Positions 1-64,000 of a stretch of 64,000 bases of DNA are shown one piece after another. Position numbers and translations under genes: made by a program. Source of the stretch: Syntrophobacterales bacterium (GTDB taxonomy: Bacteria; Desulfobacterota; Desulfobaccia; Desulfobaccales; 0-14-0-80-60-11); NCBI GenBank assembly GCA_037388025.1, contig JARRKO010000034.1, positions 32,336 to 96,335 on the forward strand. The letters are read 5' to 3'. Numbering within the stretch: the first letter of the stretch is position 1; each line of letters begins with the position of its first letter. The notes below the pieces were generated by a model. That model ran no database searches. It had not been told where the DNA came from and saw nothing but the letters and a program-made list of their open reading frames with translations.

Positions 1-108
1 CAATAATGATAGTTAACTACTTCTATATGGGTTCCTTTTGTCAAGCCCTATCTGTCATTTATACGTGCAAAAAGATGTTCGCAAGGATTACGGCCAGTTA
101 AACGTCAT

Positions 109-230
109 TGGTGCCGAAGGCGGGATTTGCCTGAAATCCGCACAGGCTCGGGCTTTTCTGGCTCTGCAGTGCCCAACCCTTTACCTATGAGCCATCCGGG
201 GCCATTCAGGACCCTTTCATTTCCCCGGTG
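109..230 (-). repeat. Repeat family T, copy 1: element of about 120 bp starting with a tRNA 3'-end-like 21-mer; not a complete tRNA
   Basis: Bases 109-129 read TGGTGCCGAAGGCGGGATTTG. This is the complement of CAAATCCCGCCTTCGGCACCA (T-stem 3' strand, acceptor 3' strand CTTCGGC, discriminator A and CCA). That acceptor strand would pair with GCCGAAG, the usual 5' start of tRNA-Leu. No 5' acceptor strand, D arm or anticodon arm follows. Bases 155-230 align with 28981-29054, and copy 1 carries an extra 25 nt (130-154). Confidence 0.6.
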
Positions 231-350
231 TGTTCGATAAGCCCTTCTTTTATGTTCTCTCGGATTTAGCAACTGGGAGCTTGAAATCTTCCTAACTGCC
301 CTTATTTTTTAATTAAAAGGGCAGGGTAATCCATTTCCCTGGAGGCGACC

Positions 351-635
351 ATGAAAGAATACGAAGAGATCGTACGGCGCAAAGGACTCCCCAATGTCGG
401 GCAACTGGTTCGTAGCAAAAAGTATAACACTATTTGGCGGGTCTTAGAGAAGCGGGAAACATGGATTCCCGAAGGAGAAGATCCGGTAACCAAAGAACCC
501 AAGTGGACATATGCAATTTATCTTAACTACTGGCTAGTCCAGAAGGGGGTGCAGCCGGGAATGGGAAAAACTATGGGATTTCTTTATACTCTGGATGATG
601 AAACCTTTAAGGAGAACTGGACCATCGTTTCTTAG
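351..635 (+). CDS. Small conserved hypothetical protein (94 aa), paralogue of 61119-61403
   Basis: ATG preceded by a GGAGG Shine-Dalgarno (ctggaggcgaccATG). About half of the residues are identical to the 94-aa ORF at 61119-61403 (MxEYExIxRxKGLPxVGQxVRSKKYxTxWRV...). No domain recognised. Confidence 0.7.
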   Translation: MKEYEEIVRRKGLPNVGQLVRSKKYNTIWRVLEKRETWIPEGEDPVTKEPKWTYAIYLNYWLVQKGVQPGMGKTMGFLYTLDDETFKENWTIVS

Positions 636-814
636 GAATTTCTTGCTATGATGTCGCCAGATCAATCAGGGGTTGGAAGCGCGCCCCGGCCATAGGCCTT
701 TTTTAGGAAAAATTGTTTTATTTTAAACAGATATTCAAAGAGCGAATCCCCAAAAGCCTGGGAAGGCCCCAGATAGCTTTCCCAGGCTCAATGTTCCTGT
801 TTCTTACGTAAATT

Positions 815-1066
815 TTACAAGCGGGGGTCAATGCCGCCGGGACCGCCGCATTCCGGGGTGTAGCAGGTGATGTTGCGAAACTCACATCTTTTGTGGCAGC
901 TGGGACAGATTTCTGGAAAATTGGCCGCAGTAACGGTATATCCACATTCGCTGCACTTCCAATAAGTCATGTTACAGTGAGGGCAAATATCTCCAACGAA
1001 CTTGCCTTCCGCCGTAAACCCGCATAGAGCACATTCCATTTTCATTTCCTTTTCTGATGTTGTCAT
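815..1066 (-). CDS. Cys-rich zinc-ribbon / rubredoxin-like metal-binding protein (83 aa)
   Basis: Five cysteine pairs in 83 aa (CALC, CPHC, CSEC, CPSC, CYTPEC). A hairpin at 759-786 followed by a T-run lies downstream on the minus strand. Confidence 0.65.
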   Translation of the reverse strand: MTTSEKEMKMECALCGFTAEGKFVGDICPHCNMTYWKCSECGYTVTAANFPEICPSCHKRCEFRNITCYTPECGGPGGIDPRL

Positions 1067-1349
1067 ACCTTTTACCTCGCTTCCTTCGTTGATTTCTCGT
1101 CAGAGCCGAGATGGGCTATCTTTCAATACAATTTAAAAATAAGAGTCAGGAAACCTCGGGGCAAGAGGTCTTGGGGAAGACGTCGAAACAGCAGTCCTGC
1201 CAACCGCTGAAGAGCTTTCTTCGAAGTTAATGGCTGTGTCCATCCTCATGACAATGGAGACAGAGATTTTCCCGGTTGGAACCATCTGCGGGATTATTCC
1301 GGGGAATGGACCGTTAATGGGAATGCTCGTTCCTTAGTTAGATGAAGAG

Positions 1350-2357
1350 TCAAAGCGTGATTCTTTCTACTATGGCGGTCAGCCGGGGAAAGGCATCGGG
1401 CCGGACGGCCAGGCGCCGGCGGAGGCCGGCCATCGCCGGGGGGATGTAGCGGCTGAACTGCGGTTTGCCTTTCACCCGGGTCAGAAAGCCAAACGCCCCC
1501 AGTATCTGCAGGTTGCGGCATAAAGCCAGGCGCTCATACTGCTCCCGAAATTCCTCCGAGTCAAAGGCTAGATGCTGCCCGAGTAACTCCTGGTATAAGC
1601 TTACCAGTTCCCCCTGCCGGTCCGGTGGCAGATCCACGTAAGGGTCGATGAGCAGGGCCGCCAGGTCATAGCCCAGGGGTCCCAGACGCCCTCCCTGAAA
1701 ATCCAGGACCCGGAGCCTCTCTCCCTGCACAAAAAGGTTCCTGGACTGGAAGTCCCGGTGCAGGAAATAGGGGGAGGCTTCGGCCCGAATCCCCGCCAAC
1801 AGGCGCTCGAAATCCGGGGCCAGGTCAGCTTCTTCCACCTCAAGCCCCAGGTATCCCTGCAAAAAGGCCTGGAGAAAATACCAGCACTCCCGCTCCAGCA
1901 GAAACGGCCGGGTCACCGTCGGGGTGTCAAAGCACCAGGCCGGGTTGAAACCCTCCTTCCCTGCGAATTGCTGACCTACAAGGATTTCCAAGGCCTGGCG
2001 GTACCAGGCCAGAATTTCCGTATCCCTGGGGGCCGCCTCCACCACGGCGGACAGGCTCAGGTCTCCCACATCCTCCAGCAGCATCCAGTCCTCCGGCCGG
2101 TTATAGACGTAAATCTCCGGCACCGGCACCCCCCGGGATTTGAGGTGCCGGCCGATGAGGAAGTAGGAGTCGTTTTCCGTGACTTCCCGGCCTGGAGGCT
2201 GGGGGTGATACAGGAGCACCAGGCTGGGTTCCCCGGGCAGTCGGAAAAAGCGGCGGTCCGAACCGTCCCCGGCCAAAGGCCTGGCGTCCGCTAAATTAAC
2301 GCTTCGGGCTTTGGTCTCGTGAGCCAGAAGACTGCTGTGGGGAAGAATGGGCTTCAT
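1350..2357 (-). CDS. Aminoglycoside-phosphotransferase/choline-kinase-like phosphotransferase (APH family)
   Basis: Catalytic loop FLHRDFQSRNLF, a following VLDFQG motif and N-terminal GDGSDRRFFRL are typical of APH-fold kinases. The ORF runs to 2468 but that overlaps the upstream gene by more than 170 nt, so I chose the ATG at 2357. The start is uncertain. Confidence 0.7.
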   Translation of the reverse strand: MKPILPHSSLLAHETKARSVNLADARPLAGDGSDRRFFRLPGEPSLVLLYHPQPPGREVTENDSYFLIGRHLKSRGVPVPEIYVYNRPEDWMLLEDVGDLSLSAVVEAAPRDTEILAWYRQALEILVGQQFAGKEGFNPAWCFDTPTVTRPFLLERECWYFLQAFLQGYLGLEVEEADLAPDFERLLAGIRAEASPYFLHRDFQSRNLFVQGERLRVLDFQGGRLGPLGYDLAALLIDPYVDLPPDRQGELVSLYQELLGQHLAFDSEEFREQYERLALCRNLQILGAFGFLTRVKGKPQFSRYIPPAMAGLRRRLAVRPDAFPRLTAIVERITL

Positions 2358-4950
2358 CGGGGCTCTCGGGTGCCAGGGGCCTGGGGCTCGGGGGCTCCGG
2401 CCAACTTTTGATATACAAATCCCGCTGCGGGAAGGGAATCTCAATATCATGTTCCTGAAAAGCCTCAAAAATGGCGCTGTTCAGTTCATGGGTGGCCGGA
2501 ATGCGGTCACCGGGGATCTTGACATAGGCCCAAATATTGAAGTTTAAGGAACTATCGCCATAGGCCTCAAAATAGATCAGGGGAGGCGGGTCGTCCAGCA
2601 CCAGGGGGTTGGCCCGGCAGACCTCATCCAGAATTTTTGTAACCTGGTGTACATCAGAGCCGTAGGATACCCCTATCTTCAGGGTGAGCCGGTTAATTCC
2701 CGGGCCGTAATAGGTCCAGTTGAGGACCTTGGTGGAGATCAGTTCCGAGTTGGGGATGATCAGGACGTAGCGGTCGTAAGTTTGAAAAATAGTGCTGCGC
2801 ACCCGGATTTCCTTAACCGCGCCCCACTGGCCGTCAATAATGAGCATGTCGCCCACCTTGATGGGACGTTCGAACAACAGGATCAGGCCGCTAATGAAGT
2901 TGTTGACGATGTTTTGCAAGCCAAAACCGATGCCCACGCCCAGACCGGCGGCCACGATGGCCAGATCACTGAAGGAAACGCCCAGGACACCCAGGGCTAT
3001 CAGGATGGCAACTGCCTGAATGGTGTAGTGAAAGGAGTTCGATATGGAGTAGCGGATACTCTCATCCCAGTCGGTCCGGGGATAAAATCTAACTTCCAGT
3101 AAGATTCGCAGGAACCGAGAAAACCAGCGGCCCAGGTAAAGAATAAGGACCACCAGCCCCAGGTTGAGGAGATTGAGGGAAAAAGGCCCCACCTCGGGGC
3201 CCCATGATAACCCCTGGTACAACCACTGTAGAAAAACAAGGTCTGCTCCCCAGAGATTAAGTATAAGGAGAAATGCTCCAGCCACGATGATGGCGGCAAT
3301 AACCTTCACGATGGCCAGGGAATATTTAATGAGAAGTTCTTCCTGCTGCCAAAGTTCTCCCGGCACCCGGTCTTTTTCCCGGTGAAGGGCATAGTCCAGG
3401 AGAGTCCTGGAACCCTGCCAGGTTATCCAGAACAGGATTAGAAGCAACCCGGTGAGACCGGCGCCCTTGGCTATATAGGCCGATAGATTCTGAAACCCCA
3501 GGAGACCGGTAAGCAGAATCGCCCCCAAAATCAGCAACAGTAAAATCCGAACGATGAGGAAGAAATATCGTACCTTGGTCCAGGCCGGTTCGCTAAGCTC
3601 GGTGCGCAGATTCTCCAGGTACTTTGGACGTAAGATCCACAATATCCAGACCAGGAACCCAAACTGCAGCAGGGCCTCCAGGTTCACATATCTGGTTGAT
3701 TCCAAATCCAGGAATTCGAAAACTTTCAGACCAAAGACTTCCAGGACCAAGATGTAGGCCAGTAAAAACTTAAGGTGGCGGCGATAGAATCGAGCCGTGG
3801 TTTGGTCCAAAGGAAGAATACCGCCGTCTTCTTTCCCGGCGAACACCGCCTGAATCAGCCCGAAGCCCAGGCGCAGCCCCACCCAGATGGCTAGGCCCAG
3901 GAAGATGATTACGGCTGCCTCCCTCGACCACAACCCCATAAGCCAGAAAAAAAGAGCCAGCCAGGCCAGGAAACCGAGGCTAAAAAGGCGGCTGACGATA
4001 ACCTCCCCAGCTTTGAAAACGACTTTCACGCTCAAGACTTCGGCCTCAGTTTCCCATTGATGCAACTTCGGCAGAATCGTTCTACGCAACCGGGGGACCA
4101 GCCAAACCAGAACCAGAAGTATGGTGAGGAGGCCCAATAATTGGGGCCACCTGGCACGGAGGGAGTTGGCCACCCTCTGGGGAAGCTGGGGATTGCTGAG
4201 ATAGTCGGCCAACCGTTTCGGCAGTTCCCACAGAGACTGCCAGGTTTGCTCCACGGACTCCACCAGGGACACCGGGCCTTGTCGTCTCAGCAGCGTTTCT
4301 TTCCAATCCACCTCCAGGTAATTGTTTAGTTCTTGTATGGATTCCTTGAGAGCTTGTTTTTGCTCCTGCAACTTTATGATGACTTGGTCCCAAAGTTCGA
4401 GGTTACGGGTGACGCTGGTTTGATACTGCTCCATCAAATGCTGGTAACGGTCATAAGCTTCCCGAACCTCCTGGGAGTTCCAGGCCGGATATTGGGTGGC
4501 TTTAAAACGTTGCACCTCTTGCTTGAAGCTGTTAAAGGCATTGATGCGGGCGGCTAACCGTTTCGCCACCCTTTCCCGCTGTTGCCGAACCTCCTTCAGC
4601 CGAGCCGCCACCTGCTCTTGCAGATCTGAAAAGCTATCCAAAATTTCCTGAGCTCGGTTGAGTTCCAACTCTCCCGCGGCCTGGGACGCCTTTAAAGTGG
4701 CAATCCGGGCGTGGAGATTTTGCAAACTCGCTTCTGCCTGCTCAATCTCTCGTTGCACTTGATTGGCGTTAGCCCGTGCCTTAGCAATGCCCTTTTCCAG
4801 ATGGACAGCACCTGTCGTCAATACCTCCAGCATGGCTTTGGAGGACAGGCTGTTTGTTTCCTGGGCCCCCACTGGACCGGCAAGAACGAGACACCAGGCC
4901 ACCAGAACCAAAGGCAGAATTGAACCAAAGAGTCGTTTGCTCAAATCCAT
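2296..4950 (-). CDS. Mechanosensitive ion channel, MscK/MscM-like (884 aa)
   Basis: Signal peptide, long coiled-coil N-terminal domain, multiple TM helices and a C-terminal MscS core (GFGLQNIVNNFISGLILLFERPIKVGD...IIPNSELISTKVLNW). Confidence 0.9.
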   Translation of the reverse strand: MDLSKRLFGSILPLVLVAWCLVLAGPVGAQETNSLSSKAMLEVLTTGAVHLEKGIAKARANANQVQREIEQAEASLQNLHARIATLKASQAAGELELNRAQEILDSFSDLQEQVAARLKEVRQQRERVAKRLAARINAFNSFKQEVQRFKATQYPAWNSQEVREAYDRYQHLMEQYQTSVTRNLELWDQVIIKLQEQKQALKESIQELNNYLEVDWKETLLRRQGPVSLVESVEQTWQSLWELPKRLADYLSNPQLPQRVANSLRARWPQLLGLLTILLVLVWLVPRLRRTILPKLHQWETEAEVLSVKVVFKAGEVIVSRLFSLGFLAWLALFFWLMGLWSREAAVIIFLGLAIWVGLRLGFGLIQAVFAGKEDGGILPLDQTTARFYRRHLKFLLAYILVLEVFGLKVFEFLDLESTRYVNLEALLQFGFLVWILWILRPKYLENLRTELSEPAWTKVRYFFLIVRILLLLILGAILLTGLLGFQNLSAYIAKGAGLTGLLLILFWITWQGSRTLLDYALHREKDRVPGELWQQEELLIKYSLAIVKVIAAIIVAGAFLLILNLWGADLVFLQWLYQGLSWGPEVGPFSLNLLNLGLVVLILYLGRWFSRFLRILLEVRFYPRTDWDESIRYSISNSFHYTIQAVAILIALGVLGVSFSDLAIVAAGLGVGIGFGLQNIVNNFISGLILLFERPIKVGDMLIIDGQWGAVKEIRVRSTIFQTYDRYVLIIPNSELISTKVLNWTYYGPGINRLTLKIGVSYGSDVHQVTKILDEVCRANPLVLDDPPPLIYFEAYGDSSLNFNIWAYVKIPGDRIPATHELNSAIFEAFQEHDIEIPFPQRDLYIKSWPEPPSPRPLAPESPDEAHSSPQQSSGSRDQSPKR

Positions 4951-5537
4951 AGGAGTCTGAATCCTTTGCTTATCGTCTATCGAGCCCGCCCCAGCCCCTC
5001 AGAAAAATTGCCTTCTTCCACCCTCCCCACAGGGAGAAGAAGGCCAGGGTGAGGGAAAACCTTCTGTAAAGCTTTGAGAACGCAGGCCTCAACCTTGTGC
5101 TCAGGGCAAAATCAAAAATGCACTACGATTAAACCTTACTCATCCCTTATGGAACTGTCAAATGAGGTCCGATTCATTTTTTACGTCAGGGTGCCTCTGT
5201 CGGGCGTTGCCACCTCCCGGTTTTTTTGATAGATTTTGACGGGGTTGCCCCAGGTCCTTATCGACTGGGGACGGGGGGCCTCCCGGGGGACCGGGTCCTT
5301 GGCTGGCTTGTCTGCTTTTCTATCCGGGCCCATCTCCGGGGCCGACGTCACTAGTCACTACCTAAAAATGCTGTGGTTGGGAGGTCCGGCCCCAAAAATT
5401 GGCCACCCCCACATGAGTGTCCGGGTGACCGCCGGAATGGCCCACCTTGTTCAAGGCGTTCTGAAAACCGGCGGTGGTTAGTCCTCACTTATAAATCAAG
5501 CTTCTAAAAATAAGGTTGCAAGAAAATCGGGTGCACC

Positions 5538-6893
5538 ATGGAGGAATTCGTCCAGACCGTCAAGGACCTCCTTGAGAACCACCAGTGGCAGGAATTGAAG
5601 GCCCTTTTGGCTCCCAAGAATCCCAATGATTTGGCCCACATTTTTGCCGAATTTGACCCTTCGGATCGAGCCTTGCTTTTCCGTCTTTTGGAAAAGCAAG
5701 AGGCCGTCGAGGTTTTCGAGAGCCTGCCCCTGGAAGAGCAGCAGGAATTGTTGGGCAGCTTCAAGCAAGAACAATTGCGGGAGATCGTGGAGCACATGTC
5801 GCCGGATGACCGGGCCTATCTGTTGGAAGAGTTGCCCGCTAAAGTCGCCAAACGGTTGTTGGGGCTATTAACTCCGGAAGAACGGGCGGCCACCGCTTTG
5901 CTGCTGGGCTACGGGGAAAATACCGCCGGCCGCAGCATGACCCCGGAGTACATCGACCTGAAAAGCTTCGTCACCGTGGGCCAGGCCCTGGAGAAAATTC
6001 GCCGGGTGGGGGTGGACAAGGAGACCATTTATTATTCCTATGTCACGGACGAACAACGCCGTCTCCTCGGCATCGTCTCCATTCGGCAATTGGTCTTGGC
6101 CGACCCTCAGACCCCGATAACCGACATTATGGAGCAGGATATTATTTTCGCCCACACGGACGACGACCAGGAAGAGGTAGCCCTCAAAATGCAAAAATAC
6201 GACCTCCTGGCCATTCCGGTGGTGGACCGGGAAGACCGCCTAGTGGGCATTGTCACCCATGATGATGTCATGGATATCATTCAGGAAGAAGTGACGGAAG
6301 ATATCTATCGTCTGGGCGCCATGGAGGTTCCAGAACAAAGTTACTTTAAATCGAGACTGCTTACCGTGGTGAGCAGTCGTTTGCTCTGGGTACTCCCTAT
6401 GATCCTCATAGAAAACTTCAATGGCTACATCATTAATCAAAAAGCCGAGATCTTGAAAATTTTGGTGTCACTGGCAGCCTTTGTCCCCCTCATTACCAGC
6501 ACCGGGGGCAATATGGGCAGCCAAACCTCCACTGTCTTTGTACGCGGTTTGGCCCTGAAAGAAGTTTCTGCCCGCAACGCCTTATCCCTCCTTATTCGTG
6601 AGGTAGGCATCGGCCTTTTAATGGGTTTACTCCTGGCGATCTTTGCCACGGCCATGGTGCAGTGGATTGCCGGCAACACCTGGGTCACTCTCATTGTGGG
6701 CCTCAGTCTCATTCTCAATGCAACTATGACCACCTTGCTGGGAGCTTCTTTGCCCTTGGTGTTTTCACGACTGGGTTTTGACCCCGCCATCGCTTCAGGA
6801 CCTTTAATTAGTACAATGATTGACGTCTTGGGTATTGTAATTTATTTTCAACTGGCGGGGTTCGTACTGTCTTGGACTTTGGTTCCGTCTTAG
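5538..6893 (+). CDS. mgtE: Magnesium transporter MgtE
   Basis: MgtE N-domain (DLAHIFAEFDPSDRALLFRLL), tandem CBS region and a C-terminal 5-TM MgtE domain (GGNMGSQTSTV..., DVLGIVIYF). Confidence 0.92.
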   Translation: MEEFVQTVKDLLENHQWQELKALLAPKNPNDLAHIFAEFDPSDRALLFRLLEKQEAVEVFESLPLEEQQELLGSFKQEQLREIVEHMSPDDRAYLLEELPAKVAKRLLGLLTPEERAATALLLGYGENTAGRSMTPEYIDLKSFVTVGQALEKIRRVGVDKETIYYSYVTDEQRRLLGIVSIRQLVLADPQTPITDIMEQDIIFAHTDDDQEEVALKMQKYDLLAIPVVDREDRLVGIVTHDDVMDIIQEEVTEDIYRLGAMEVPEQSYFKSRLLTVVSSRLLWVLPMILIENFNGYIINQKAEILKILVSLAAFVPLITSTGGNMGSQTSTVFVRGLALKEVSARNALSLLIREVGIGLLMGLLLAIFATAMVQWIAGNTWVTLIVGLSLILNATMTTLLGASLPLVFSRLGFDPAIASGPLISTMIDVLGIVIYFQLAGFVLSWTLVPS

Positions 6894-6905
6894 AGGAGGG
6901 GTTTT

Positions 6906-7779
6906 ATGAAGGTTTTTGTAACCGGCGGCACTGGCTTTGTAGGTACCTTTCTCTCCGAGGCCTTGGCCCTCGCAGGCCACGACATTACCATCCTCACCCG
7001 CAAGAAGGAGCATCCTACCCCCGCCCACAGCCGCCTCCGCTTTGTCACCGGCGATCCCAAACAAGAGGACGCCTGGATGGCGGAAGTGCCCAAGCACGAC
7101 TGGGTTATTAACCTGGCCGGCGCCTCCATCAACACCAGGTGGACGGATGAGGCTAAAAAGACCATGTACGACAGCCGGGTTCTTACCACCAAAAATTTGG
7201 TGGCCGCGCTGGCTGCCGGGGACCGGCGCCAGCTTTTTTGCAGCACCTCAGCCCCCGGTTATTACGGCCCTCGCGGGGAAGAGGAGCGCGAAACTTGCGG
7301 TGGACTGGGAAACGGAAGCCCTGAAGGCCCAGGACCTGGGCATCCGCACGGTGGTCACCCGCTTTGGCATCGTGCTGGGCCAGGGAGGCGGCCTTCTGGA
7401 AAAGCTCGTGCCCTTATTCAAGAATTTCCTGGGGGGATCGGTGGGAAGCGGTCAGCAGTGGCTTTCCTGGATTCACCAACAGGACCAGGTGCGGGCTTTT
7501 CTCTTCCTCCTGGAGCAGCCGGAACTCGCCGGCCCCGTAAACTTCACCGCCCCCAACCCGGCGCGCAACCGGGACTTCGCCAAGGCCCTGGGCCGGGCCC
7601 TGAACCGTCCGGCTATCCTGCCGGCGCCTGCGTTTATGCTGCACCTGGCCTTGGGGGAATTTGCCGACGTCATCCTCACCGGCCAGAAAGTCCTGCCTCA
7701 AAAACTCCTGGCTGCAGGCTTTCAATTCCAATTTTCCACCATCGACCAGGCTCTTCAGGACATTTTGGCAGAAGGCTGA
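6906..7779 (+). pseudogene. NAD-dependent epimerase/dehydratase, YfcH/TIGR01777-like, disrupted by a frameshift near 7285-7295
   Basis: The N-terminal half (MKVFVTGGTGFVG...STSAPGYYGPRGEEE) is in the frame of 6906. The C-terminal half (AKLAVDWETEA...GSGQQWLSWIH...FQFQFSTIDQAL, stop at 7779) is in the frame of ORF 7042-7779. The GYYG-to-WE spacer is about 11 aa shorter than in E. coli YfcH as I recall it. Confidence 0.8.
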
Positions 7780-8250
7780 CTGGATACTTCCGGTAACTGA
7801 GTAATAAAGCAGACTGACATAAGGGGAGTCCCCGAAAAGCGGGCCTCCCCATCCCTGCCCTCAAATACCCTCGCAAGTCTTGATGCCTTCAGTTGTCTCT
7901 GACTTTTTTGGAAATTCAGCTAACGACACCATATCGCCACTTTCTTCAACGTGCATATATTGGCAAGATATGACATCCTCTCGAGCCTAATCTTCACCCC
8001 TCGATGGCAATCAACAATATTATGGTTAATTTAAAGTAGACTGGAAACTTTTGCCCAGGTCGAAATAAGATTCCAATGAGAAAGAAAGAAGGTTAGAGCG
8101 CATGGATAGACTAACAATCTTCGAGCCCTACCAGGCTGGTCTAGATATTTACATCGTGCCTTCCTATTTCCCAATTTCTCAGATGAGATTCCTTGCCATC
8201 AATGCCTTCGTTAGCAAGGCTAAAGAGCCAGTCATGGGATTCCGAGGGAC

Positions 8251-8973
8251 ATGATGAACTTCCTACTGAGCAAAGGTAAGGCTTGGGACTCGCCGGACCG
8301 GGCTGGAAAGACGGTTCAGTCCATCGAAGTCATCGTCTTTCTCTTTTTAATCGTCCCGTCCATGGTGCTTTCGTTTTTTATAATGCGGCCGGGGGAGCTC
8401 AACTTTCCCCTCGAGGCCCTGGCTACCATAGTCCGAGACTTAGCGTTAACAAGCCTGATATTTTATTTCATCTGGCGGAATGGGGAAGGTCTCAAAAGCT
8501 TGGGATGGGATTTTACCAATGGTAAGCGGGAAATCGTTTGGGCTATCGTTCTCTTTGTCCCACTGTTTTTCACCGCAGGACTCCTGGAACAAGCACTACG
8601 TCAAGCAGGTTTTTCCTCCCCCACCACCCCCTTGCCGGCCTTCTTAAGCGTCAAGGGCCCCGGGAAAATAATCATCGCTTTCGTTCTGGTTTGTGTGGCT
8701 GCGGTGGCCGAAGAAACCATTTTCCGCGGCTACTTATTACTGCGCTTCCAGGAAGGCTTACAATTACGCCCCCTGGTTGCCGCGGTTTTATCTGCGGTGG
8801 TCTTTTCCCTGGGCCATGGTTACGAAGGCACCGCGGGGGTGGTCACCGTGGGCTTCATCGGCCTGGCGTTCGCCCTGATCTACCAATGGCGAGGAAGTCT
8901 GGTAGCTCCCATGATCATGCACTTTCTGCAGGACTTTGCCGAAATCTTTCTGCCGCTGCTGGGGATCAAATGA
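8251..8973 (+). CDS. CPBP-family intramembrane protease (CAAX protease / Abi family)
   Basis: Multi-TM protein carrying the EExxxR motif (AEETIFRGYLL) and the FxxxH motif (VFSLGHGY, MIMHFLQD). Confidence 0.85.
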   Translation: MMNFLLSKGKAWDSPDRAGKTVQSIEVIVFLFLIVPSMVLSFFIMRPGELNFPLEALATIVRDLALTSLIFYFIWRNGEGLKSLGWDFTNGKREIVWAIVLFVPLFFTAGLLEQALRQAGFSSPTTPLPAFLSVKGPGKIIIAFVLVCVAAVAEETIFRGYLLLRFQEGLQLRPLVAAVLSAVVFSLGHGYEGTAGVVTVGFIGLAFALIYQWRGSLVAPMIMHFLQDFAEIFLPLLGIK

Positions 8974-9008
8974 GAGATACTATAAGCTATGGCAAAACCT
9001 CTTTTTCT

Positions 9009-9079
9009 GTCATCCTGAACGAAGTGAAGAATCTAGAAGTAGTTGAAAAGACTAGATTCTTCGCTCCGCCCAGAATGAC
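9009..9079 (-). repeat. Long imperfect palindrome (26-nt arms plus CTAG extension) that folds better as a minus-strand RNA
   Basis: The arm GTCATCCTGAACGAAGTGAAGAATCT (9009-9034) pairs with AGATTCTTCGCTCCGCCCAGAATGAC (9054-9079). All four + strand mismatches are C-A or A-C and become G-U pairs on the minus strand. No U-tract follows on either strand. Confidence 0.6.
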
Positions 9080-9162
9080 AAAAATCTAAAATTTGGGGTT
9101 TTGCAATGGCTTCTAGAGAACTTCACGTGGCTGGCCGGTCAGGAGCCAACGGCAAGGAGATC

Positions 9163-10005
9163 TTACCCCGGGATACCAAGCTCACGCAGCTTGGTGCGAG
9201 CCTGTTCTGAAAAATTTACCGCTTTATCTCCTGGTCCATTGGCGGCGGCTTCCAGGATCGCCTGATATTCACGAATCGCGTCCGCTTTGTCCCCCCGCTT
9301 TTTATAGGCATTCCCCAGATACAAGCGATTCAGCATATAATCAGGGGCCAGGTGCGTGGCCTCCTTCCCTAAGGCAATGGACTTGTCGAGGTTGCCGAAG
9401 GGCGTCCATCCGGGAGCCAGGCAATAAAGCAAGCCCAAGACCCGGGAAGCACCGGCATGATCATAGGCCGGCATGTCCTGGCGCACCTTTTCCAGCTCGG
9501 CGATGCCGTTTTTCACGATGAAAAAGGCCCTTATTCCCCCTACCTTTTGGGCTTTCTTAAGAAGATACAGCCCATGCCAGTAATGGGCTTCGGTCCGGTT
9601 CGGATCCAGGGCCATAGCCTTTTGGGCATAGAATTCCGTTTTCTCGTAGTGGACAAATTCCTTGGCCACATCGCCGCTGGGATCGGCCAAACGATAATTA
9701 GCTTCGGCCAGGAAGAGGGGAAAACGAATCTCTTCGGGAAATTGCGCCTGGTAATTTTCCAGGACGGCAATAGTCTGGTGGAGCTTGGCCTGGTTGGGGG
9801 GATTCTGATCCATTACGGCCCGGGCCTCTTTCAGGACGGCTTCCATTTTGGATAAATTCGTTCCGGATACACTTGCCATGATGGACGGGACGGGAAACAC
9901 CAGCAATGAAATTATTAAGGAAATCGCTAGAGCCCACCCAGCTCTGCTCTGATTTTTTAGGTTTGGTGAAGTTTGTCGGATACCATTATTTTTTATAAAT
10001 TTCAT
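9163..10005 (-). CDS. Secreted tetratricopeptide-repeat (TPR) protein
   Basis: N-terminal hydrophobic signal segment, then TPR-like repeats (AHYWHGLYLLKKAQ..., LGNAYKKRGDKADAIREYQAILE). Confidence 0.75.
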   Translation of the reverse strand: MKFIKNNGIRQTSPNLKNQSRAGWALAISLIISLLVFPVPSIMASVSGTNLSKMEAVLKEARAVMDQNPPNQAKLHQTIAVLENYQAQFPEEIRFPLFLAEANYRLADPSGDVAKEFVHYEKTEFYAQKAMALDPNRTEAHYWHGLYLLKKAQKVGGIRAFFIVKNGIAELEKVRQDMPAYDHAGASRVLGLLYCLAPGWTPFGNLDKSIALGKEATHLAPDYMLNRLYLGNAYKKRGDKADAIREYQAILEAAANGPGDKAVNFSEQARTKLRELGIPG

Positions 10006-10140
10006 GCTTCCTGCCTAAAGGTGAAGTCATATTAAAAGGCACTCTACCATAAGAGTGCCTTTGGCTAAAAATTTTAATTTTTTAATTTTATAACATATGT
10101 CAACTCACCGCCAACATAAATTCAGAAATAGCTGAATTGA

Positions 10141-10779
10141 TCAGGGTGGGCGGCTCAATTTGGGATGGGAGCCTATGGCGGTACAAAGATCCTCCTGGAA
10201 TTTTTCGGAGAAGTTAGACATCAATTCGCTCATGGCTCTGGCAAAAGCATAGGAGGTATCTTCTGCTAATGGTTGGCTTCGAAAATCATATTCCCGTCGA
10301 AGAATTACCCGTCGCGGTTTGTCGGTGTCTATGAGGCTCACTTCTACCTGCAGCACGGCCCAGGAAACTGCACCGGTGCGTTCCCAGGCAAAGACGAAGA
10401 CCCGACCGCTCAATTCCAGGGGCGCCATGGTGGGATCATTGGCGCTTACCACTTGGGGAAACAGCCGGCTCGAGGTTAAATCATGGAGGAGATTCTCGGA
10501 CACCAGGGTTCCGGGGCTGGCCACCCATTGGAAGGCGCTGGAGAAGGATACGTGTCCGTTAGGTTTTAAAACCACCATCTCGGTGCGCCCATAAGGGCTG
10601 GAGGCCGTAAATTTCCACACCCGCACCCCTTTTTTAAAGCCTTGCCGGCATTGGGCCAAAGGGGGTTGATATTCCAATTGGTAGTAGATTGGCGGTGCTG
10701 CTCTCGGGAAGATCGAGCAGCCCACCAGCCACAACGCCATCAGCCACAGGAACCACCATCTTGGCAGAATCACGCTCAC
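10141..10779 (-). CDS. ABC-transport auxiliary lipoprotein (DUF330/PqiC-like), last gene of the Mla/MCE operon
   Basis: Lipobox LVGC after a signal peptide. It overlaps the MCE gene by 4 nt, and its position after MlaE/F/D-like genes is typical for this family. Confidence 0.7.
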   Translation of the reverse strand: MSVILPRWWFLWLMALWLVGCSIFPRAAPPIYYQLEYQPPLAQCRQGFKKGVRVWKFTASSPYGRTEMVVLKPNGHVSFSSAFQWVASPGTLVSENLLHDLTSSRLFPQVVSANDPTMAPLELSGRVFVFAWERTGAVSWAVLQVEVSLIDTDKPRRVILRREYDFRSQPLAEDTSYAFARAMSELMSNFSEKFQEDLCTAIGSHPKLSRPP

Positions 10780-11657
10780 CTCTGGAAAGGTTCCTTGCCC
10801 TTAGGGATGACCAGAATTTTACCGGGTTCTTCCCGCAACTCATGCACCATCCCTTTGAGGCTGGTAAGGACCTGGTTTATTTGAGAAATAGTGAACTCCA
10901 CCTGCGTGGCAATATCGCCCACTGCGCCAGGAGGAAGGTGTTCAAGCTGGGAGGCCAGATCTTTGCTGCTTTTCTGGGCCGCGGCCACCGTACCAGCGAG
11001 ATCGGTTAAAACTTGCTGAACTTTTCGGCGCGTGCCGGGTTTGCCCAGCATATTGGCCAGCTTTTCAATATCTGCGGAGATTTCCCTGAGATTTCTTATT
11101 GTCCTCCGAATATCCTTGTCCGTTATGAGCGCATCGGCATGCTGACCTGTTTTTTTCCATGAAGACACCAAACCGTTAAGGTCCAGAGAATTGATCTTTT
11201 TATAAATTTTGTTAAAAGCTTCCATAATCTGGACTTCGCCGGGGAGGGACGGGATCAGGGGGTATTTGTGGGGAAAAGTTATCTTCGGGGTGAGTTTCTC
11301 CAAATCCGCCGGCGCCGCGTCGAGGGCCAGATAAGGTTGGCCCGTGATACCCCCGGGCTTGAGTTCCACCGCCTTGGAGTCGACATTAAAGTCCGGGGAG
11401 ATTTTCAACTCCACCCGGATGAGTTTTCCATCGGGAGCGATGCCGACGGAGTTGACCCGGCCCACCTTTACACCCCGATAGCTCACGCCGGCCCCCGGCC
11501 CCAGGCCTTGCACCGACTCATTGAAAAAGGTGACATATGTTTGGGAGGGTTGAAAGAAGTAGGTGAGTCCGGCCCACACAAGGCCGCCGAGGGTAATCGC
11601 GACGCCGATTAAAAAGAACAGCCCAAGTTTGAAGCGACTAATCCTCTTGGCCATCAA
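10776..11657 (-). CDS. MCE/MlaD-family substrate-binding protein
   Basis: N-terminal TM anchor and an MCE domain (VTFFNESVQGLGPGAGVSYRGVKVGRVNSV). It has 4-nt overlaps with both neighbours. Confidence 0.85.
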   Translation of the reverse strand: MMAKRISRFKLGLFFLIGVAITLGGLVWAGLTYFFQPSQTYVTFFNESVQGLGPGAGVSYRGVKVGRVNSVGIAPDGKLIRVELKISPDFNVDSKAVELKPGGITGQPYLALDAAPADLEKLTPKITFPHKYPLIPSLPGEVQIMEAFNKIYKKINSLDLNGLVSSWKKTGQHADALITDKDIRRTIRNLREISADIEKLANMLGKPGTRRKVQQVLTDLAGTVAAAQKSSKDLASQLEHLPPGAVGDIATQVEFTISQINQVLTSLKGMVHELREEPGKILVIPKGKEPFQR

Positions 11658-12457
11658 ATGGTTCCTTCCGCGGGTTGCTCTTCAACCTGTCGCTGGAAAA
11701 AGGCCCTAACTTCGGGAACCTCACTCTCTCTCATCACGGCAGCCGTCCCTGACGCGATGATACCTTTGCGGTCCGCATTGATCATAATGGAGCGCCCCGA
11801 CAGGTTGTGGATGCTCGACAGATCGTGGGTTACCACCACCAGGGTTATTCCCAAAAAGGCGTTGAGTTCAAGGAGAAGCGCATCCATTTCCCGAGCGGTG
11901 GCGGGATCCAGGCCTGAAGCCGGCTCATCGCAAAACAGGATCTTGGGATCGAGGACCATACCTCTCGCCAGGCCGGCCCGTTTTTTCATACCGCCGCTCA
12001 ATTCTCCCGGCATCAGGTGGGCAAAGTGGCCCAACTCCACCAGATCGAGCTTCAACTGCACAATCGTATCGATGAGTTCCCGGGGCAGATCGGTGAACTC
12101 CTGGAGCGGCAGCGCCACATTTTCTCGCACCGTGAGGGACTCGAAGAGCGCCCCCGATTGGAACAAAACCCCGATGTGTTGGCGAACCTCGGATAAGGCC
12201 TCTTCGGCGTTAACCCCGGTTATCTCCTGGTCCACCACCCAGATTCGGCCTTGCTTGGGGGGCACCAGGCCGATTATTGCCTTGAGGAGGGTGGACTTGC
12301 CACAACCGCTGGCTCCCAGGATCGTCAGAATTTCTTGGGGGCGCACCTCAAAGCTTATCCCCTCCAGTACTACAGTTTCACCGTATCCCACCGTCAGGTT
12401 TTCTATCCTAATGATGTGGCCTTGGTGAAGGTCCGGCCCCGCGTTTTTATCGACCAT
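11654..12457 (-). CDS. ABC transporter ATP-binding protein, MlaF-like
   Basis: Walker A GASGCGKST, signature LSGGMKKRAGLAR, Walker B ILFCDEP and an H-loop VVVTHD. Confidence 0.92.
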   Translation of the reverse strand: MVDKNAGPDLHQGHIIRIENLTVGYGETVVLEGISFEVRPQEILTILGASGCGKSTLLKAIIGLVPPKQGRIWVVDQEITGVNAEEALSEVRQHIGVLFQSGALFESLTVRENVALPLQEFTDLPRELIDTIVQLKLDLVELGHFAHLMPGELSGGMKKRAGLARGMVLDPKILFCDEPASGLDPATAREMDALLLELNAFLGITLVVVTHDLSSIHNLSGRSIMINADRKGIIASGTAAVMRESEVPEVRAFFQRQVEEQPAEGTI

Positions 12458-12469
12458 GCCTCTGGCTTT

Positions 12470-13582
12470 TCACCATCCGTAGGTTTGAAAGATATAGCTA
12501 AACAGCGTATCCAGAAAAATTACCATAAAGATTCCGGTTACCACCGCCGAGGTTGTCTGAATTCCCACGCTGCCGGCCCCCAGACCGGTCTGGAGTCCAC
12601 GAAAACAGCCGATGAGACCGACGAAGGCGCCAAAAACCGCACCCTTAATGAGCCCGGTGTAAATATCACTGGGGCCGAGAACTTTCTGGGCTTCATACAG
12701 AAAACTTGCCGCGGGGACCTGCATAGCTGCTTTACTGGTTACGAGGCCCCCCAGAATACCGGTGGCGTTCGAGATCATCGTCAGCAGCGGTCCGGACACC
12801 ATGAGGGCCAGAACACGCGGCAGGACCAGATAACTGGTGATGTCAAAATTGTGAACTGCCAGGGCATCCACTTCCTCATTCAATTTCATGGTGCCCAATT
12901 CGGCGGCAAACGCGGCTCCGGACCTCCCCGCCATGATCACCGCGGTGAGGAGCGGCCCCATCTCTCTGGTTACCGCAAAAACCACCATATCGGCGATATA
13001 TATTTTTGCCCCGAGGTTGGTGACGGTTTTCATCCCCTGAAACACCATGAGGGCCCCTAACAACAGACTGAGCATAACCAACAGGGGCACCGCGCCCGCG
13101 CCTACCAACTGGATTTGATAAAGCAGTTCCTTGACATGCAATCGACTGGGATGCATAAGCTGCCTGGGGCCGGCGACCAGGAAGTCTCCCAGGAATCGGA
13201 TGAAATCGCCAGCATCCGCCAAATGTTTCAGACCCCACTCACCGAAGCGGGAGACAAAATTGACCCGGGGCATGGCCTCCCGGATTGGCTGGCCGGATGA
13301 GTGTTCTTTTATGTAGCGAAGAAATGGGCTTACTGCATCCGGAAGATTACGAAGAATAAATTCGGTTCCCAGACTAGAGCATAGATTCTCGAGGCTAATC
13401 AGCAAGGCGACACCCGCGGTATCGATGCCGGTGACCTCTCGTAAATCGAGAATTAATCGTGACGGTTTGTTTTTTTCACGCCAGATCGCACCTGATTGGG
13501 TTCGGTCTATTTTGCCGCGAAGATGATGTAAGACACCACCCTCGGGTGCCTCCCCAGGTCTCAATGAGGGGGAATCATCCAT
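12470..13582 (-). CDS. MlaE-family ABC permease with an N-terminal STAS (MlaB-like) domain
   Basis: The N-terminal ~100 aa are STAS-like (LILDLREVTGIDTAGVALLISL). The C-terminal ~260 aa are a MlaE permease (FQGMKTVTNLGAKIYIADMV..., VVTGIFMVIFLD). Confidence 0.85.
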   Translation of the reverse strand: MDDSPSLRPGEAPEGGVLHHLRGKIDRTQSGAIWREKNKPSRLILDLREVTGIDTAGVALLISLENLCSSLGTEFILRNLPDAVSPFLRYIKEHSSGQPIREAMPRVNFVSRFGEWGLKHLADAGDFIRFLGDFLVAGPRQLMHPSRLHVKELLYQIQLVGAGAVPLLVMLSLLLGALMVFQGMKTVTNLGAKIYIADMVVFAVTREMGPLLTAVIMAGRSGAAFAAELGTMKLNEEVDALAVHNFDITSYLVLPRVLALMVSGPLLTMISNATGILGGLVTSKAAMQVPAASFLYEAQKVLGPSDIYTGLIKGAVFGAFVGLIGCFRGLQTGLGAGSVGIQTTSAVVTGIFMVIFLDTLFSYIFQTYGW

Positions 13583-13694
13583 TTAATCAATATCCTTAAG
13601 AATCCGGGCCCGGAATAATTATAAGCAACTCCTCTTGTCCGGCGTCTAGTGCTATTTTTGGCTTTTATAACTGGTTTTGCAAGAAAAAGAAGGC

Positions 13695-14423
13695 CTATTT
13701 CCAATAGTGATAAATGGAACTCCCACGCCGGGGAGCGGCCATCGGTGGCGGGATGAATGCACCATTCAGTTTCTTGTGGGCGCAAACTACGTAGAATGTA
13801 CTGGGAATCTCCGGGTGGAAAATGGTGGATGGTACCCGGTCATAAACCTCGAATTTTAAGCGGTGATACATGCGTTCGGGATTACGCTGGGAGCAGGAGA
13901 AAAATTTTACGTAATAATGGTCGAGCTCCGCAGAAAAGAGCATATACTCATACATGGAAAGCAGGCGCCGAGCTACCCAACCCCACCGTAAGGGTCTTTC
14001 CAGATTCATATGCAGGTGGCCCGCATTCTCCGGGTGTTTAGGTTGCTCCATCAAACCCTTCCTCAACAACCAGCGGACAAATTGTTCGCTGCGCGGGTGA
14101 TCGCTGTATTTGCCGGCCAGCAAACGCCCCACCATCTTACAGGCGGTCTGAAAGCCGCTCAGCATCAGGGTACGCTGGAAGGATGGACACACTGAGCCCG
14201 TGAGATAGCCTGCTATGCGGCCCTCACTTTCAACCACCAGCGTGCACTCCGGTTCATAGTCCAGGTAGGGTTTGGTAAACAGGTCGGCGAAGAGCTCCCG
14301 GTCCTGATATATGGGATCAATGGGGCATCCCAGAAATCCGGTTTCGCAACAAACCCGGCGCACTTCTTCCCGATCGTCATCTCGGTATTGCCGCACGGTG
14401 ACATTATCAACGAATGTTCCCAC
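13695..14423 (-). CDS. Putative GNAT-family N-acetyltransferase
   Basis: GTG start. The N-terminus VRQYRDDDREEVRRVCCETGF and VVESEGRIAGYLTG resemble GNAT beta-strand motifs. The rest is unassigned. Confidence 0.55.
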   Translation of the reverse strand: MGTFVDNVTVRQYRDDDREEVRRVCCETGFLGCPIDPIYQDRELFADLFTKPYLDYEPECTLVVESEGRIAGYLTGSVCPSFQRTLMLSGFQTACKMVGRLLAGKYSDHPRSEQFVRWLLRKGLMEQPKHPENAGHLHMNLERPLRWGWVARRLLSMYEYMLFSAELDHYYVKFFSCSQRNPERMYHRLKFEVYDRVPSTIFHPEIPSTFYVVCAHKKLNGAFIPPPMAAPRRGSSIYHYWK

Positions 14424-14507
14424 TGTGACAGTCCTTTACCAAAGATAGCAGTTTCGTGGCGCCTTTCCGGAAAATGAATCCCTTCTTACCGGGCAGGACA
14501 AATATAT

Positions 14508-14870
14508 CTATCCCAACCTGGAAACCTGGGCACATATTCTGAAAATATCTTCTTCGCTGTAACCCAGGTTAAAGCGAGACACAGAAGAATCGGAAGCAAA
14601 CTCATATTTGTCGATTCCTTCTCCGGGAAATCTAATGACTACTATTTCGAAGAAATCACTGTCCGGATCTTTGAAGACCTCCAAACCATAGTCATTCTTA
14701 AACCGGAATATGGCTTTATGGCCATCTTCAACCTGGTTGATCTGGAGGCAGGTTATGCTGTTGTCCAGGGATTTTAATAGAGAGCTCAAGTTGGGCCAGG
14801 TTGAGGGCCAAGACTGGGTTACCTCTTCCGATTTTCTTCTTGCCTTGCGTGGAAATCTGTAAAGTTCCAT
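14508..14870 (-). CDS. Hypothetical protein (120 aa)
   Basis: Isolated ATG ORF followed by an AT-rich 450-bp intergenic region. No motif recognised. Confidence 0.45.
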   Translation of the reverse strand: MELYRFPRKARRKSEEVTQSWPSTWPNLSSLLKSLDNSITCLQINQVEDGHKAIFRFKNDYGLEVFKDPDSDFFEIVVIRFPGEGIDKYEFASDSSVSRFNLGYSEEDIFRICAQVSRLG

Positions 14871-15317
14871 TGCTCTTCTCCTCGCACTTTGGCGGACTGT
14901 AGAGTCAACCGTCAGTGCGATAGCAGTGCTTGGTGCAGCCTAAAACTGATGTGCTTTGTCTTCGGGGAAGCAGTAGTCAAAAAGTGAGCAACGTCAACCT
15001 GAGAAGTAAAGATTTTTCCCCACTACAGGTTTCTAATTCCTCACCACCTCCTCTCAACTATTTATTTTAAAAAATTAATTACGATTTTCCTGTTGTAAAG
15101 AGAAAAAATGTGATTTTGCTTTGAGAACTTGTAACTCCAACCGCAGCAAAGGAATTTTCGTTTATATTAAATATCTTATATTTGAACATAATAGCTTCTA
15201 TAACAAATAAAAGGTAGATTATGGCTCAATAACTCTGCTGGCCCTGACCTTGAAAATATTGAAGGGCTGATTAACTTAGGCGGTATAGAGATAAATTTCC
15301 AGGGAAGGACCCTTCCC

Positions 15318-16010
15318 ATGCTCAGCATCGTAATTCCAACCCTCAACGAAGAGAAATACCTCCCGAATTTGCTTAACTCTCTGGAAAATCAGACGTTCAC
15401 GGACTTTGAGATCATAGTGGCCGACGCCGACTCCCGGGATGCCACCCGGGAAATCGCCAGGCGCTATGGTTGCCGGGTAGTGGTGGGAGGTCGCATCGCC
15501 CCGGGCCGGAATGCCGGTGCCCGGCAGGCCCGAGGAGATTTTATCCTTTTTCTGGATGCTGACGTTACGTTAGTGCCATCCTTTTTGGAAGATTTAAGTA
15601 GCAAGGTCCTTGAAAAAAAGCTAGATGTTGCTTCGGGCTTTATCGCTCCGGATAGTAGAAAAAAATTTGACCACATAATGGTAACAACGAGCAACCTATG
15701 GCATTTTGCCATCCAGCATTTATATCCACATGCTTCTGGATTTTATATCCTTGCCCGAAAGTCACTCCATGAAAAAATAGGTGGATTTGATGAAGAGCTA
15801 TTTCTGACAGAGGACCATGACTATGTTATAAGAGCAGCCCGTTTAGGCAAATTCAATTATTTGTGGAAACCCAGGGTTATATTCTCGGTTCGTCGCTTTG
15901 ATAAGGAGGGAAGATGGGGATTAATTTGGAAGTGCCTGGTATTAGAACTCTATATGCTTTTTAGGAAAGTAAAAAAAGAAGTGGTTAACTATGAGTTCGG
16001 CAAGTTCTAA
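15318..16010 (+). CDS. Family 2 glycosyltransferase
   Basis: LSIVIPTLNEEKYLPNLLNSL..., FEIIVADADSRD, FLDAD and TEDHD motifs of the GT2/GT-A fold. Confidence 0.88.
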   Translation: MLSIVIPTLNEEKYLPNLLNSLENQTFTDFEIIVADADSRDATREIARRYGCRVVVGGRIAPGRNAGARQARGDFILFLDADVTLVPSFLEDLSSKVLEKKLDVASGFIAPDSRKKFDHIMVTTSNLWHFAIQHLYPHASGFYILARKSLHEKIGGFDEELFLTEDHDYVIRAARLGKFNYLWKPRVIFSVRRFDKEGRWGLIWKCLVLELYMLFRKVKKEVVNYEFGKF

Positions 16011-16093
16011 ATTCATCTTAAATCAGATTTAAATAATAGTAATTTGCCTATTTAAAACAGCTCACCTTTCTCACTGCATTAGCTCAAGCTGAC

Positions 16094-17170
16094 ATGGAAA
16101 ACGGGCATCCCATAACCGAGGGGAGCAAAGATCAGCACTCCAACGCCGGGGAGACGCCGTCCGGGCACTGGTTGCTGAGGCACTCTTGGTTGTGGCTGTT
16201 AATGGTGAGCATCCTGCTCAGCCTGACCGTGCCCTTTGTCCTCGGTGGCTTTAAGCAGTTCGAGGAGTTGAACCGCCTGACCTGGTGGGCCGCCGGACTG
16301 TTGACCATGTTGACGCTCTTCAGCTGGGTGTTTAATTCCCTGCGCACCTGGCTGCTCATGTCGGCCCTGGGCCAAAAGATAGGTTTCATCGAGGCCGCGC
16401 TCACCACGATTTCCGCCGAGTTTGCCGGAGTAGCCACCCCTTCGGCCGTGGGTATGCCGGCCACCTATACCTTTTTGTTTCATAACCTGGGACTGACCCT
16501 CGGTGAGGCCATCGGCCTGGTCGGGGTTATCGTGCTCACCGATCTGACGTATTTCGGCACCATTATGAGCTTGGCGGCGCTGGTCCAGGTCCTCCAAGGC
16601 ACCGGCCTGGATAGCCTGAGACTGGTAGAGGTGATACTGGTGGTGATCGTCGGCGGCACCCTGGTTTTAGGGGTGCTGATCTTAAACTTTCGGCGGATTT
16701 ACCATTTGGTGAGCCGGCAGATGGGGAAAACCTCCTGGTTGGCCGGCCACCGATATCGTCTGGCCCGGGGGACCGTTAATTTTCTCAAGAGTGTACGTAC
16801 CTTGAGGAAAATGTCCTGGCTCCAACTGATCGCCCTTTATGTCATTACCGTAGGGTTCTGGCTGCCCCGCTATCTGCTGTTGTATGTCATACTCCAATTG
16901 GTGGGAGTAAATATCTCCTTTTCTTATCTGCTGCTCGTCCAGGGAGTCTTGAACCTGGGAGGCCAAGTGGTTCCGATGCCCGGGGGCGGCGGCGCGGTGG
17001 GTGCGGGTTATGCCGCGTTCCTGAGTCCTTACCTGGCTCGGGAACCCCTGGCCTTTACCTTGATTGTGTGGCGCACGTATACTTTTTATTGGTACCTTAT
17101 CGTGGGCGGACCTATTTTCCTTTATAAAACCGGGCATGCAGCACATAATCTGTTAAGCAGGAAAAAGTGA
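16094..17170 (+). CDS. Flippase-like membrane protein (lysyl-phosphatidylglycerol synthase TM-region family, UPF0104)
   Basis: About 8 TM helices and a glycine-rich PMPGGGGAVGAGY loop typical of the family. It is adjacent to the GT2 gene, a common pairing. Confidence 0.7.
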   Translation: MENGHPITEGSKDQHSNAGETPSGHWLLRHSWLWLLMVSILLSLTVPFVLGGFKQFEELNRLTWWAAGLLTMLTLFSWVFNSLRTWLLMSALGQKIGFIEAALTTISAEFAGVATPSAVGMPATYTFLFHNLGLTLGEAIGLVGVIVLTDLTYFGTIMSLAALVQVLQGTGLDSLRLVEVILVVIVGGTLVLGVLILNFRRIYHLVSRQMGKTSWLAGHRYRLARGTVNFLKSVRTLRKMSWLQLIALYVITVGFWLPRYLLLYVILQLVGVNISFSYLLLVQGVLNLGGQVVPMPGGGGAVGAGYAAFLSPYLAREPLAFTLIVWRTYTFYWYLIVGGPIFLYKTGHAAHNLLSRKK

Positions 17171-17267
17171 GGCAGATCAAGGACATTGCCAAACCACAAA
17201 ATTAAGATCTTGTCCATGAGCTGGAGGGGCGGGAGAGCCTCGCCAGGCAGGAGAATTGTGGCAGCCA

Positions 17268-18575
17268 CTATTCTTGTTTAAAAACCGGCCATAAATCCCG
17301 CTTTTTCATGAAGCGATATACGGCTTCGACGACAAAACTTATCACTACCATCAGTATCAGCACGAAAATTTCTTGCGGGTTGGTAGTCAGCTGCTGCCAG
17401 ACGAGCCCGACCAAGGCTCCCAAACAGGCCACCAGGCCAATGCCGGCCAACCACCGCGAGCTCCCGATGGATGTCGACAGACGCCAGTTGGCCCCATTGA
17501 CGCCCGCGAAAATTAACAGGAAGCCGGCGCTGCCCATCATGGAAATTCGTTCAATATCAAAGAAATTAGCCATCAGCAAGGCCACGCCCGCGGTCAGAAA
17601 TAACCCCTCCAAGGGACGTTGCCAGATTTTCCGCACCAGAATCCGCGGAAGTTCCCCTTCCCTGGCGATTACATAGCTTATACGGGCGGCGCCGTAAAGA
17701 GTGGCGTTAATGGCCGAAGCCGTGGATAACAGGGCGGCAGCCGCTATTAACGTAAACCCGACCTGGCCTAAAAAAGGCCTGGCGCTTACGGCCAGGGCAT
17801 ATTCTTTGTGCGCGATAATTTTGGCCAGAGATAAATTACCCACGGTCACTGCGGCGACAGCCACATAAAGCAAAATCACAAAGATTACTGAAACGTAATA
17901 GGCCCGGGGCAGGATGGCTTCAGGATGCTCTACGTTTCCGCCTGTATTAGCAATGAGCTCGAATCCTTCATAGGCCAGAAAAATAATCATACCTCCTGCT
18001 ACCAGCCGAGGCAGAGGAGTCCAGTTGGAGACGCTGAGCCGATGAACCTCTATGGTCCAGCATCCCGCTCCTATGAAGAGAAGCAGAATGGCAACCTTGA
18101 TCAGGACAATCCATTGTTCGGAGTCGCCCACTGCAGAGGAACCCAAGATATTTATTAAGGTGAAAATGACAATCACGCCGCTGATAAGCCCATGATTCGC
18201 CAGTGGTTGGTAAGAGGGCGGGAAAAAGGACGCTCCATAACTCCCAAAGGCAAAGGCATAGAGAGAGAGCATTACCATATAACTGATCCAAAGAAGGATG
18301 TTCAGGGCTCCGGTAATCAATCCTGTGCCAAAGGCCTGGTTGAGAAACTCCACCGTGCCCCCGGCGCTGGGATACTTGACGGACAAATGGGCATAAGAGT
18401 AAGAGGTTAACAGAGCCACCCCTCCAGCCAAGAAAAAGGCCACGGGAGTGCCGCCATGAGCCAGCTGTACCGCCAAACCAAGAACAGCGAAAATACCGCC
18501 GCCCACCATGCCGCCGATGCCGATGGCCACAACCTCTAAAAAAGTTAACCGGCTCCGTGGTTCTTTTCCCACCAA
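17268..18575 (-). CDS. APC-superfamily amino-acid permease
   Basis: 12-TM profile with an N-terminal GIGGMVGGGIF motif. The start is TTG or the adjacent GTG, so it is uncertain. Confidence 0.85.
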   Translation of the reverse strand: MVGKEPRSRLTFLEVVAIGIGGMVGGGIFAVLGLAVQLAHGGTPVAFFLAGGVALLTSYSYAHLSVKYPSAGGTVEFLNQAFGTGLITGALNILLWISYMVMLSLYAFAFGSYGASFFPPSYQPLANHGLISGVIVIFTLINILGSSAVGDSEQWIVLIKVAILLLFIGAGCWTIEVHRLSVSNWTPLPRLVAGGMIIFLAYEGFELIANTGGNVEHPEAILPRAYYVSVIFVILLYVAVAAVTVGNLSLAKIIAHKEYALAVSARPFLGQVGFTLIAAAALLSTASAINATLYGAARISYVIAREGELPRILVRKIWQRPLEGLFLTAGVALLMANFFDIERISMMGSAGFLLIFAGVNGANWRLSTSIGSSRWLAGIGLVACLGALVGLVWQQLTTNPQEIFVLILMVVISFVVEAVYRFMKKRDLWPVFKQE

Positions 18576-19143
18576 GGTTTTTCACTCGCGTGAATAGTTT
18601 TTTAACAATAAGGTTCTTCGTTGGAATTTTCAGGTAAGGACGCTAAGAAGCTACCTCATTCATGTATAATCTAGTGCTCCCCCTTTCGACATTCAACCTG
18701 GCCCATTTTTAAAGCGACCTGCCGAGCAAAGTATCGGTGATGCTGCCAACCTTGATTAAGTTCCATGGGTGATTAACTTTGCAGCAAGGTCTCTTCCCCT
18801 GACTGAGGTCGAAGCACGCAGCCTGGCAAAGGCTTGCACCGCAGAGAAACACCGCTTTATCTTGATTCTCGGGAAGCTTAAGGTCCTGGTGCAAAAAGGC
18901 AGGATCGTTGGGTCTGTCCTGCAACGGTCGTGGCGAGTCCCGGCCCACTATTTGGTTCATCAAATCCAACGTTGATGTCTTACCTGATCCTTGAATTAGC
19001 GGTCTAGCCGGAAGGGGTGTATTGAACGAAGGGTGAAAAAGCTATATCCGCCATGCTCACCAATTGGTCACATGTGACTATGTTCAGGGCCGGAAAGCTA
19101 TAATAATTTATTAGGGTATCTGAAAGTTCAGGGGGTATCTATC

Positions 19144-22100
19144 ATGAAGTCAGATGCAAAGAACTCTTCCCCCGACTTTACTGACCTGCGCCGGCAGGCC
19201 GAGGAGCGGCTCAAGAAGAAGGCCACCCACCCGGAGGAACTTACCCCGGTCGAAGCTGCCCGCCTCATCCACGAACTCCAGGTGCACCAGATCGAACTGG
19301 AGCTGCAAAACGAGGAGCTGCGCCAGGCCCAGGTCCAACTGGCCGAATCCCGGGATAAATACACCGATCTCTATGACTTTGCGCCGGTGGGCTACCTCAC
19401 CCTGGGTAAAGCCGGCAAAATCCTGGAGGCCAACCTCACCGCCGCCACCATGCTGGGACTGGAGCGCAGCAAACTCCTGGGCCTCTTCTTCCCTCATTTC
19501 CTGGTGGACACGGACCGTCGGGTTTTCCGACAATTGCTGAATAACGGCTCTGACCTGCGGGAGCGACGGGGAGAGTTCCACCTGCAGGACGGCAACGGCA
19601 AGGCCCGGGTCTTGCTCCTGGACATCCTCCTTTTGCAGGATGCGGAGGGCCGAGAGCAGCACCGGGTCGCCCTGACTGACATCACCGAGCTCAAGACCGC
19701 CCAGGAGGAATTGCGGCTGCACAAGGAGGAGTTGGAGGAGCTGGTAGCCGAGCGCACCACGGAACTCCTCGAGGTGAACGAGGAGCTAAGGGAAGCCAAT
19801 GACAACCTGAGGGCGCTGTTTGAGGCCGCGCCCCTGGCCATCGGGGTCTTTGACGCCGAGGGTAAGGTGGTCAGCGTCAATCCGGCCTCCGAGCGCCTCT
19901 TCGGCTGGAGCCAAGAGGAATTCAAGGGTCACTTGCCCCTGTCCATGCCCACGAAGGCTCCCGAGGAGGCCAGGGCGCCGTTAGAACGTGCTCTCCAAGG
20001 GAGGTCCTTCACCGGCACCGAAGTCAAACAACAACGCAAGGACGGCGCGCTCATCGCTGTCAGCCTCTCGGCGGCCCCGCTGCACGACGCGGCAGGTCGC
20101 TTCCGGGGCTTCATCGGCCTGGCCGAAGACATCACCGAACGCAAGCGGGCGGAAGAGGCGGTGCGCACCCAGGCCCGGGTCCTGGAGAGCATGGCGGAAG
20201 CAGTCACGGTCACGGACAGCCGGGGCCATATCCAATACTCCAACCCGGCCTTTGACGCCGTGTTCGGTTATGAGCCGGGGGAATTACTGGGCCGGCACAC
20301 CAATATCCTCAACTTCTATCCGCCGGAAGAAAACCGCCGGGTCGTCCAAGAAATCCTGCGCCAGCTGCAGGCTTCCGGTGTCTGGTCGGGGGAGTTTCTC
20401 AATCGCCGGAAGGACGGCCGGTCTTTTTTTACCTCGGCTCGCATCAGCGCGCTCGAGGTGGGCGGCGAAAAGCTGTTTATTTCTGTTCAGGAAGACATCA
20501 CCGAGCGTAGGCAAAGGGAAGAGATGCTGCGCCGGCAGTCCGAGCTTTTGGACCTGGCCGAGGACGCCATCCTGGTCTGGGATATGGTGGGCCGGGTTAC
20601 CTACTGGAACCGGGGCGCGGAAGATCTCTATGGCTGGCCCCGGGAGGAGGCCATGGGCCAGGTGGTCCACCGGCTGCTCGCCACCGAGTTTCCCGAACCC
20701 CTGGTAGATATTGAAACCCGGTTGCTGGAGCAGGGACGCTGGGAAGGGGAGTCGATTCATACCACCCGGGACGGCAGCCGCCTGATAGCAAAGAGCCGCT
20801 GGAGCCTCAAGCGGGACGACAAGGGGCGGCCGCTGGCCATTCTGGAGATCAACAATGATATTACCGCCCGCCGGCAGGCCGAGGAAGCTCTCAGAAAGAG
20901 CGAATGGCGTTTCCACCGACTGGTGGAGGCCAATATTATCGGCATGGCGGTATGCGATGAAGAAACCATCGTTGAGGCTAACGACGCCTTTCTCCAGATG
21001 TTGGGCTACACCCGGGGAGAGATGCAGCCCGGAGAGTTAAACTGGGTGGAGCTGACCCCCCACGAATACCTCTCCCTGGACGCCCAGGCCTTGTACGAGC
21101 TGCGGACCACCGGGGTCCATACCCCCTTTGAAAAAGCCTTTGTCCGCCAAGACGGCAGCCAGGTTGCGGTGATGGTAGGCGGCGCCCTGCTGGAGGAAGA
21201 TCCCTTTATGTGGGTGTCCTTCGTTCTGGACGTCAGCGAACGCAAGCAACTCGAGGCGGAATTGCGCCAGAGTGAGGCGCGCTTTCGGGCCATCTTCAGC
21301 AACGCCAGCATCGGCATCGCCACCACGGACCTGAAAGGGCGTTTCCAGCAGTTCAACGCCCCGGTTATCAAAGGCCTGGGCTATACCCCCACCGAACTCC
21401 GGGGCATGAGTTTCTTTGAGGTCACCCACCCCGAGGATCTGGACAAGGATGCCGGCCTGTTTGCCGAGTTGGCGGCCGGCCGGCGGGAACGCTACCAGGT
21501 AGAGAAACGCTATATCCGTAAAGACGGCCGGGTACTCTGGGGGCGGCTCCATGTCTCTTTGGCCCGGAACCTGGCGGGGGAGCCCGAATTCGCCGTATCC
21601 TTGGTGGAGGATATAACCGCGCGCCAGGAGGCTCAGGCGGCCCTGGCCGAGAGCGAGGCCCGCTACCGCAGTCTGGTGGAAATGTCACCTGACGCCATCG
21701 TGGTGCATGCCAAAGGACGGATTATTTTTGCCAATCAGGCCGGTCTCACGCTCTTCGGGGCCGCGAGTCCCGAGGACATCCTGGGTCAACATATCTTTGA
21801 TCTGGTCCACCCCGATTTTCTGGATATAGTCAAACGGCGGGTCAAAAGGGGCTATGCCGGAGAACCGGCGGATCTCAGAGAAATTAAGCTCCGGCGTTTT
21901 GATGGGCAGTTCACGGACGTGGAAAGCGCGGCCAGGCCCATCACCTATCAAGGCCAGCCCGCGGTCCAGGTAGTAGTCCGGGACATCAGCGAACGCAAGC
22001 AAGCGGAGGAGGAAATTCGGCGCTTGGCTAATTTCCCGCTCCTCAACCCTAACCCCGTCATTGAAGTGGACGAGGCAGGTACGGTGGTGTATGCCAATCC

Positions 22101-25100
22101 CGCAGCCCTCCATGCCGCGCAAAAGCTGAGGCTTCCCCACGGGGTGGAAGCCTTTGTGCCGCGTAACCTGAAGGAGATTTTTACGGCCGCGCGCACAGGC
22201 GGTCCCCGGGAATTTTCTTTTGACCTGGACCTCAAGGGGGCCATCTACGCGGTCACCCTGCACCTGCCCCATGATTTGCCCACGGCGCGTCTTTACGCCC
22301 TGGACATCACCGATCGCACCCGGGCAGAGGAGGCCCTGCGGGAGAGCGAAGGGCGCGAGCGAGCCCGGGCTGCTGAATTGCAGGCACTTCTGGATACGAC
22401 CCCGGGGATTATCCTCTTGGCCCACGACCCCGAGGGCCGGGTGATCACCGGTAACCGGGCTGCTTATGAACTTATGCGCCGCACGCCCGACAGCAATCTA
22501 TCCAAATCCGCTTCGGCAGGAGAAAGGCCGGAAAACTTCCGGACCATGCAGAACGGCCGGGAGATTACCGGAGCAGAATTGCCGGTGCAGCGGGCCGCCA
22601 CCGGGGAGACGGTGCGAGATTACGATATTGACTTGGTCTTTGATGACGGCACGGTCCACACCATTTTGGGGGACGCCGTACCGTTGCTGGACGAAGCCGG
22701 GCAGCCCCGGGGCGCGGTGGCGGCATTCCTGGATATTACCGAGCGCAAGCGGACCGAAGAGGCCCTGATCCGGAGTCAGGCGGAACTTGAAGCCATCTTC
22801 CACTCCATGTCTGACGGCGTCATCTTTGCCGACCTTCAGCGCCGTATCGTCCTGGTAAACCCTGCGGCCGAAGCCTTGTTCGGATATGCCTTGGAGGAAA
22901 TGCAGGGCCGCACCACGGAGTTTATCTACGCCTCTCCGGCGGATTACGAAGAGCAGGGCCGCCGCCGCTATCACACCAAGCCGGATCATCCCCTCCCTGT
23001 TTATGAAATGGAATACCGGCGCAAGGATGGCAGTGTCTTCTCGGCAGAAACCAAGGGGAGTCAGGTCAAGGATGACCAGGGCCGGGTTATCGGGTTTGTC
23101 AGCATCCACCGGGACATCACCGAGCGCAAGCGGGCAGAAGAGGAACTGGCCCGGCAAAGGGAACTCTTGCAGGCAATCATCGACAACATCCCGGTGATGC
23201 TGACATTTTATGATCCCAACCTGAAGATCTTTCGTTTCAATAAGGAATCGCGTCGGGTGTTGGGCTGGTCGGAAGAAGACTTGGCCGCTATGGATGACCC
23301 CCTGGAGTTTTTTTACCCCAACCCCGAACAACGGGAGCAGGTGCGAGAGTACATGCATTATCTGGTACCGGGGTGGCGGGATTTTCAGGCGACCGCCAGA
23401 GATGGCAGCCTGGTGGACAGTACCTGGGCCAACATCCGCCTCACGGACGATACTCACATCGGCATTGGCGTGGACATCCGGGAGCGGAAACGGGCCGAAG
23501 AAGCCCTGCAGCGGCAAGATAAACTCACCCAAGGCATCAACCTTGTCCTGCATGAGGCCCTGACCTGCGAGACCCAGGAGGATCTGGGCCGCACCTGTCT
23601 GGCCGTGGCCGAAGAGCTCTCCGGCAGCAGGTTCGGTTTTATCGGGCAGATAAACGAGGCCGGTCTCCTGGACGATATCGCTATTAGTGACCCGGGCTGG
23701 GAGGCCTGCACTGTACCGGGGTCGGAAGAAATGGTTTTGCCTAAAGGTTGGCATTTTCACGGTATTTATGGGCAGGTCATAAGAGAAGGGCAGTCCCTGA
23801 TTGCCAACGATCCCGCGGCTCATCCCGACAGCATCGGCCTCCCCGAAGGCCATCCCCCTTTGACGGCTTTCCTGGGCGTGCCCTTGAAACAGGGGGACAA
23901 GACCATCGGCATGGTGGGCCTGGGAAATAAACCTGGGGGCTACACCCCGGCTGATCAGGACGCGGTGGAGACTCTGTCCCTAGCTATGGTGGAAGCGTTA
24001 CAGCGCCAACGGAGCGAGGAGGCCCTGCGCCGGGCTCATGCTGACCTGGAAGAACGGGTGGCGGAGCGTACCGCGGCCCTAAGCCAGGCCAATGAGCAGC
24101 TGCTCGGCGAGATCAAGGAGCGCCAGGAGATGGAGGTCAGGCTCCGGGAAAGTGAGGCCCGCTTCGCGGCCTTCATGGAACACCTGCCGGGATTGGCGGT
24201 GATGCGGGACATGGAGGGGCGTTACCTGTTTGCCAACCAGGCCTGGGAAAAGATGCTGAATCTTGCCCCCGGGGCTTGGGCGGGGAAGACCCCAACACAA
24301 ATCTGGCCCCGCAAGCAGGCCAAAATCTTCCAGAAGCTGGATTTCCAGGTGATTAGCTCCGGGGAGCCCATGGAACAGGTGGAAAAGCTGAAACTGGCCG
24401 ACGGCCGCCATTACCTCCTGACCCACCGGTTTCCCATCAATGACGCCTCGGGCCTTCCCTTCATGGTGGGTACCATAGCCATTGACGTCACGGCGCGCCA
24501 GCAGGCCGAGGAAGACCTGAAGATATCAGAAAAAAGGTTGCGTTACCTTGCAGAACAGTTACTCACCGCCCAAGAGGATGAACGCCGGCGCCTGGCCTCG
24601 GAACTGCACGATGAGCTTGGCCACGCCTTGTTGGCTTTTAGACTCTCTCTGAGTTCCATCGCCAAGGACCTGCTGCCCGAGCAGGAAAGCATCAGGGAGG
24701 AGCTCCTGGAACTGCAGGCGGTTATCAGTGAAGTTTTAGGAGAGATTCGCCGCCTGTATCATGATTTGAGCCCGGGGGACGTAGAGGATTTGGGCCTCAC
24801 CAAGGCCCTGCAATCCCTGGTGGAGAACTTTGCCAGCCATCAGGGACACATAACCTGGCAGGTGGACCTGCCGGAGCTCGACCGGCTCTTCTCCCTGCCG
24901 GTGCAGACCATTATTTACCGCATCGTCCAGGAGGCCTTGACCAATATCGGCAAGCACGCTCAAGCTCAGCAGGTGAGCATTACCGCGGCCAAGAAGGGGG
25001 CAAAGGTGCACTTTGCCATTCAGGACAACGGTCAGGGCTTTGACGTGGCCCGGGTTATAAGGATGCCGGGCCGCGGCGTGGGGCTGGCGGCCATGGAGGA

Positions 25101-25224
25101 GCGGTTGAACATGGTGGGCGGCACTTTCGAAATCCACAGCCGGGAGCAGGAAGGCACCAGGCTCAGGTTCACCATACCCACCTTACCGGAAAGAGAAAAG
25201 CCATGGAGGCGTTTCATCACATGA
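19144..25224 (+). CDS. Giant cytoplasmic hybrid-less sensor histidine kinase: about 12 PAS/PAC modules, one GAF-like module, HisKA_3 and HATPase_c (2026 aa)
   Basis: PAS modules recur, each closed by a D(I/V)(T/S)ER(K/R)xAEE linker. A GAF-like segment lies around 23520-23960 (FLGVPLKQGDKTIGMVGLGNK). The H-box is ELHDELGHALLAF, the N-box QEALTNIGKHA and the G-boxes DNGQGF and GRGVGLAAMEERL. There is no TM segment. Confidence 0.93.
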   Translation: MKSDAKNSSPDFTDLRRQAEERLKKKATHPEELTPVEAARLIHELQVHQIELELQNEELRQAQVQLAESRDKYTDLYDFAPVGYLTLGKAGKILEANLTAATMLGLERSKLLGLFFPHFLVDTDRRVFRQLLNNGSDLRERRGEFHLQDGNGKARVLLLDILLLQDAEGREQHRVALTDITELKTAQEELRLHKEELEELVAERTTELLEVNEELREANDNLRALFEAAPLAIGVFDAEGKVVSVNPASERLFGWSQEEFKGHLPLSMPTKAPEEARAPLERALQGRSFTGTEVKQQRKDGALIAVSLSAAPLHDAAGRFRGFIGLAEDITERKRAEEAVRTQARVLESMAEAVTVTDSRGHIQYSNPAFDAVFGYEPGELLGRHTNILNFYPPEENRRVVQEILRQLQASGVWSGEFLNRRKDGRSFFTSARISALEVGGEKLFISVQEDITERRQREEMLRRQSELLDLAEDAILVWDMVGRVTYWNRGAEDLYGWPREEAMGQVVHRLLATEFPEPLVDIETRLLEQGRWEGESIHTTRDGSRLIAKSRWSLKRDDKGRPLAILEINNDITARRQAEEALRKSEWRFHRLVEANIIGMAVCDEETIVEANDAFLQMLGYTRGEMQPGELNWVELTPHEYLSLDAQALYELRTTGVHTPFEKAFVRQDGSQVAVMVGGALLEEDPFMWVSFVLDVSERKQLEAELRQSEARFRAIFSNASIGIATTDLKGRFQQFNAPVIKGLGYTPTELRGMSFFEVTHPEDLDKDAGLFAELAAGRRERYQVEKRYIRKDGRVLWGRLHVSLARNLAGEPEFAVSLVEDITARQEAQAALAESEARYRSLVEMSPDAIVVHAKGRIIFANQAGLTLFGAASPEDILGQHIFDLVHPDFLDIVKRRVKRGYAGEPADLREIKLRRFDGQFTDVESAARPITYQGQPAVQVVVRDISERKQAEEEIRRLANFPLLNPNPVIEVDEAGTVVYANPAALHAAQKLRLPHGVEAFVPRNLKEIFTAARTGGPREFSFDLDLKGAIYAVTLHLPHDLPTARLYALDITDRTRAEEALRESEGRERARAAELQALLDTTPGIILLAHDPEGRVITGNRAAYELMRRTPDSNLSKSASAGERPENFRTMQNGREITGAELPVQRAATGETVRDYDIDLVFDDGTVHTILGDAVPLLDEAGQPRGAVAAFLDITERKRTEEALIRSQAELEAIFHSMSDGVIFADLQRRIVLVNPAAEALFGYALEEMQGRTTEFIYASPADYEEQGRRRYHTKPDHPLPVYEMEYRRKDGSVFSAETKGSQVKDDQGRVIGFVSIHRDITERKRAEEELARQRELLQAIIDNIPVMLTFYDPNLKIFRFNKESRRVLGWSEEDLAAMDDPLEFFYPNPEQREQVREYMHYLVPGWRDFQATARDGSLVDSTWANIRLTDDTHIGIGVDIRERKRAEEALQRQDKLTQGINLVLHEALTCETQEDLGRTCLAVAEELSGSRFGFIGQINEAGLLDDIAISDPGWEACTVPGSEEMVLPKGWHFHGIYGQVIREGQSLIANDPAAHPDSIGLPEGHPPLTAFLGVPLKQGDKTIGMVGLGNKPGGYTPADQDAVETLSLAMVEALQRQRSEEALRRAHADLEERVAERTAALSQANEQLLGEIKERQEMEVRLRESEARFAAFMEHLPGLAVMRDMEGRYLFANQAWEKMLNLAPGAWAGKTPTQIWPRKQAKIFQKLDFQVISSGEPMEQVEKLKLADGRHYLLTHRFPINDASGLPFMVGTIAIDVTARQQAEEDLKISEKRLRYLAEQLLTAQEDERRRLASELHDELGHALLAFRLSLSSIAKDLLPEQESIREELLELQAVISEVLGEIRRLYHDLSPGDVEDLGLTKALQSLVENFASHQGHITWQVDLPELDRLFSLPVQTIIYRIVQEALTNIGKHAQAQQVSITAAKKGAKVHFAIQDNGQGFDVARVIRMPGRGVGLAAMEERLNMVGGTFEIHSREQEGTRLRFTIPTLPEREKPWRRFIT

Positions 25225-25259
25225 TATAATCTTAAAGAAAAATTATGGTGGGTTAGCTT

Positions 25260-25565
25260 ATGGAAGATCTGTGGCGCAAAGCCAAGCATTTTGGTCTGGG
25301 GGTGTTGGATTTTACCAGGGAAAAAGTGGAAGTCCTGGTAGACGACATGATCAAGCGGGGAGAACTGGCCGAGCAGGATGCCCCGCAAGCGGTAACCGAA
25401 ATAATGGAAAAGGCCCAATCCGAACAGGAAGCCTTTATGGACAAGCTGAAGAACGTGGTTGAAAAGATCATCTCCGGGATGGGCCTGGCCCGAACCACTG
25501 ATTTGGAGGCGTTGGAAAAGAGAGTGGCGGAACTTGAACGTGGCCCCAAAGGGGGACCTGGGTGA
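25260..25565 (+). CDS. Phasin-family / PHA-synthesis-regulator-like protein (101 aa)
   Basis: LGVLDFTREKVEVLVDDMIKRGEL...TDLEALEKRVAELE matches the COG3937-type phasin pattern from memory. Confidence 0.6.
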   Translation: MEDLWRKAKHFGLGVLDFTREKVEVLVDDMIKRGELAEQDAPQAVTEIMEKAQSEQEAFMDKLKNVVEKIISGMGLARTTDLEALEKRVAELERGPKGGPG

Positions 25566-25609
25566 TTCTTTAGGTTTGGCTGAGAAGCTTCTTAGATGGA
25601 ATCACTCAG

Positions 25610-25643
25610 GGCAGGGTCACCATATGGCCCTGCCTTTGCATTT
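25610..25643 (+). terminator. Rho-independent terminator after the phasin gene
   Basis: GGCAGGG (25610-25616) pairs with CCCTGCC (25628-25634) and is followed by TTTGCATTT. Confidence 0.6.
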
Positions 25644-25660
25644 CAAGCGAGCCTGTTGCC

Positions 25661-25793
25661 CTCGCTGGCCCTCCTGAGAAACTTATCACTGGGCCAAAAA
25701 CTTCCCATATCCAGGCCTATCTGCATATCAGGCTCACCACCGAGGGCAGCAATTCTTGAAGTTCTGATAATAACCGCGGGGTATAGCAAGATA
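25661..25793 (-). repeat. Repeat family R, copy R1 (133 bp, internally deleted; the only clear minus-orientation copy)
   Basis: The reverse complement begins TATCTTGCTATACCCCGCGGTTATTATCAGAAC and ends GGGAAGTTTTTGGCCCAGTGATAAGTTTCTCAGGAGGGCCAG. These match both termini of the 204-bp copies. Confidence 0.75.
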
Positions 25794-26030
25794 ATCGCCA
25801 TCCTACTCAGGTCTTTTTGGCGCGGGACCCTCATGATGGGAAGAAGCGATGTTTACATTTGATTTTGATGTCTTATGTTTAGAACAAAGGGTATGCCAGC
25901 TTAGATAATTAGGTCCCCAGTTGCATCGCTGAGGCAGAGATGAAAACTGCGGCCGGGGGGTTGCCACCATCTTGCCGGAGGAAAGGCAGATGAGGGTGCG
26001 GCCCATCGGCGGTGATCCAGCGGACGTAGC

Positions 26031-26798
26031 ATGGTATTACATGAAACTGCATTGCAGTATTTAGGCCTAGTTTTCTTGGGATTCGGTATTGGTGCCTATG
26101 GCACCCTGATCGGCGCCGGCGGCGGCTTTCTCTTAATGCCGGTGCTGCTCTTCATTTATCCAAAAGAGCATCAACAAACCCTTACTGCCATCTCCTTGGC
26201 CGTAGTTTTTTTCAATTCCATTTCCGGCGCCGCAGCCTATGCTCGCCTGAAGCGAATTGATTATAAATCCGGCATGATGTTGGCGGCAGCCACGATTCCA
26301 GGCGCCATTTTCGGCGTTATCACCAATGCCTCCATTCCCCGCCGGGTATTTGAAGCCATCTTCAGTGTTTTCCTGATCAGCCTGGCGCTCTTTTTATTGC
26401 TCCGGCCCAAGTCCGACGCCCAACCCGCCGTAGAAAAACCACCCTCCCCCCCTCGCGGCCTGACTCGCATCTTTCAGAGTATGGATGGCGTAACTTTCGA
26501 ATACCATTATTATCTCTGGTTGGGAGTGCCAGTCTTCTTTTTCTTAGGGTTCATCGCCAGCTTTTTGGGCATCCAGTTTATTGTGGTTATCACAACTTTC
26601 GCCGCAACACTGGTGCATATCTTTCACGGTTCCTTCCATCATGGGGCCCACCGCATTGCCGCCCTGGGGATAGGGGTCCTGATCGGAGCCCAATTTGGGG
26701 CCTATCTTTCCAATAAGATTTCAGGCGCCTGGATTATTCGCGCCCTGGCCGTGGCCGTGGCCCTGGTGGGGATTAAGATGCTCATCGCGGTATTCTAA
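26031..26798 (+). CDS. TauE/SafE-family anion exporter membrane protein
   Basis: Multi-TM protein with the GAYGTLIGAGGGFLLMPVLLF motif of the TauE family. Confidence 0.8.
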   Translation: MVLHETALQYLGLVFLGFGIGAYGTLIGAGGGFLLMPVLLFIYPKEHQQTLTAISLAVVFFNSISGAAAYARLKRIDYKSGMMLAAATIPGAIFGVITNASIPRRVFEAIFSVFLISLALFLLLRPKSDAQPAVEKPPSPPRGLTRIFQSMDGVTFEYHYYLWLGVPVFFFLGFIASFLGIQFIVVITTFAATLVHIFHGSFHHGAHRIAALGIGVLIGAQFGAYLSNKISGAWIIRALAVAVALVGIKMLIAVF

Positions 26799-26847
26799 GG
26801 TCTGATGGAAAAATCTTTATCGCGAGCACTCATTAAAAGGAGCGCAC

Positions 26848-27639
26848 ATGTCCATCGTAATCATTTCCAGAGGGTCGTTCAGTCACGGCAAAGAGGTGGC
26901 AGAAAAACTCGCTGAGAATCTGGGCTACGAATGTGTCTCCCGGGAAATTATCCTTGAGGCCTCAAAGCATTTTAATATTAAGGAACTTAAGCTGATCAGG
27001 GCCATTCACGATGCGCCTTCGCTACTAGATCGCTTCACTCATGGCAAAGAAAGGTATGTGACCTATGTCAGGGAAGCGCTGTTGCACCGCTTACAAAAGG
27101 ATAACGTAGTCTATCACGGTTTGGCCGGCCATTTCTTCGTCCGGGACATTCCCCATGTTCTCAAGGTGCGGATCATTGCCGACCTGGAAGACCGGGTAGC
27201 CGAAAAGGTGAAACGTGAGGGGATTTCGGCTCAGGAGGCCCGGGCGTTTCTGGAAAAAGATGACAAGGAGCGCTACCGCTGGAGTTACCATCTTTATGGC
27301 ATTGATACCAGGGACCCGAGCCTCTATGACTTGGTTATCCATATCACTGCCATCACTACCGAGATGGCGGTGAACATTATTCAATATACCGTCAACCAAC
27401 CCAGGTTCAGGACCACGCCCGAATCTCAAAAGGCCATAGATAATCTGCTATTGGCCGCTCAGGTTCAGGCAGCCTTGGTAGAGGAGGTGCCATCCGCTAA
27501 AGTGAATGTGGAAAATGGCGAACTGGTGGTTAGCATGGGAGTGGCCTGGGGTGAGGACAAAAGATTAATCGCCAAAGTTGATCAGATTGTTGATGATGTG
27601 GGCGGGGTTAAGGCCAAAGTCCGTTTGGTCAACCCGTAA
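26848..27639 (+). CDS. Cytidylate-kinase-like family protein with a BON-like C-terminus, tandem paralogue 1
   Basis: The N-terminus IVIISRGSFSHGKEVAEKLAENLGYECVSRE resembles Cytidylate_kin2-type proteins. The C-terminus (NVENGELVVSMGVAWGEDKRLIAKVDQIVDDVGGVKAKVRLV) is BON-like. A near-duplicate gene follows. Confidence 0.7.
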   Translation: MSIVIISRGSFSHGKEVAEKLAENLGYECVSREIILEASKHFNIKELKLIRAIHDAPSLLDRFTHGKERYVTYVREALLHRLQKDNVVYHGLAGHFFVRDIPHVLKVRIIADLEDRVAEKVKREGISAQEARAFLEKDDKERYRWSYHLYGIDTRDPSLYDLVIHITAITTEMAVNIIQYTVNQPRFRTTPESQKAIDNLLLAAQVQAALVEEVPSAKVNVENGELVVSMGVAWGEDKRLIAKVDQIVDDVGGVKAKVRLVNP

Positions 27640-27708
27640 CCTCACCGTGATTCCCCTAAACTTAACTATCGACATTAAACTTATTTGCATTTGCAAGGGG
27701 GGCCATTT

Positions 27709-28503
27709 ATGGCAATCATTACTATTTCCCGGGGTTCCTACAGCCGGGGCAAAGAGGTGGCTGAAAAGGTAGCCGCCAGGCTAGGTTACGAATGTATCTC
27801 CCGGGATGTCCTTCTGGAGGCTTCGGAACAATTCCATATTCCGGAGATCAAGCTGGTTCGGGCGATCCATGATGCGCCTTCGATTCTAGAACGCTTTACC
27901 CACGGCAAGGAAAGGTATGTGTCATATATCAAGGCAGCTTTATTGAAACATGCCCAGAAAGACAACGTAGTCTATCATGGTTTGGCTGGCCATTTCTTCG
28001 TCCAGGACATTCCCCATGTTCTCAAGGTGCGGATCATTGCCGACCTGGAAGACCGGGTGGCCGAAGAGGTGAAACGTGAGGGGATTTCGGCTGAGGAGGC
28101 TCGGGCGTTTCTGCAAAAAGATGATAATGAGCGCTACCGCTGGAGTTACCATCTTTATGGCATTGATGCCCGGGACCCGAGCCTCTATGACTTGGTTATC
28201 CATGTTAAAACCCTCACCACGGACGATGCCGTACACCTGATAATGTGCGCCCTGCAGAGCCCTCGCTTCCAAACCACTGACAGATCACAGAAAGACCTCG
28301 ACGATCTAACCCTGGCCGCCCGCATCCAGGCGGCTTTGGTAGAGGACTTCCCCTCTGTCGAGGTGAACGTCCAAGATGGGGAGGTTTTCATAGAGATCAA
28401 AGGCCCCGTGGAAGAAGAGGACAAGGTGATCGCCCTGCTGCAACGGTTAGCCGTCAAAGTGGTGGGGATCGAGGTCAAGGTAAATGTCTCAATCATCCCC
28501 TAA
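27709..28503 (+). CDS. Cytidylate-kinase-like family protein with a BON-like C-terminus, tandem paralogue 2
   Basis: Same architecture as 26848-27639. I chose the ATG at 27709 (MAIITISRGSYSRGKEVAEK) by alignment with paralogue 1; the ORF opens at 27685. Confidence 0.7.
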   Translation: MAIITISRGSYSRGKEVAEKVAARLGYECISRDVLLEASEQFHIPEIKLVRAIHDAPSILERFTHGKERYVSYIKAALLKHAQKDNVVYHGLAGHFFVQDIPHVLKVRIIADLEDRVAEEVKREGISAEEARAFLQKDDNERYRWSYHLYGIDARDPSLYDLVIHVKTLTTDDAVHLIMCALQSPRFQTTDRSQKDLDDLTLAARIQAALVEDFPSVEVNVQDGEVFIEIKGPVEEEDKVIALLQRLAVKVVGIEVKVNVSIIP

Positions 28504-28959
28504 AGCCCCCCAATGATCCCCTGGGAAACTAGGACCGGAAGAACGGCTTCGGAGCCGCACAGGATTATCCAAAACTCGGGCTATTTCTGGCCGGAAAGAT
28601 TTCTGCTTGACGGTAGTGATGCTGTCACCTGACCATCGCTTACAGGTGGTTTATGAAGCCGGATATTTGGTTTCCGGCTTCATGACCGACTGCTCAAGAA
28701 GGGCATTGAATGTCTAGTCACCCCTCCAAGGGGCTTGATTCAATGAAGATAACTGTTCCATGCAGCATCTCTGGTTATTGCACTAAGACCGGTTTGACCG
28801 TGGAGCCTTCAAAACGCGCGAGGTCAGGGTGTCCCATGAGATCCTTGAGGACCCAGGTTGCCTCATGCCAAGGCTACTGGAATGGGTCTGGGGCGGGTTT
28901 GGGGCGGGAAAATTAAGTCGTTTGTTTAAGCTAACTAATTGATATTTATAATATTATAA

Positions 28960-29054
28960 TGGTGCCGAAGGCGGGATTTGTTTCTGGCTCTGCAGTTCCC
29001 AACCCTTAACCATTGGGAGCCATTCCAGGCCAATCAGCACCTTTTCATTTCCCC
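28960..29054 (-). repeat. Repeat family T, copy 2 (tRNA 3'-end-like 21-mer plus about 75 nt) at the left edge of the AT-rich island
   Basis: Bases 28960-28980 are identical to 109-129. Bases 28981-29054 align with 155-230. The element is immediately preceded by a very AT-rich stretch (GATATTTATAATATTATAA). Confidence 0.65.
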
Positions 29055-29606
29055 AGTTTTCATACCCCCGCTAAAAGACCTTGACCTTGACCAGGGATAG
29101 CCAACAGATTCTAACAAATATGATGAGTAATTCAACACACTAACCATCAGGTGGTAAGGTGTGGATAGAGAGCAGATAGCAAACGTTTAAGAGATCAAGA
29201 ATTATCATTTTCTTGGGCCGAGAATTCTGCCTTTTTTCTCTTTTTCTCACTTTTTTGTAGAAATCAACATGATTTCCAAAGCTCATGTCCCCAAATTCCC
29301 CATCTTGTAAACAAGACTAGACGGACTGGAGGACCCTTCTCCCTTAGCAAAAGCCTTAAGAATTACTTTGATAAATAATTCACATTAGTTAAAAATTGCT
29401 TGACAACGTCAGGCAAATCATGGCATCAAATAAGAAAAATTCTTATGCTTATCCCCTGTGCGTGTAACTATAGAAGCTAAACCTCCTTCCTATTAGTGCC
29501 ATTAAGTTAACCAAGCCAAAGACTTGGGAATTGTCGTTATTTCTATCGATTTTCTAATTGCTGAGATTTCCTTCCGGATACTGTCAGTTTTATGCTTTCG
29601 TGAATA

Positions 29607-30668
29607 ATGAACGGAGAAACTGATATGGAAGAGGACTCAGTCATCAGGGCGGCCGCAGAAGCAATTGGCGCTGGAAAACCCAACGATTACATTATTTCTC
29701 CAACGAAGCATGCTCAAGAATTTCAAGGCAGAGCACCTGCCTTAGCCGCTATTCTGAATTCAGCCGCAGTAAAGACCGATGCTCTTCGTTACGAAGAAGA
29801 AGATCATAGCGCACTAAACGCACAAAATAAATTTAAAACAATTTTTACCCGTGCAAATATTGCTGTCTTCATAACCGGAGCGTTTATAGCGCTTGTTTTA
29901 GTGATCGGGACACTTGGAAAATTTCTGACAGAAGAGAATCTCAAGATTTTCCTTGCAATTCTTAGTTGTGGAGGCTTCATTGCTGGTGGACTTGCATCGA
30001 GGGATTTGTATTTGATTCGGCAGGGTAGCTTACTAGAAGAGTGGATGTCCAAGCGGGCCTTTGCCGAAACTACAAGACTCGACTATTTTAATAGTTTCGT
30101 AAATTTATCACCGCCAACTTCAGAACTAAGTTCCATTCCATTTGAACTATTAAAACTAGAATATTTTCGGCGCTTCCAACTAGATGTCCAACGTGCTTAT
30201 TATAGAAAAAGAGGGCAACAACACAAGGAAGAGGCATTCAGAACTCAGTCTATAAGCGGATGGGCCATAGGGGGCGCAGCCATCGCCACTGGTGCTGCCG
30301 GAGTGCTTAGTGGTGCCATTAATCCGATGTTTGCAGCCGTCGCAGGCATAGGAACCATTTTCACCAATCTCAGTTCCTTCACTTCCATGAAGGAAGCGGT
30401 AAATCAGGATCGCCGCAATGCAGAGCGTTATGAAAGGACTTTACGAGTGCTGGAGGATCTCTACAAAAAGCTTGATGATGTCAGAAAAGCAGTGTATTCA
30501 GCCGGTATCCAGCCCCTCCTAGATTTTGTTGAGGCAGTGCATGAACAGCTTTCTTTGGAACATAGACAATGGCTTAGTGAAATGGTTGAGGGCAAAGGTG
30601 CCTTCGCCAAGCTCGAAAATACCTTGAAAACTACCTTGAAAGAAGTTCAAAACCAAAAAGACAACTAA
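29607..30668 (+). CDS. SLATT-like 4-TM membrane protein (two 2-TM units), first gene of the island
   Basis: The TM pair IAVFITGAFIALVLVIG / IFLAILSCGGFIAGGLA is followed by WMSKRAFAETTRLDYF. A second TM pair, WAIGGAAIATGAAGVLSG / FAAVAGIGTIFTNL, is followed by RRNAERYERTLRVLEDL. A coiled-coil tail follows. An alternative ATG at 29625 has a GGAG Shine-Dalgarno. Confidence 0.75.
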   Translation: MNGETDMEEDSVIRAAAEAIGAGKPNDYIISPTKHAQEFQGRAPALAAILNSAAVKTDALRYEEEDHSALNAQNKFKTIFTRANIAVFITGAFIALVLVIGTLGKFLTEENLKIFLAILSCGGFIAGGLASRDLYLIRQGSLLEEWMSKRAFAETTRLDYFNSFVNLSPPTSELSSIPFELLKLEYFRRFQLDVQRAYYRKRGQQHKEEAFRTQSISGWAIGGAAIATGAAGVLSGAINPMFAAVAGIGTIFTNLSSFTSMKEAVNQDRRNAERYERTLRVLEDLYKKLDDVRKAVYSAGIQPLLDFVEAVHEQLSLEHRQWLSEMVEGKGAFAKLENTLKTTLKEVQNQKDN

Positions 30669-30852
30669 AAATCACCCCACTTATTTTGAGATGCAATGGG
30701 TCCTATCCAAAAGAAAACATATCTAATGCAATCACTAAATGAAGCTTTTTAAAATAAATGTTCCCAACCGATATCAAATCTATTATGAAATTGATTGAAA
30801 ATTTGGGCTATTATTAATCACTAAAAGATTCAATGTCATGGAGGAAATTTCC

Positions 30853-32352
30853 ATGCCAATGAGCCGCTTAGACAGACCCTTAAAAGTTTTTGTGTCCTCG
30901 ACCTCGGAGGACCTTACAGATTATCGTGCCGTTGCGCGACTTGCCATTTGCGATATGAAATGGGCTCCAGACATGATGGAACACTGGACCACCAGACCAG
31001 AATCGACGCGCGAGGCTTGTTTCGATGAGCTTAGTAAATGTGACCTGATGATCCTGATGGTTGCTTTTCGGCGCGGTTGGGTGCCCACAAAAGATCAGGG
31101 GGGCGATGGGCAGAGTTCCATCACCGCTCTGGAATATAAATACGCTCAGGAAAACAACAAGCCAGTGCTGGTGTTTCTGGCAAAAGATAACTGGCCTGGA
31201 AATCTGTGGGAAAGAGACCCATCCGCCATGGAGTGGATTGAGAATTTTCGTAATGAATTGAACCAAATTGCCAAATTTTTTGAATACGAGAAACCCGCAG
31301 GGGATGAAAAGGAAAGTTTTCCAGTTTTCCGTGCCGAAATACGCAGGGCCCTTTCTGATTATCTCCTCCGCCTTATCCAAGATTCCGGTGAGCTCGAGGA
31401 GCCTGAACCTACCTTACAGCCTGAAGATTTTGATCAATTTGAGGGGGCATGCCAGGCGCTTCAGATGGGGGGATGCATCCCCTTTTTGGGACCTGGAATT
31501 TACGGTGAGGAAGGACCTCTTTCTTCGTGCTCTATAATAGAAGCCCTGGCTGATAAGAAATGTCTTGAAAGGACCCTGGCCACCGCTGCTGAGTACCGAG
31601 AACGCCGTCTTAAGTTCCGGGATTCGTTCTTAATTCGGTTGGAAAAGATTATCAATGAACAGGGCATGCAAACCAAGGAGCCAGTAGTTTTTGAACTTTT
31701 GTTAAAATCTAAACCAGCGCTTATCGTTAGCGCCACCGAAGATCTTTTGTTGGAACAAAGGTTGGAGAAAGCAAATCATCCTCTTTTGATCTTTTGCCAT
31801 GTTATTCGGTCATTAAACGGTAAGCATGACGGAAAAATTATTATGTTTCGTGGTCCTAATGATCCCAACCCTAAATTTCATGATGCAGATAGTATTGCTC
31901 TGAGTTCCACTAAAGACACTTTTATCATTTACAAGCCTTTGGGATCGCCGTTGTTGAACCGTTTAATTAATGACGATCTGAAGGATGATGCGATCGATAC
32001 GGTAGTTATGACTGAAACCGATCACCTGATTCTATTAAGTCGACTGGAAAATCAAAGCACTAGAGTTCCCAATGCTTTTAGCCGTTATTTCCAGAGGTTA
32101 CCCCTGATCTTCCTTGGCTATCCCATGGATGTCTGGCATTACCGTCTTGTTGGTCAAGTTTTCAGGAACAGCGGTGAAACCAGTATGAAACCCATGAGGC
32201 TAGCTGTGCGGCGAACATTTTCTCTCATGGAAAAATTATCTTGGCGAAATCTCGAAGTGGAACTGCTACCCATGGATCCCGATGAGTTAGCCAGAAAAAT
32301 TCTCGATGAACTCAATGAACTTGCGGGGAAAAAAGTGCAGGAGACACCATGA
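30853..32352 (+). CDS. DUF4062 (TIR-like) N-terminal domain fused to a SIR2_2-like C-terminal domain
   Basis: The N-terminus KVFVSSTSEDLTDYRAVARLAI...CDLMILMVAFRRG...SITALEYKYAQENNKPVLVFL follows the DUF4062 pattern. The C-terminus CIPFLGPGIYGEEGPL...LIVSATEDLLLEQ...LPLIFLGYPMDVWHY follows the SIR2_2-like pattern. The ORF opens at 30838, and the ATG at 30853 has GGAGG 8 nt upstream. The stop overlaps the next start (ATGA). Confidence 0.75.
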   Translation: MPMSRLDRPLKVFVSSTSEDLTDYRAVARLAICDMKWAPDMMEHWTTRPESTREACFDELSKCDLMILMVAFRRGWVPTKDQGGDGQSSITALEYKYAQENNKPVLVFLAKDNWPGNLWERDPSAMEWIENFRNELNQIAKFFEYEKPAGDEKESFPVFRAEIRRALSDYLLRLIQDSGELEEPEPTLQPEDFDQFEGACQALQMGGCIPFLGPGIYGEEGPLSSCSIIEALADKKCLERTLATAAEYRERRLKFRDSFLIRLEKIINEQGMQTKEPVVFELLLKSKPALIVSATEDLLLEQRLEKANHPLLIFCHVIRSLNGKHDGKIIMFRGPNDPNPKFHDADSIALSSTKDTFIIYKPLGSPLLNRLINDDLKDDAIDTVVMTETDHLILLSRLENQSTRVPNAFSRYFQRLPLIFLGYPMDVWHYRLVGQVFRNSGETSMKPMRLAVRRTFSLMEKLSWRNLEVELLPMDPDELARKILDELNELAGKKVQETP

Positions 32353-35300
32353 ACACCCAAGATAACCTTAATTCTGCGGTACCCCTGCCGGATACTCCTT
32401 TTGTGGGCGCAAGGCCCTTTGAGCAAAAAGAGCAAGCCATTTTCTTTGGCCGGGATCGGGATGCTGTTCTCCTTCGGGACAAAATATTCTCTTCCAAGCT
32501 CACTGTTTTCTATGGTCTATCGGGTGTCGGCAAATCATCAATCCTGCGAACCCTCCTGGTTCCTTACTTGGAAGATCAGGAAGCCTTTGTCATCACTTTC
32601 GATGGCTGGAGCAGCAACGACCCCGTCATGGCCATCAAGACCGAGCTAATCAAAGAGGCTATCAGGCTAAGGATTCCGGATCCAGGCGCAGGCGCTCCGA
32701 CACTTGCTGACCTTATTCGTCTCCTGATCAGCGTTGATGGGCGGACCGTGGTGCTCATCCTGGACCAGTTCGAGGAGTTCTTTACCCATGGCCACCGCCC
32801 AGCTCTCTTGCGCCGGGAACTTGGGTCTTTGGTGCGCAGCCCCAACCTTGATGTCAGGATTCTCCTGTCCTTACGGGAGGAGCACCTCGCCTCCCTCGAG
32901 CCTTTCAGGTCTGAGATCGTAAACCTGTTTCAATCTACTTATCGACTCGAGCTCATGAACTCCGAAGGTGGTCGGGAAGCTATTGAGGGACCTCTAAAGG
33001 TGTTCAAGGTGGAATATGAACCAAAACTAGTAGATACTTTAATTAACGATCTGCGGCTGGAACAGCATTCGACCAAGACCGATCGTCCGACTGCCACCGA
33101 CGACGCACCTATAGACCTGCCGATGCTGCAACTGGTCTGTGACGAGCTGTGGAAGGAAGCAACGAAGGAAAAAGCGAAAAAGCCGGGGTCAATAAAATTT
33201 ACCCTGGATTTATATAAAAGTCTGGGAGAACGACAAGGCATCCTGGAGATCTATCTCCAGCGTGTCATGCCGCACCACTGGCGCCAGAAGTATCTTACTG
33301 CCCGGCTCATGGAGCATCTCGCCCCGCCGGAAGGGTACAAAGTTGCCCTTTCTGCAGACTACTTGGCTCACCGTATCAAGACCCCCCGGTCCAAGGTAAA
33401 TTATGAACTCGAACGTCTCAGCGATGACGAAGTGCGTGTTCTACAAAGCCGAACATATGAAGGCGACGTTGTCCGCTACGAGCTCAGACATGACAGGTAT
33501 ATTCCCATCATCGCGAACTGGCGCGACCAGGTCTTAAGGAACATTAGACGCTGGCGCAATGCGATCAGTACAGCTGTCATCCTGATCTTAATGGTTTTCG
33601 GCGTCTTATTGGTGGACGGATATATTCTTCACAGGAACACAGTGGGGGTCATGACCAGGGAAGACCTATCCTCTCAAGGTGGGGACAGAGAAGAGCTTAT
33701 GGCGAGAAAGTTTGATCAAGTCGCCAATTATCTCATCTGGACCAGAACTTGGTATAATCCCTATCATTTAGTGTGGGAAAATCGCTTCGATTACTTGAAG
33801 AAAATCCTTATTAAATACGGACCTAAGTTGCCTAAGAATTATGGCATCGAGCGTTCAGGGGTGGAGTTCATTACCTTGCCCTCTGAACAGGAGGATTGGC
33901 CTCTGACGGTGAGCTACTCGAGCTCCCGGGGGTTAAATCCCTTTATCTTTACCCAAATGTGGCAATCCATTGCTACAACCCTGTTAAATAAAAAATGGGG
34001 TATCCCGGTCCCCTTGAAGCTTCGACTGATTAAAGAGGATATTCCCAAGGAGCAGATCAAATTAACCAGGCCCCATATCAAAGAACCGAAATATTTTAAT
34101 AACATTCCGGCTTACGAGGATAAAGCATTCATTAGATGCAACCCCAAAAATCTTCTGGGTACGGCTCAAATTTTTTTCGAGAGATTCAGAGGCGAGTGGA
34201 TAAAAATCGATCCAAAAGAGACTAAAGAGGAGAAGAATGAGGAAGAATCCGGAGAATCAATCTGGGTAATCCCCCGCTGGTCCCTGCCGGCCTGGAAAGC
34301 TTCAGGCGAAACCATTTATGACGGCAGCGCTCTGCCGGCCTATATTCTGGTATACAGGCTGGTTTCCCATCTTGAATTATTGCTGACTCCCGACGCCATG
34401 GAGATTCTCCTAGAAAAAGTCGCCAAAATGTATCCTGAGACAGTGGCTGAGGCCCGTGCTGTCCGTGGGGACCAACTCTTGGAGGATATCCAGGAAATTA
34501 ATTACCGAATGATTTTAGAGGACAGGGACTTGCTCAACCAGTTACCTACTATCCTGGACGCCCTGGCAAACTACCCGGAAAAATCATCGAAGGAAATTGC
34601 TAATGAGGTCTCTTCAGACATTGATTCTTTCCGGGTTTCTTTGCAGTCAGGACTCAGAGGCCCCCACAAGACCAAACCTCGGCCTCCTGAAGTTAAATTT
34701 CCTGAAGCCTATCGAGAGGCCGGCAACTGGCTCCCGAATTTTAAATCCAAAGTTCGAGTCTATCATGGAGTAGACCTGCTCCCTAAGTGGTTCACGAATC
34801 AAGGAGATTTTAAGCCTGAAGTCCTTACGCAACTTAAAAAAATCCAGGACAGAGTCTTTAAACAGTTCGGAGTTCCTATGCCAGCCGGGAAACTTATAAT
34901 GCTTCCTAACCTCACCGGCAACACCCTGCGCGTGGAGCTCATGAATCAGACAACCCAACATTCCCATGCTGACGTATTCCAGGTTGACCAGGAGGATGCC
35001 CTGAAGCAGCTCGCCGCGGCTTTGACCTTCCGGCTGGATTCCTACCGGATTCATTTCTTGAACGCTGAGCAGGTCCGCAAGATTCTGGATGACCTCAATC
35101 CGGCTGTGAGGTCGTGGTTACAAACCCGTTATTCTCTCACCGATCTGAAACTGCTTCTGCGAACGGTAATAAACCCCTCTGCAGAAGAGCTCAAGTATCG
35201 GAAGAAAATGTTCGCTAAGGGAGTCCTGGATCAGACTCGTGGGATTCCAGACGGCAGCACCATCCGTCAGCCGGGCTGGCTCCTGGCCTCCCTCGTCTTC

Positions 35301-37481
35301 TGGTCTCAGGTTGACGATTACCTTTATCTCCGGGATATGGCCGCAGACCTGCGCAAGACCCAACACGCCAGGCTCAATGCCAAGACAGTGTCCCCCACAG
35401 GGGAGGTCGCCAAACTTATAATCAAGGGCGTCAGGTGTCTGGATCAGGGGCACATTGATGAGGCGGAGAAGGCCTTCTCCGAAGCCATACAATCTGACCG
35501 GAAATCTGCAGTCTCCAGTTTCCTGGCCTTTTATCCCCAGGAGCTTCAGCAGCAACTCATCCAAGCCCATAAAGAATTGTTTGCCGGCCTTCTGGCCCCC
35601 TCCCAAGAGCTAAAGCAATTGAGAAAATTATTATTTCGTGACCTCAAGTTGGCAGAGTTGAAGGCCAATTTAAACGACTCCTTGATCGACCTGGTTTTCG
35701 ACAAGAACGAGGATATGCGAGCTCGCCGCCGCATTATGATGTTATTTCTTGACGTTTCTGAGTTTACCCGAGACCAATGGCTCAAACTGGTTGACTATTC
35801 TCTGGCTAAATTCGGTTCGCCGCTCAAGTGGCCCGCCAACGAAACCGCGTTTTTTGGTACACTGCTCTTAATGAGACAGGACCAGCTTCTCGATCTGCCG
35901 GGTTCCACCGGGCCCAAATTTACTAAATATGGTTTGGTTTTATTGAAGATTGCCCAGCGACGACTTGACAATCAAGATACCTTTCAGCAGACAAGCAAGG
36001 TTCTAAAGATTTTTAAAAGACCAGGAAACCTGGAGTTAAGCCGCCCAGAAAGAATCGAGCTGGAGGATTTGGTGGACCAAAAGGGCCTTGATGATAAAAC
36101 AGCCCGGTGCCTCCGCCTGTGTTTGTTAGCCGCCTATCCGGAGAGCTATCGCCAGGATAAACGCACCCTTACCGATAAGATCGTCAAGCTGCATGGCACC
36201 CCGGACCGGTGGCCGGCGGAGGAGGCCGCCTGGTTCGGCCTCAGGCTCTTGTCAGAGTTCGACCCCCTGACTGATGACCAGAAAATCCCGGAAAAAGGCA
36301 TGGATTTTCTGACCCGAGCCATGCCCCAACTCCGCGGGGCAGAAGCTAAAAATCTGTCGACTAAAATTTTGACAATTTGTGGAACGCGCGGTCCCAACCA
36401 GTGGTGTTGGAACCTCGTGCCTGGTCTGGCGAAAAGCCGCAAGGACCCATTTTTATACTTTAATATTGGCTTGTTCCTGGCCGAGCGCGAGGTTCCGGCC
36501 GATCTGGAGTATGCCTGCACCCTGGCAGAGCGGGCCAAAAAAGGATTTAGCAATTTAAACCTTCCTCCGAAAAAAAGAGATGCTTTAATAGATTACGCTG
36601 ATTTCCTGTGGGCCAGAGCTACCTTGGGACTGGCCATCTTAGGTGCTGAGTTGGACCGCGAAAAGGTGGAAAAGGTGGAATACATCTTTGCCCGCCTCTT
36701 GAAATCAGAGAATCTGGGGAGCTCAGCACATGAGCAAATGGCCAGGCTGAGATTGTGGGAAAAACGCCCCCAGGAAGCCGCTGAAATCATCGACCTGGCG
36801 ATCCAGAAATGGCCCAACGAGCAAGAACCTTACGGTTTGAAACTGAAAATGCTGCTTGAGGCTGGTGATGACGAGGGCGCGGCCAAAGTTGCCCACAAGG
36901 CAGGGACCTTGGTCGAGAGGGTCGACGGAAAAATTACCTACGAATCTAGCGGCTTTGCCTTCGTCTGGGCCCTGGGGCTGCTTATGACCCATACCGACCC
37001 CTGGGAACGGTCCGCCCGTGATTTTCTGCAAACCGATCATCCTTACGTGCCTTATATAGCCATGCTGCTGTATGCGCATTTGACCGGCAAGGATAAGGAA
37101 GAGGCCCTGAAGGTGATCCAACAGCACTGGGCCCGGGTCCGGCCGGAGACCTGGGAGGAGCGACTGCGACAAAGAGATCAAACCGTCTGGCGGGAGATGC
37201 TTATCGGTTACTACCTCAATAAGGTCCCAGCTGAGAGGATTCTCGGTCCTCTGGAGGACGACAGAAAGTTTGACAAATCAGAGCTCAGCAAGGTTCCCAT
37301 GCCTCGAAAGGGTATGCTCTGTGAAGCTTACTTTTATGATGCTTTGCTTGCCAAAGCCCAGGGGAAGAGAAGTCGAATGAAAGCCAGTTTACAAAAAGCT
37401 GCGGACTCAAATTACCAGAGTTACTTCGAGTATGGCATGGCCAAGTATCTGCTGGCTCAACTGAATCAGAAGCAACCCTAA
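32349..37481 (+). CDS. 1710-aa STAND-type P-loop NTPase with one TM helix, two FlhA/FHIPEP-C-like modules and a C-terminal TPR-like region
   Basis: AGGAG Shine-Dalgarno. The lead-in is PFVGARPFEQKEQAIFFGRDRD. Walker A GLSGVGKSS lies at 32514-32540 and Walker B is VVLILDQFEEFF. The TM helix AISTAVILILMVFGVLLVDGYIL (about 33561-33630) follows RNIRRWRN. The C-terminus is TPR-like (RLRLWEKRPQEAAEIIDLAIQKWPNEQEPYGLKLKMLLEAGDDEGA). Confidence 0.85.
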   Translation: MNTQDNLNSAVPLPDTPFVGARPFEQKEQAIFFGRDRDAVLLRDKIFSSKLTVFYGLSGVGKSSILRTLLVPYLEDQEAFVITFDGWSSNDPVMAIKTELIKEAIRLRIPDPGAGAPTLADLIRLLISVDGRTVVLILDQFEEFFTHGHRPALLRRELGSLVRSPNLDVRILLSLREEHLASLEPFRSEIVNLFQSTYRLELMNSEGGREAIEGPLKVFKVEYEPKLVDTLINDLRLEQHSTKTDRPTATDDAPIDLPMLQLVCDELWKEATKEKAKKPGSIKFTLDLYKSLGERQGILEIYLQRVMPHHWRQKYLTARLMEHLAPPEGYKVALSADYLAHRIKTPRSKVNYELERLSDDEVRVLQSRTYEGDVVRYELRHDRYIPIIANWRDQVLRNIRRWRNAISTAVILILMVFGVLLVDGYILHRNTVGVMTREDLSSQGGDREELMARKFDQVANYLIWTRTWYNPYHLVWENRFDYLKKILIKYGPKLPKNYGIERSGVEFITLPSEQEDWPLTVSYSSSRGLNPFIFTQMWQSIATTLLNKKWGIPVPLKLRLIKEDIPKEQIKLTRPHIKEPKYFNNIPAYEDKAFIRCNPKNLLGTAQIFFERFRGEWIKIDPKETKEEKNEEESGESIWVIPRWSLPAWKASGETIYDGSALPAYILVYRLVSHLELLLTPDAMEILLEKVAKMYPETVAEARAVRGDQLLEDIQEINYRMILEDRDLLNQLPTILDALANYPEKSSKEIANEVSSDIDSFRVSLQSGLRGPHKTKPRPPEVKFPEAYREAGNWLPNFKSKVRVYHGVDLLPKWFTNQGDFKPEVLTQLKKIQDRVFKQFGVPMPAGKLIMLPNLTGNTLRVELMNQTTQHSHADVFQVDQEDALKQLAAALTFRLDSYRIHFLNAEQVRKILDDLNPAVRSWLQTRYSLTDLKLLLRTVINPSAEELKYRKKMFAKGVLDQTRGIPDGSTIRQPGWLLASLVFWSQVDDYLYLRDMAADLRKTQHARLNAKTVSPTGEVAKLIIKGVRCLDQGHIDEAEKAFSEAIQSDRKSAVSSFLAFYPQELQQQLIQAHKELFAGLLAPSQELKQLRKLLFRDLKLAELKANLNDSLIDLVFDKNEDMRARRRIMMLFLDVSEFTRDQWLKLVDYSLAKFGSPLKWPANETAFFGTLLLMRQDQLLDLPGSTGPKFTKYGLVLLKIAQRRLDNQDTFQQTSKVLKIFKRPGNLELSRPERIELEDLVDQKGLDDKTARCLRLCLLAAYPESYRQDKRTLTDKIVKLHGTPDRWPAEEAAWFGLRLLSEFDPLTDDQKIPEKGMDFLTRAMPQLRGAEAKNLSTKILTICGTRGPNQWCWNLVPGLAKSRKDPFLYFNIGLFLAEREVPADLEYACTLAERAKKGFSNLNLPPKKRDALIDYADFLWARATLGLAILGAELDREKVEKVEYIFARLLKSENLGSSAHEQMARLRLWEKRPQEAAEIIDLAIQKWPNEQEPYGLKLKMLLEAGDDEGAAKVAHKAGTLVERVDGKITYESSGFAFVWALGLLMTHTDPWERSARDFLQTDHPYVPYIAMLLYAHLTGKDKEEALKVIQQHWARVRPETWEERLRQRDQTVWREMLIGYYLNKVPAERILGPLEDDRKFDKSELSKVPMPRKGMLCEAYFYDALLAKAQGKRSRMKASLQKAADSNYQSYFEYGMAKYLLAQLNQKQP

Positions 37482-37704
37482 AATGGCTTGATCTTTTATT
37501 TCTAATTCCTTATTATACCGCATTATTTGGGTTAACAACCGAATGAATGTTGCACATCGACCAACTTCCAAAACCTTTCAGAATAATTCAAAATCATTTG
37601 GTCCCTTACATGGTTGTTGCTCTCCACTCGGAGACGTATATTCTTGGACCTCAGTGAATTTCGCCACTGAAAAACCGGCAGGCCAAAATGGAATTCGGAG
37701 AAGA

Positions 37705-37908
37705 TATCTTGCCAAACCCGACAGTTATCATCGGACCTCGAAAAATTGCAGTTATGGTTTGATTATCAAAACAGGGGGGTGGTGCCCCAAATATTGGCTA
37801 TCCGGACCTTTTCAGGCTGGTGCCCTTAATGATAAGCTCCATGTGTTGATATTTTCTGTTTATGGGAAGTTTTTGGCTGCGTGATAAGTTTCTAAGAAGA
37901 GCAGTTAT
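37705..37908 (+). repeat. Repeat family R, copy R2 (204 bp)
   Basis: Starts TATCTTGCCAAACCCGACAGTTATCATCGGAC and ends GGGAAGTTTTTGGCTGCGTGATAAGTTTCTAAGAAGAGCAGTTAT. The central part diverges from the other copies. Confidence 0.8.
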
Positions 37909-37990
37909 CGCGTACCCGGAATTTCTTCCGTGGCAAACAAAAGAGGCAGGGCCAGTTGACCCTGCCTCTTTTGTTTTTCAGGTCAAAAGC

Positions 37991-40229
37991 TTATCCGCTT
38001 CGTTTTCTCCGCCAGCCCAGGAGTCCCAGGCCCAAAAGTCCCGAGCCCAGGAGGAACACGGAAGGGGGCACCGGGGTGGGGTCAGGTTTGAGCTGGCCCA
38101 GGCCCCCCGCAAAGTCGTAGGTCTTGCCCAAAAGGTAAGCGTTGATCAGCAAGTCAGGATCGTAATAGATATTTATCTCCTCATCGTCGTCATTGAAGAT
38201 GTTATACACCATCTTGGTGAACCAGTTCACCTTGGCGCCGATCAAGCCCCCCACATACTGAGCCGTGCCCTCGTTACTGTCGTTGCCATCAAAGAGGTGC
38301 ACGGTTTGTCCGAGGATAATCAGGGTGCCCCATTCAAAGCCGTTGGTGCCCGAGGGGCCTTTGTCCTCCCCGGGGATATAAAAGTTGTGACTCTTGTCAG
38401 CCCCCGTGACGAATTTCAGGGTAGCCGCGGCGGTGTCCCAGGCGGAGGCATTAATGCTCATATTGTTGAAATCATTTTTGATTTTGAACACATCCTGGGA
38501 GTGCCCCACCAGGTATCCTGTTTGGATAACGGGGTCCGGGACTGTTAGGTCGGTGAAGGTCTGGGTGGCATGATCGCTGATATAGGCGCCCTTGTTGGTG
38601 AAGGTGCCGTTCCAGGTGACGATGGCCTTGGTGGTGTTGACGGTGCCGTTTGACGGTGCCGTAATTCTCCACGTCGCCGGTCACCGTGGTGATGGTGTTC
38701 ATGACGTTGAAGGTGTCATTGGCGTCTATATCGATGGTTTTGGCGGACAGGATGCCGCCATTGAGGTTGTAAGTGCCAGTCCCGCCGAGCGGCGAGAGGG
38801 TCAGGGAGTTGGTGACTATATTGGCGCCGCCATTCTGGTTAAAGACGCCGGTGCCCACTGGCCCGATCATCTCGTCGTTAGCCTTGAGGGTCCCGCGGTG
38901 GAGATTGTAGGTGCCGCTGCTGCCAAATTGAGCCGCCAGGGTGAGGATACCGGCCACCGTGTGGGTGCCGCCGGTTTGGTTGAAGACGCCGGTGCCGTTA
39001 TAGCCGATAAACTCGTCCCCACTAACCGAGAGGCTGCCGTCCTTTGACAAGTTATAGGTGCCGCTGCCGGTGGCCTCATTGCCCAGGGTGAGGTCAAGGC
39101 CTACCGTATGGGTGCCGCCGCTCTGATTGAAGGTGCCGCTGCCGGAGTTGCCGATATATTCATTACCGGCCACCGAAAGACTGCCGCCCTTCAGGTTGTA
39201 GGTGCCGCTGCCGGTGGGTCTATAAAAATAGCCCAGGAAAAGATTTTTGGTGCTAACCGTATGAGTGCCGCCGCTCTGGTTGAAGATGCCGCTGCCGAAG
39301 CTGCCGATATATTCATTAAAGTCAGTAACCACTAAATTGCCGGACACTAGATTGTAGGTGCCGAGGGCATCTCGAACACTTCCAAGTTCGAGACCTTTTA
39401 CGGTGTTGCTCCCTCCGGTCTGGTTGAAGGTACCGGTGCCGATACTTTCGCCCTCAGCCTGGAGGGAGCCGCCTTTCAGATTATAGGTACCGATGCCGCC
39501 AAAATCATATCCCACGTAGAGAAGACCTGAGGCCGTATGGGTACCGCCGAATTGGTTGAAGGTGCCGGTGCCGGAGTAGCCGATATATTCATTACCGGCC
39601 AGCGGACCGGCCACCGAAAGGCTGCCGCCACTCAGGTTATAGGTGCTGTTAATACCACCAAGAAAAAGGAATTGGGTTATCGTATTGGTGCCGCCGCTCT
39701 GATTGAAGGTGCCGGCGCCCTGGCTACCTATAATTTCATTGGAGGCCAAGAGGCTGCCGCTGCCGCTGAGATTGTAGGTGCCTTTACCGGTGGGGTTATA
39801 ACCGAGGATAAGTTGGCTACTTCTAGGGTTGGTATTTACCGTATTGCTGCCGCCGCTCTGGTCGTAGACCCCCTTGCCGTCCAGGCCGATAGTCTCATTA
39901 TCGGCGGTCAGGGCGTTGCCGGACTGTTGCAAGGTGATGTTGCCCCAGCCGGTGGCATCAACGGTAAGGGCGGACAACATCGGATTGGATGAGGTATTGT
40001 AAATGACAGTCTTAGGGAAGAAACCACTCTGGGTGACGAAGACGTCATCTCCGGCCCCCGGCTCCCCTGACGGGCTCCAGTTGCTGGCCGTAGTCCACAG
40101 ATTATTGAAGGGGGTGCCGACCCACTGTTTGGTGACGGCCAGGGCCGGCTGGGCCATAAGGACCAGTAGCAAGGCGGCGGTGGCAATGAGAGTCCATAAG
40201 CATCTGGTCTTGGTGCTATCCGGTTGCAT
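37991..40229 (-). pseudogene. Repeat-rich secreted PEP-CTERM protein, split by a 13-bp tandem duplication (frameshift)
   Basis: Signal peptide MQPDSTKTRCLWTLIATAALLLVLMAQPALA, with the ATG at 40229 and an AAGGAG Shine-Dalgarno. There are about eight G(T/S)G(T/V)FNQxGG(T/S)(N/H)T(V/I)...GTYNLxGGSL repeats. The C-terminal sorting signal is PVPPSVFLLGSGLLGLGLLGWRRKRSG. The reading frame switches at 38637-38662 between ORFs 38472-40286 and 37991-38509. Confidence 0.85.
38637..38662 (-). repeat. Perfect 13-bp tandem duplication (TTGACGGTGCCGT x2 on the + strand) causing the frameshift
   Basis: Bases 38637-38649 equal 38650-38662. Removing one unit joins ...TVTGDVENYGTV to NTTKAIVTWNGTFTNKGAYISDH... 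in one frame. Confidence 0.9.
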
Positions 40230-40439
40230 GAGCGGGTTCTCCTTTTCCCCATAGGACAGCTGCTGGCCTGAAATAAGAAACACCAATCCGCTAAAAAATA
40301 AAGCAATTTTTGTGCCTTTATTAACCTCTTGAAATTCTTAGAGTCGCCCAAAGGAATGGTTCGGAGGATGAAACATTGCGTTTCATTCTCTGAACTTTTT
40401 ACACCCTTATGAATAGGGTGCAAGTTTAGGTTGAGTCTA

Positions 40440-40643
40440 TATCTTGCCAGTCTTTGCAGTTATCGCCTCGCCCTGAAAAATTGCAGAGATGATCTACATA
40501 TCAGAACAAGGTGAGGCGGATCCGTGGCTAAGTTATGGGAACCCTTAAAGGGTAGGGCTTTGGATGATGGATTTGATGTTTCCATATTGGATGGATAAGT
40601 AGAATTTTCAGTGGCTTGATAAGTTGCTAAGAAGAGTAGCCAG
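40440..40643 (+). repeat. Repeat family R, copy R3 (204 bp)
   Basis: TATCTTGCCAGTCTTTGCAGTTATCGCC...ATATCAGAACAAGGTGAGGCGGATCCGTGG...GAATTTTCAGTGGCTTGATAAGTTGCTAAGAAGAGTAGCCAG. Confidence 0.85.
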
Positions 40644-40733
40644 TGAAAAATAGAGAGCTGCCAGGGTTTGGCCAAAAGTGAACAGGGGATATCCTCTACA
40701 ATGGGCACGAGGACGTCTCCATACTCTGGCTAT

Positions 40734-41321
40734 TTATTTATTCTTCAGGAAGAAGATGGTGCGCCAGCGATGATCTCCCGCCAGGGCATGCAGTATGACT
40801 GCACCTACATGCACGGCCAAAAATACGGGAACCAGCCATTCTCCGAACTCGTGCAGTTCTTTTACCAGGTGCATGGCGCCATGGGCTTTCTGTCCTGGTA
40901 TCAGGAAGAGGAACATCGACAACCCGGTAACCGTCATCCAGGTGAAAACCGCCAGCCCAAAGGACTCCCAGAGGGCCGCCAATCCCTGGTGGGGCTCACG
41001 CTCAGGCAACTTCAGGGTGAGCAGGCTGCGAATATCTTCCAGGATCATCTTCACCCGTTCTGAATTATACGGTACCCAGTTGGCGAAGCGGGCCGGCTCA
41101 GGGCCACAGAAGCCGTGCAATAAGCGCGCTGCCACAAAAACGGCCGTACCCAAACCCAGCATCTTGTGGACCATGAAACCCAGGTGCAAGACCTTTTTGT
41201 AGTCCCCGGCCCAGTATCCGGTCAGCCAGGCCAGCACTCCAAAGATCATCAGACCGAAATGAAGGAGTATGGTAAAGCTATCCAACTCTTCTGACGGTTT
41301 CAAATCGGCAGGCTTATCCAT
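40734..41321 (-). CDS. Cytochrome b561 / Ni-Fe-hydrogenase b-type cytochrome-like membrane protein
   Basis: Four TM helices with conserved His residues (ILLHFGLMIFG, FMVHKMLG, AMHLVKELHEFGEW, FLAVHVGAVILHAL), the pattern of the PF01292-type family. Confidence 0.75.
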   Translation of the reverse strand: MDKPADLKPSEELDSFTILLHFGLMIFGVLAWLTGYWAGDYKKVLHLGFMVHKMLGLGTAVFVAARLLHGFCGPEPARFANWVPYNSERVKMILEDIRSLLTLKLPEREPHQGLAALWESFGLAVFTWMTVTGLSMFLFLIPGQKAHGAMHLVKELHEFGEWLVPVFLAVHVGAVILHALAGDHRWRTIFFLKNK

Positions 41322-41399
41322 ATGACATCACTCCCGTTTAAGCTTCTGGATGAGTCCCGGGCAGGCAAGAGCTGCACCGTGCCTGCCCGGTGCAGGCGC

Positions 41400-42200
41400 C
41401 TAAAAGGCCTGGTCCGGTTTCCACACCTTCCAGACGTTGCCCACCAGGTCCGGACCCGGTTTCAGCGTCGGCTTGCCCGGCTGCCAGCCTGAAGGCATGG
41501 CCTCCCCGGTCTTGCGGACATGCTGAAACGCCTTGACCTGGCGGATGAGTTCCGCCACATTACGGCCCACCGACGGAGTAAGTACCTCCATGGCTTGGAT
41601 AACCCCGTCGGGGTCGATAATAAAGCGGCCGCGCAGGTTGACTCCCGCCGCGTCATCGTACACGCCGTATACCGTGCCGATCTTGCCCCCGGCATCGGCC
41701 AGCATGGGATAGGGCACCCCGCCGGGCACCATCTTAGCCAACTCTTCAGTTTGCCAGATTTTGTGGGCAAAGCGGCTATCCGTGCTGACAGCCATGACTT
41801 CCACGCCCATTTTTTTAAGTTCCGGATACTTAACTGCAACTGCAGTCAATTCAGTGGGTCAGACAAAGGTGAAGTCGCCGGGATAAAAGCAGAGCACCGT
41901 CCATTTGCCTCGGTTGTCCGAAAGCTTCAGATTTTTAAAAGCACCATTGACAAAGGCGTTGGCTTCGAAATCCGGCGCGACCTTACCCACCCGGGCCCTA
42001 ACCGGAGCAGACTGGGACTGGCTGGCGCTGGCTGCAGATTGAGCCTTGGCCTGGGGCGCCAGCGGACCTTTGGCCGGGGCTACACACGACGAATCCACGT
42101 CCCTCTTCTTTCCTTTGTCCTTTTCCACGGCCGCCGCCGGCAGAGCTATGAACAGCAGGGCGGCGGCCATCATGAGCCAGATACAGAACCTTCTGAGCAC
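41400..42200 (-). CDS. Exported peroxiredoxin (AhpC/Prx1 type) with selenocysteine (UGA at 41859-41861) at the peroxidatic position
   Basis: ORFs 41859-42233 and 41400-41849 are in the same frame, separated only by TGA. The joined sequence reads [17 protein letters not shown], where the consensus is FYPxDFTFVCPTE. A SECIS-like hairpin lies 9 nt downstream. The probable start is the GTG at 42200 after GAGGAGGG, giving the signal peptide [23 protein letters not shown]. Confidence 0.85.
41830..41849 (-). promoter_or_regulatory. SECIS-like hairpin downstream of the in-frame UGA
   Basis: The minus-strand RNA UUGACUGCA-GU-UGCAGUUAA forms a 9-bp stem (one G-U pair) with G and U at the apex. The stem starts 10 nt after the UGA, so the apical loop is about 19-20 nt from the UGA. 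Confidence 0.65.
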
Positions 42201-42320
42201 AACTTTTCCCTCCTCGAATCTCAATGATAGCACGAAAATCTTTCCTGAATGGATTTTCCGCTATTAAGGCCAGCAATAAACGATAATCTAACCTTAGGGG
42301 GGTTAGGAAAACGGGTTGTT

Positions 42321-42350
42321 AAAGAATAAAGGCCAGGAGATATCCTGGCC
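42321..42350 (-). terminator. Rho-independent terminator of the small secreted protein gene 42413-42700
   Basis: GGCCAGGA (42331-42338) pairs with TCCTGGCC (42343-42350). On the minus strand it is followed by UUUAUUCUUU. Confidence 0.7.
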
Positions 42351-42412
42351 TTGTTAGTTAGCCATGCCTGGCTATTGCACGCTGTTGAGTTTGCTAAACT
42401 GAAGGACAAAGG

Positions 42413-42700
42413 CTATGGTAGGCAGCTACCATCTTTAAGCTGTTGCCGAATCTGGGTCTGGAGAGGATTTAAGACGCGGGTCTGGCTTTGCGGACAATTA
42501 ATGATGTTGTAGAAGTTGCCAGGATTATTGAATTGAAATCCTCCCGTACCTCTCAGCTCTTTGGCTTCCTGATCGGTGATCTTTTGCAGGGTGCTCAGTT
42601 GCAAATCTTTAGAGGGTTGAGGTACTTCCGTAGCCGCGACCAGGGCAACACTCCCCAGGACCAGCGACAACACCATGATCACAGTTGTTACTTTTTTCAT
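42413..42700 (-). CDS. Small secreted protein P1 (95 aa): signal peptide, conserved leader ending in RGTG, variable C-terminus
   Basis: MKKVTTVIMVLSLVLGSVALVAA signal peptide. The conserved block EVPQPSK..LS..QKITDQEAKELRGTGG is shared with 46417-46716. It has its own terminator. Confidence 0.75.
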   Translation of the reverse strand: MKKVTTVIMVLSLVLGSVALVAATEVPQPSKDLQLSTLQKITDQEAKELRGTGGFQFNNPGNFYNIINCPQSQTRVLNPLQTQIRQQLKDGSCLP

Positions 42701-42842
42701 AAGTTGACTCCTTTTGGTGAAAGTTTTGAGCTGAATTTTTCTTGGATAAAATCATAGGAAAAAGGAGTCGGTTCGGAAATCAGAGGAAGCCTCTTGTAAA
42801 AAGTGGAATTTGAGAGACTCAATATCATGGTGAGTTGGTGAT

Positions 42843-43475
42843 TCAGCTTATCAGTCCATATTTAACGGCATAATAGGTAAACTCGGAGTTATTTTTCATA
42901 CCCATTTTGCTTAAAGCCCGTACCCGATAGGTACTGACGGTTTTGACACTCAGGCACATTTCGTCGGCAATTTCTTTGACCGTTTTTCCTGAGGCAATCA
43001 TAAGCATCACCTGATATTCCCGGTCGGAAAGGGTTTCATGACCCGGTTTATCTGCATCCACTTCGAGATGGGAGGCAAGTTTTTCAGCCAGGGAGGAACT
43101 GATGTATTTCCCGCCCTGAGAGACTCTGCGTATGGCTGCGATCAGTTCTTCGGGAGCGCTCTCTTTGGTCAGATAACCGGAAGCCCCCGCCTTCAAAGCC
43201 CGCACCGCATATTGTTCTTCAGGATAAATACTTAACACCAGTACCGGCAGTTTCGGTTTTTCCCTCTTGACCTCCTTGAGCGTTTCCAGGCCGTCTTTGC
43301 CGGGCATGGCCAGGTCCAACAACACCATGTCCCAGTCTTCCCGGCGGACGTGTTCTATCACTTCATGCCCGTTCGTCGCTTCCCCCGCCGCCACCAGGTC
43401 TTTGGTATCAGCCAGAATCTGCTTGATCCCTTCCCGGACAATGGCATGGTCATCCGATATGAGTATTCTGATCAC
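42843..43475 (-). CDS. NarL/FixJ-family response regulator (REC plus LuxR-type HTH)
   Basis: REC motifs (ILISDDH, DMVLLDLAMPG, SGYLTK) and a C-terminal LuxR HTH (LSDREYQVMLMIASGKTVKEIADEMCLSVKTVSTYR). GTG start overlapping the kinase gene. Confidence 0.92.
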   Translation of the reverse strand: MIRILISDDHAIVREGIKQILADTKDLVAAGEATNGHEVIEHVRREDWDMVLLDLAMPGKDGLETLKEVKREKPKLPVLVLSIYPEEQYAVRALKAGASGYLTKESAPEELIAAIRRVSQGGKYISSSLAEKLASHLEVDADKPGHETLSDREYQVMLMIASGKTVKEIADEMCLSVKTVSTYRVRALSKMGMKNNSEFTYYAVKYGLIS

Positions 43476-44949
43476 CGATGTTCTCCCTTGTTTCGAGGGG
43501 CAGGCTCACATAAACGATGGTGCCTTGATCGGGAGCGCCGCTGATCCTCAGTTCCCCCGAAGCGGCAAGTTGTTCGGCAGTAATGCCCTCGCCATTGTCC
43601 CGGATTTCCATTTCCACATTATCAGGATTTTCTTCGAGAATAACCTCAACCTGAGTGGCGTGGGCATGGCGGGCGATATTGGTCAAGGCCTCCTGAAAGA
43701 TGCGGAACAGCGCAATGGAACGGGACTGATCCAGAATGATATCCTCGGGCTCTGACCGGATATCGCATAGGAGCCCCGCCCGGCTGCAAAATTCCTGAGC
43801 TTGCCATTCAATGGCGGCCGTCAGGCCCAGATCATCCAGTAAGCCCGGCCGCAGTTCCGAGGAAATCCGGCGCACGGCTTGCACCGTGGTATCAATGATC
43901 CTCGACATTGCTTTGATTTTGTCCATCAGCACCTGATGATCCGTGGACAATCTCGACCCCAGCCAGTGAACGTCCATCTTCAAGGCGGTCAGGGCCTGTC
44001 CCAGCTCATCATGAATCTCCCGGGCAATACGGCTTCTCTCTTCTTCCCTGATGTGCTGTAAATGCAAGGCCAGGTCGCGCAACTGGTCCTGAGATTGCTT
44101 TAGTTCTTCCTCTGCCCGCTTCCGGTCGGTGATTTCCTGTTGGAGCTGTTCATTTGCACTCGCTAATGCGACGGTGCGGGCCTCTACCAACACCTCAAGA
44201 TGTTTGCGGTGCCTGCTTAAGTCTTCAGCCATCTTATTGAAAGAATCTGCCAGGGTTCCGATTTCATCATTTCTCTTAATCATCAACGGAGAAACCATTT
44301 CTCCGTTAGCGACCAGTTTCATGGCATCAGTAATACGTTGTATCGGCCAGGAGATAAAGGTGGCTAAGAAATAGGCAACTATGCCCCCGATGATGATAGT
44401 CACCAAACCGATTAAAATAATTTGTCGCTGAGCCGTGGCAATTTCCTTGGCAACGGCGGAATAGGAGTATCCCAAAAAAACTGTGCCCAGTCGCGCTCCA
44501 GCAACTTCAATGGGAGCACAGATATTATAATAAACGTCCCCTTTTTTTATGAGATGCGCATGAGAGTAACCCGGTACATAAGGGCTGCTTTTTCCGGGGT
44601 GTACGATATTTTGATAAGTTTTACCGATCTGACTCAAATCGCTATGCATCACCACCTTATCAGCAGGATCTACTATGCTGACATAGCGGACATAATCCTG
44701 CTTCATGGTGTGATTGACGTAGCGACGCAGAGTAGCCCAATCATGACTTAATAAAGGTCTCTCGGCAAATTTCGCCAGATCATTGGCCAGAGCCAGCCCC
44801 CTTTTACGCAGCTCATCTTCCAGAGTGCCTTTTTCCCGTAGGGTGGTGATAACCCCGGTGAATACGACCACAAGGATGACCAGACCTTCAATCAATAGGG
44901 TCAGCTTGGCTCTCAATCTAAACTTAAACCATGGAAATGATGAATGCAT
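43450..44949 (-). CDS. Membrane sensor histidine kinase (periplasmic Cache/PDC-like domain, HAMP, HisKA_3, HATPase_c)
   Basis: Two TM helices flank a periplasmic domain. HAMP is ISWPIQRITDAMKLVANGEM, the H-box is EIHDELGQALTAL and the N-box is QEALTNIARHA. The segment after DNGEGI looks shorter than usual, with no obvious G2 box. Confidence 0.88.
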   Translation of the reverse strand: MHSSFPWFKFRLRAKLTLLIEGLVILVVVFTGVITTLREKGTLEDELRKRGLALANDLAKFAERPLLSHDWATLRRYVNHTMKQDYVRYVSIVDPADKVVMHSDLSQIGKTYQNIVHPGKSSPYVPGYSHAHLIKKGDVYYNICAPIEVAGARLGTVFLGYSYSAVAKEIATAQRQIILIGLVTIIIGGIVAYFLATFISWPIQRITDAMKLVANGEMVSPLMIKRNDEIGTLADSFNKMAEDLSRHRKHLEVLVEARTVALASANEQLQQEITDRKRAEEELKQSQDQLRDLALHLQHIREEERSRIAREIHDELGQALTALKMDVHWLGSRLSTDHQVLMDKIKAMSRIIDTTVQAVRRISSELRPGLLDDLGLTAAIEWQAQEFCSRAGLLCDIRSEPEDIILDQSRSIALFRIFQEALTNIARHAHATQVEVILEENPDNVEMEIRDNGEGITAEQLAASGELRISGAPDQGTIVYVSLPLETRENIGDQNTHIG

Positions 44950-44998
44950 AAGTGTCGAATTTCCTGAAAAGTGGTTTGTTTAATCGTTGCTATTTGGC

Positions 44999-45859
44999 CT
45001 ACTTGCTGCTCATCAACATCCTTATCAAGCCAAAGTCCCCATCAGAATATACCCTGAATCCTCCCAATTCAGTCGGATATAATATTTTCATGTCATCAGG
45101 ATTATGCCTATCAAGATTCAGTAATGCTTGTCTTATTTTTATAATAGTTTCTTTTTCAGTACCTTTACGGGCACCAAAAACTTTCATCGGTACATCTTTG
45201 GTCTTCGCAATAACTATAATCTGACTAGAATCTACCCCCAGTTCCTTTTGTTTGTCCTCATGCTCTCCCGCGAAATGGTCGCATACCACTCCAGCATCAA
45301 CAGCTTTTAGGTACACATTAAAAGCTATGTCTTCACAACAACCTCCGTTAAGATAAGCTTTTAAATCCTTCTCAATATCTATCCCGTTATCTTCCAATAA
45401 TAATTTGCCTGCGAGCCACTTACTGGCAGAAAACTTGGGACCGAACATGACAGTTTTTTTCTTCAAATCTGTTACCTTATGTATGCCGCTATCTTTCCTA
45501 ACAATAATCACCCCGGATTGAGTAGTGCCTCCCTCCAGGTTAAGGGTTCTGAGTAGAGAATCCTTATCAAATAAATTTGACAGTTTAAGAAAAGTGTGGG
45601 GGTCCTGCAGGGCGAAGTCTATTTCCCCATTATGGAGTGAGGTTTCGAACTTGGTGAGATTCTCAGGGACTACCAGCCTGATGGGCAATCCGGTCTTCTG
45701 GGTTAGATAGGTAACTAAGGGGTGGAATTTCTTGAAAGTCATCACGATATCTGTGCAGGGAAGGACAGCAATATTTATAGGTTTCTTTTGAACTTCAGCT
45801 GATATCGAAGTGACTTGTAGAAACAAGATAATTAACAGCATGCCAAACATTCTAATCAT
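44999..45859 (-). CDS. PhnD-like periplasmic substrate-binding protein (phosphonate/phosphate ABC-type SBP fold) associated with the kinase
   Basis: Signal peptide, then INIAVLPCTDIVMTFKKFHPLVTYL..., FALQDPHTFL and MFGPKFSASKWLAGKLLL, the pattern of PhnD-type SBPs. No ABC permease or ATPase is adjacent. Confidence 0.7.
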   Translation of the reverse strand: MIRMFGMLLIILFLQVTSISAEVQKKPINIAVLPCTDIVMTFKKFHPLVTYLTQKTGLPIRLVVPENLTKFETSLHNGEIDFALQDPHTFLKLSNLFDKDSLLRTLNLEGGTTQSGVIIVRKDSGIHKVTDLKKKTVMFGPKFSASKWLAGKLLLEDNGIDIEKDLKAYLNGGCCEDIAFNVYLKAVDAGVVCDHFAGEHEDKQKELGVDSSQIIVIAKTKDVPMKVFGARKGTEKETIIKIRQALLNLDRHNPDDMKILYPTELGGFRVYSDGDFGLIRMLMSSK

Positions 45860-46040
45860 AATTTATCAGGCTCCTGTATTATCAATCTATTTTCGCCGCA
45901 TGCTGAATTATCCCATCGAGTTAGTCTACGTTATCCCCTAGACTATTTGCCACTGATGGTTAATTTCTCATGATAGTTGGAGATGGGCAATATTATTCCG
46001 TCCATCGAAAGTGAAAGCGAGGGCTTGCTGCGCCCCGTCC

Positions 46041-46232
46041 CACTTGGCAGTTTAGTTATCTTCAGGCAATAAATACTATAACAAATTTTTTCAGCTAGTA
46101 TAAAGTCTCTATCCCCGTGCTACAGCTGGTTTGTCATGAAAATAAGTTATTAAATTTCCTGATGAATCTTCCATGTGCTCTGAATATGGAGGTTTTTTGG
46201 CTGCTTGATAAGTTACTAGTGAGGGCAGCGAA
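46041..46232 (+). repeat. Repeat family R, copy R4 (about 192 bp, diverged)
   Basis: The 5' end is CACTTGGCAGTTTAGTTATCTTCAGG. The 3' end is CCATGTGCTCTGAATATGGAGGTTTTTTGGCTGCTTGATAAGTTACTAGTGAGGGCAGCGAA, which aligns with the R2 3' module. Confidence 0.65.
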
Positions 46233-46340
46233 GGAAAATTTAAAAAAACCGATTAGACCCGGAGTCATAGTTTATTGCAAACTTTCCCCTTCCCCCCTAT
46301 CCCACAAGCATAATAGCGCCCAATAATATAGTGTAGGCGC

Positions 46341-46375
46341 AAAAAAGCTGGGCATGGCCTGAGGCTGTGCCCAGC
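46341..46375 (-). terminator. Rho-independent terminator of the small secreted protein gene 46417-46716
   Basis: GCTGGGCA (46347-46354) pairs with TGCCCAGC (46368-46375). On the minus strand it is followed by UUUUUU (46341-46346). Confidence 0.75.
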
Positions 46376-46416
46376 CGGTGTGACCCATTGAAACAGCTAT
46401 TCTGATGGGGTGAAGG

Positions 46417-46716
46417 CTAATTCCAGTTGCTCTGAGTACGATCCCGCGGACACTTCTGGGCCCCCACCGGCGAGATATCATAAGAAGTCTGGGTTTGCGA
46501 CTGGGTTCGGGGCTGCAGGGCAGAAGTAATGGTTACGCTCTGGATGTCAAACGAAACTCCTGTGCCCCTGATCTCTTGGGCCTCCTGATCGGTAAGCTTT
46601 TGAAAACCGCTCAAGTCAACAGTCTTCGGGGCTTGGGGCACATCCGCCGCGGCCGCCAGGGTGACTCCCCCAAGGATCAGCGATAGTACCATAAGCGCAG
46701 TGGTCAATTTTTTCAT
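46417..46716 (-). CDS. Small secreted protein P2 (99 aa), paralogue of P1
   Basis: MKKLTTALMVLSLILGGVTLAAA signal peptide and the conserved block DVPQAPK..LSGFQKLTDQEAQEIRGTG. The C-terminal ~45 aa are unrelated to P1. Confidence 0.75.
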   Translation of the reverse strand: MKKLTTALMVLSLILGGVTLAAAADVPQAPKTVDLSGFQKLTDQEAQEIRGTGVSFDIQSVTITSALQPRTQSQTQTSYDISPVGAQKCPRDRTQSNWN

Positions 46717-46876
46717 TGCTTACCCCTTTCCTCAGATTTAAAGCCAAAATTCCTTTTAGAATAGATACTATATGCAGAGTGACCCGCCACACAAGTCAGA
46801 GGATTTTTATGTCTTTGCGTGTAAGTGTTTGTCCTACAAGAAGCCCGGCAGGGAATTAATTACTATCTGTCAATTG

Positions 46877-47209
46877 CTAAAACCAGTGATGGATAGAAAC
46901 TTGTAGGGCTTTGATAACACCCGAAATCCCAACGATATCCAGGCCTCCTTTCAGCTGCAGGACGCAACCGGGGCAGTCGATGACTAGCAGATCGGCGCCG
47001 GTTGCCTCCACGGCATCCAATTTTTTCTTTAATAACTCAGCAGAGAGTTCGGAGAAGACCATGGAATAGCTCCCACCCATGCCACAGCAGGTGTCTTCGT
47101 CTTGGGTGGGCAGGCATTCCAGGCCGGCGATGGCCAGCAGATCCAGTGGGCCGGGGCGAGGGCGCCCCGGCTTTGAGGAGTTGAGAGAAGAACAAGGGAC
47201 GGTTGACAA
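46877..47209 (-). CDS. Single CCG (Cys-rich, HdrD/GlcF-type) domain ORF, possibly a truncated remnant
   Basis: It contains one complete CCG domain (VPCSS...CCGMGGSYS...LLVIDCPGCVLQL). The only start is TTG with no convincing Shine-Dalgarno. These domains normally occur in pairs after a 2x[4Fe-4S] module. Confidence 0.45.
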   Translation of the reverse strand: MSTVPCSSLNSSKPGRPRPGPLDLLAIAGLECLPTQDEDTCCGMGGSYSMVFSELSAELLKKKLDAVEATGADLLVIDCPGCVLQLKGGLDIVGISGVIKALQVSIHHWF

Positions 47210-47235
47210 GCAGGGACCGCCCTTTGGTGCTCAGA

Positions 47236-47451
47236 CTACAGGCCCTTCATCCGGCACTTTTCCAGGGCCTTGTAGCCCAGAGCCACGCAAATGGATTTAC
47301 AGGAGGCGCAGGCAATGCACAGGTCAATGTCCACGTTGATGGCCTCTGGTTCTTCGAAGATGGCTTGAGTCGGACAGATGCGCATGGCAAAACAGTCCTG
47401 ACAAAAATTGGGGCAGATCGTTTTCTTATGGGCAGCTTCTCGACGGATCAT
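47236..47451 (-). CDS. Small 2x[4Fe-4S]-type ferredoxin-domain protein (71 aa)
   Basis: Cys clusters CPNFCQDCFAMRICP and CIACASCKSIC. It lies directly downstream of the FMN enzyme gene. Confidence 0.6.
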   Translation of the reverse strand: MIRREAAHKKTICPNFCQDCFAMRICPTQAIFEEPEAINVDIDLCIACASCKSICVALGYKALEKCRMKGL

Positions 47452-47469
47452 AATTTCACTCCTGTAAGG

Positions 47470-49068
47470 CTAGTTTGATTCTGCAAGATGGCGGATCCGG
47501 GGTATTCCCAGGATTCTGTCCACTTCTTCCCGATCCGATTCCATAACATAAGGGATGCCCGAGATCTCCGCGGCTTCCCGGGTCAGGGCTACCAGGTCGT
47601 CCCGGCTGATATATTTCAGGGCAAACTTTCTGGCACCGGCCATGAGCTGTTGCAGACCCTGGCGCAGACGGTCGATGTAGGAATATATGCCGATGGCGCC
47701 GGCCGGAATCTTCCCAAAGTCTTTGCCGAATTGCTTTCTGAGGTGGGCTCCCACCGCGAAAAGCCTCTCGAAGCCTTCTTCTACGGACTTGCGTTGCTTC
47801 TCCATCTTGATGGCCATGAGCTTCCCGTGGGTTTTGCCTACCATGGCTGCGGTCATGATGGCGCGGCCCAGGCAGATGGCCTTGACATAGGGCGCACCCA
47901 AGGCCAGGGCCTTGAAAATATGGTCTTCCATGCTGAGACCGCCGGCAATGGCGATGGGCGGGACATAGGCACCCTGTTTCCGCAGGTGCTCGCACATTTG
48001 GTAGGCCAGACACTCCAGGTGCACCGTGGGAATGCCCCACTCGTTCATCATGCGCCAGGGGCTCATGCCGGTACCGCCCCCGGCCCCGTCTATGGTGAGG
48101 AGATCGATCTTGGCCATGGAAGAGAACTTAATGGCCCTGGCTAAATCCGCCGGCCGATAAGCCCCGGTCTTCAGGGTCACATACTTGGCCCCCAGATGGC
48201 GCAGGCGATCCACTTCCTTGTAGAAATCACCCTCCGTCACCATGCCCAGACGGGAGTGGCGCTCGAACTCGGTGATACCCCCCATCTGAAAAGCTTCTTG
48301 GGTCTCCTGTTCCCGGGGGTCGGGGAGCACAAGGTAATTCCGCTCCTTAAGCTGCAGGGCCCGCTCCAGACTGGGGAGCTTCACCTCTCCGCCGATGTCC
48401 TTGGCCCCTTGGCCCCACTTGAGCTCCAGGATCTCCACATCGTGTTTATCAATGACATACTCAATGGCGCCCAGGCGGGTGTCTTCCACGTTGGCCTGGA
48501 CTATGATGCCACCTTTGCCGTTATGCCATTGTTTGAAAGTGTTGATACGACGGTCCATTTCCGGCGATTTCACCACCCGGCCATGTCTGACTTCCAACTG
48601 GGGGTCCATGCCACAAACATTTTCGCCCACGATGACCATGATCCCGGAGATGGCCGCGCCCACTGCCATCTCCTCCCAGTTGAGGCGAGCAATCTCGGTG
48701 GAGCCCACCGCACCGGTAAATACCGGAAAATCCATGACGATGGTGCCGTTGGCTCCCAATTTGGTGGTGCAGTCCACCGCCGGAAAGACAGCCTTGTCCG
48801 GGTCAGCCTCCATCCCCACGGCCCCCACACAGGTACCCTGGATGTTGAAGTGGGAGAGATCTATCGGGTAATCTTTTTCAGCTCCAGCAATGACCTTGCC
48901 GAAAGGTTGGGGGTAGATGACCTCCCGACCCTTTAAGGCCGAGCGGCCGATTTCACAAGGACCTTCACATCCATCCAGGCAGGTGACGCAAATGCCCGAG
49001 ATGGGGGCAGGGTCCACTCGGTTAGTGGTAATGGTGGCGGCACTACGGTTCGGTTTACTGAAAGACAT
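47470..49068 (-). CDS. Glutamate-synthase-related FMN-binding protein (GltB central-domain family) with an N-terminal Cys cluster
   Basis: The TIM-barrel FMN motifs are those of the GltS FMN domain (DLLTIDGAGGGTGMSP, IAIAGGLSMEDHIFKALALGA). The N-terminus carries CVTCLDGCEGPCEIG. Confidence 0.8.
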   Translation of the reverse strand: MSFSKPNRSAATITTNRVDPAPISGICVTCLDGCEGPCEIGRSALKGREVIYPQPFGKVIAGAEKDYPIDLSHFNIQGTCVGAVGMEADPDKAVFPAVDCTTKLGANGTIVMDFPVFTGAVGSTEIARLNWEEMAVGAAISGIMVIVGENVCGMDPQLEVRHGRVVKSPEMDRRINTFKQWHNGKGGIIVQANVEDTRLGAIEYVIDKHDVEILELKWGQGAKDIGGEVKLPSLERALQLKERNYLVLPDPREQETQEAFQMGGITEFERHSRLGMVTEGDFYKEVDRLRHLGAKYVTLKTGAYRPADLARAIKFSSMAKIDLLTIDGAGGGTGMSPWRMMNEWGIPTVHLECLAYQMCEHLRKQGAYVPPIAIAGGLSMEDHIFKALALGAPYVKAICLGRAIMTAAMVGKTHGKLMAIKMEKQRKSVEEGFERLFAVGAHLRKQFGKDFGKIPAGAIGIYSYIDRLRQGLQQLMAGARKFALKYISRDDLVALTREAAEISGIPYVMESDREEVDRILGIPRIRHLAESN

Positions 49069-49239
49069 GCATCCACTCCTTTCCCTGGATTACACCAAAA
49101 TTAGGTTGAGTTTTGACAAGCAGAAGGGAAGGGAATCAAGCCAAAAATTAATTATATATGCAAATTATAGACCAAATATTAGCTAAACTTAATTTTAGGG
49201 GAAAATTAGAGGGTTATGGTCGGATGCTTAAAAAGTTCT

Positions 49240-49266
49240 ACTTACAATCTTTACATACTTGTAAGT
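49240..49266. promoter_or_regulatory. Inverted repeat ACTTACAA-N11-TTGTAAGT in the divergent promoter region (candidate operator)
   Basis: Perfect 8-bp arms (49240-49247 and 49259-49266) lie between the FMN-enzyme gene (minus) and the HTH regulator gene (plus). Confidence 0.4.
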
Positions 49267-49381
49267 TTTGCTAAATATTAAGCAAAAAATTTAACCACAA
49301 AGCAAGGAATTTTTTCAGAAAAATTGCCCCTGGTCCAAAAATCCGGGAAGATTCCCCTCTGCCGCCAACTTCGGAAGGTGC

Positions 49382-49410
49382 TTGACGCCATCCCAGCAGT
49401 CCCGTAATAT
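49382..49410 (+). promoter_or_regulatory. Sigma-70-type promoter for the regulator gene
   Basis: TTGACG (49382-49387), a 17-nt spacer and TAATAT (49405-49410), about 40 nt upstream of the ATG at 49449. Confidence 0.6.
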
Positions 49411-49448
49411 TGAGGTAAATTCATAACTTGACCAGGGGAGTCTTCCCC

Positions 49449-50744
49449 ATGCCCATTGCCAAACAGCGCGTTCCGTCCGGAGTAAACCGCCTGGACCTGC
49501 TTCTCGGGGGCCTTTATATCGGAGACAACGTCGTCTGGCACGACGATGCCGCCTCCCTCGCCCCCATCTTTTGTCATAACTTCATCAAGGCCTCGGAGCA
49601 TCAGGATAAACCGATCGTCTACATTTGCTTTGATCGCTCCCCGAAAAATCTGCTGGAAAAATTGGGATCCCTGGCCGACTACCCGGCCCTCACCCTGCTG
49701 GATTGCTTCACCAGCGGCAAAGGCAAAGAAGCCGGCACCTTTGTCAAGTTTTATGAGGAGGGTGAGCTTCCCTGCCGGGTCGTCAAGGTCCAAAAGCCCC
49801 AGGATGTTCGGGAGTTTGAGGACGTCCTGTACCAGACCCATGGCCAGTTGACCGGGGATGTGCGGTTGATATTCGAGAGTGTTACCGGCATGCAGGAACT
49901 CTGGGGAGGCGAAGAGCGTTTCCTCGATTTTTACGCCCATTCCTGTCCCCGCCTCTATGACCTCAACACCATTGCTTACTGGACCCTGGCCAAGCACGCC
50001 CATTCCCAGCGTTTCCGGGCTGCCATCAACCAGATCGCCCAGGTCGCCATTGAGCTTACCATCAAGCGGGGGACCACCTCCCTGACTATTTTGAAAGCGG
50101 AGCAGCGCAATCCCGAAGAATTTGACAAACCCCACGTCTACTGGACCAAAGATCAGAACGTGGTGTTCGAGGGGGAAAAGCGCACCTCCGGCAAGAACTA
50201 TTTGGGCCAGCGCCTCAAGGAATTTCGGCGCAAGCGGGGGATATCCCAGACTGAACTGGCCAGGTTGGTGGGGGTTACCGCCAGCACCATTTCCCAGATT
50301 GAGGGCGATATTATTTATCCTTCTCTGCCAGCCCTTCTCAAGATCGCGGAGGTCCTGGCCGTGGAGGTAACCTCTTTCTTTGAAGGCGGAGACGCAGGGC
50401 AACGGCGCGTAGTTTTCACTCCCGGGGACGCGATGGAGGTGAAACTGAAAGATTTGCCGGAAGGCGCCGCTTTAGCCAAGCTCCTTCACCCCGTGGACCT
50501 CAGTATGAAGGCCGAACCCTATCTCATCGATATTCCCCCGAAGCAGACCCTCCCCGGGCACTTCTTTTTCCATAAGGGGGAGGAGGTGGGGTATGTGCTG
50601 TCCGGTCGGCTTCAGGTGCGGGTGGGCCAGGCAGTTCACACCCTCAAGGCCGGCGACGTTGTTTATCTCACTTCAGAAATCCCCAGTGAATGGAAGAACC
50701 CCGGATCCACCCCCGCACGACTGTTCTGGGTCACCATCAAGTAA
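49449..50744 (+). CDS. Transcriptional regulator: degenerate KaiC/RecA-like domain, XRE-type HTH and a cupin domain
   Basis: The N-terminal RecA/KaiC-like fold (RVPSGVNRLDLLLGGL..., VRLIFESVTGM) has no Walker A; WHDDAASL occupies the place of GxxGxGKT. The HTH is LGQRLKEFRRKRGISQTELARLVGVTASTISQIE. The cupin is FHKGEEVGYVLSGRLQVRV...AGDVVYL. An AGGGGAG Shine-Dalgarno precedes the ATG at 49449. Confidence 0.8.
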   Translation: MPIAKQRVPSGVNRLDLLLGGLYIGDNVVWHDDAASLAPIFCHNFIKASEHQDKPIVYICFDRSPKNLLEKLGSLADYPALTLLDCFTSGKGKEAGTFVKFYEEGELPCRVVKVQKPQDVREFEDVLYQTHGQLTGDVRLIFESVTGMQELWGGEERFLDFYAHSCPRLYDLNTIAYWTLAKHAHSQRFRAAINQIAQVAIELTIKRGTTSLTILKAEQRNPEEFDKPHVYWTKDQNVVFEGEKRTSGKNYLGQRLKEFRRKRGISQTELARLVGVTASTISQIEGDIIYPSLPALLKIAEVLAVEVTSFFEGGDAGQRRVVFTPGDAMEVKLKDLPEGAALAKLLHPVDLSMKAEPYLIDIPPKQTLPGHFFFHKGEEVGYVLSGRLQVRVGQAVHTLKAGDVVYLTSEIPSEWKNPGSTPARLFWVTIK

Positions 50745-50838
50745 AGAAGACAGAGAATATTTTTTCCTTTGATGAGGGGCGCTTCCCTTTGGCACAGGTC
50801 CAAGAAGGAATCTCTTCGAGAAGAACTGAAATTCAAGA

Positions 50839-51042
50839 TAACTTGCCAAACCTCGCAGTTATCACCAGACATTCAAGAATAGCAGCTATAGTTTGAATAT
50901 CAGAACAAGGCGGGGCAGATCCGTGGATGGGTTTCGGGGACCCTTGGGAGATTAGGCCCTGGATGAGAGGCTCAATGTTTTGATATGGGATAGATATGTA
51001 GAATTTTCAAAGACTTGATAAGTTTCTGCTTAGAGCAGATAG
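50839..51042 (+). repeat. Repeat family R, copy R5 (204 bp)
   Basis: TAACTTGCCAAACCTCGCAGTTATCACCAGAC...AATAGCAGCTATAGTTTGAATATCAGAACAAGGCGGGGCAGATCCGTGGATGGG...GACTTGATAAGTTTCTGCTTAGAGCAGATAG. Its closest relative is the copy at 61604-61807. Confidence 0.9.
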
Positions 51043-51212
51043 TTTCAAAGTTCTTAACATATTGCCACTACATTTCTTGGAGCAAAACCAGGAATTGAGT
51101 TTCATAAAGTAGTGGCAGGCTTTCGTGGGTTTTTCGGAGTGCGATAGATATAGTCAACTGTATTCTTAGCCCAGAGCCGCTCATGCAGTTGCGCAAGGGG
51201 TCTAGGTACCAG

Positions 51213-51578
51213 TCAAGAATTATGGTTCAAACGACCATCTTTGAGACGGTAAACATAATCGAACCCTTCGATCATCCTGACATTGTGGGCACTCCCGATC
51301 AGACCAGTGGCGTTGGGGGCTATTTTGTCAATCTTCAAACCCCATAGAATGGAGGGCACAATGAAAATTCCACCGTATGCCGCGTATACCATGCCGAAAT
51401 GAGCCGGTTGCAGAGTGGGGATAATTCCCTAGATCACCAGCACCGCTCCCCAGAGCACTCCAAGCCAGGCACTTTTATCTTCTGGCAGCCAAAACCACAC
51501 CAGGTATCCACCGTCAATTTCACACAAACCAGCCAGAATGAAAAAGATCAGGGATGGGATGATCTGGATTAGTTTTAT
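51213..51578 (-). pseudogene. ynfA: Decayed YnfA/UPF0060-family membrane protein gene: ATA in place of the start, in-frame TAG, 3' end replaced by an ABC-ATPase gene tail
   Basis: A single frame reads [32 protein letters not shown]...[28 protein letters not shown]...LIGSAH. It then continues [23 protein letters not shown]. The TAG is at 51429-51431. Bases 51235-51292 are nearly identical to 53390-53448, the 3' end of the ATPase gene. Confidence 0.75.
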
Positions 51579-51603
51579 GATTATTCCTTATCAATATCAT
51601 GAA

Positions 51604-53241
51604 TTACTCAGCCAGCTCTTCAATGGTATATAAGGTAATAACACCCTGAATCCCTTTAAGTTGGGCTTCAAACTCTCTTTTGACCACCAAATCATGATGG
51701 AGATAATGATAAATAGATTCAGAGATTATTACTTCCCCGCCCTGCGCCTGCATCTGGATACGACTAGCCAGGTTGACCGCCGAGCCGATGATACCATATT
51801 TGGCTCGGTTTTCGGAGCCGATATTGCCGACCACCACCTCTCCGGCATGTAAGCCAACGCCCAGATTAAGGGGAGGAACAGCCATTTCGACATCGGAGAT
51901 GTTAACCTTGCTCATGGCCTGCTGCATTTCCAAAGAGCATCGCAGAGCTTGTCGCATGGTGTGGGGTAAAGGCGCATCCAGGGGATCGAAGAAGGCCAGG
52001 ATGGCATCCCCTAAGAAATCAACGATAATGCCATGATATCGCTGGATAACTTGGATCATTTCAGAAAAAAAGCGGTTCATCAATTGAATGGTCGCTTCCG
52101 GACTAAGACATTCCGCCAAGGGGGTGAACCCACGAATATCGGCGAAAAGAATAACTACCTCCCGTTTCTCCCCGCCAAGACGGGTTGCCTCCGGTCGCTG
52201 CAACAATTTCCTGGCTATTTCAGGGTCAACATAGCGACCAAACGTATCGGTGACAAAATCCCGCTCCTTTAATCCTGCCACCATGTCATTGAAGGTCCTG
52301 GTCAACTGCCCGAATTCATCCTGGGATCGCACCGGTAAGGGGTCCCCATAATTCCCTTGGGCTACCTGGGTGGACTTTTGGGATATTTTCTGGATCGACC
52401 TGATCATGGGCCTCACGCCTATTCGGATGAACAGCAGGATCACTGCGAGGCAAATAATACCGGCCAAGGGATAAACCAAACCAAAGTGCAGGGCCGGCAT
52501 GATAATCTGCTGGCCCGAGGCATGCAGCACGATGACCAAAGGGGCGGCAGGTAATCGATAAAAGCCGATCACTTGACCTTGGTCACCGATAATGCCGAAA
52601 GGTTTCTCTTTGATGCCTTTGCGGATGACCGATCTGATAAAATCTCGATTATCCGCCGGAAGTGGTCGGCCTTCCTTCTCGGTGGCTACATGGGCCAGTC
52701 TGTTTCCCTGGTCATCCAACAGGCAAGCACCATTCGCTTGCAACCAGCTCGAAACAAGCAAATCTTGCATGAGAGAGGAGAATTTTATCTGAACCTCAAT
52801 CCGACCCAAAGGATGTCCGGCATCATCAAGGAGGTTAGACCTGAGACCTAAAGTATCCCCTTGTTCAGGGTAAAAATATTCAGGAGGAGATGCTTTTACT
52901 ATCTTTGTCCAGCCTTTTTCTGATCCCTGCCAGGTTAACCGGACCAAGCTAACACCCTCTTGGTTCTGTAATTGCTTAAGTATCCATCCCTGTATTTCCT
53001 TCGCAGCGGGTTCCTGCCCGGCTCGGCCAAATGACTCAATCAAGTTAACCGAATTGTTCAACCTGGCTTCCAACCGCTGGGAAGCTCGCGCCATTTGAAG
53101 AACGGCGATCTCTTGCCACCGGCTGGACAGGCCTTCACGGATATAAAAGAACCCTGCTACACCGATGCTGCTCAAAATGACCACTATCGGCAGGATTACA
53201 AAAACGATTAGCTTTTGCTGTAGACTCTTCATCCCGATCAT
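51604..53241 (-). CDS. Membrane adenylate/guanylate cyclase (periplasmic sensor, HAMP, class III cyclase domain)
   Basis: Two TM helices around a periplasmic domain of about 230 aa. The HAMP region is followed by the cyclase core (VVILFADIRGFTPLAE..., GDAILAFF, VGLHAGEVVVGNIGS, YGIIGSAVNLASR). Confidence 0.9.
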   Translation of the reverse strand: MIGMKSLQQKLIVFVILPIVVILSSIGVAGFFYIREGLSSRWQEIAVLQMARASQRLEARLNNSVNLIESFGRAGQEPAAKEIQGWILKQLQNQEGVSLVRLTWQGSEKGWTKIVKASPPEYFYPEQGDTLGLRSNLLDDAGHPLGRIEVQIKFSSLMQDLLVSSWLQANGACLLDDQGNRLAHVATEKEGRPLPADNRDFIRSVIRKGIKEKPFGIIGDQGQVIGFYRLPAAPLVIVLHASGQQIIMPALHFGLVYPLAGIICLAVILLFIRIGVRPMIRSIQKISQKSTQVAQGNYGDPLPVRSQDEFGQLTRTFNDMVAGLKERDFVTDTFGRYVDPEIARKLLQRPEATRLGGEKREVVILFADIRGFTPLAECLSPEATIQLMNRFFSEMIQVIQRYHGIIVDFLGDAILAFFDPLDAPLPHTMRQALRCSLEMQQAMSKVNISDVEMAVPPLNLGVGLHAGEVVVGNIGSENRAKYGIIGSAVNLASRIQMQAQGGEVIISESIYHYLHHDLVVKREFEAQLKGIQGVITLYTIEELAE

Positions 53242-53367
53242 GGCAATAAGTGGGTATGTGGCTCCCGAGGCAGTCGGCTACGGCTTAATTATGGGGTATC
53301 ACTTTAAAAGTGTCAGGCATCAGAGTGAACTTCAGAGGCCGGGGGCTAAAGTTTCTCTTTTAGTCAG

Positions 53368-54057
53368 TTAATGATTGTTGCTAAGCCGGCCATCTTTGAG
53401 ATGGTAAACATAATCGAACCCTTCGATCATCCTGACATCATGGGTCACCACGATAACCGCGGATTGATTCTCCTTGGCGATTCGCTTCAATAACTCCATA
53501 ACCTTCTTGCCCCTGGTGGTATCCAGAGAAGCCGTAGGTTCATCGGCCAAGATGAGCCTGGGGTTGTTGGCCAGGGCCCGGGCTATGGCTACCCGCTGCT
53601 GTTCGCCGCCGGAGAGAAGGGCAGGGAGGTAATCCGCCCGATCAGCTATCTCCATAATATCCAAGAGTTCCATAACCCGGTTATGGGCAGCCTCGCCCTT
53701 GATGTCCACCAGGCTCAGGGGGAACAGGACGTTTTGTCGGGCCGTCAGAAAAGGAATGAGATTGTGGGCCTGGAAGACAAAACCCATCTTTTCCCGGCGA
53801 ACACGGCGAATGTCCACCCCGCCGGACCAGCCGTTTTTCTGAAAAATCGTCTGCCCATCAAAGAGGATTTTCCCCTGGGTAGGTTCAAGAATCAGGCTGG
53901 TGCAGAGCAGCATGGTGGTCTTGCCCGAGCCGCTGGGTCCCAAAAGGGCCACCAGATCCCCGGGGGACACCGAAAGATTGATATCCTCCAGGGCCCGCAC
54001 CTCCAGGCGGCCAGACCCGAAAATCTTACTGAGGCCCTCGATCCCCAGGACTTCCAT
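53368..54057 (-). CDS. ABC transporter ATP-binding protein (MacB/LolD-type)
   Basis: Walker [10 protein letters not shown], signature [15 protein letters not shown], Walker B LILADEPT and H-loop VVTHD. Confidence 0.92.
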
Positions 54058-55259
54058 TACTGACCTCCCAGGGCCATGGCGGGCTGAGTCTTAATGGCCT
54101 GCCACAGGCCCAGAATGCTGGCCAAAATGCCACCGAACAAGACCACGATAAAAGTGATAAGCTCATCGCTCGGGACCAGCAGGATGGTCTTGGGAAAATA
54201 GGGATGAGTCTGATTGATCAATACCAGGGCGAAGGCAAAGGCGCTGATGGTCAGGAGCAGGGATTGCTCCAGCACCAGGCGGATGATCACCTGGTTAGGA
54301 GCGCCGATGAGCTTCATTACCGCAATGGAGCGAATCTTTTCCATGGTGAAGGTGTAGATCACCAAAGCGATGATGACCACGGAGACGATGAGTAAAAGGG
54401 TCCGGAACAACAGGAGCTGCTTGGTCATACCAGCCAGACGCCCTTTCAGCATGAGTTCAATTTCTTGTTCCGTGGTGTACACCGACAAGTAGAGCCAATT
54501 TTTGATGTTAGCGGCCACGGCGGCGCGATCCGCGCCAGGCTTCAGGTGCACCAGGACGGCATTAATGATGTGAGTGTCCGGCACCAGGGCCGCGGTTAGA
54601 GTGGCCGCGGCCGTTGGGGTCAACGATCTCTGGCCGTTCAAGATCCGGGCCAGCCGTTCCCGCTGGGTGCGCACCTCTTCATTATCTTTCTGATACGCTA
54701 TTTCCTGGGCGTCAGGCAAGGAGAGGAAAACCAGGGGGTCGCCGTTGGTATCGATGGCCCCCTGAGTCAGGCCCACTACCGTGTAAGTATGGAGGCCCAG
54801 GGGCACCCGGTCCCCCAGACCCACGCCCAACTTTTTATCAGCCACCATTTCATAATGGGCCTGCTGCAAGCCCCGGCCCGCAACAATCCTTTGAGGCCCA
54901 CCCAACCCGACAAAGACGTCATAGCCGATGATGCTGAAATGGCGGCTCTGGTCGCCGATCTGGCGTTCCAAAGTATAGTAGATAAAGGGACAGGCCTTCT
55001 CCACCCCGGGAATGGCCTTGACAGTGTGGTGATAATCTTCGGCCAGGGTGGACTGCTCGTTAAAGGGCCCGCCCCGGTTGCGTTCCACCACCCAGAGGTC
55101 GGGATTGGTGGCCTTGATAACTGACAGACCCTCGTAGATATTGCCCCGGTACAGACCGTTCATGGCCAGCACGATGGTAAAAAGCAGGCCCACGCCGATG
55201 ATGGTGGCAATGAACCGGCCCTTGTAGAGCTTGAGGTCATAGACCGCTAAATCCATCAA
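54057..55259 (-). CDS. ABC transporter permease (FtsX/MacB-type, 4 TM with a large periplasmic loop)
   Basis: TM1, a periplasmic domain of about 230 aa, then three C-terminal TM helices of the FtsX-like fold. Its stop and start abut the neighbouring genes. Confidence 0.85.
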   Translation of the reverse strand: MMDLAVYDLKLYKGRFIATIIGVGLLFTIVLAMNGLYRGNIYEGLSVIKATNPDLWVVERNRGGPFNEQSTLAEDYHHTVKAIPGVEKACPFIYYTLERQIGDQSRHFSIIGYDVFVGLGGPQRIVAGRGLQQAHYEMVADKKLGVGLGDRVPLGLHTYTVVGLTQGAIDTNGDPLVFLSLPDAQEIAYQKDNEEVRTQRERLARILNGQRSLTPTAAATLTAALVPDTHIINAVLVHLKPGADRAAVAANIKNWLYLSVYTTEQEIELMLKGRLAGMTKQLLLFRTLLLIVSVVIIALVIYTFTMEKIRSIAVMKLIGAPNQVIIRLVLEQSLLLTISAFAFALVLINQTHPYFPKTILLVPSDELITFIVVLFGGILASILGLWQAIKTQPAMALGGQ

Positions 55260-56413
55260 TCCCCCGACGCGGCCGACTTGACTTCCGGGCGAACCTTTGT
55301 ACCGGGCACGAGGCCTGCGGGTTTGACTACCACCAGTTCACCCGCTTTCAGGCCCTCGGTGACCGCGGTCCTGGCTCCATCCTGTAGTCCCAGGACAACT
55401 TTTTGGAAGCGCAGGCGGCCGTGGTCCGCCACCAGGACGCCTTTGCCGCCGTTTTTAGCGATGATGGCGGACAAGGGCACCACTGGGGCGGTCTGGCGCC
55501 CGGTATCAATCTCCACCTGTCCTTCCTCACCGATAACCAGGGGTTTGGGCAACTCGCTGAACTTCACATCTACTTCCAGCTCCCGGGTCACGGTGTCGCC
55601 TTCCTGGTTGAGCCGGGCCACCTGCCCCTGAAACTCGCGTCCGGAGCGCAGGGTTATCTTAGCCGGCTGGCCCGGCCGCAATTGGGCCACCAGAGCCTGG
55701 TCGATCCAGGTGGCCATCCAGATCTGGTCCGGGTCCACCATCTGAAAGATCGGGCTGCCGGGGATCAGGGTGGTGCCCACCTCCGCCTTGCGTACGGTGA
55801 TGAGGCCATCCATGGGAGCCACGATGCGGGTGTAATTGTGGAGCGCGGCCGCGGCCTTGGTTTCTGAGTCGGCCTGCTTCACCGCGGCTTTAAGAGCGGT
55901 CACCGTGGCCTGAAACGACGTGACCTCGCTTTCCGCCACCTTGAGTTGAGCCTTGGTGGTGTCAAAGGCCGCCTGAGAAATGTAGCCGGGCTTGAAGACC
56001 TCCAGGTCTCGCTGGTAGTTGCTTTTGGCCAAATCCAGGTTGGCCTGGGCCTTGCCCAGATCCGCCTGGGCCCGGGCCAGATCTTGCTGGGCGCGGTTTT
56101 TGGCGGCCTGGGCTGCAGCCTGCCGGGCTCTCAACTCCACCGCATCCAGTTTCGCCAGGAGCTGCCCTTTTTTCACCCAATCTCCCTGGTCGGCATAGAG
56201 GTCCTCCAGGATTCCGGTGATCTTGGGGCTAATGGTCACCGGCACTTTGGATTGCACCGTGCCCGGTCCCTGGACCAGGCCTCGTATCTCCATCTTTTTT
56301 ACTGCGATAACCGGCACCGGCGGACTGTACCAGAACAGTCGGTAACCCAACAGGGCGATGAGAATGGCCCCAAAAGTAATCCCGACCGCCTTTTTCCCTC
56401 CAGGTATGTTCAC
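55256..56413 (-). CDS. Efflux periplasmic adaptor (HlyD/MFP, MacA-like)
   Basis: TM anchor, lipoyl/barrel-sandwich motifs (GILEDLYADQGDWVKKGQLLAKLD), a long alpha-hairpin and a C-terminal beta-barrel. Confidence 0.9.
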   Translation of the reverse strand: MNIPGGKKAVGITFGAILIALLGYRLFWYSPPVPVIAVKKMEIRGLVQGPGTVQSKVPVTISPKITGILEDLYADQGDWVKKGQLLAKLDAVELRARQAAAQAAKNRAQQDLARAQADLGKAQANLDLAKSNYQRDLEVFKPGYISQAAFDTTKAQLKVAESEVTSFQATVTALKAAVKQADSETKAAAALHNYTRIVAPMDGLITVRKAEVGTTLIPGSPIFQMVDPDQIWMATWIDQALVAQLRPGQPAKITLRSGREFQGQVARLNQEGDTVTRELEVDVKFSELPKPLVIGEEGQVEIDTGRQTAPVVPLSAIIAKNGGKGVLVADHGRLRFQKVVLGLQDGARTAVTEGLKAGELVVVKPAGLVPGTKVRPEVKSAASGD

Positions 56414-57759
56414 TTGTCTTGATCTCCCCTGGTTTTTTGCTGAACCGGCTCGTAAGGGCCGGAGCCGGTGATTTGTTGGACACGGGCCTTGCCGATTTCA
56501 TAGGCCACGGCATACCCGATCAACTGGAAGCGCGACGCGGTCAGGTCCACCTGGGATTGGAGCACGTCCAGGCCGATGGCTTTCCCCACCCGGTACAAGG
56601 CTTGGGCGCTGGCAAAGGCCTCTTCATTGGTGGCCACGGTCTGCCGGGTGGAAGTCACGCCGTGGCGGGCATCTTCCTGGTCCTTCCAGGCGGCGGTCAG
56701 GTCCGCCTTGAGGCTGTTGAGGCGGTCCCGTTTTTTCTCCACTAGTTGCAGGTTCTGGGAGGCAGCCTTGGCCACCTGGGCCTTGGTCAGACCCCCCTCG
56801 AAGAAGGGAAACTCCAGAAAAACTCCGTAGAGCCATTCCCCCTTGGTGCCCCCCACATCCCGGTGGCGCATGTCGCCGGAGCCCTGGAGGCTGACCTCGG
56901 GGAAATAACCACCGCGGGCGGCCTTGATCAAAGCCTGGCTTTGGGCCAACTCCAGGTCCAGCCTCTTGAGCTCCGGATTATTTTTTAAAGCCCCTTGCCA
57001 CAGGGAATCCACCTTTCCGGCGGCAGCAAACTCCTGGGGGAGACGTCCCCGGACCTCGATCTGCACCTGCTCCCTCAACCCGAGGGTGCGGGCCAGGATT
57101 TCCTTGGCCAGGCGCTCGGCATTACGGGCCTCGACGACCGCCTGTTCCGCTTCGGATACCTGGGATTGGGCCCGAAACGAATCCAGGTGGGTTACTTTTC
57201 CGGCTTTAAAAAAGGCGTTGGTTAATTTGGCGAATTCCTGCCGCTGGCCCAAGGCTTCCTGAGCCACCTGCAGATTTTCCTTGGCCTCGATCAAACGATA
57301 GAACGCTTCGGTTACCGAATAGGCCACCTCATCGGCGGTGCGCTGGACCTCCTGTCTTTGGGCCTTGGTGCCTTGCCTGGCGGCCCGGGTGTTATGGTAA
57401 TTCTTGAAGCCGCTGAAGATGATCTGCTTGCCGGTGACCCCGGTATAAGTTTCTTCCTGGAAGAGATTGGGGGTGGTCCCGCCAGGGACAAAACGATCGG
57501 AGGGTTGTCGGGTATAATAGGAGAGCAGGGTCAACCGGGGGAAGAACTTGGATCGGGCCGCCTGATAGTCCGCCACCAACTCCTGGACCTTTTCCCGGCT
57601 GGCGGCCAGGACCGGATTATGTTTTCGTGCCAGGTCCAGGCAGTCTTCCAGGGAAAGGGCTTGGTAATCAGGTGAGGATGCTTCGCCACGATATGACGGC
57701 CAGGCTGCCAGGAGGCAGGCAAAGGATAACGCCAGAAGAATCTTGGGTCGATGGCGCAT
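56410..57759 (-). CDS. TolC-family outer-membrane efflux protein
   Basis: Signal peptide and two TolC repeats (LSLEDCLDLARKHNPVLAA..., ALKNNPELKRLDLELAQSQA...). It is the first gene of the four-gene efflux operon. Confidence 0.9.
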   Translation of the reverse strand: MRHRPKILLALSFACLLAAWPSYRGEASSPDYQALSLEDCLDLARKHNPVLAASREKVQELVADYQAARSKFFPRLTLLSYYTRQPSDRFVPGGTTPNLFQEETYTGVTGKQIIFSGFKNYHNTRAARQGTKAQRQEVQRTADEVAYSVTEAFYRLIEAKENLQVAQEALGQRQEFAKLTNAFFKAGKVTHLDSFRAQSQVSEAEQAVVEARNAERLAKEILARTLGLREQVQIEVRGRLPQEFAAAGKVDSLWQGALKNNPELKRLDLELAQSQALIKAARGGYFPEVSLQGSGDMRHRDVGGTKGEWLYGVFLEFPFFEGGLTKAQVAKAASQNLQLVEKKRDRLNSLKADLTAAWKDQEDARHGVTSTRQTVATNEEAFASAQALYRVGKAIGLDVLQSQVDLTASRFQLIGYAVAYEIGKARVQQITGSGPYEPVQQKTRGDQDK

Positions 57760-57882
57760 TGGTTTGCTCCAGACAGATAAGGGAAGATCGACTCTTACCC
57801 CAAGTTCTGTCTAGAAAACCCTTGCCATAACAAAATCCGGCGCGCCGGACACGATTACGAAAATAATGAAGTTATTAGAAAA

Positions 57883-57990
57883 TAGCTTGCCAGCCCTGAC
57901 AGTTATTACTTTGCCATGAAAAATTCCAGGTGTGCTCTGAATATCAAATCTTGGGTAGGGTAGTCGAGAGGAGGTCTGCTGAATTTGTGG
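57883..57990 (+). repeat. Repeat family R, copy R6 (about 108 bp, 3'-truncated)
   Basis: TAGCTTGCCAGCCCTGACAGTTATTAC...GAAAAATTCCAGGTGTGCTCTGAATATCAAATCTTGG aligns with the first ~75 nt of R3. The TGATAAGTT 3' module is absent. Confidence 0.65.
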
Positions 57991-58003
57991 CGTATTCACC
58001 CAA

Positions 58004-58189
58004 TTACTTTTTATCATTGGGTAGCTCTACCGGCAAGTATAACCTACCCTCTCCGGTAAACGACCCGCCCTGGACGATATGATCATCCTTTTGGTTGGCC
58101 GGGGAGGAGGAGGGCACACCTGCACATGCAGATAAAAATCCCGCCAACGCAACGGCTAGAGTAAATTTCACTAAGATCGAATTCACCAA
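58004..58189 (-). CDS. Possible small lipoprotein (about 55-61 aa)
   Basis: It contains the lipoprotein-type signal KFTLAVALAGFLSAC. The start is ambiguous (TTG at 58189 or GTG at 58171) and no clear Shine-Dalgarno is present. Confidence 0.4.
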   Translation of the reverse strand: MVNSILVKFTLAVALAGFLSACAGVPSSSPANQKDDHIVQGGSFTGEGRLYLPVELPNDKK

Positions 58190-58310
58190 CCAACCCTCTT
58201 TAAGGAAGTGGGCCTAATATTAGGATCTAGCGTCTCCCCTTACCTGTTCGGTACCGTCCTTTCTTCTTCCTTAATTGCCTGTTTCAATGACCTACCTATC
58301 TTGGCTCCAA

Positions 58311-58841
58311 TCAATTAAAGTTAATAATTAGAAATTCATTTTCTGATATATTCCATTTTTCTTCTATTTCTTTGGCTGAGTATCCCATTGATATACCCCC
58401 TATTATTTTCCCATTTTGAAGAATAGGTGCAAAAAAACCATATAGTTTCCCCCCACGCATAAAACCTTCAAAAACAACGTTCATTTTGTTATCATAAGCT
58501 TCCTTTATATGATTATAAGAACTAAAATTCCAACGTGCTTTTCTTATAGGGGGATATATGCTACGGGAAATACCATTCTGATCCATTACCATTATTCTTT
58601 TAGGGACTAACTTACCTTCTTGTTTCATCTCCTCATAAAATGTTTGGAGTATTGGTCTTATATCCTTCCAATCCTTTTTTGATACAGGCTCGACTAAACT
58701 CTTAATAATCTTGTCCATCTCCTGGAGCATCTCCTTCTTTAAAGCTTGAGCCTCTTTACTTAATAAGGGTTTTTCTGTCTGGCATCCTCCCAAAAACAAG
58801 ACAACACATAAGAGCAAAAAAGCCCGAGGCTTTATGCGCAT
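58311..58841 (-). CDS. Lipoprotein with a Cache/PDC-like sensor fold
   Basis: MRIKPRAFLLLCVVLFLGGC lipobox at the internal ATG 58841 (the ORF opens at 58964). The C-terminal pattern VMDQNGISRSIYPP...YGFFAPILQNGKIIGGISMGY is Cache-like. The gene is AT-rich. Confidence 0.55.
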   Translation of the reverse strand: MRIKPRAFLLLCVVLFLGGCQTEKPLLSKEAQALKKEMLQEMDKIIKSLVEPVSKKDWKDIRPILQTFYEEMKQEGKLVPKRIMVMDQNGISRSIYPPIRKARWNFSSYNHIKEAYDNKMNVVFEGFMRGGKLYGFFAPILQNGKIIGGISMGYSAKEIEEKWNISENEFLIINFN

Positions 58842-59108
58842 AGCGACTCGAAAAAAGTAAAATAAATTCATTCTTATTTCTCCAAATCTTCCTTGGCCGA
58901 TAAAATATGCTTCCCCGAAAATCTTTTTGAATCTGAACTGCCTTTTTTCCTCCCGATTGGTCATGGGTAGCTGTCAATCACTTCGAATAAATTATAATAT
59001 TTTTTATTAAGCTGGCAAACGCACTCTATTCCTTTCTTGGGCCAGCGGGCCAGTGCCTGCCAGTAATGTTGTACGGAAGGAAGAAATATTAACTAAAGGA
59101 AGTGCTTA

Positions 59109-59262
59109 TAACTTGCCAAACCTCGCAGTTATCACTTCCCCTTGAAAATTGCAGAGATGATTTGAATATCAGAACAGAGATGGGTTGACCCAAGAATAGG
59201 CTATGAAGACACGCACTGGCTGGCGCCCTCCATGGTGAGGCTGGTGTTAATAGGGCAGTTAT
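59109..59262 (+). repeat. Repeat family R, copy R7 (about 154 bp, internal deletions)
   Basis: The 5' end is TAACTTGCCAAACCTCGCAGTTATCAC...AAAATTGCAGAGATGATTTGAATATCAGAACA. The 3' end is GTGTTAATAGGGCAGTTAT. Confidence 0.7.
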
Positions 59263-59369
59263 CACCACTTTCTAATAATGACCTGTCAGCCGAGATTGGC
59301 ATCTTGGTTCTGTCCTCGGATCATTTATTTAATCTCTTTACCTTGGGACATTCTCAGTCGACTGATCCC

Positions 59370-60203
59370 CTAATCCTTAAAGAAGGCCAACAGGTCGGCG
59401 TTAACCTGATCCTTGTGAGTCGAACAGAGGCCGTGGGGCGCGCCGGGATAGACTTTCAGTGTTGAGCCATTGATAAGCTTGGACGAGAGCAGGGCCGAGG
59501 AGCCGATGGGGACGATCTGGTCATCATCACCGTGGATGATCAGGGTGGGCACATCGAATTTCTTGAGATCCTCAGTTTGATCCGTCTCTGAAAACGCCTT
59601 AATACAAAAGTAAGAGGCAGGGAAACCAGCCATCATTCCCTGGAGCCAGAAGGACTGGCGCACCCCTTCAGAGACTTTTGCTCCCGGCCGATTGTAGCCA
59701 TAGAAAGCCATGGTGAGATCCTGGAAAAACTGCGAGCGGTCGGATAAGACACTGGCGCGGATCTGGTCGAAGACCTCCATCGGCAGGCCCCCTGGATTGG
59801 CGTCGGTCTTCAACATCAGCGGCGGCACCGCGCCAATAAGCACCACCTTGGCCACCCGCTTGGTGCCGTGGCGGGCGATGTAGCGGGCGACTTCGCCACC
59901 CCCCGTGGAGTGGCCTACATGAATGACGTCCTTCAGGTCCAGCGCTTCGACGAGATTGGCCAGGTCGTCGGCGTAGGTGTCCATATCGTTGCCACCCCAA
60001 GGCTGGCTCGAACGTCCATGTCCCCGTCGATCATGGGCGATGCAGCGGTAGCCGTGAGAAGCCAGAAAGAACATTTGGTCTTCCCAGGCGTCCGCGCTCA
60101 GCGGCCAGCCATGGCTGAAGACCACGGGTTGTCCGCTGCCCCAGTCCTTGTAGAAGATCTGGATGTTGCCAGAGTTCTCTTTTCCAACAGTAATGTAATT
60201 CAT
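59370..60203 (-). CDS. Alpha/beta-hydrolase, non-haem haloperoxidase/arylesterase family
   Basis: [25 protein letters not shown]..., the nucleophile elbow GHSTGGGE, and [14 protein letters not shown] and HGL for the catalytic Asp and His. The pattern is strongly family-typical. ATG at 60203. Confidence 0.9.
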
Positions 60204-60404
60204 GGTAAGCCTCACTTTCTTAGCATGGGTTCTCGATGGCCTAGAACCGCTATTGAGGATCAGGGTTCACTGGGCCAATAAGGAAAGGGGATTGGAGATG
60301 CCTATAAGGTAGGGACTAAGATTACTCTGTCAAGAGAATCTGTACGTGGCGGAAAGGCAAGGGAAGTCAGGTACTCTTGAGAAATTTAGTGCGGAAATAG
60401 CTGC

Positions 60405-60568
60405 TATCTTGCCAAACCCCGCAGTTATCACCAGACGCAGAATAATTGCAGAGATGATTTGAATATCAGAACTGGGTGGGGAATGATGTAGGAGCCTGCG
60501 GTGAATACATCCGGCTGGGGTAAATCGGACCCCTTTTGCAGATAAGTGATAAACTTTAGGTGGAGGAT
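60405..60568 (+). repeat. Repeat family R, copy R8 (about 164 bp, internal deletions)
   Basis: The 5' end is TATCTTGCCAAACCCCGCAGTTATCACCAGAC...AATTGCAGAGATGATTTGAATATCAGAAC. The 3' end is AAGTGATAAACTTTAGGTGGAGGA. Confidence 0.7.
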
Positions 60569-60869
60569 TTGGCCCAGGTTGATAAAAAAGCCGGCGGCAA
60601 CCTTGTAGGTTCCTCATGGGACAACGACTGTCCTGATGATGAGGAGAGAGCTTTCGTTAATTTTTTTGATTAAATTGAGTCAGCCTCAGGGGAACTATTC
60701 TGGACTAATCGGGGCAAAACTAATAAGCCTCGCCAACCCTCCTCCCTGTGGCCCTGAGAGCCGGATCGGCCTGGTTAATGGGCCTTCAGGAAGGAGCAGG
60801 GGGAGGCGGGGCCCCCCAGCCCCTTCCTTTTTCAGTAATTGATTACTTGGTTAATCAGGTAGTTTGGTC

Positions 60870-61073
60870 TCATTCATGATCATGGCACAGTAAGATGTCC
60901 AATCCCTCCACCACACTTCTGCTATTTCCCCTCTTCCAAATGCCCCCCCTGGAGGCGTCATCGATCATTGGGTCGACGCCGCCTCCCGGGAGGCGATACA
61001 TTGTGGTCATTTCCTTTACTGCGGCCCGATAAATGGCTTTCTTGGTCAGGCGGAGCTCTATAACCTTTCCCAT
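60870..61073 (-). CDS. Hypothetical small protein (67 aa), possibly co-transcribed with 61119-61403
   Basis: ATG ORF 46 nt downstream of the 94-aa gene on the same strand. No motif recognised. Confidence 0.4.
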   Translation of the reverse strand: MGKVIELRLTKKAIYRAAVKEMTTMYRLPGGGVDPMIDDASRGGIWKRGNSRSVVEGLDILLCHDHE

Positions 61074-61118
61074 GGCTAGGCCCCTCCAGCTGACCTTGTA
61101 TTGAATCCAGGGAATATC

Positions 61119-61403
61119 TCAGTGGAGGACATCCCAATTCAGGTTCAAGGTGTTGTCGTAAAGGGTGTATTTGTACCCCATCATTTTTCCGACTCCGGGA
61201 ACCATTCCCTCTTCCACTTTCCAGTATCGCAGGTAAACAGACGGGACCATGCGGGGTTCATCAGTTAGAGGATCAGGGTCGATATTGTGCCAGACTTCTT
61301 TTTTCTCCATAACCCGCCAAAGGGTGCCATACTTTTTGCTGCGCACCGTCTGCCCCACACTGGGCAGCCCTTTTTCCCGGATAATTTGCTCATACTCTTG
61401 CAT
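61119..61403 (-). CDS. Small conserved hypothetical protein (94 aa), paralogue of 351-635
   Basis: AAGGAGGAG Shine-Dalgarno before the ATG. Same length as the ORF at 351-635 and about half identical to it. Confidence 0.7.
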   Translation of the reverse strand: MQEYEQIIREKGLPSVGQTVRSKKYGTLWRVMEKKEVWHNIDPDPLTDEPRMVPSVYLRYWKVEEGMVPGVGKMMGYKYTLYDNTLNLNWDVLH

Positions 61404-61433
61404 GGCTGTTCTCCTCCTTGAATGAGTTGGGCA

Positions 61434-61470
61434 GAAAAAAATGACTTCTGCCCGTATGGACAGAAGTCAT
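61434..61470 (-). terminator. Strong intrinsic-terminator-like hairpin about 30 nt upstream of the 61403 start (leader attenuator or end of an upstream transcript)
   Basis: The minus-strand RNA is AUGACUUCUGUCC-AUAC-GGGCAGAAGUCAU followed by U7. The 3' half can alternatively pair with the downstream UUCUGCCC (61429-61436 pairs with 61446-61453). Confidence 0.6.
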
Positions 61471-61603
61471 CGGCCCCACCTGAGCAAGGGGGACGGTTTT
61501 GGCGGACTTCATCGCCTTTTATAATCAAAGGTTAGATATCTTCGACCCATATGTCAACCTTAATAATTTTAGTCTGGGGAAATCCTGACGGCCCGATAGC
61601 GGC

Positions 61604-61807
61604 TAACTTGCCAAACCCTGCAGTTATCACCAGACCCTCAAGAATAGCAGCTATAGTTTGAATATCAGAACAAGGCGGGGCAGATCCGTGGATGGGTTTC
61701 GGGGAACCTTGCGAGGGTAGGCCCTGGACGAGAGACTCAATGTTCCGATATGGTCTGGGTAGCTTGAATTTCCAGCGGCTTGATAAGTTTCTAATGAGAG
61801 CAGATAG
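61604..61807 (+). repeat. Repeat family R, copy R9 (204 bp)
   Basis: TAACTTGCCAAACCCTGCAGTTATCACCAGAC...GGCTTGATAAGTTTCTAATGAGAGCAGATAG. It is collinear with 50839-51042 over its full length. Confidence 0.9.
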
Positions 61808-61862
61808 CGCTTCCTCTAATTAAGCATCCAATGCTAAGAAAAGCTTACCGATGGTTCTTACC

Positions 61863-63755
61863 CTATTTCAGTCCCGCTTTGCGCAGCGCATTAATAAACC
61901 GCTCTCTACCCTCTTCCTTCTTGTATGAGAGTTTCTTTCCAAATTTCTCCAGAGAAAACTTGGGTTGTATCCTGAGCACTTCAGCGGCCTCAGCCCGAGC
62001 TTTCTCCTCCCGTCCCGACCAACTATAAACCACAGTCATAATTATGTGGGCTAATAGATCATTAGGCTCTTGACGGACTGCTTTTTCACACCATGTTATC
62101 GCCTCTTCGTATTGCCCCGTACGGGCGTAGGATATTCCTAAACTCCATGCGTAAGCACTCGGCGGGAGAGGATTAAGACGCATCGCCTTTTTGTATTCCG
62201 GAATGGATTCCTGCTCCCTGCCAGCAAAATAAAGGGTCTTACCCAGATAAAAACGGGCCGTAGCTGAATTGGGATTAAGGGCCACAGCCTTCTCTGCTTC
62301 GGCAATGCCCTTATCATACTGTCTGGTCATGGAATATAAGAAGCCCAATCTGCTGTATGCTTCAGTAAAAATGTCATCTAAAGCAATTGCCTTTTGGAAC
62401 AACTCCATAGCCTTGGCTATAGATTGTTTAGGGGATTTTGTCGTGCCCAGCCACACATCCAACGTGTAGGTTCTACCCAAAGCATAGTATGCCCAAGCAT
62501 AATCCGGGTCTAAGGCAATGGCTTCCTCTGCCAATTGCTTTGCCAAAGCATTACTCTCTGGATTCATCCGGTTAACAAGCTCATATGCCTGTAAGTACTT
62601 CAAATAGGCCTCAAGGTTTTTGGTGCCTTTGGCAGCCGCTTTTACTTCCTCGCCCGCCGTCAGCTTTACCTGCATGGCCGTGATGATCTTTTTAGTGATC
62701 TCGTCTTGAACGGCGAATATGTCACGCAGATTTCGGTCATAGCTTTTCGCCCATAGATGACGACCATTAAGAGCATCGATCAACTGGGCGGTTATTCGTA
62801 TCCGGTCTCCCGCCTTTCTCACACTCCCCTCTAAAACATAGCGCACCCCCAGTTCTTCCGCCACCTGCTGAACCTTTACGGGTTTGCCTTTGTAGGTGAA
62901 GGTGGAGTTGCGGGCAATCACAAAGAGCTTGGGAACGCTGCTCAGTGCCGCGATAATCTCCTCGGTGAGCCCATCGCTGAAATACTCCTGCCCAGGGTCG
63001 CCGCTCAGGTTGTTAAAAGGCAGCACCGCAATGGAAGGCTTGTCAGGCAAGGGATATGCCATCTTCTCCACTGAGGCAGTCTCTGTGGGTGGCGAAGTAG
63101 CAGGTCGGTAAGATTTCCAAAGCGCCACACCCCCTGCCACCACACCTAAGGCTATTACCACGGCGAGAGCTGCTCGTGGCCACCTCGGGGCGGGCCTTTT
63201 CTTTTCAGCAATCTTTTGAATTGCTTCGGGCCCGGTTGGTACTTTATACACCCGGACGGGTTTGACGATATTTTTTACGGTGTGCTCGCCGATGTACTCA
63301 TACCCTAAGGCCAGCTTGTTTTCGATCTGCTCGTAAGCACTACCCGAGATGCAGATGCCCCCCGGATCGGCCAGACCCTCCACCCGGGCAGCAATGTTGA
63401 CTCCATCACCATAGATACGCTCACCTTCCTGGATGACATCACCAAGGTTAATCCCGATGCGAAACTCCATCTTGCGCTCGTCAGGCAGCTCAGCATTCTT
63501 GGCTTTTATCACCTCCTGGATCTCCACTGCACTCTGTACTGCATCCACCACGCTGGCAAACTCAGCCAGTAGGTTGTCTCCGGGCGAGTCCACCACCCGG
63601 CCCCGGTATTTCTGGATCACCGAGGTTATCACCTTTCGATGGGTGGTTATGGTGCGGACGGTGGCCTCCTCATCTTCGCCCATGAGGCGGCTGTAACCCT
63701 TGACATCGGCACTAAGGATGGCCGTGAGCTTACGCCTGAAGTCTTCTGTAGCCAT
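61863..63755 (-). CDS. Adenylate/guanylate cyclase with a TM anchor, a TolB-N-like segment and C-terminal TPR repeats
   Basis: N-terminal class III cyclase (LTAILSADVKGYSRLM..., GDNLLAEFASVVDAV, IGINLGDV, GDGVNIAARVEG). One TM helix. PSIAVLPFNNLSGDPGQEYFSDGLTEEI, then multiple TPRs. Confidence 0.9.
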   Translation of the reverse strand: MATEDFRRKLTAILSADVKGYSRLMGEDEEATVRTITTHRKVITSVIQKYRGRVVDSPGDNLLAEFASVVDAVQSAVEIQEVIKAKNAELPDERKMEFRIGINLGDVIQEGERIYGDGVNIAARVEGLADPGGICISGSAYEQIENKLALGYEYIGEHTVKNIVKPVRVYKVPTGPEAIQKIAEKKRPAPRWPRAALAVVIALGVVAGGVALWKSYRPATSPPTETASVEKMAYPLPDKPSIAVLPFNNLSGDPGQEYFSDGLTEEIIAALSSVPKLFVIARNSTFTYKGKPVKVQQVAEELGVRYVLEGSVRKAGDRIRITAQLIDALNGRHLWAKSYDRNLRDIFAVQDEITKKIITAMQVKLTAGEEVKAAAKGTKNLEAYLKYLQAYELVNRMNPESNALAKQLAEEAIALDPDYAWAYYALGRTYTLDVWLGTTKSPKQSIAKAMELFQKAIALDDIFTEAYSRLGFLYSMTRQYDKGIAEAEKAVALNPNSATARFYLGKTLYFAGREQESIPEYKKAMRLNPLPPSAYAWSLGISYARTGQYEEAITWCEKAVRQEPNDLLAHIIMTVVYSWSGREEKARAEAAEVLRIQPKFSLEKFGKKLSYKKEEGRERFINALRKAGLK

Positions 63756-64000
63756 GCCAATACCTCCTTTTATTGTTGGAGAGGACAGGCCAACTTATGT
63801 TTGGAGCTCGACCAGGCCAAGGGGAACAGGCTCATATATAGTCGCTTATGAATGCGCCAGAATGGGAGAGTTGAACTTGGTTCCAGCTAGAATTATGATA
63901 GCATAAATTTTGCCGGAAAAATTTCCTCCAGATTTTCGACTGCACCATCACCTACTGAGCATTCAGGCAAACCCTATGATGGGTGAGTACAATATACCTT

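Follow-up and report, generated by a model that had tools for sequence, protein, structure and literature searches.

The right-hand part of the window, by which we mean the whole 64-kb stretch of DNA analysed, is divided into small gene blocks, and the gaps between them hold a previously undescribed non-coding repeat of ~215 nt, termed R here. Pfam assignments and reading of the ORFs gave the block contents listed in an earlier note on this DNA: a PEP-CTERM gene, cytochrome b561, a split peroxiredoxin, a response regulator, a histidine kinase, a substrate-binding protein, CCG and GltS-like genes, an XRE-cupin regulator, a HAMP-cyclase, an ABC/FtsX/MFP/OEP efflux operon, two lipobox ORFs (58004-58189 and 58311-58964), an alpha/beta hydrolase standing alone, and a TPR-cyclase, while the block between R8 and R9 also carries a fluoride riboswitch. 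The ynfA chimera reported at a block edge was likewise present, in the form of ynfA pieces joined to a second copy of the ABC 3' end. Several of the blocks are conventional operons of more than one gene, complete with regulators, a riboswitch and terminators of their own. Composition varies strongly between them, with GC3 values of 0.33-0.75 and a lipoprotein gene of 0.33 adjoining genes of 0.72 (hydrolase, OEP), and the hydrolase is 83-92% identical to proteins of distant phyla.

An nhmmer search whose profile was derived from the four full-length copies located eight + strand copies of R between 37.7 and 61.8 kb, four full-length and four partial, and none on the - strand, as the note had claimed. 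The full copies matched the profile with E values of 1e-62 to 1e-70, and the head and tail patterns gave 0 matches in shuffled sequence. Full-length copies are R2 (37697-37914), which belongs to a subfamily with a GGGG..CCCC hairpin after the head and is followed on its 3' side by a bidirectional terminator hairpin (~37945-37985); R3 (40433-40648), between the PEP-CTERM and cytochrome b561 genes; R5 (50833-51046), which is 87% identical to R9; and R9 itself (61596-61812), between the fluoride-riboswitch unit and the TPR-cyclase gene, with GATAGCG immediately 5' of its head and repeated at its 3' end. The truncated copies that had been counted among the decay scars were recovered as R4 (46169-46232; tail module only, profile positions 151-214, E 5e-8), R6 (57876-57955; head module only, positions 4-83, upstream of the efflux operon start), R7 (59102-59271) and R8 (60398-60481; head module only, positions 4-87). 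R7 retains head and middle (59102-59243, positions 4-146) and has lost most of its tail, with the terminal core GGGCAGTTATCACC (59254-59268) following directly. A further + strand head, R10, contributes its first 3 nt to the window (63998-64000) and runs off its end; the whole head of ~81 nt was read at L014 4686-4766, and its remainder lies between the TPR-cyclase and MFS/aroA/aroE/aroD genes. The uniform orientation corresponds to a two-sided p of 0.008 (8/8), or 0.004 if R10 is counted (9/9), at a density of 8-9 co-oriented copies within 26 kb. According to counts from ORF coordinates between 37.5 and 64.5 kb, R occupies 9 of 16 intergenic gaps of at least 100 nt and every one of the eight gaps of at least 400 nt.

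Further to the left, R1 (25655-25803) lies on the - strand, opposite to the array and directly past the terminator of a + strand phasin-like gene; it is internally deleted (profile positions 6-57 and 128-207; nhmmer E 1e-6 and 3e-7). A second inverted piece is found outside the window, ~0.2-0.3 kb beyond its left end, and both of these copies are inverted along with the prevailing gene direction there. These copies beyond the array, inverted relative to it, are compatible with the note's alternative that R simply accumulates in a plastic region. The claim that an AT-rich island lies between an R 3' fragment and R2 was borne out: at the left edge of this SLATT/DUF4062/nSTAND island, where the GC content drops, the + strand 13-mer GAGAGCAGATAGC (29168-29180) exactly reproduces the R9 3' end (chance expectation 0.03 matches) and shares 9 of its 13 nt with the equally long stretch preceding the R2 head.

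R elements are 205-218 nt long and modular, with a 27-32 nt unit (GATAAC-N15-GTTATC) at both ends in direct orientation and a variable middle. The head unit reads GATAAC-TTGCCAAACCnnGCA-GTTATC and the tail unit GATAAG-TTTCTAAGAAGAGCA-GTTATC; the two align at 17-18 of 26 positions, and CAGTTATC within the end unit is nearly invariant. In R5, unit U1 spans 50836-50867, the second head unit H2 50872-50906 and the tail unit U3 51015-51046, while inverted repeat arms (50897-50907 and 50976-50986) flank the variable middle. The 12 nt preceding the head are again similar to the R 3' terminus AGAGCAGnTAnC, and in the predicted register AGAGCAG gave 54 matches over 140 positions of the 5' flanks, compared with 25-44 at 23 other offsets. 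Conserved blocks of the head are CTTGCCA, CAGTTATCA, AAT.GCAG and TATCA, and CAGTTA is retained in just 5 of 11 tails. Breaks of partial copies are concentrated at profile positions 77-87 and 146-151, and comparison of head-only with tail-only copies revealed no common core.

A relic of coding sequence, such as the 3' end of a target gene that integrating islands had duplicated, was considered because a - strand frame reads ...SDIQxIxAIxxGxVITAxFGK in many copies, with stops soon after GK in several, and because an alignment of the full-length copies needs no gap over 204 nt. This origin is effectively refuted by stops inside most copies, the lack of a start codon, the absence of codon periodicity (38, 26 and 41 variable sites in the three phases) and of a synonymous excess in any of the six frames, and by whole-database searches that returned short spurious ORFs over R and one artificial construct but no real protein family.

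The same sequences can be arranged as an imperfect hairpin over their whole length, which could act as a small or antisense RNA from the + strand or as a structured 3'-UTR element. A nested 45-pair scheme holds in 87% of cells across nine copies, a percentage that is inflated because the scheme, drawn from four window copies, derives partly from the sequences tested; sliding the 3' partners lowers pairing to 30-45%. Compensatory changes occur in 10 cells versus 4.4 in shuffles, and + strand G-T wobbles outnumber A-C combinations by 52 to 9. Folding energies of the nine copies, however, do not improve on dinucleotide shuffles for either strand (mean z -0.2 and -0.4), DNA-parameter folding gives z of -0.4 to -1.9, and the consensus fold reaches just -9 kcal/mol with most long-range pairs invariant. 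As no Rfam family was matched even at E values up to 10 and no consistent promoter or terminator accompanies R, a function as RNA appears improbable.

Arrays of co-oriented R copies enclosing blocks of 1-7 genes were found at four or more further loci, and several related genomes of the sulfate-reducer type contain them. In L029, four copies lie within 4.4 kb, and the blocks between them are single SnoaL(-), ankyrin(+) and GT87(-) genes; L004+L005 has four copies, L011 three in 2 kb around a PEP-CTERM gene, and L001 two. Polarity is uniform within each locus regardless of gene direction, and the genes between the copies are unrelated across arrays, leaving R as the sole shared sequence. Copies within one array are 55-75% identical and as diverged as those between genomes, which argues against an origin of the arrays by local duplication, and the nearest relatives often lie in other genomes (R2-L029d 75%, R5-L011c 82%, L029b-L004b 68%). 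R is very rare in public data: 185,579 species representatives yielded 2 hits, metagenomes 3 contigs, and 1.84 billion proteins 7 spurious-ORF clusters overlying it.

One possible, though rather doubtful, explanation is a selfish non-autonomous repeat that spreads alone, is mobilised in trans and lands in intergenic spacers. Insertion would prefer sites in or next to existing copies, or would be strand-specific and linked to replication, and the gene blocks would be whatever separates insertions in a spacer-rich, transfer-prone region. R is the only sequence common to unrelated loci, and it is in addition strictly intergenic, AT-richer than its surroundings (GC 0.40-0.50 vs 0.52), represented by truncated and internally deleted copies, and divided into subfamilies common to different genomes. 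Its 5' flanks weakly repeat the 3' terminus in the manner of a duplicated specific target, the inversion of both copies left of 26 kb parallels that of the prevailing gene direction, and R is itself interrupted by other mobile DNA, as expected for dispensable sequence; the sole RAYT encountered is inserted into an R copy and carries its own, different REPs. Against this stand ends that are direct rather than terminal inverted repeats, an autonomous partner that was not found, and copies that are old (55-87% identity, no young burst) and yet share a head conserved at ~80% across genomes. A replication-linked bias would require a replichore switch within 25.8-37.7 kb, but no dif-like site was found and the skew gave no clear signal, while independent hopping poorly explains why large spacers are nearly all filled in several arrays when the adjoining 25 kb holds one copy.

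A further candidate is a host cis-acting platform of repeated protein-binding sites (U1, H2, U3), kept by selection and not by mobility, which would mark boundaries between transcription units as insulator, promoter or terminator helper, or nucleoid anchor. In its favour, head conservation across genomes equals that inside a single genome. R is confined to the spaces separating transcription units, with no copy inside an operon, its end units have dyad symmetry (GATAAC...GTTATC) with U1 and H2 phased at ~30 nt, and each copy in the window is antisense to the gene 3' of it, both inverted outliers included; a promoter-like motif TTGAAA-17-GAATAT in H2 was noticed by eye in many copies but was not flagged by a consensus scan. 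The orientation rule, however, fails in L011, L029 and L004, where genes point either way and the L011 PEP-CTERM gene is co-directional with R, opposite to the arrangement in the window. Considering also that the visible copies form tight clusters instead of spreading over the genome, that many are cut to head or tail alone, that the element is so rare, and that a candidate binding protein was not identified, we regard this role as unlikely.

Among known repeats, BIME/REP and ERIC are classes of bacterial extragenic repeats (PMC2817692, PMC3184786) that resemble R in being mosaic, located between transcription units, divided into subfamilies and proposed as protein-binding sites. REPs, however, are GC-rich palindromes of 20-40 nt that occur in alternating orientation and hundreds of copies and are linked to RAYT transposases, in contrast to the ~215-nt, AT-rich, co-oriented, rare R in its local arrays. 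MITEs are likewise short, non-coding, intergenic and multicopy with truncated derivatives, but R shows no terminal inverted repeats, clear target-site duplication or related transposase, and its copies are old, diverged and of uniform polarity within clusters. Integron arrays and CALINs share with R the co-oriented non-coding sites between small, unrelated, compositionally diverse gene blocks, as well as the divergence of sites within an array, with conserved ends and a variable centre; integrase-less CALINs further resemble R arrays in having no neighbouring integrase. Compared with attC sites of 57-141 nt, R is longer, lacks RYYYAAC/GTTRRRY boxes, has direct instead of inverted conserved ends and forms a stable hairpin on neither strand. 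Unlike integron cassettes, its blocks may be operons of several genes that carry promoters, regulators and a riboswitch of their own, and IntI, attI and Pc are absent. R does not qualify as an attC site, a MITE or a REP.

The cassette-like organisation that the earlier note had proposed draws support from the recurrent co-oriented arrays, the heterogeneous genes and the diverged R copies; its cognate recombinase was not encountered. No tyrosine or serine recombinase or transposase was detected in the window or ~12 kb of added flanks, and no recombinase or transposase beside the arrays in L029, L004/5 and L011. Population contigs (~99.9% identical, collinear) revealed no presence/absence polymorphism of blocks, no block plus R was found in a second context, and homologues of the hydrolase and cyclase occur at other loci without R. 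These negative results count against accretion, as do the ordinary multi-gene operons, the missing shared core of head-only and tail-only copies, and the equal head conservation across and within genomes, which also fits a host function. The loci of two relatives were not syntenic with the window. In favour of accretion are the filled large gaps, the terminal direct repeats and clustered break points, the mosaic block composition (GC3; the hydrolase close to distant phyla) and the solitary R 3' terminus that marks where the defence island starts on its left side. Diverged copies within an array with kin in other genomes are likewise expected if each block brought its own R.

Close parallels to such accretion are integrative elements and CIMEs accumulated at one att site, which have att-like direct repeats between successive islands, islands without their own integrase, and full-size (attP-like) besides partial (attL-/attR-like) junctions; in the window, R-derived sequence correspondingly borders the defence island on both sides. 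R arrays differ in having no tRNA, tmRNA or conserved-gene target and no integrase in the array, in junctions that are 55-87% identical with no demonstrably identical core, and in blocks that can be as small as one 0.8-kb gene. In the pdif (XerC/D) modules of Acinetobacter plasmids and in IMEX, gene modules are similarly bounded by short recombination sites served by a housekeeping enzyme encoded elsewhere, although pdif sites are 28 bp (11-6-11) in alternating orientation, while R units have hexamer arms 15 nt apart and are all direct.

Taken together, we tentatively prefer, at rather less than even probability, to read R as the sequence that recurs at the junctions of blocks accreted in a cassette-like manner by an enzyme encoded elsewhere. 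The arrangement resembles a gene-cassette array; recombination at R, the crossover point and the existence of the enzyme are inferred. A site-specific recombinase encoded elsewhere in the genome might recognise the R end units, and circular DNA with one R and one or a few genes could recombine with a resident R, which would insert the block and leave an R of equal polarity on both sides. Head-only and tail-only copies and the lone 13-mer at 29168 would represent decayed or hybrid junctions, and repeated insertion may have built the array of alternating R copies and gene blocks.

A repeat search returned a ~204-nt family whose four full copies align without gaps (37705, 40440, 50839 and 61604; 65–87% identity), together with shorter families sharing only the 5' part or only the 3' part of R, the approximately 215-nt non-coding repeat of this region. 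Shuffled sequence gave no matches to the R head and tail patterns. Cataloguing of the window with an nhmmer profile built from the four full copies placed these at 37697–37914, 40433–40648, 50833–51046 and 61596–61812 (R2, R3, R5 and R9 in left-to-right order, all +). The same strand carries a tail-only copy at 46169–46232 (R4), head-only copies at 57876–57955 and 60398–60481 (R6 and R8) and a copy comprising head and middle at 59102–59243 (R7), and the − strand has one copy with an internal deletion, at 25655–25803 (R1). A further + strand head (R10), which starts at window position 63998, is seen in L014, a 99.99% identical MAG contig from GCA_037388145.1. Extension of the flanks revealed one more R piece on the − strand, 0.2–0.3 kb left of the window, and no R in the next 7.5 kb leftward or 4.7 kb rightward, the latter stretch containing aroA, aroE, aroD and an MFS transporter gene. 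The earlier note had described eight copies between 37.7 and 61.8 kb in one orientation; this was borne out (8/8, or 9/9 with the copy at 63998) and is unlikely to be due to chance, and the gene content of the blocks between the copies likewise matches its description. Across the 64 kb, GC skew tracks the coding strand and carries no information on replication polarity.

R is 205–218 nt long and AT-rich (GC 0.40–0.50), and its ends, reading CTTGCCAAACC..GCAGTTATC and GATAAGTTTC..GAGCAGTTATC, are direct repeats. The head (about 85 nt) comprises two direct units about 30 nt apart, U1 (GATAAC-TTGCCAAACCnnGCA-GTTATCACC) and H2 (CTTGAAAAATT-GCA-GAGATGAT..TATCAGAAC), and a third direct copy, U3 (GATAAG-TTTCTAAGAAGAGCA-GTTATCGCC), closes the tail and matches U1 at 17–18 of 26 positions. 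The hexamer arms lie 15 nt apart in these units, all of which are direct, and complementarity between head and tail units is limited to the hexamers. The middle of about 65 nt, bracketed by the inverted repeat ATATCAGAACA / TGTTnnGATAT, is the most variable part, with a mean pairwise identity of 0.65 versus 0.77 for the head. CAGTTA is present in 20/20 heads but in only 5/11 tails. In partial copies the breaks are clustered at profile positions 77–87 and 146–151, no overlap between head-only and tail-only copies was detectable with the nhmmer profile, and a position-weight-matrix scan of the window found no solo U units beyond the known copies. As the 3' terminus AGAGCAGnTAnC is weakly echoed in the 12 nt before the head (54 matches in the predicted register versus 25–44 at 23 other offsets), R appears to be bounded by degenerate direct repeats. 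GATAGCG occurs on either side of R9, and none of the R copies has an exact flanking target-site duplication. The AT-rich island of SLATT, DUF4062 and nSTAND genes is delimited on the left by a lone terminal 13-mer at 29168–29180, recognized in the earlier note as an R 3' fragment and indeed an exact copy of the R9 3' end, and on the right by a similar sequence preceding R2 (9/13 positions matching). Separately, a similar terminator hairpin (AAAGAGGCAGGGCCA...CCCTGCC) adjoins the tail side of R2 (37945–37985), R1 (25600–25640) and L004b, a copy in another genome (L004 ~4905–4945); because a 19-nt stretch at this hairpin is identical in R2 and the unrelated L004 genome, R may sometimes extend to take in the hairpin.

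Between 37.5 and 64.5 kb there are, by our own count from ORF coordinates, 16 intergenic gaps of 100 nt or more; R occupies 9 of them, including each of the eight that measure 400 nt or more, and it never lies within an operon. One reading of R, as a host protein-binding boundary element maintained by selection, we consider unlikely. The blocks form a mosaic in GC3, with a lipoprotein gene at 0.33 beside the hydrolase and OEP genes at 0.72; the values for the substrate-binding protein and SLATT genes are 0.43 and 0.38. A single-gene block of the window encodes an alpha/beta hydrolase (59370–60203, −), and other blocks comprise as many as seven genes and include regulators, a riboswitch and terminators of their own. 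This hydrolase, labelled a non-heme chloroperoxidase by sources, is 83–92% identical to thousands of proteins, including some from Acidobacteriota, Terriglobia and Gammaproteobacteria MAGs, and such unusually high cross-phylum conservation suggests frequent transfer. Homologues fetched from more distant relatives for the hydrolase (89–92%) and for the TPR-cyclase (81%) reside in unrelated contexts that lack R and are not syntenic with the window. The TPR-cyclase itself (61863–63755, −), a 630-aa cyclase/TolB-like/TPR protein, is a one-module form of a family of ~1020–1060 aa whose full-size members have a tandem-duplicated TolB-like and TPR module; it is 81% and 61% identical to the two modules of the homologue P0125. 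A fluoride riboswitch with terminator hairpin at 61454–61525 (−; RF01734, 45.6 bits), absent from the earlier description, is the only Rfam threshold match in the window. The small ORFs downstream of it, 61119–61403 and 60870–61073 (−; 94 and 67 aa), have no Pfam or NCBIfam match, and neither is among the usual fluoride-response genes. Just right of R5, the 3' end of the ABC ATPase gene recurs as an 80-nt duplicate (84%; 51210–51289 versus 53365–53444) fused to frameshifted ynfA-like fragments (51213–51527), a scar of local rearrangement.

Further features of the gene complement were recorded in passing. A peroxiredoxin (AhpC-TSA) at 41400–42233 (−) is split by a single in-frame stop into 41859–42233 and 41400–41849, and owing to a profile gap where the peroxidatic cysteine would be, it is a candidate selenocysteine peroxiredoxin. 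The PEP-CTERM gene at 38472–40286 (−) is built of 66–75-nt repeats, and its C-terminal part apparently lies in a separate ORF (37991–38509), suggesting a frameshift. Left of R1, a 2026-aa sensor (19144–25224, +) contains about 12 PAS-type repeats with a period of ~370 nt.

An exact-pattern scan, which recovers seven of the window copies, detected R in 2 of 185,579 species representatives (MAGs labelled Syntrophobacterales and Desulfobaccales) and in three metagenome contigs; the family is thus rare and lineage-restricted. Searches of viral contig, plasmid and phage collections gave no match, and we found no description of such an element in the literature. Contigs that are long enough always show further nearby copies in the same orientation, namely three in 2 kb at locus L011, four in about 6.7 kb across L004 and L005, two in 2 kb at L001 and four in 4.4 kb at L029, a locus from a sample series shared with the window population whose single-gene blocks encode SnoaL (−), ankyrin (+) and GT87 (−) proteins. 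These loci have only R in common, and since the orientation of genes relative to R varies both between and within them, R does not owe its polarity to the direction of the genes. Copies within an array are 55–75% identical and often have their closest relatives in other genomes, and head identity within the genome of the window equals that between genomes; the arrays are therefore not recent local duplications.

Some R loci also bear on the alternative that R is a selfish repeat targeting its own terminus or one DNA strand. At L001, a RAYT (REP-associated tyrosine transposase; NF047646, E 2e-57) has split an R head by insertion at 5780–6440, flanked by its own GC-rich REPs that are unrelated to R; at L002, an IS4-like DDE transposase (380–1579) truncates R; and at L027, an IS110-like fragment abuts R, with its N-terminal part joined to an ORF derived from R. 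The three genes interrupt R and do not share its ends. Such interruption is expected of dispensable sequence and speaks for a selfish repeat, an explanation we regard as possible, if doubtful.

With respect to a cognate enzyme, neither the window nor its flanks encode a recombinase or transposase (no Phage_integrase or other recombinase match among the ORFs), and no recombinase was found beside the other R arrays. Proteins of 333 and 345 aa neighbouring other arrays were dismissed as candidates, being membrane or coiled-coil proteins that are unrelated to each other and not recombinase-like, as was the L001 RAYT, which carries its own REPs. No gain or loss of blocks is visible among the population contigs from several samples, as these are about 99.9% identical and collinear. 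L015, a contig of a sister MAG (GCA_037387945.1), lacks five window stretches of 92–181 nt (50183–50339, 53009–53189, 55691–55816, 60196–60354 and 63197–63288), mostly inside genes, which are split as a result. None of the five coincides with an R boundary, the fourth falling between the hydrolase start and R8, and they are probably assembly artefacts rather than biology.

A function of R at the RNA level was considered next to the DNA-based explanations. Rfam searches over R returned no family at gathering or permissive thresholds (E up to 10), and neither strand of R, treated as DNA or as RNA, outdoes shuffled sequence in folding energy (DNA-parameter z −0.4 to −1.9; mean RNA-parameter z −0.2 and −0.4 on the two strands for nine copies). 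Consensus folds are weak (−5 to −14 kcal/mol), with most long-range pairs invariant. A nested 45-pair scheme obtained from members of this family is satisfied by 87% of cells in nine copies, with slight covariation; sequence conservation and the way the scheme was obtained explain this good pairing count, which, given the null folding energies, we weighed neither for nor against a fold. A stable hairpin, an attC-like fold and a structured RNA were accordingly rejected on energy z-scores and weak consensus folds, and a small or antisense RNA is highly improbable given the lack of any fold better than shuffled and of an Rfam match. A coding origin was rejected as well: a peptide on the − strand and a mini-ORF on the + strand (MPN[LP]AVIT..) look conserved, yet show no codon periodicity, and the former has internal stops and no excess of synonymous changes. 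Searches of 5.8 billion proteins (word-indexed) and 1.84 billion representatives (exhaustive) matched the R peptide to no real protein family, returning only short spurious ORFs over other R copies and one artificial construct; a coding relic is therefore essentially excluded.

Candidate regulatory and recombination motifs were also inspected. Reading by eye gave no consistent sigma-70, sigma-54, sigma-E, sigma-28 or sigma-32 promoter and no consistent IHF, DnaA, Fur, FNR or Rex box in R, and a promoter/terminator scan showed no enrichment over it. CTTG..AAACC and TTATCA resemble hix half-sites of the Hin system, but there is no palindromic 26-bp site and the resemblance was judged to be chance.

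The known systems closest to R arrays in how they work are integron cassette arrays or CALINs and the tandem accretion of integrase-less islands. In integrons, co-oriented sites each close a short, mostly promoterless cassette, one attC strand forms a stable imperfect hairpin, and one end of the array carries the gene for the IntI tyrosine recombinase together with attI and Pc. R arrays share the co-orientation of sites; some of their blocks are single genes (the hydrolase in the window; SnoaL, Ank and GT87 at L029), others multi-gene units with their own regulators and terminators. In contrast, IntI with attI and Pc is absent from them. The attC site measures 57–141 nt and has inverted-repeat ends, formed by the inverse core RYYYAAC (5') and the core GTTRRRY (3'), whereas R measures 205–218 nt with direct-repeat ends; by our own reading, attC consensus boxes are absent from R in both orientations, and the folding energies of R, unlike the stable attC hairpin, are unremarkable on either strand. 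In tandem accretion, att junctions all contain an identical core, at least one element carries an integrase, and insertion is directed at a tRNA gene, a tmRNA gene or a conserved gene's 3' end. Rfam detects no tRNA or tmRNA in the window, and a single ARAGORN call, tRNA-Pro(CGG) at 36204–36280 (+), lies inside the ORF of a 1710-aa nSTAND1 NTPase (32349–37481) and is probably false, as the whole-window Rfam scan reports no tRNA at this position. Without attC boxes, hairpin, IntI or a tRNA-type target, and with no demonstrably identical core, R arrays probably belong neither to integrons and CALINs nor to tandem accretion. MITEs have terminal inverted repeats matching an autonomous IS, which R lacks, and a target-site duplication is expected to flank their copies. 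REP/BIME elements resemble R in being mosaic and extragenic, but are short GC-rich palindromes of alternating orientation with a cognate RAYT, whereas R is AT-rich, about 215 nt long and co-oriented. XerC/D pdif sites are 28-bp, dif-like (11-6-11) and alternate in orientation, whereas R units are all direct with 15-nt arm spacing, and no dif-like core or Xer site was found. We place R with interspersed repeats or cassette boundaries, with a putative mechanism.

The most economical explanation is cassette-like accretion at R: blocks would be added at R by conservative, polarity-preserving recombination, each bringing its own R, served by an enzyme encoded elsewhere. This is favoured by the dense local arrays, the constant polarity whatever the gene direction, the unrelated and compositionally diverse blocks, the diverged copies with relatives in other genomes, the direct terminal repeats and the solitary terminus at the island edge. 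The cassette-like organisation proposed in the earlier note is partly supported, most strongly by the recurrence of similar arrays in other genomes; we hold accretion at R only tentatively because no enzyme, crossover point or mobility event was observed. It is a rather speculative further step to see in R arrays a novel gene-cassette system, analogous to integrons and belonging to a Desulfobacterota lineage, in which single genes or small operons, each with its own R (~215 nt), would be serially captured at a short core in a dyad-symmetric 27-nt unit by a remotely encoded recombinase, with a site architecture unrelated to IntI/attC.

If R were instead boundary-marking or selfish, it would still be useful for flagging plastic regions in these MAGs and would explain breaks in their assembly, though its general interest would be modest. 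Among bacterial systems that are well understood, integrons alone assemble unrelated genes into co-oriented arrays punctuated by sites. R arrays, if built by recombination, would represent a second solution, reached independently, in which the sites differ and the enzyme is encoded remotely, occurring in environmental anaerobes and carrying defence, envelope and signalling genes, and would constitute a searchable class of cassette platforms invisible to attC-based tools such as IntegronFinder.

Follow-up and report, generated by a model that had tools for sequence, protein, structure and literature searches.

An in-frame UGA very probably read as selenocysteine in a PrxU-type peroxiredoxin gene of a Syntrophobacterales bacterium

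Does a stop codon placed exactly on the catalytic residue of a peroxiredoxin mark a decayed gene, a reassigned codon or a selenocysteine? This question is raised by a locus on the minus strand of the DNA of a Syntrophobacterales bacterium analysed here, a stretch of 64 kb that is referred to as the window throughout. If the codon stands for selenocysteine (Sec), it must further be asked where such an enzyme would work and what could return it to its reduced state. In the reading that we favour, with a probability of about 0.93, the locus is an intact PrxU-type selenoperoxiredoxin gene, the UGA of which would be decoded as selenocysteine in translation.

Two minus-strand ORFs (42233..41859 and 41849..41400) share one frame, and the TGA is the sole interruption between them; the joined translation bears out the preliminary description of the locus, which had noted two ORFs in one frame split by TGA alone. 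The active-site stretch of prxU reads PGDFTFV-TGA-PTE, and Pfam identified AhpC-TSA (E 5e-37), Redoxin and 1-cysPrx_C on the joined protein. When the protein is aligned with human peroxiredoxin 2 (Prx2), the TGA stands precisely where FTFVCPTE has its peroxidatic Cys, in agreement with the earlier claim that the UGA replaces the catalytic Cys. The start of the gene is likely the GTG at 42200 rather than 42233, because a Shine-Dalgarno-like GAGGAGGG precedes it and an ATG stands at the corresponding place in the homologous loci L112 and L114. The coordinates of all features are collected in Table 1.

Table 1 Features of the prxU locus in the window
Feature	Position	Strand	Details
prxU coding sequence	41400..42200	minus	266 codons including Sec, GTG 42200 to TAG 41402..41400; NF040737, Pfam, one frame
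Selenocysteine codon UGA (putative)	41859..41861	minus	in-frame, at the peroxidatic position of P-x-x-x-T-x-x-U
SECIS hairpin (putative)	41830..41849	minus	8-bp stem 41849..41842 / 41837..41830, AGUU loop 41841..41838; fold and covariation
Met codon in place of the C-terminal resolving Cys	41496..41498	minus	GEAMPSGW, compared with GEVCPAGW in Prx2
N-terminal motif C-V-A-P-A-K-G-P-L	42060..42086	minus	Cys codon 42086..42084, 75 residues before Sec
Predicted signal peptide	42129..42200	minus	24 residues, cleavage before VEK; by inspection
Shine-Dalgarno-like GAGGAGGG	42206..42213	minus	few nt upstream of the GTG start; read from the sequence
Terminator-like hairpin with T-run	42329..42352	minus	ends the upstream 95-aa ORF; consensus scan only
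Cytochrome b561-family membrane protein gene	40734..41321	minus	78 nt downstream of prxU; PF01292, E 9e-18

The conservation of the UGA was followed in two sets of homologues. The nearest-genome set came from a scan in which each bacterial species (GTDB) was represented by a single genome; the 80 nearest loci, with proteins 74-85% identical, yielded 81 gene copies from 80 species genomes and, with the window copy, 82 copies altogether. Its lineages comprise Desulfomonilaceae/Syntrophobacterales, other delta-proteobacterial MAGs, Dehalococcoidia, Anaerolineae, Actinomycetota, Ignavibacteria, Nitrospirota, Zixibacteria and others. TGA occupies the peroxidatic codon in every copy (82/82), without any other interruption. 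For the metagenome set, a Cys-form homologue was deliberately chosen as the seed for a scan of contigs; among the 80 further loci there were 79 recognisable copies, and all 79 have TGA at the same codon. Stops at varying positions among the orthologues, named in the preliminary description as the sign of a split or decayed gene, were looked for, and all orthologues carry the same UGA.

Directly past this codon, within the coding region, the transcript can fold into the hairpin UUGACUGC-AGUU-GCAGUUAA, which begins 9 nt past the UGA and for which 8 bp with an AGUU tetraloop are predicted (centroid -9.2 kcal/mol). The loop G (41840) and U (41839) are the 19th and 20th nucleotides past the UGA. 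A SECIS-like hairpin had been proposed here before; its presence and the apical position of G and U at nt 19-20 stand, as judged from fold and covariation, but the earlier drawing of 9 bp closed by a 2-nt loop is sterically unlikely and gives way to the predicted 8 bp and tetraloop. The element has the geometry of bacterial SECIS elements, namely a stem-loop some 10 nt past the UGA and an apical G/U within 16-37 nt. It resembles the E. coli fdhF type in that it lies within the coding region directly past the UGA and has its apical G/U about 19-20 nt away, whereas its stem is short (7-8 bp) and has no evident bulged U. In E. coli fdhF the SECIS loop is GGUC, which the R-G-U-Y loop of PrxU resembles.

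Thermodynamically, the 71-nt segment shows no excess over shuffled sequences (z ~0), and the hairpin owes its significance to the way it is conserved and covaries across 160 homologues. A gap-free alignment of the 82 sequences around the UGA in the nearest-genome set revealed full Watson-Crick covariation of the stem at synonymous third-codon positions: column pair 24-33 is occupied by GC69/UA6/AU4/CG1/GU1 with zero unpaired, the pair closing the loop (27-30) by AU67/GC13, and pair 21-36 by five pair types. The covariation score of 0.186 compares with 0.074 +/- 0.007 in shuffles and was reached by 0/500 of them; in slid controls it was lower in every one. The correlation is not attributable to coding, because each of these columns falls on the third position of a four-fold degenerate codon (Thr/Ser/Ala, Ala and Val). 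The pattern was replicated in the metagenome set, with GC56/AU10/UA6/CG5 at pair 24-33, AU52/GC25/CG2 at pair 27-30 and the loop GU in 78 of the 79 copies. Conservation and covariation of the hairpin are far beyond chance. Part of it is retained also in the three Cys-form genes examined, which thus offer no clean contrast to the Sec forms; the metagenome scan with the Cys-form seed gave UGA forms and no extra Cys-form genes.

Following this anatomy and the covariation, the hairpin would offer its R-G-U-Y apical loop to SelB-GTP-Sec-tRNA(Sec) at the approaching ribosome. The proposal of the preliminary description that a selenocysteine takes the place of the peroxidatic Cys is upheld by the invariant TGA of both sets and the covarying hairpin, together with the match to NF040737 and the ordinary use of TGA elsewhere in the window, both detailed below.

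Two other explanations of the UGA have to be weighed. That UGA simply means Trp or Gly in this organism has practically no chance of being right: W is indeed printed at the peroxidatic column (FTFV-W-PTE) in 67 of the 110 closest database proteins, but these entries stem from short metagenome contigs on which gene callers fall back to code 4, a Trp at this position would abolish catalysis, TGA is the ordinary terminator of 13 of the 32 other confidently identified genes in the window, where no other TGA-bridged long coding frame or selenoprotein candidate was convincing, and none of the lineages in which the gene occurs (Desulfomonilaceae/Syntrophobacterales, Anaerolineae, Dehalococcoidia and others) is known to be recoded. 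With TGA as a normal stop in the window, the genetic code is standard and the recoding local.

The second explanation would see in prxU either a pseudogene, namely a Cys-peroxiredoxin gene in decay with the TGA as a nonsense mutation, or a sequencing or assembly error. The splitting of the gene into two ORFs by gene callers is in keeping with it, and so is the absence of Sec-decoding machinery from the 64-kb window, within which neither selA, selB or selD nor tRNA-Sec was found by ARAGORN, Rfam and Pfam on ~35 ORFs. A nonsense mutation would, however, hardly recur as the identical TGA in all homologues of both sets, from many phyla and free of other stops and frameshifts; moreover, both halves of the protein are strongly conserved, with 75-85% identity, the hairpin covaries, and four independent metagenome contigs carry the identical protein sequence and gene order. 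We consider decay or error to be effectively refuted already.

With the UGA taken as selenocysteine, the affiliation of the product is clear. Queried with U written as C, the protein matches the NCBIfam equivalog model NF040737 (peroxi_PrxU) with 377.2 bits (cut-off 270), and its residues 48-274 align to profile positions 2-232 of 233. This model represents the family of the experimentally verified selenoperoxiredoxin of Eubacterium acidaminophilum, from which PrxU, a selenocysteine peroxiredoxin, was reportedly described in 2001. The two proteins share Sec in place of the peroxidatic Cys in FTFV-U-PTE and have no C-terminal resolving Cys; in contrast to E. acidaminophilum PrxU, the window protein adds a predicted N-terminal signal peptide, a trait of 18 of the 82 nearest homologues. 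With a length of ~203 aa, E. acidaminophilum PrxU would be a short form that lacks the N-terminal Cys arm discussed below. The gene is a further member of the PrxU family, known since 2001. Peroxiredoxin (TxxU) is listed among the experimentally verified prokaryotic selenoprotein families, with reference to Sohling et al. 2001, in a 2026 review (PMC13188914), which along with NF040737 confirms the earlier remark that Sec-containing peroxiredoxins were already known.

The closest solved relative is human Prx2 (E 2e-49, ~50% identity). An AlphaFold (AF2) model of a Cys orthologue (P0038) with a pLDDT of 87 matched the Prx2 structure 7kj1 with a TM-score of 0.90 (E 1.5e-23), and on this model the PrxU product is predicted to have the typical 2-Cys (Prx1/AhpC) fold. 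Fold and active-site motif are thus shared with typical 2-Cys peroxiredoxins such as human Prx2 (5IJT/7KJ1) and Salmonella AhpC. While the latter use Cys as the peroxidatic residue and a resolving Cys in GEVCP, PrxU has Sec at the former position, Met (here) or Thr (in the family) at the latter, and an N-terminal extension.

By inspection, the leader of prxU has a basic start, then a hydrophobic core, and offers A-x-A as the site of cleavage. The 18 homologues mentioned above, all of them from delta-proteobacterial-type MAGs, have an equivalent hydrophobic leader with a small-x-small site, and a similar one is also present in L108, L112 and L114; homologues of the non-leader type begin directly with M-A-E-x-K-D-x-C. 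Inspection of the sequence and these similar homologues suggest a cleavable Sec-type signal peptide that would direct the protein to the periplasm or cell envelope, where PrxU of this organism probably works after export. Alternatively, the leader may serve as an uncleaved membrane anchor. Neither the signal peptide nor the conserved N-terminal Cys described further below was noticed in the preliminary description.

The neighbourhood of the gene was inspected for a possible electron donor. Upstream and on the same strand there are genes for a phosphonate-binding-like protein, an sCache/HAMP/HisKA_3 sensor kinase, a LuxR-type response regulator and a 95-aa secreted ORF. The terminator-like hairpin behind the last of these suggests that prxU has its own promoter, at ~42233-42328. 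The cassette of sensor kinase, LuxR-type regulator and small ORF upstream of prxU recurs in one locus only (L085). Downstream, the cytochrome b561 gene of the window is found again in the same-species contigs L081-L084.

This last arrangement might be taken to mean that exported PrxU is coupled to the adjacent cytochrome b561 and receives electrons from the quinol pool, which would make it a quinol-linked periplasmic peroxidase. The proximity of the two genes on one strand and the persistence of the arrangement in the same-species contigs speak for such a coupling, and in a Cys-form with a signal peptide (L088) the genes that come next are NrfH-like and cytochrome c552-like. We nevertheless rate it as quite improbable: tblastn of the window neighbours against the 80 loci found cytochrome b561 adjoining prxU in none of the other 80, all-vs-all clustering of the genes around the 18 signal-peptide loci brought out no conserved neighbour at all, and we know of no precedent for electron transfer from haem to a peroxiredoxin. 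As the signal-peptide forms share no conserved neighbour, the reductant of exported PrxU is not inferable from context.

What then restores the active site? During catalysis, the selenolate of the P-x-x-x-T-x-x-U active site would attack peroxides and be converted to selenenic acid. In the window protein the G-E-V-C-P motif, by which the C-terminal resolving Cys of typical 2-Cys peroxiredoxins is recognised, is absent. Across the family this column is composed of T96/A5/I3/M2/L2/C2, and the C-terminal resolving Cys is lost family-wide. There is, on the other hand, another Cys: C-V-x-P-x-x-G-P was found in 79 of the 82 genome copies, its Cys standing 74-79 residues ahead of Sec despite a linker of variable sequence, and more distant family members have GC[GA][KR]PTG variants at the same place. 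The region is part of NF040737, since profile position 2 aligns to residue 48. In the P0038 model the motif segment has a pLDDT of 70-75, compared with 57 in its flanks. We regard this N-terminal Cys as a plausible candidate for the resolving residue, judging from its conservation in the alignments.

Two routes of recycling may be envisaged. By the first, a thiol reductant would reduce the selenenic acid directly; by the second, the selenenic acid would form a selenenylsulfide with the Cys of the N-terminal C-V-x-P-A-K-G-P arm, which a thioredoxin-like protein would then reduce. The preliminary description had opted for the first and called the product a 1-Sec enzyme. It was correct in that the C-terminal resolving Cys is absent; the conserved N-terminal Cys, which could resolve, was overlooked, and with this Cys a plausible resolving residue the label is unproven.

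A true 1-Sec enzyme, reduced directly by an external thiol and with an N-terminal Cys that is structural or irrelevant, is a reading to which we give slightly less than an even chance. It would accord with the family-wide loss of the C-terminal resolving Cys and with four homologues (L121, L122, L124 and L125) that genuinely lack the N-terminal extension and keep the UGA. Within this reading, the N-terminal Cys might form, for example, an inter-subunit disulfide like that of Cys51 of human Prx4, with which HMMER aligns it at a similar distance (74-79 as against 73 residues). However, its retention in nearly all close homologues at a fixed spacing across a variable linker points to a function, most members of the family are cytoplasmic and thus unlikely to contain a structural disulfide, and the resemblance to Prx4 scores nothing with the motif alone. 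Direct thiol reduction and a selenenylsulfide with the N-terminal Cys appear to us about equally likely.

The likeness to human Prx4 (3TJB, 3TKP, 8EKW) is one of outline: Prx4 is also of Prx1-type, it has a signal peptide, and a single Cys (Cys51) stands in its N-terminal extension ahead of the peroxidatic residue, but it has kept the C-terminal resolving Cys and has Cys instead of Sec. Homology of the N-terminal arm of PrxU to the N-terminus of Prx4 was considered, but the HMMER alignment was not accepted as evidence for it. The alignment extends through the segment, yet the segment alone scores nothing; the 62 N-terminal residues gave no PDB match at E <= 10, and a motif-only profile gave no score on the Prx4 segment. 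The resemblance is hence an analogy in layout, similar in spacing alone.

Joined together, export and N-terminal arm lead to a bolder reading, in which PrxU would be an exported cell-envelope selenoenzyme in a delta-proteobacterial subset, and in which the Cys of a flexible N-terminal arm, ~75 residues from the Sec, would throughout the family replace the resolving Cys by way of a selenenylsulfide. We hold this combination to be unlikely. If true, it would place a resolving Cys in an N-terminal arm, a location not described for Prx1-type enzymes, and the question would arise what reduces a selenoperoxiredoxin outside the cytoplasm. Our search of the literature for exported Sec-peroxiredoxins or an N-terminal resolving Cys found nothing specific.

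The discovery value of the locus is small, with Sec-peroxiredoxins biochemically established since 2001 and a curated annotation model in existence. The N-terminal Cys arm of fixed spacing may be of interest to redox enzymologists, and so may the signal-peptide variants, which would imply a selenoprotein peroxidase of the cell envelope. The practical value lies in annotation. Gene callers split prxU in two or read its UGA as Trp, and consequently a selenoprotein that is very widespread among anaerobic environmental bacteria is mis-annotated in a systematic manner. Among the 110 closest database proteins 42 are genuine Cys forms, and, besides the entries with W, others are fragments of 136 or 149 aa that begin just past the UGA.

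Misannotation of the selenocysteine (Sec) codon of the selenocysteine peroxiredoxin PrxU is systematic among the closest database proteins. Tryptophan is printed at this position in 67 of the 110 closest entries (e.g., P0001-P0008 and P0103); in other entries the gene is split, with fragments that begin after the UGA (P0076, P0092, P0098, P0099, P0113, P0115 and P0120). The features surrounding prxU, together with others in the window and one related locus, are compiled in the table.

Features of the prxU neighbourhood, of the remaining window and of a related locus
Feature	Location	Strand	Remarks
Sensor histidine kinase	window 19144-25224	+	2026 aa; ~8 PAS domains, GAF, HisKA_3, HATPase_c
DUF4062 gene overlapping nSTAND1 STAND NTPase gene	window 30838-37481	+	504 aa and 1710 aa
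tRNA-Pro(CGG), ARAGORN call	window 36204-36280	+	within the 1710-aa nSTAND1 ORF (32349-37481)
Large secreted repeat-built protein	window 38472-40286	-	repeats such as GTGTFNQSGGTHTV
Pair of inverted repeats, overlapping and rich in G+C	window 41340-41400	-	between prxU and cytochrome b561 gene; by eye
95-aa ORF with signal peptide	window 42413-42700	-	between LuxR regulator and prxU
Phosphonate-binding-like periplasmic protein, sCache_3_2/HAMP/HisKA_3 kinase, LuxR-type response regulator	window 42843-45859	-	cassette
Fluoride riboswitch (crcB motif, RF01734)	window 61454-61525	-	45.6 bits vs gathering score 34, E 2e-09
Cys-form PrxU with signal peptide (P0067); genes directly after it are NrfH-like (Cytochrom_NNT) and cytochrome c552-like	L088 6001-9035

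The region upstream of prxU deserves attention. The cassette for the phosphonate-binding-like protein, the kinase and the LuxR-type regulator is common to the window and to the homologous locus L085 (2010-5083), with prxU located downstream in both, and the cassette might regulate prxU. The 95-aa ORF between the LuxR-type regulator and prxU is followed by a terminator-like hairpin, and its counterpart in L085 occupies the same place, with 45% identity over 53 aa. No Pfam family was assigned to this ORF, its sole match being a sub-threshold one to the BLB8/JUQZ-1 family (E 0.005). On the other side, directly past the prxU stop codon, the intergenic inverted repeats (CTGCACCG...CGGTGCAG and CCGGGCAGGCA...TGCCTGCCCGG) were seen by eye to be without a T-run; they might terminate or attenuate transcription into the cytochrome b561 gene.

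The cytochrome genes next to the Cys-form PrxU of L088, a homologous locus on another contig, together with the cytochrome b561 neighbour in the window, hint at envelope electron-transfer contexts; no conserved linkage was found. A deltaproteobacterial MAG contig (L037) carries two PrxU paralogues approximately 5 kb apart (at 1676 and 7018), both with the TGA and the hairpin.

Across the whole window, the fluoride riboswitch was the sole Rfam match. The tRNA-Pro(CGG) called by ARAGORN is probably a false positive, because no tRNA was reported at this position by Rfam at the gathering threshold.

Among the other large genes of the window, the one for the secreted repeat protein is without a Pfam match; its product measures 604 aa in the ORF listing and 741 aa as called on L081, a homologous locus from the same species. 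The pairing of DUF4062 and nSTAND1 genes resembles pairs from candidate defence or signalling systems.
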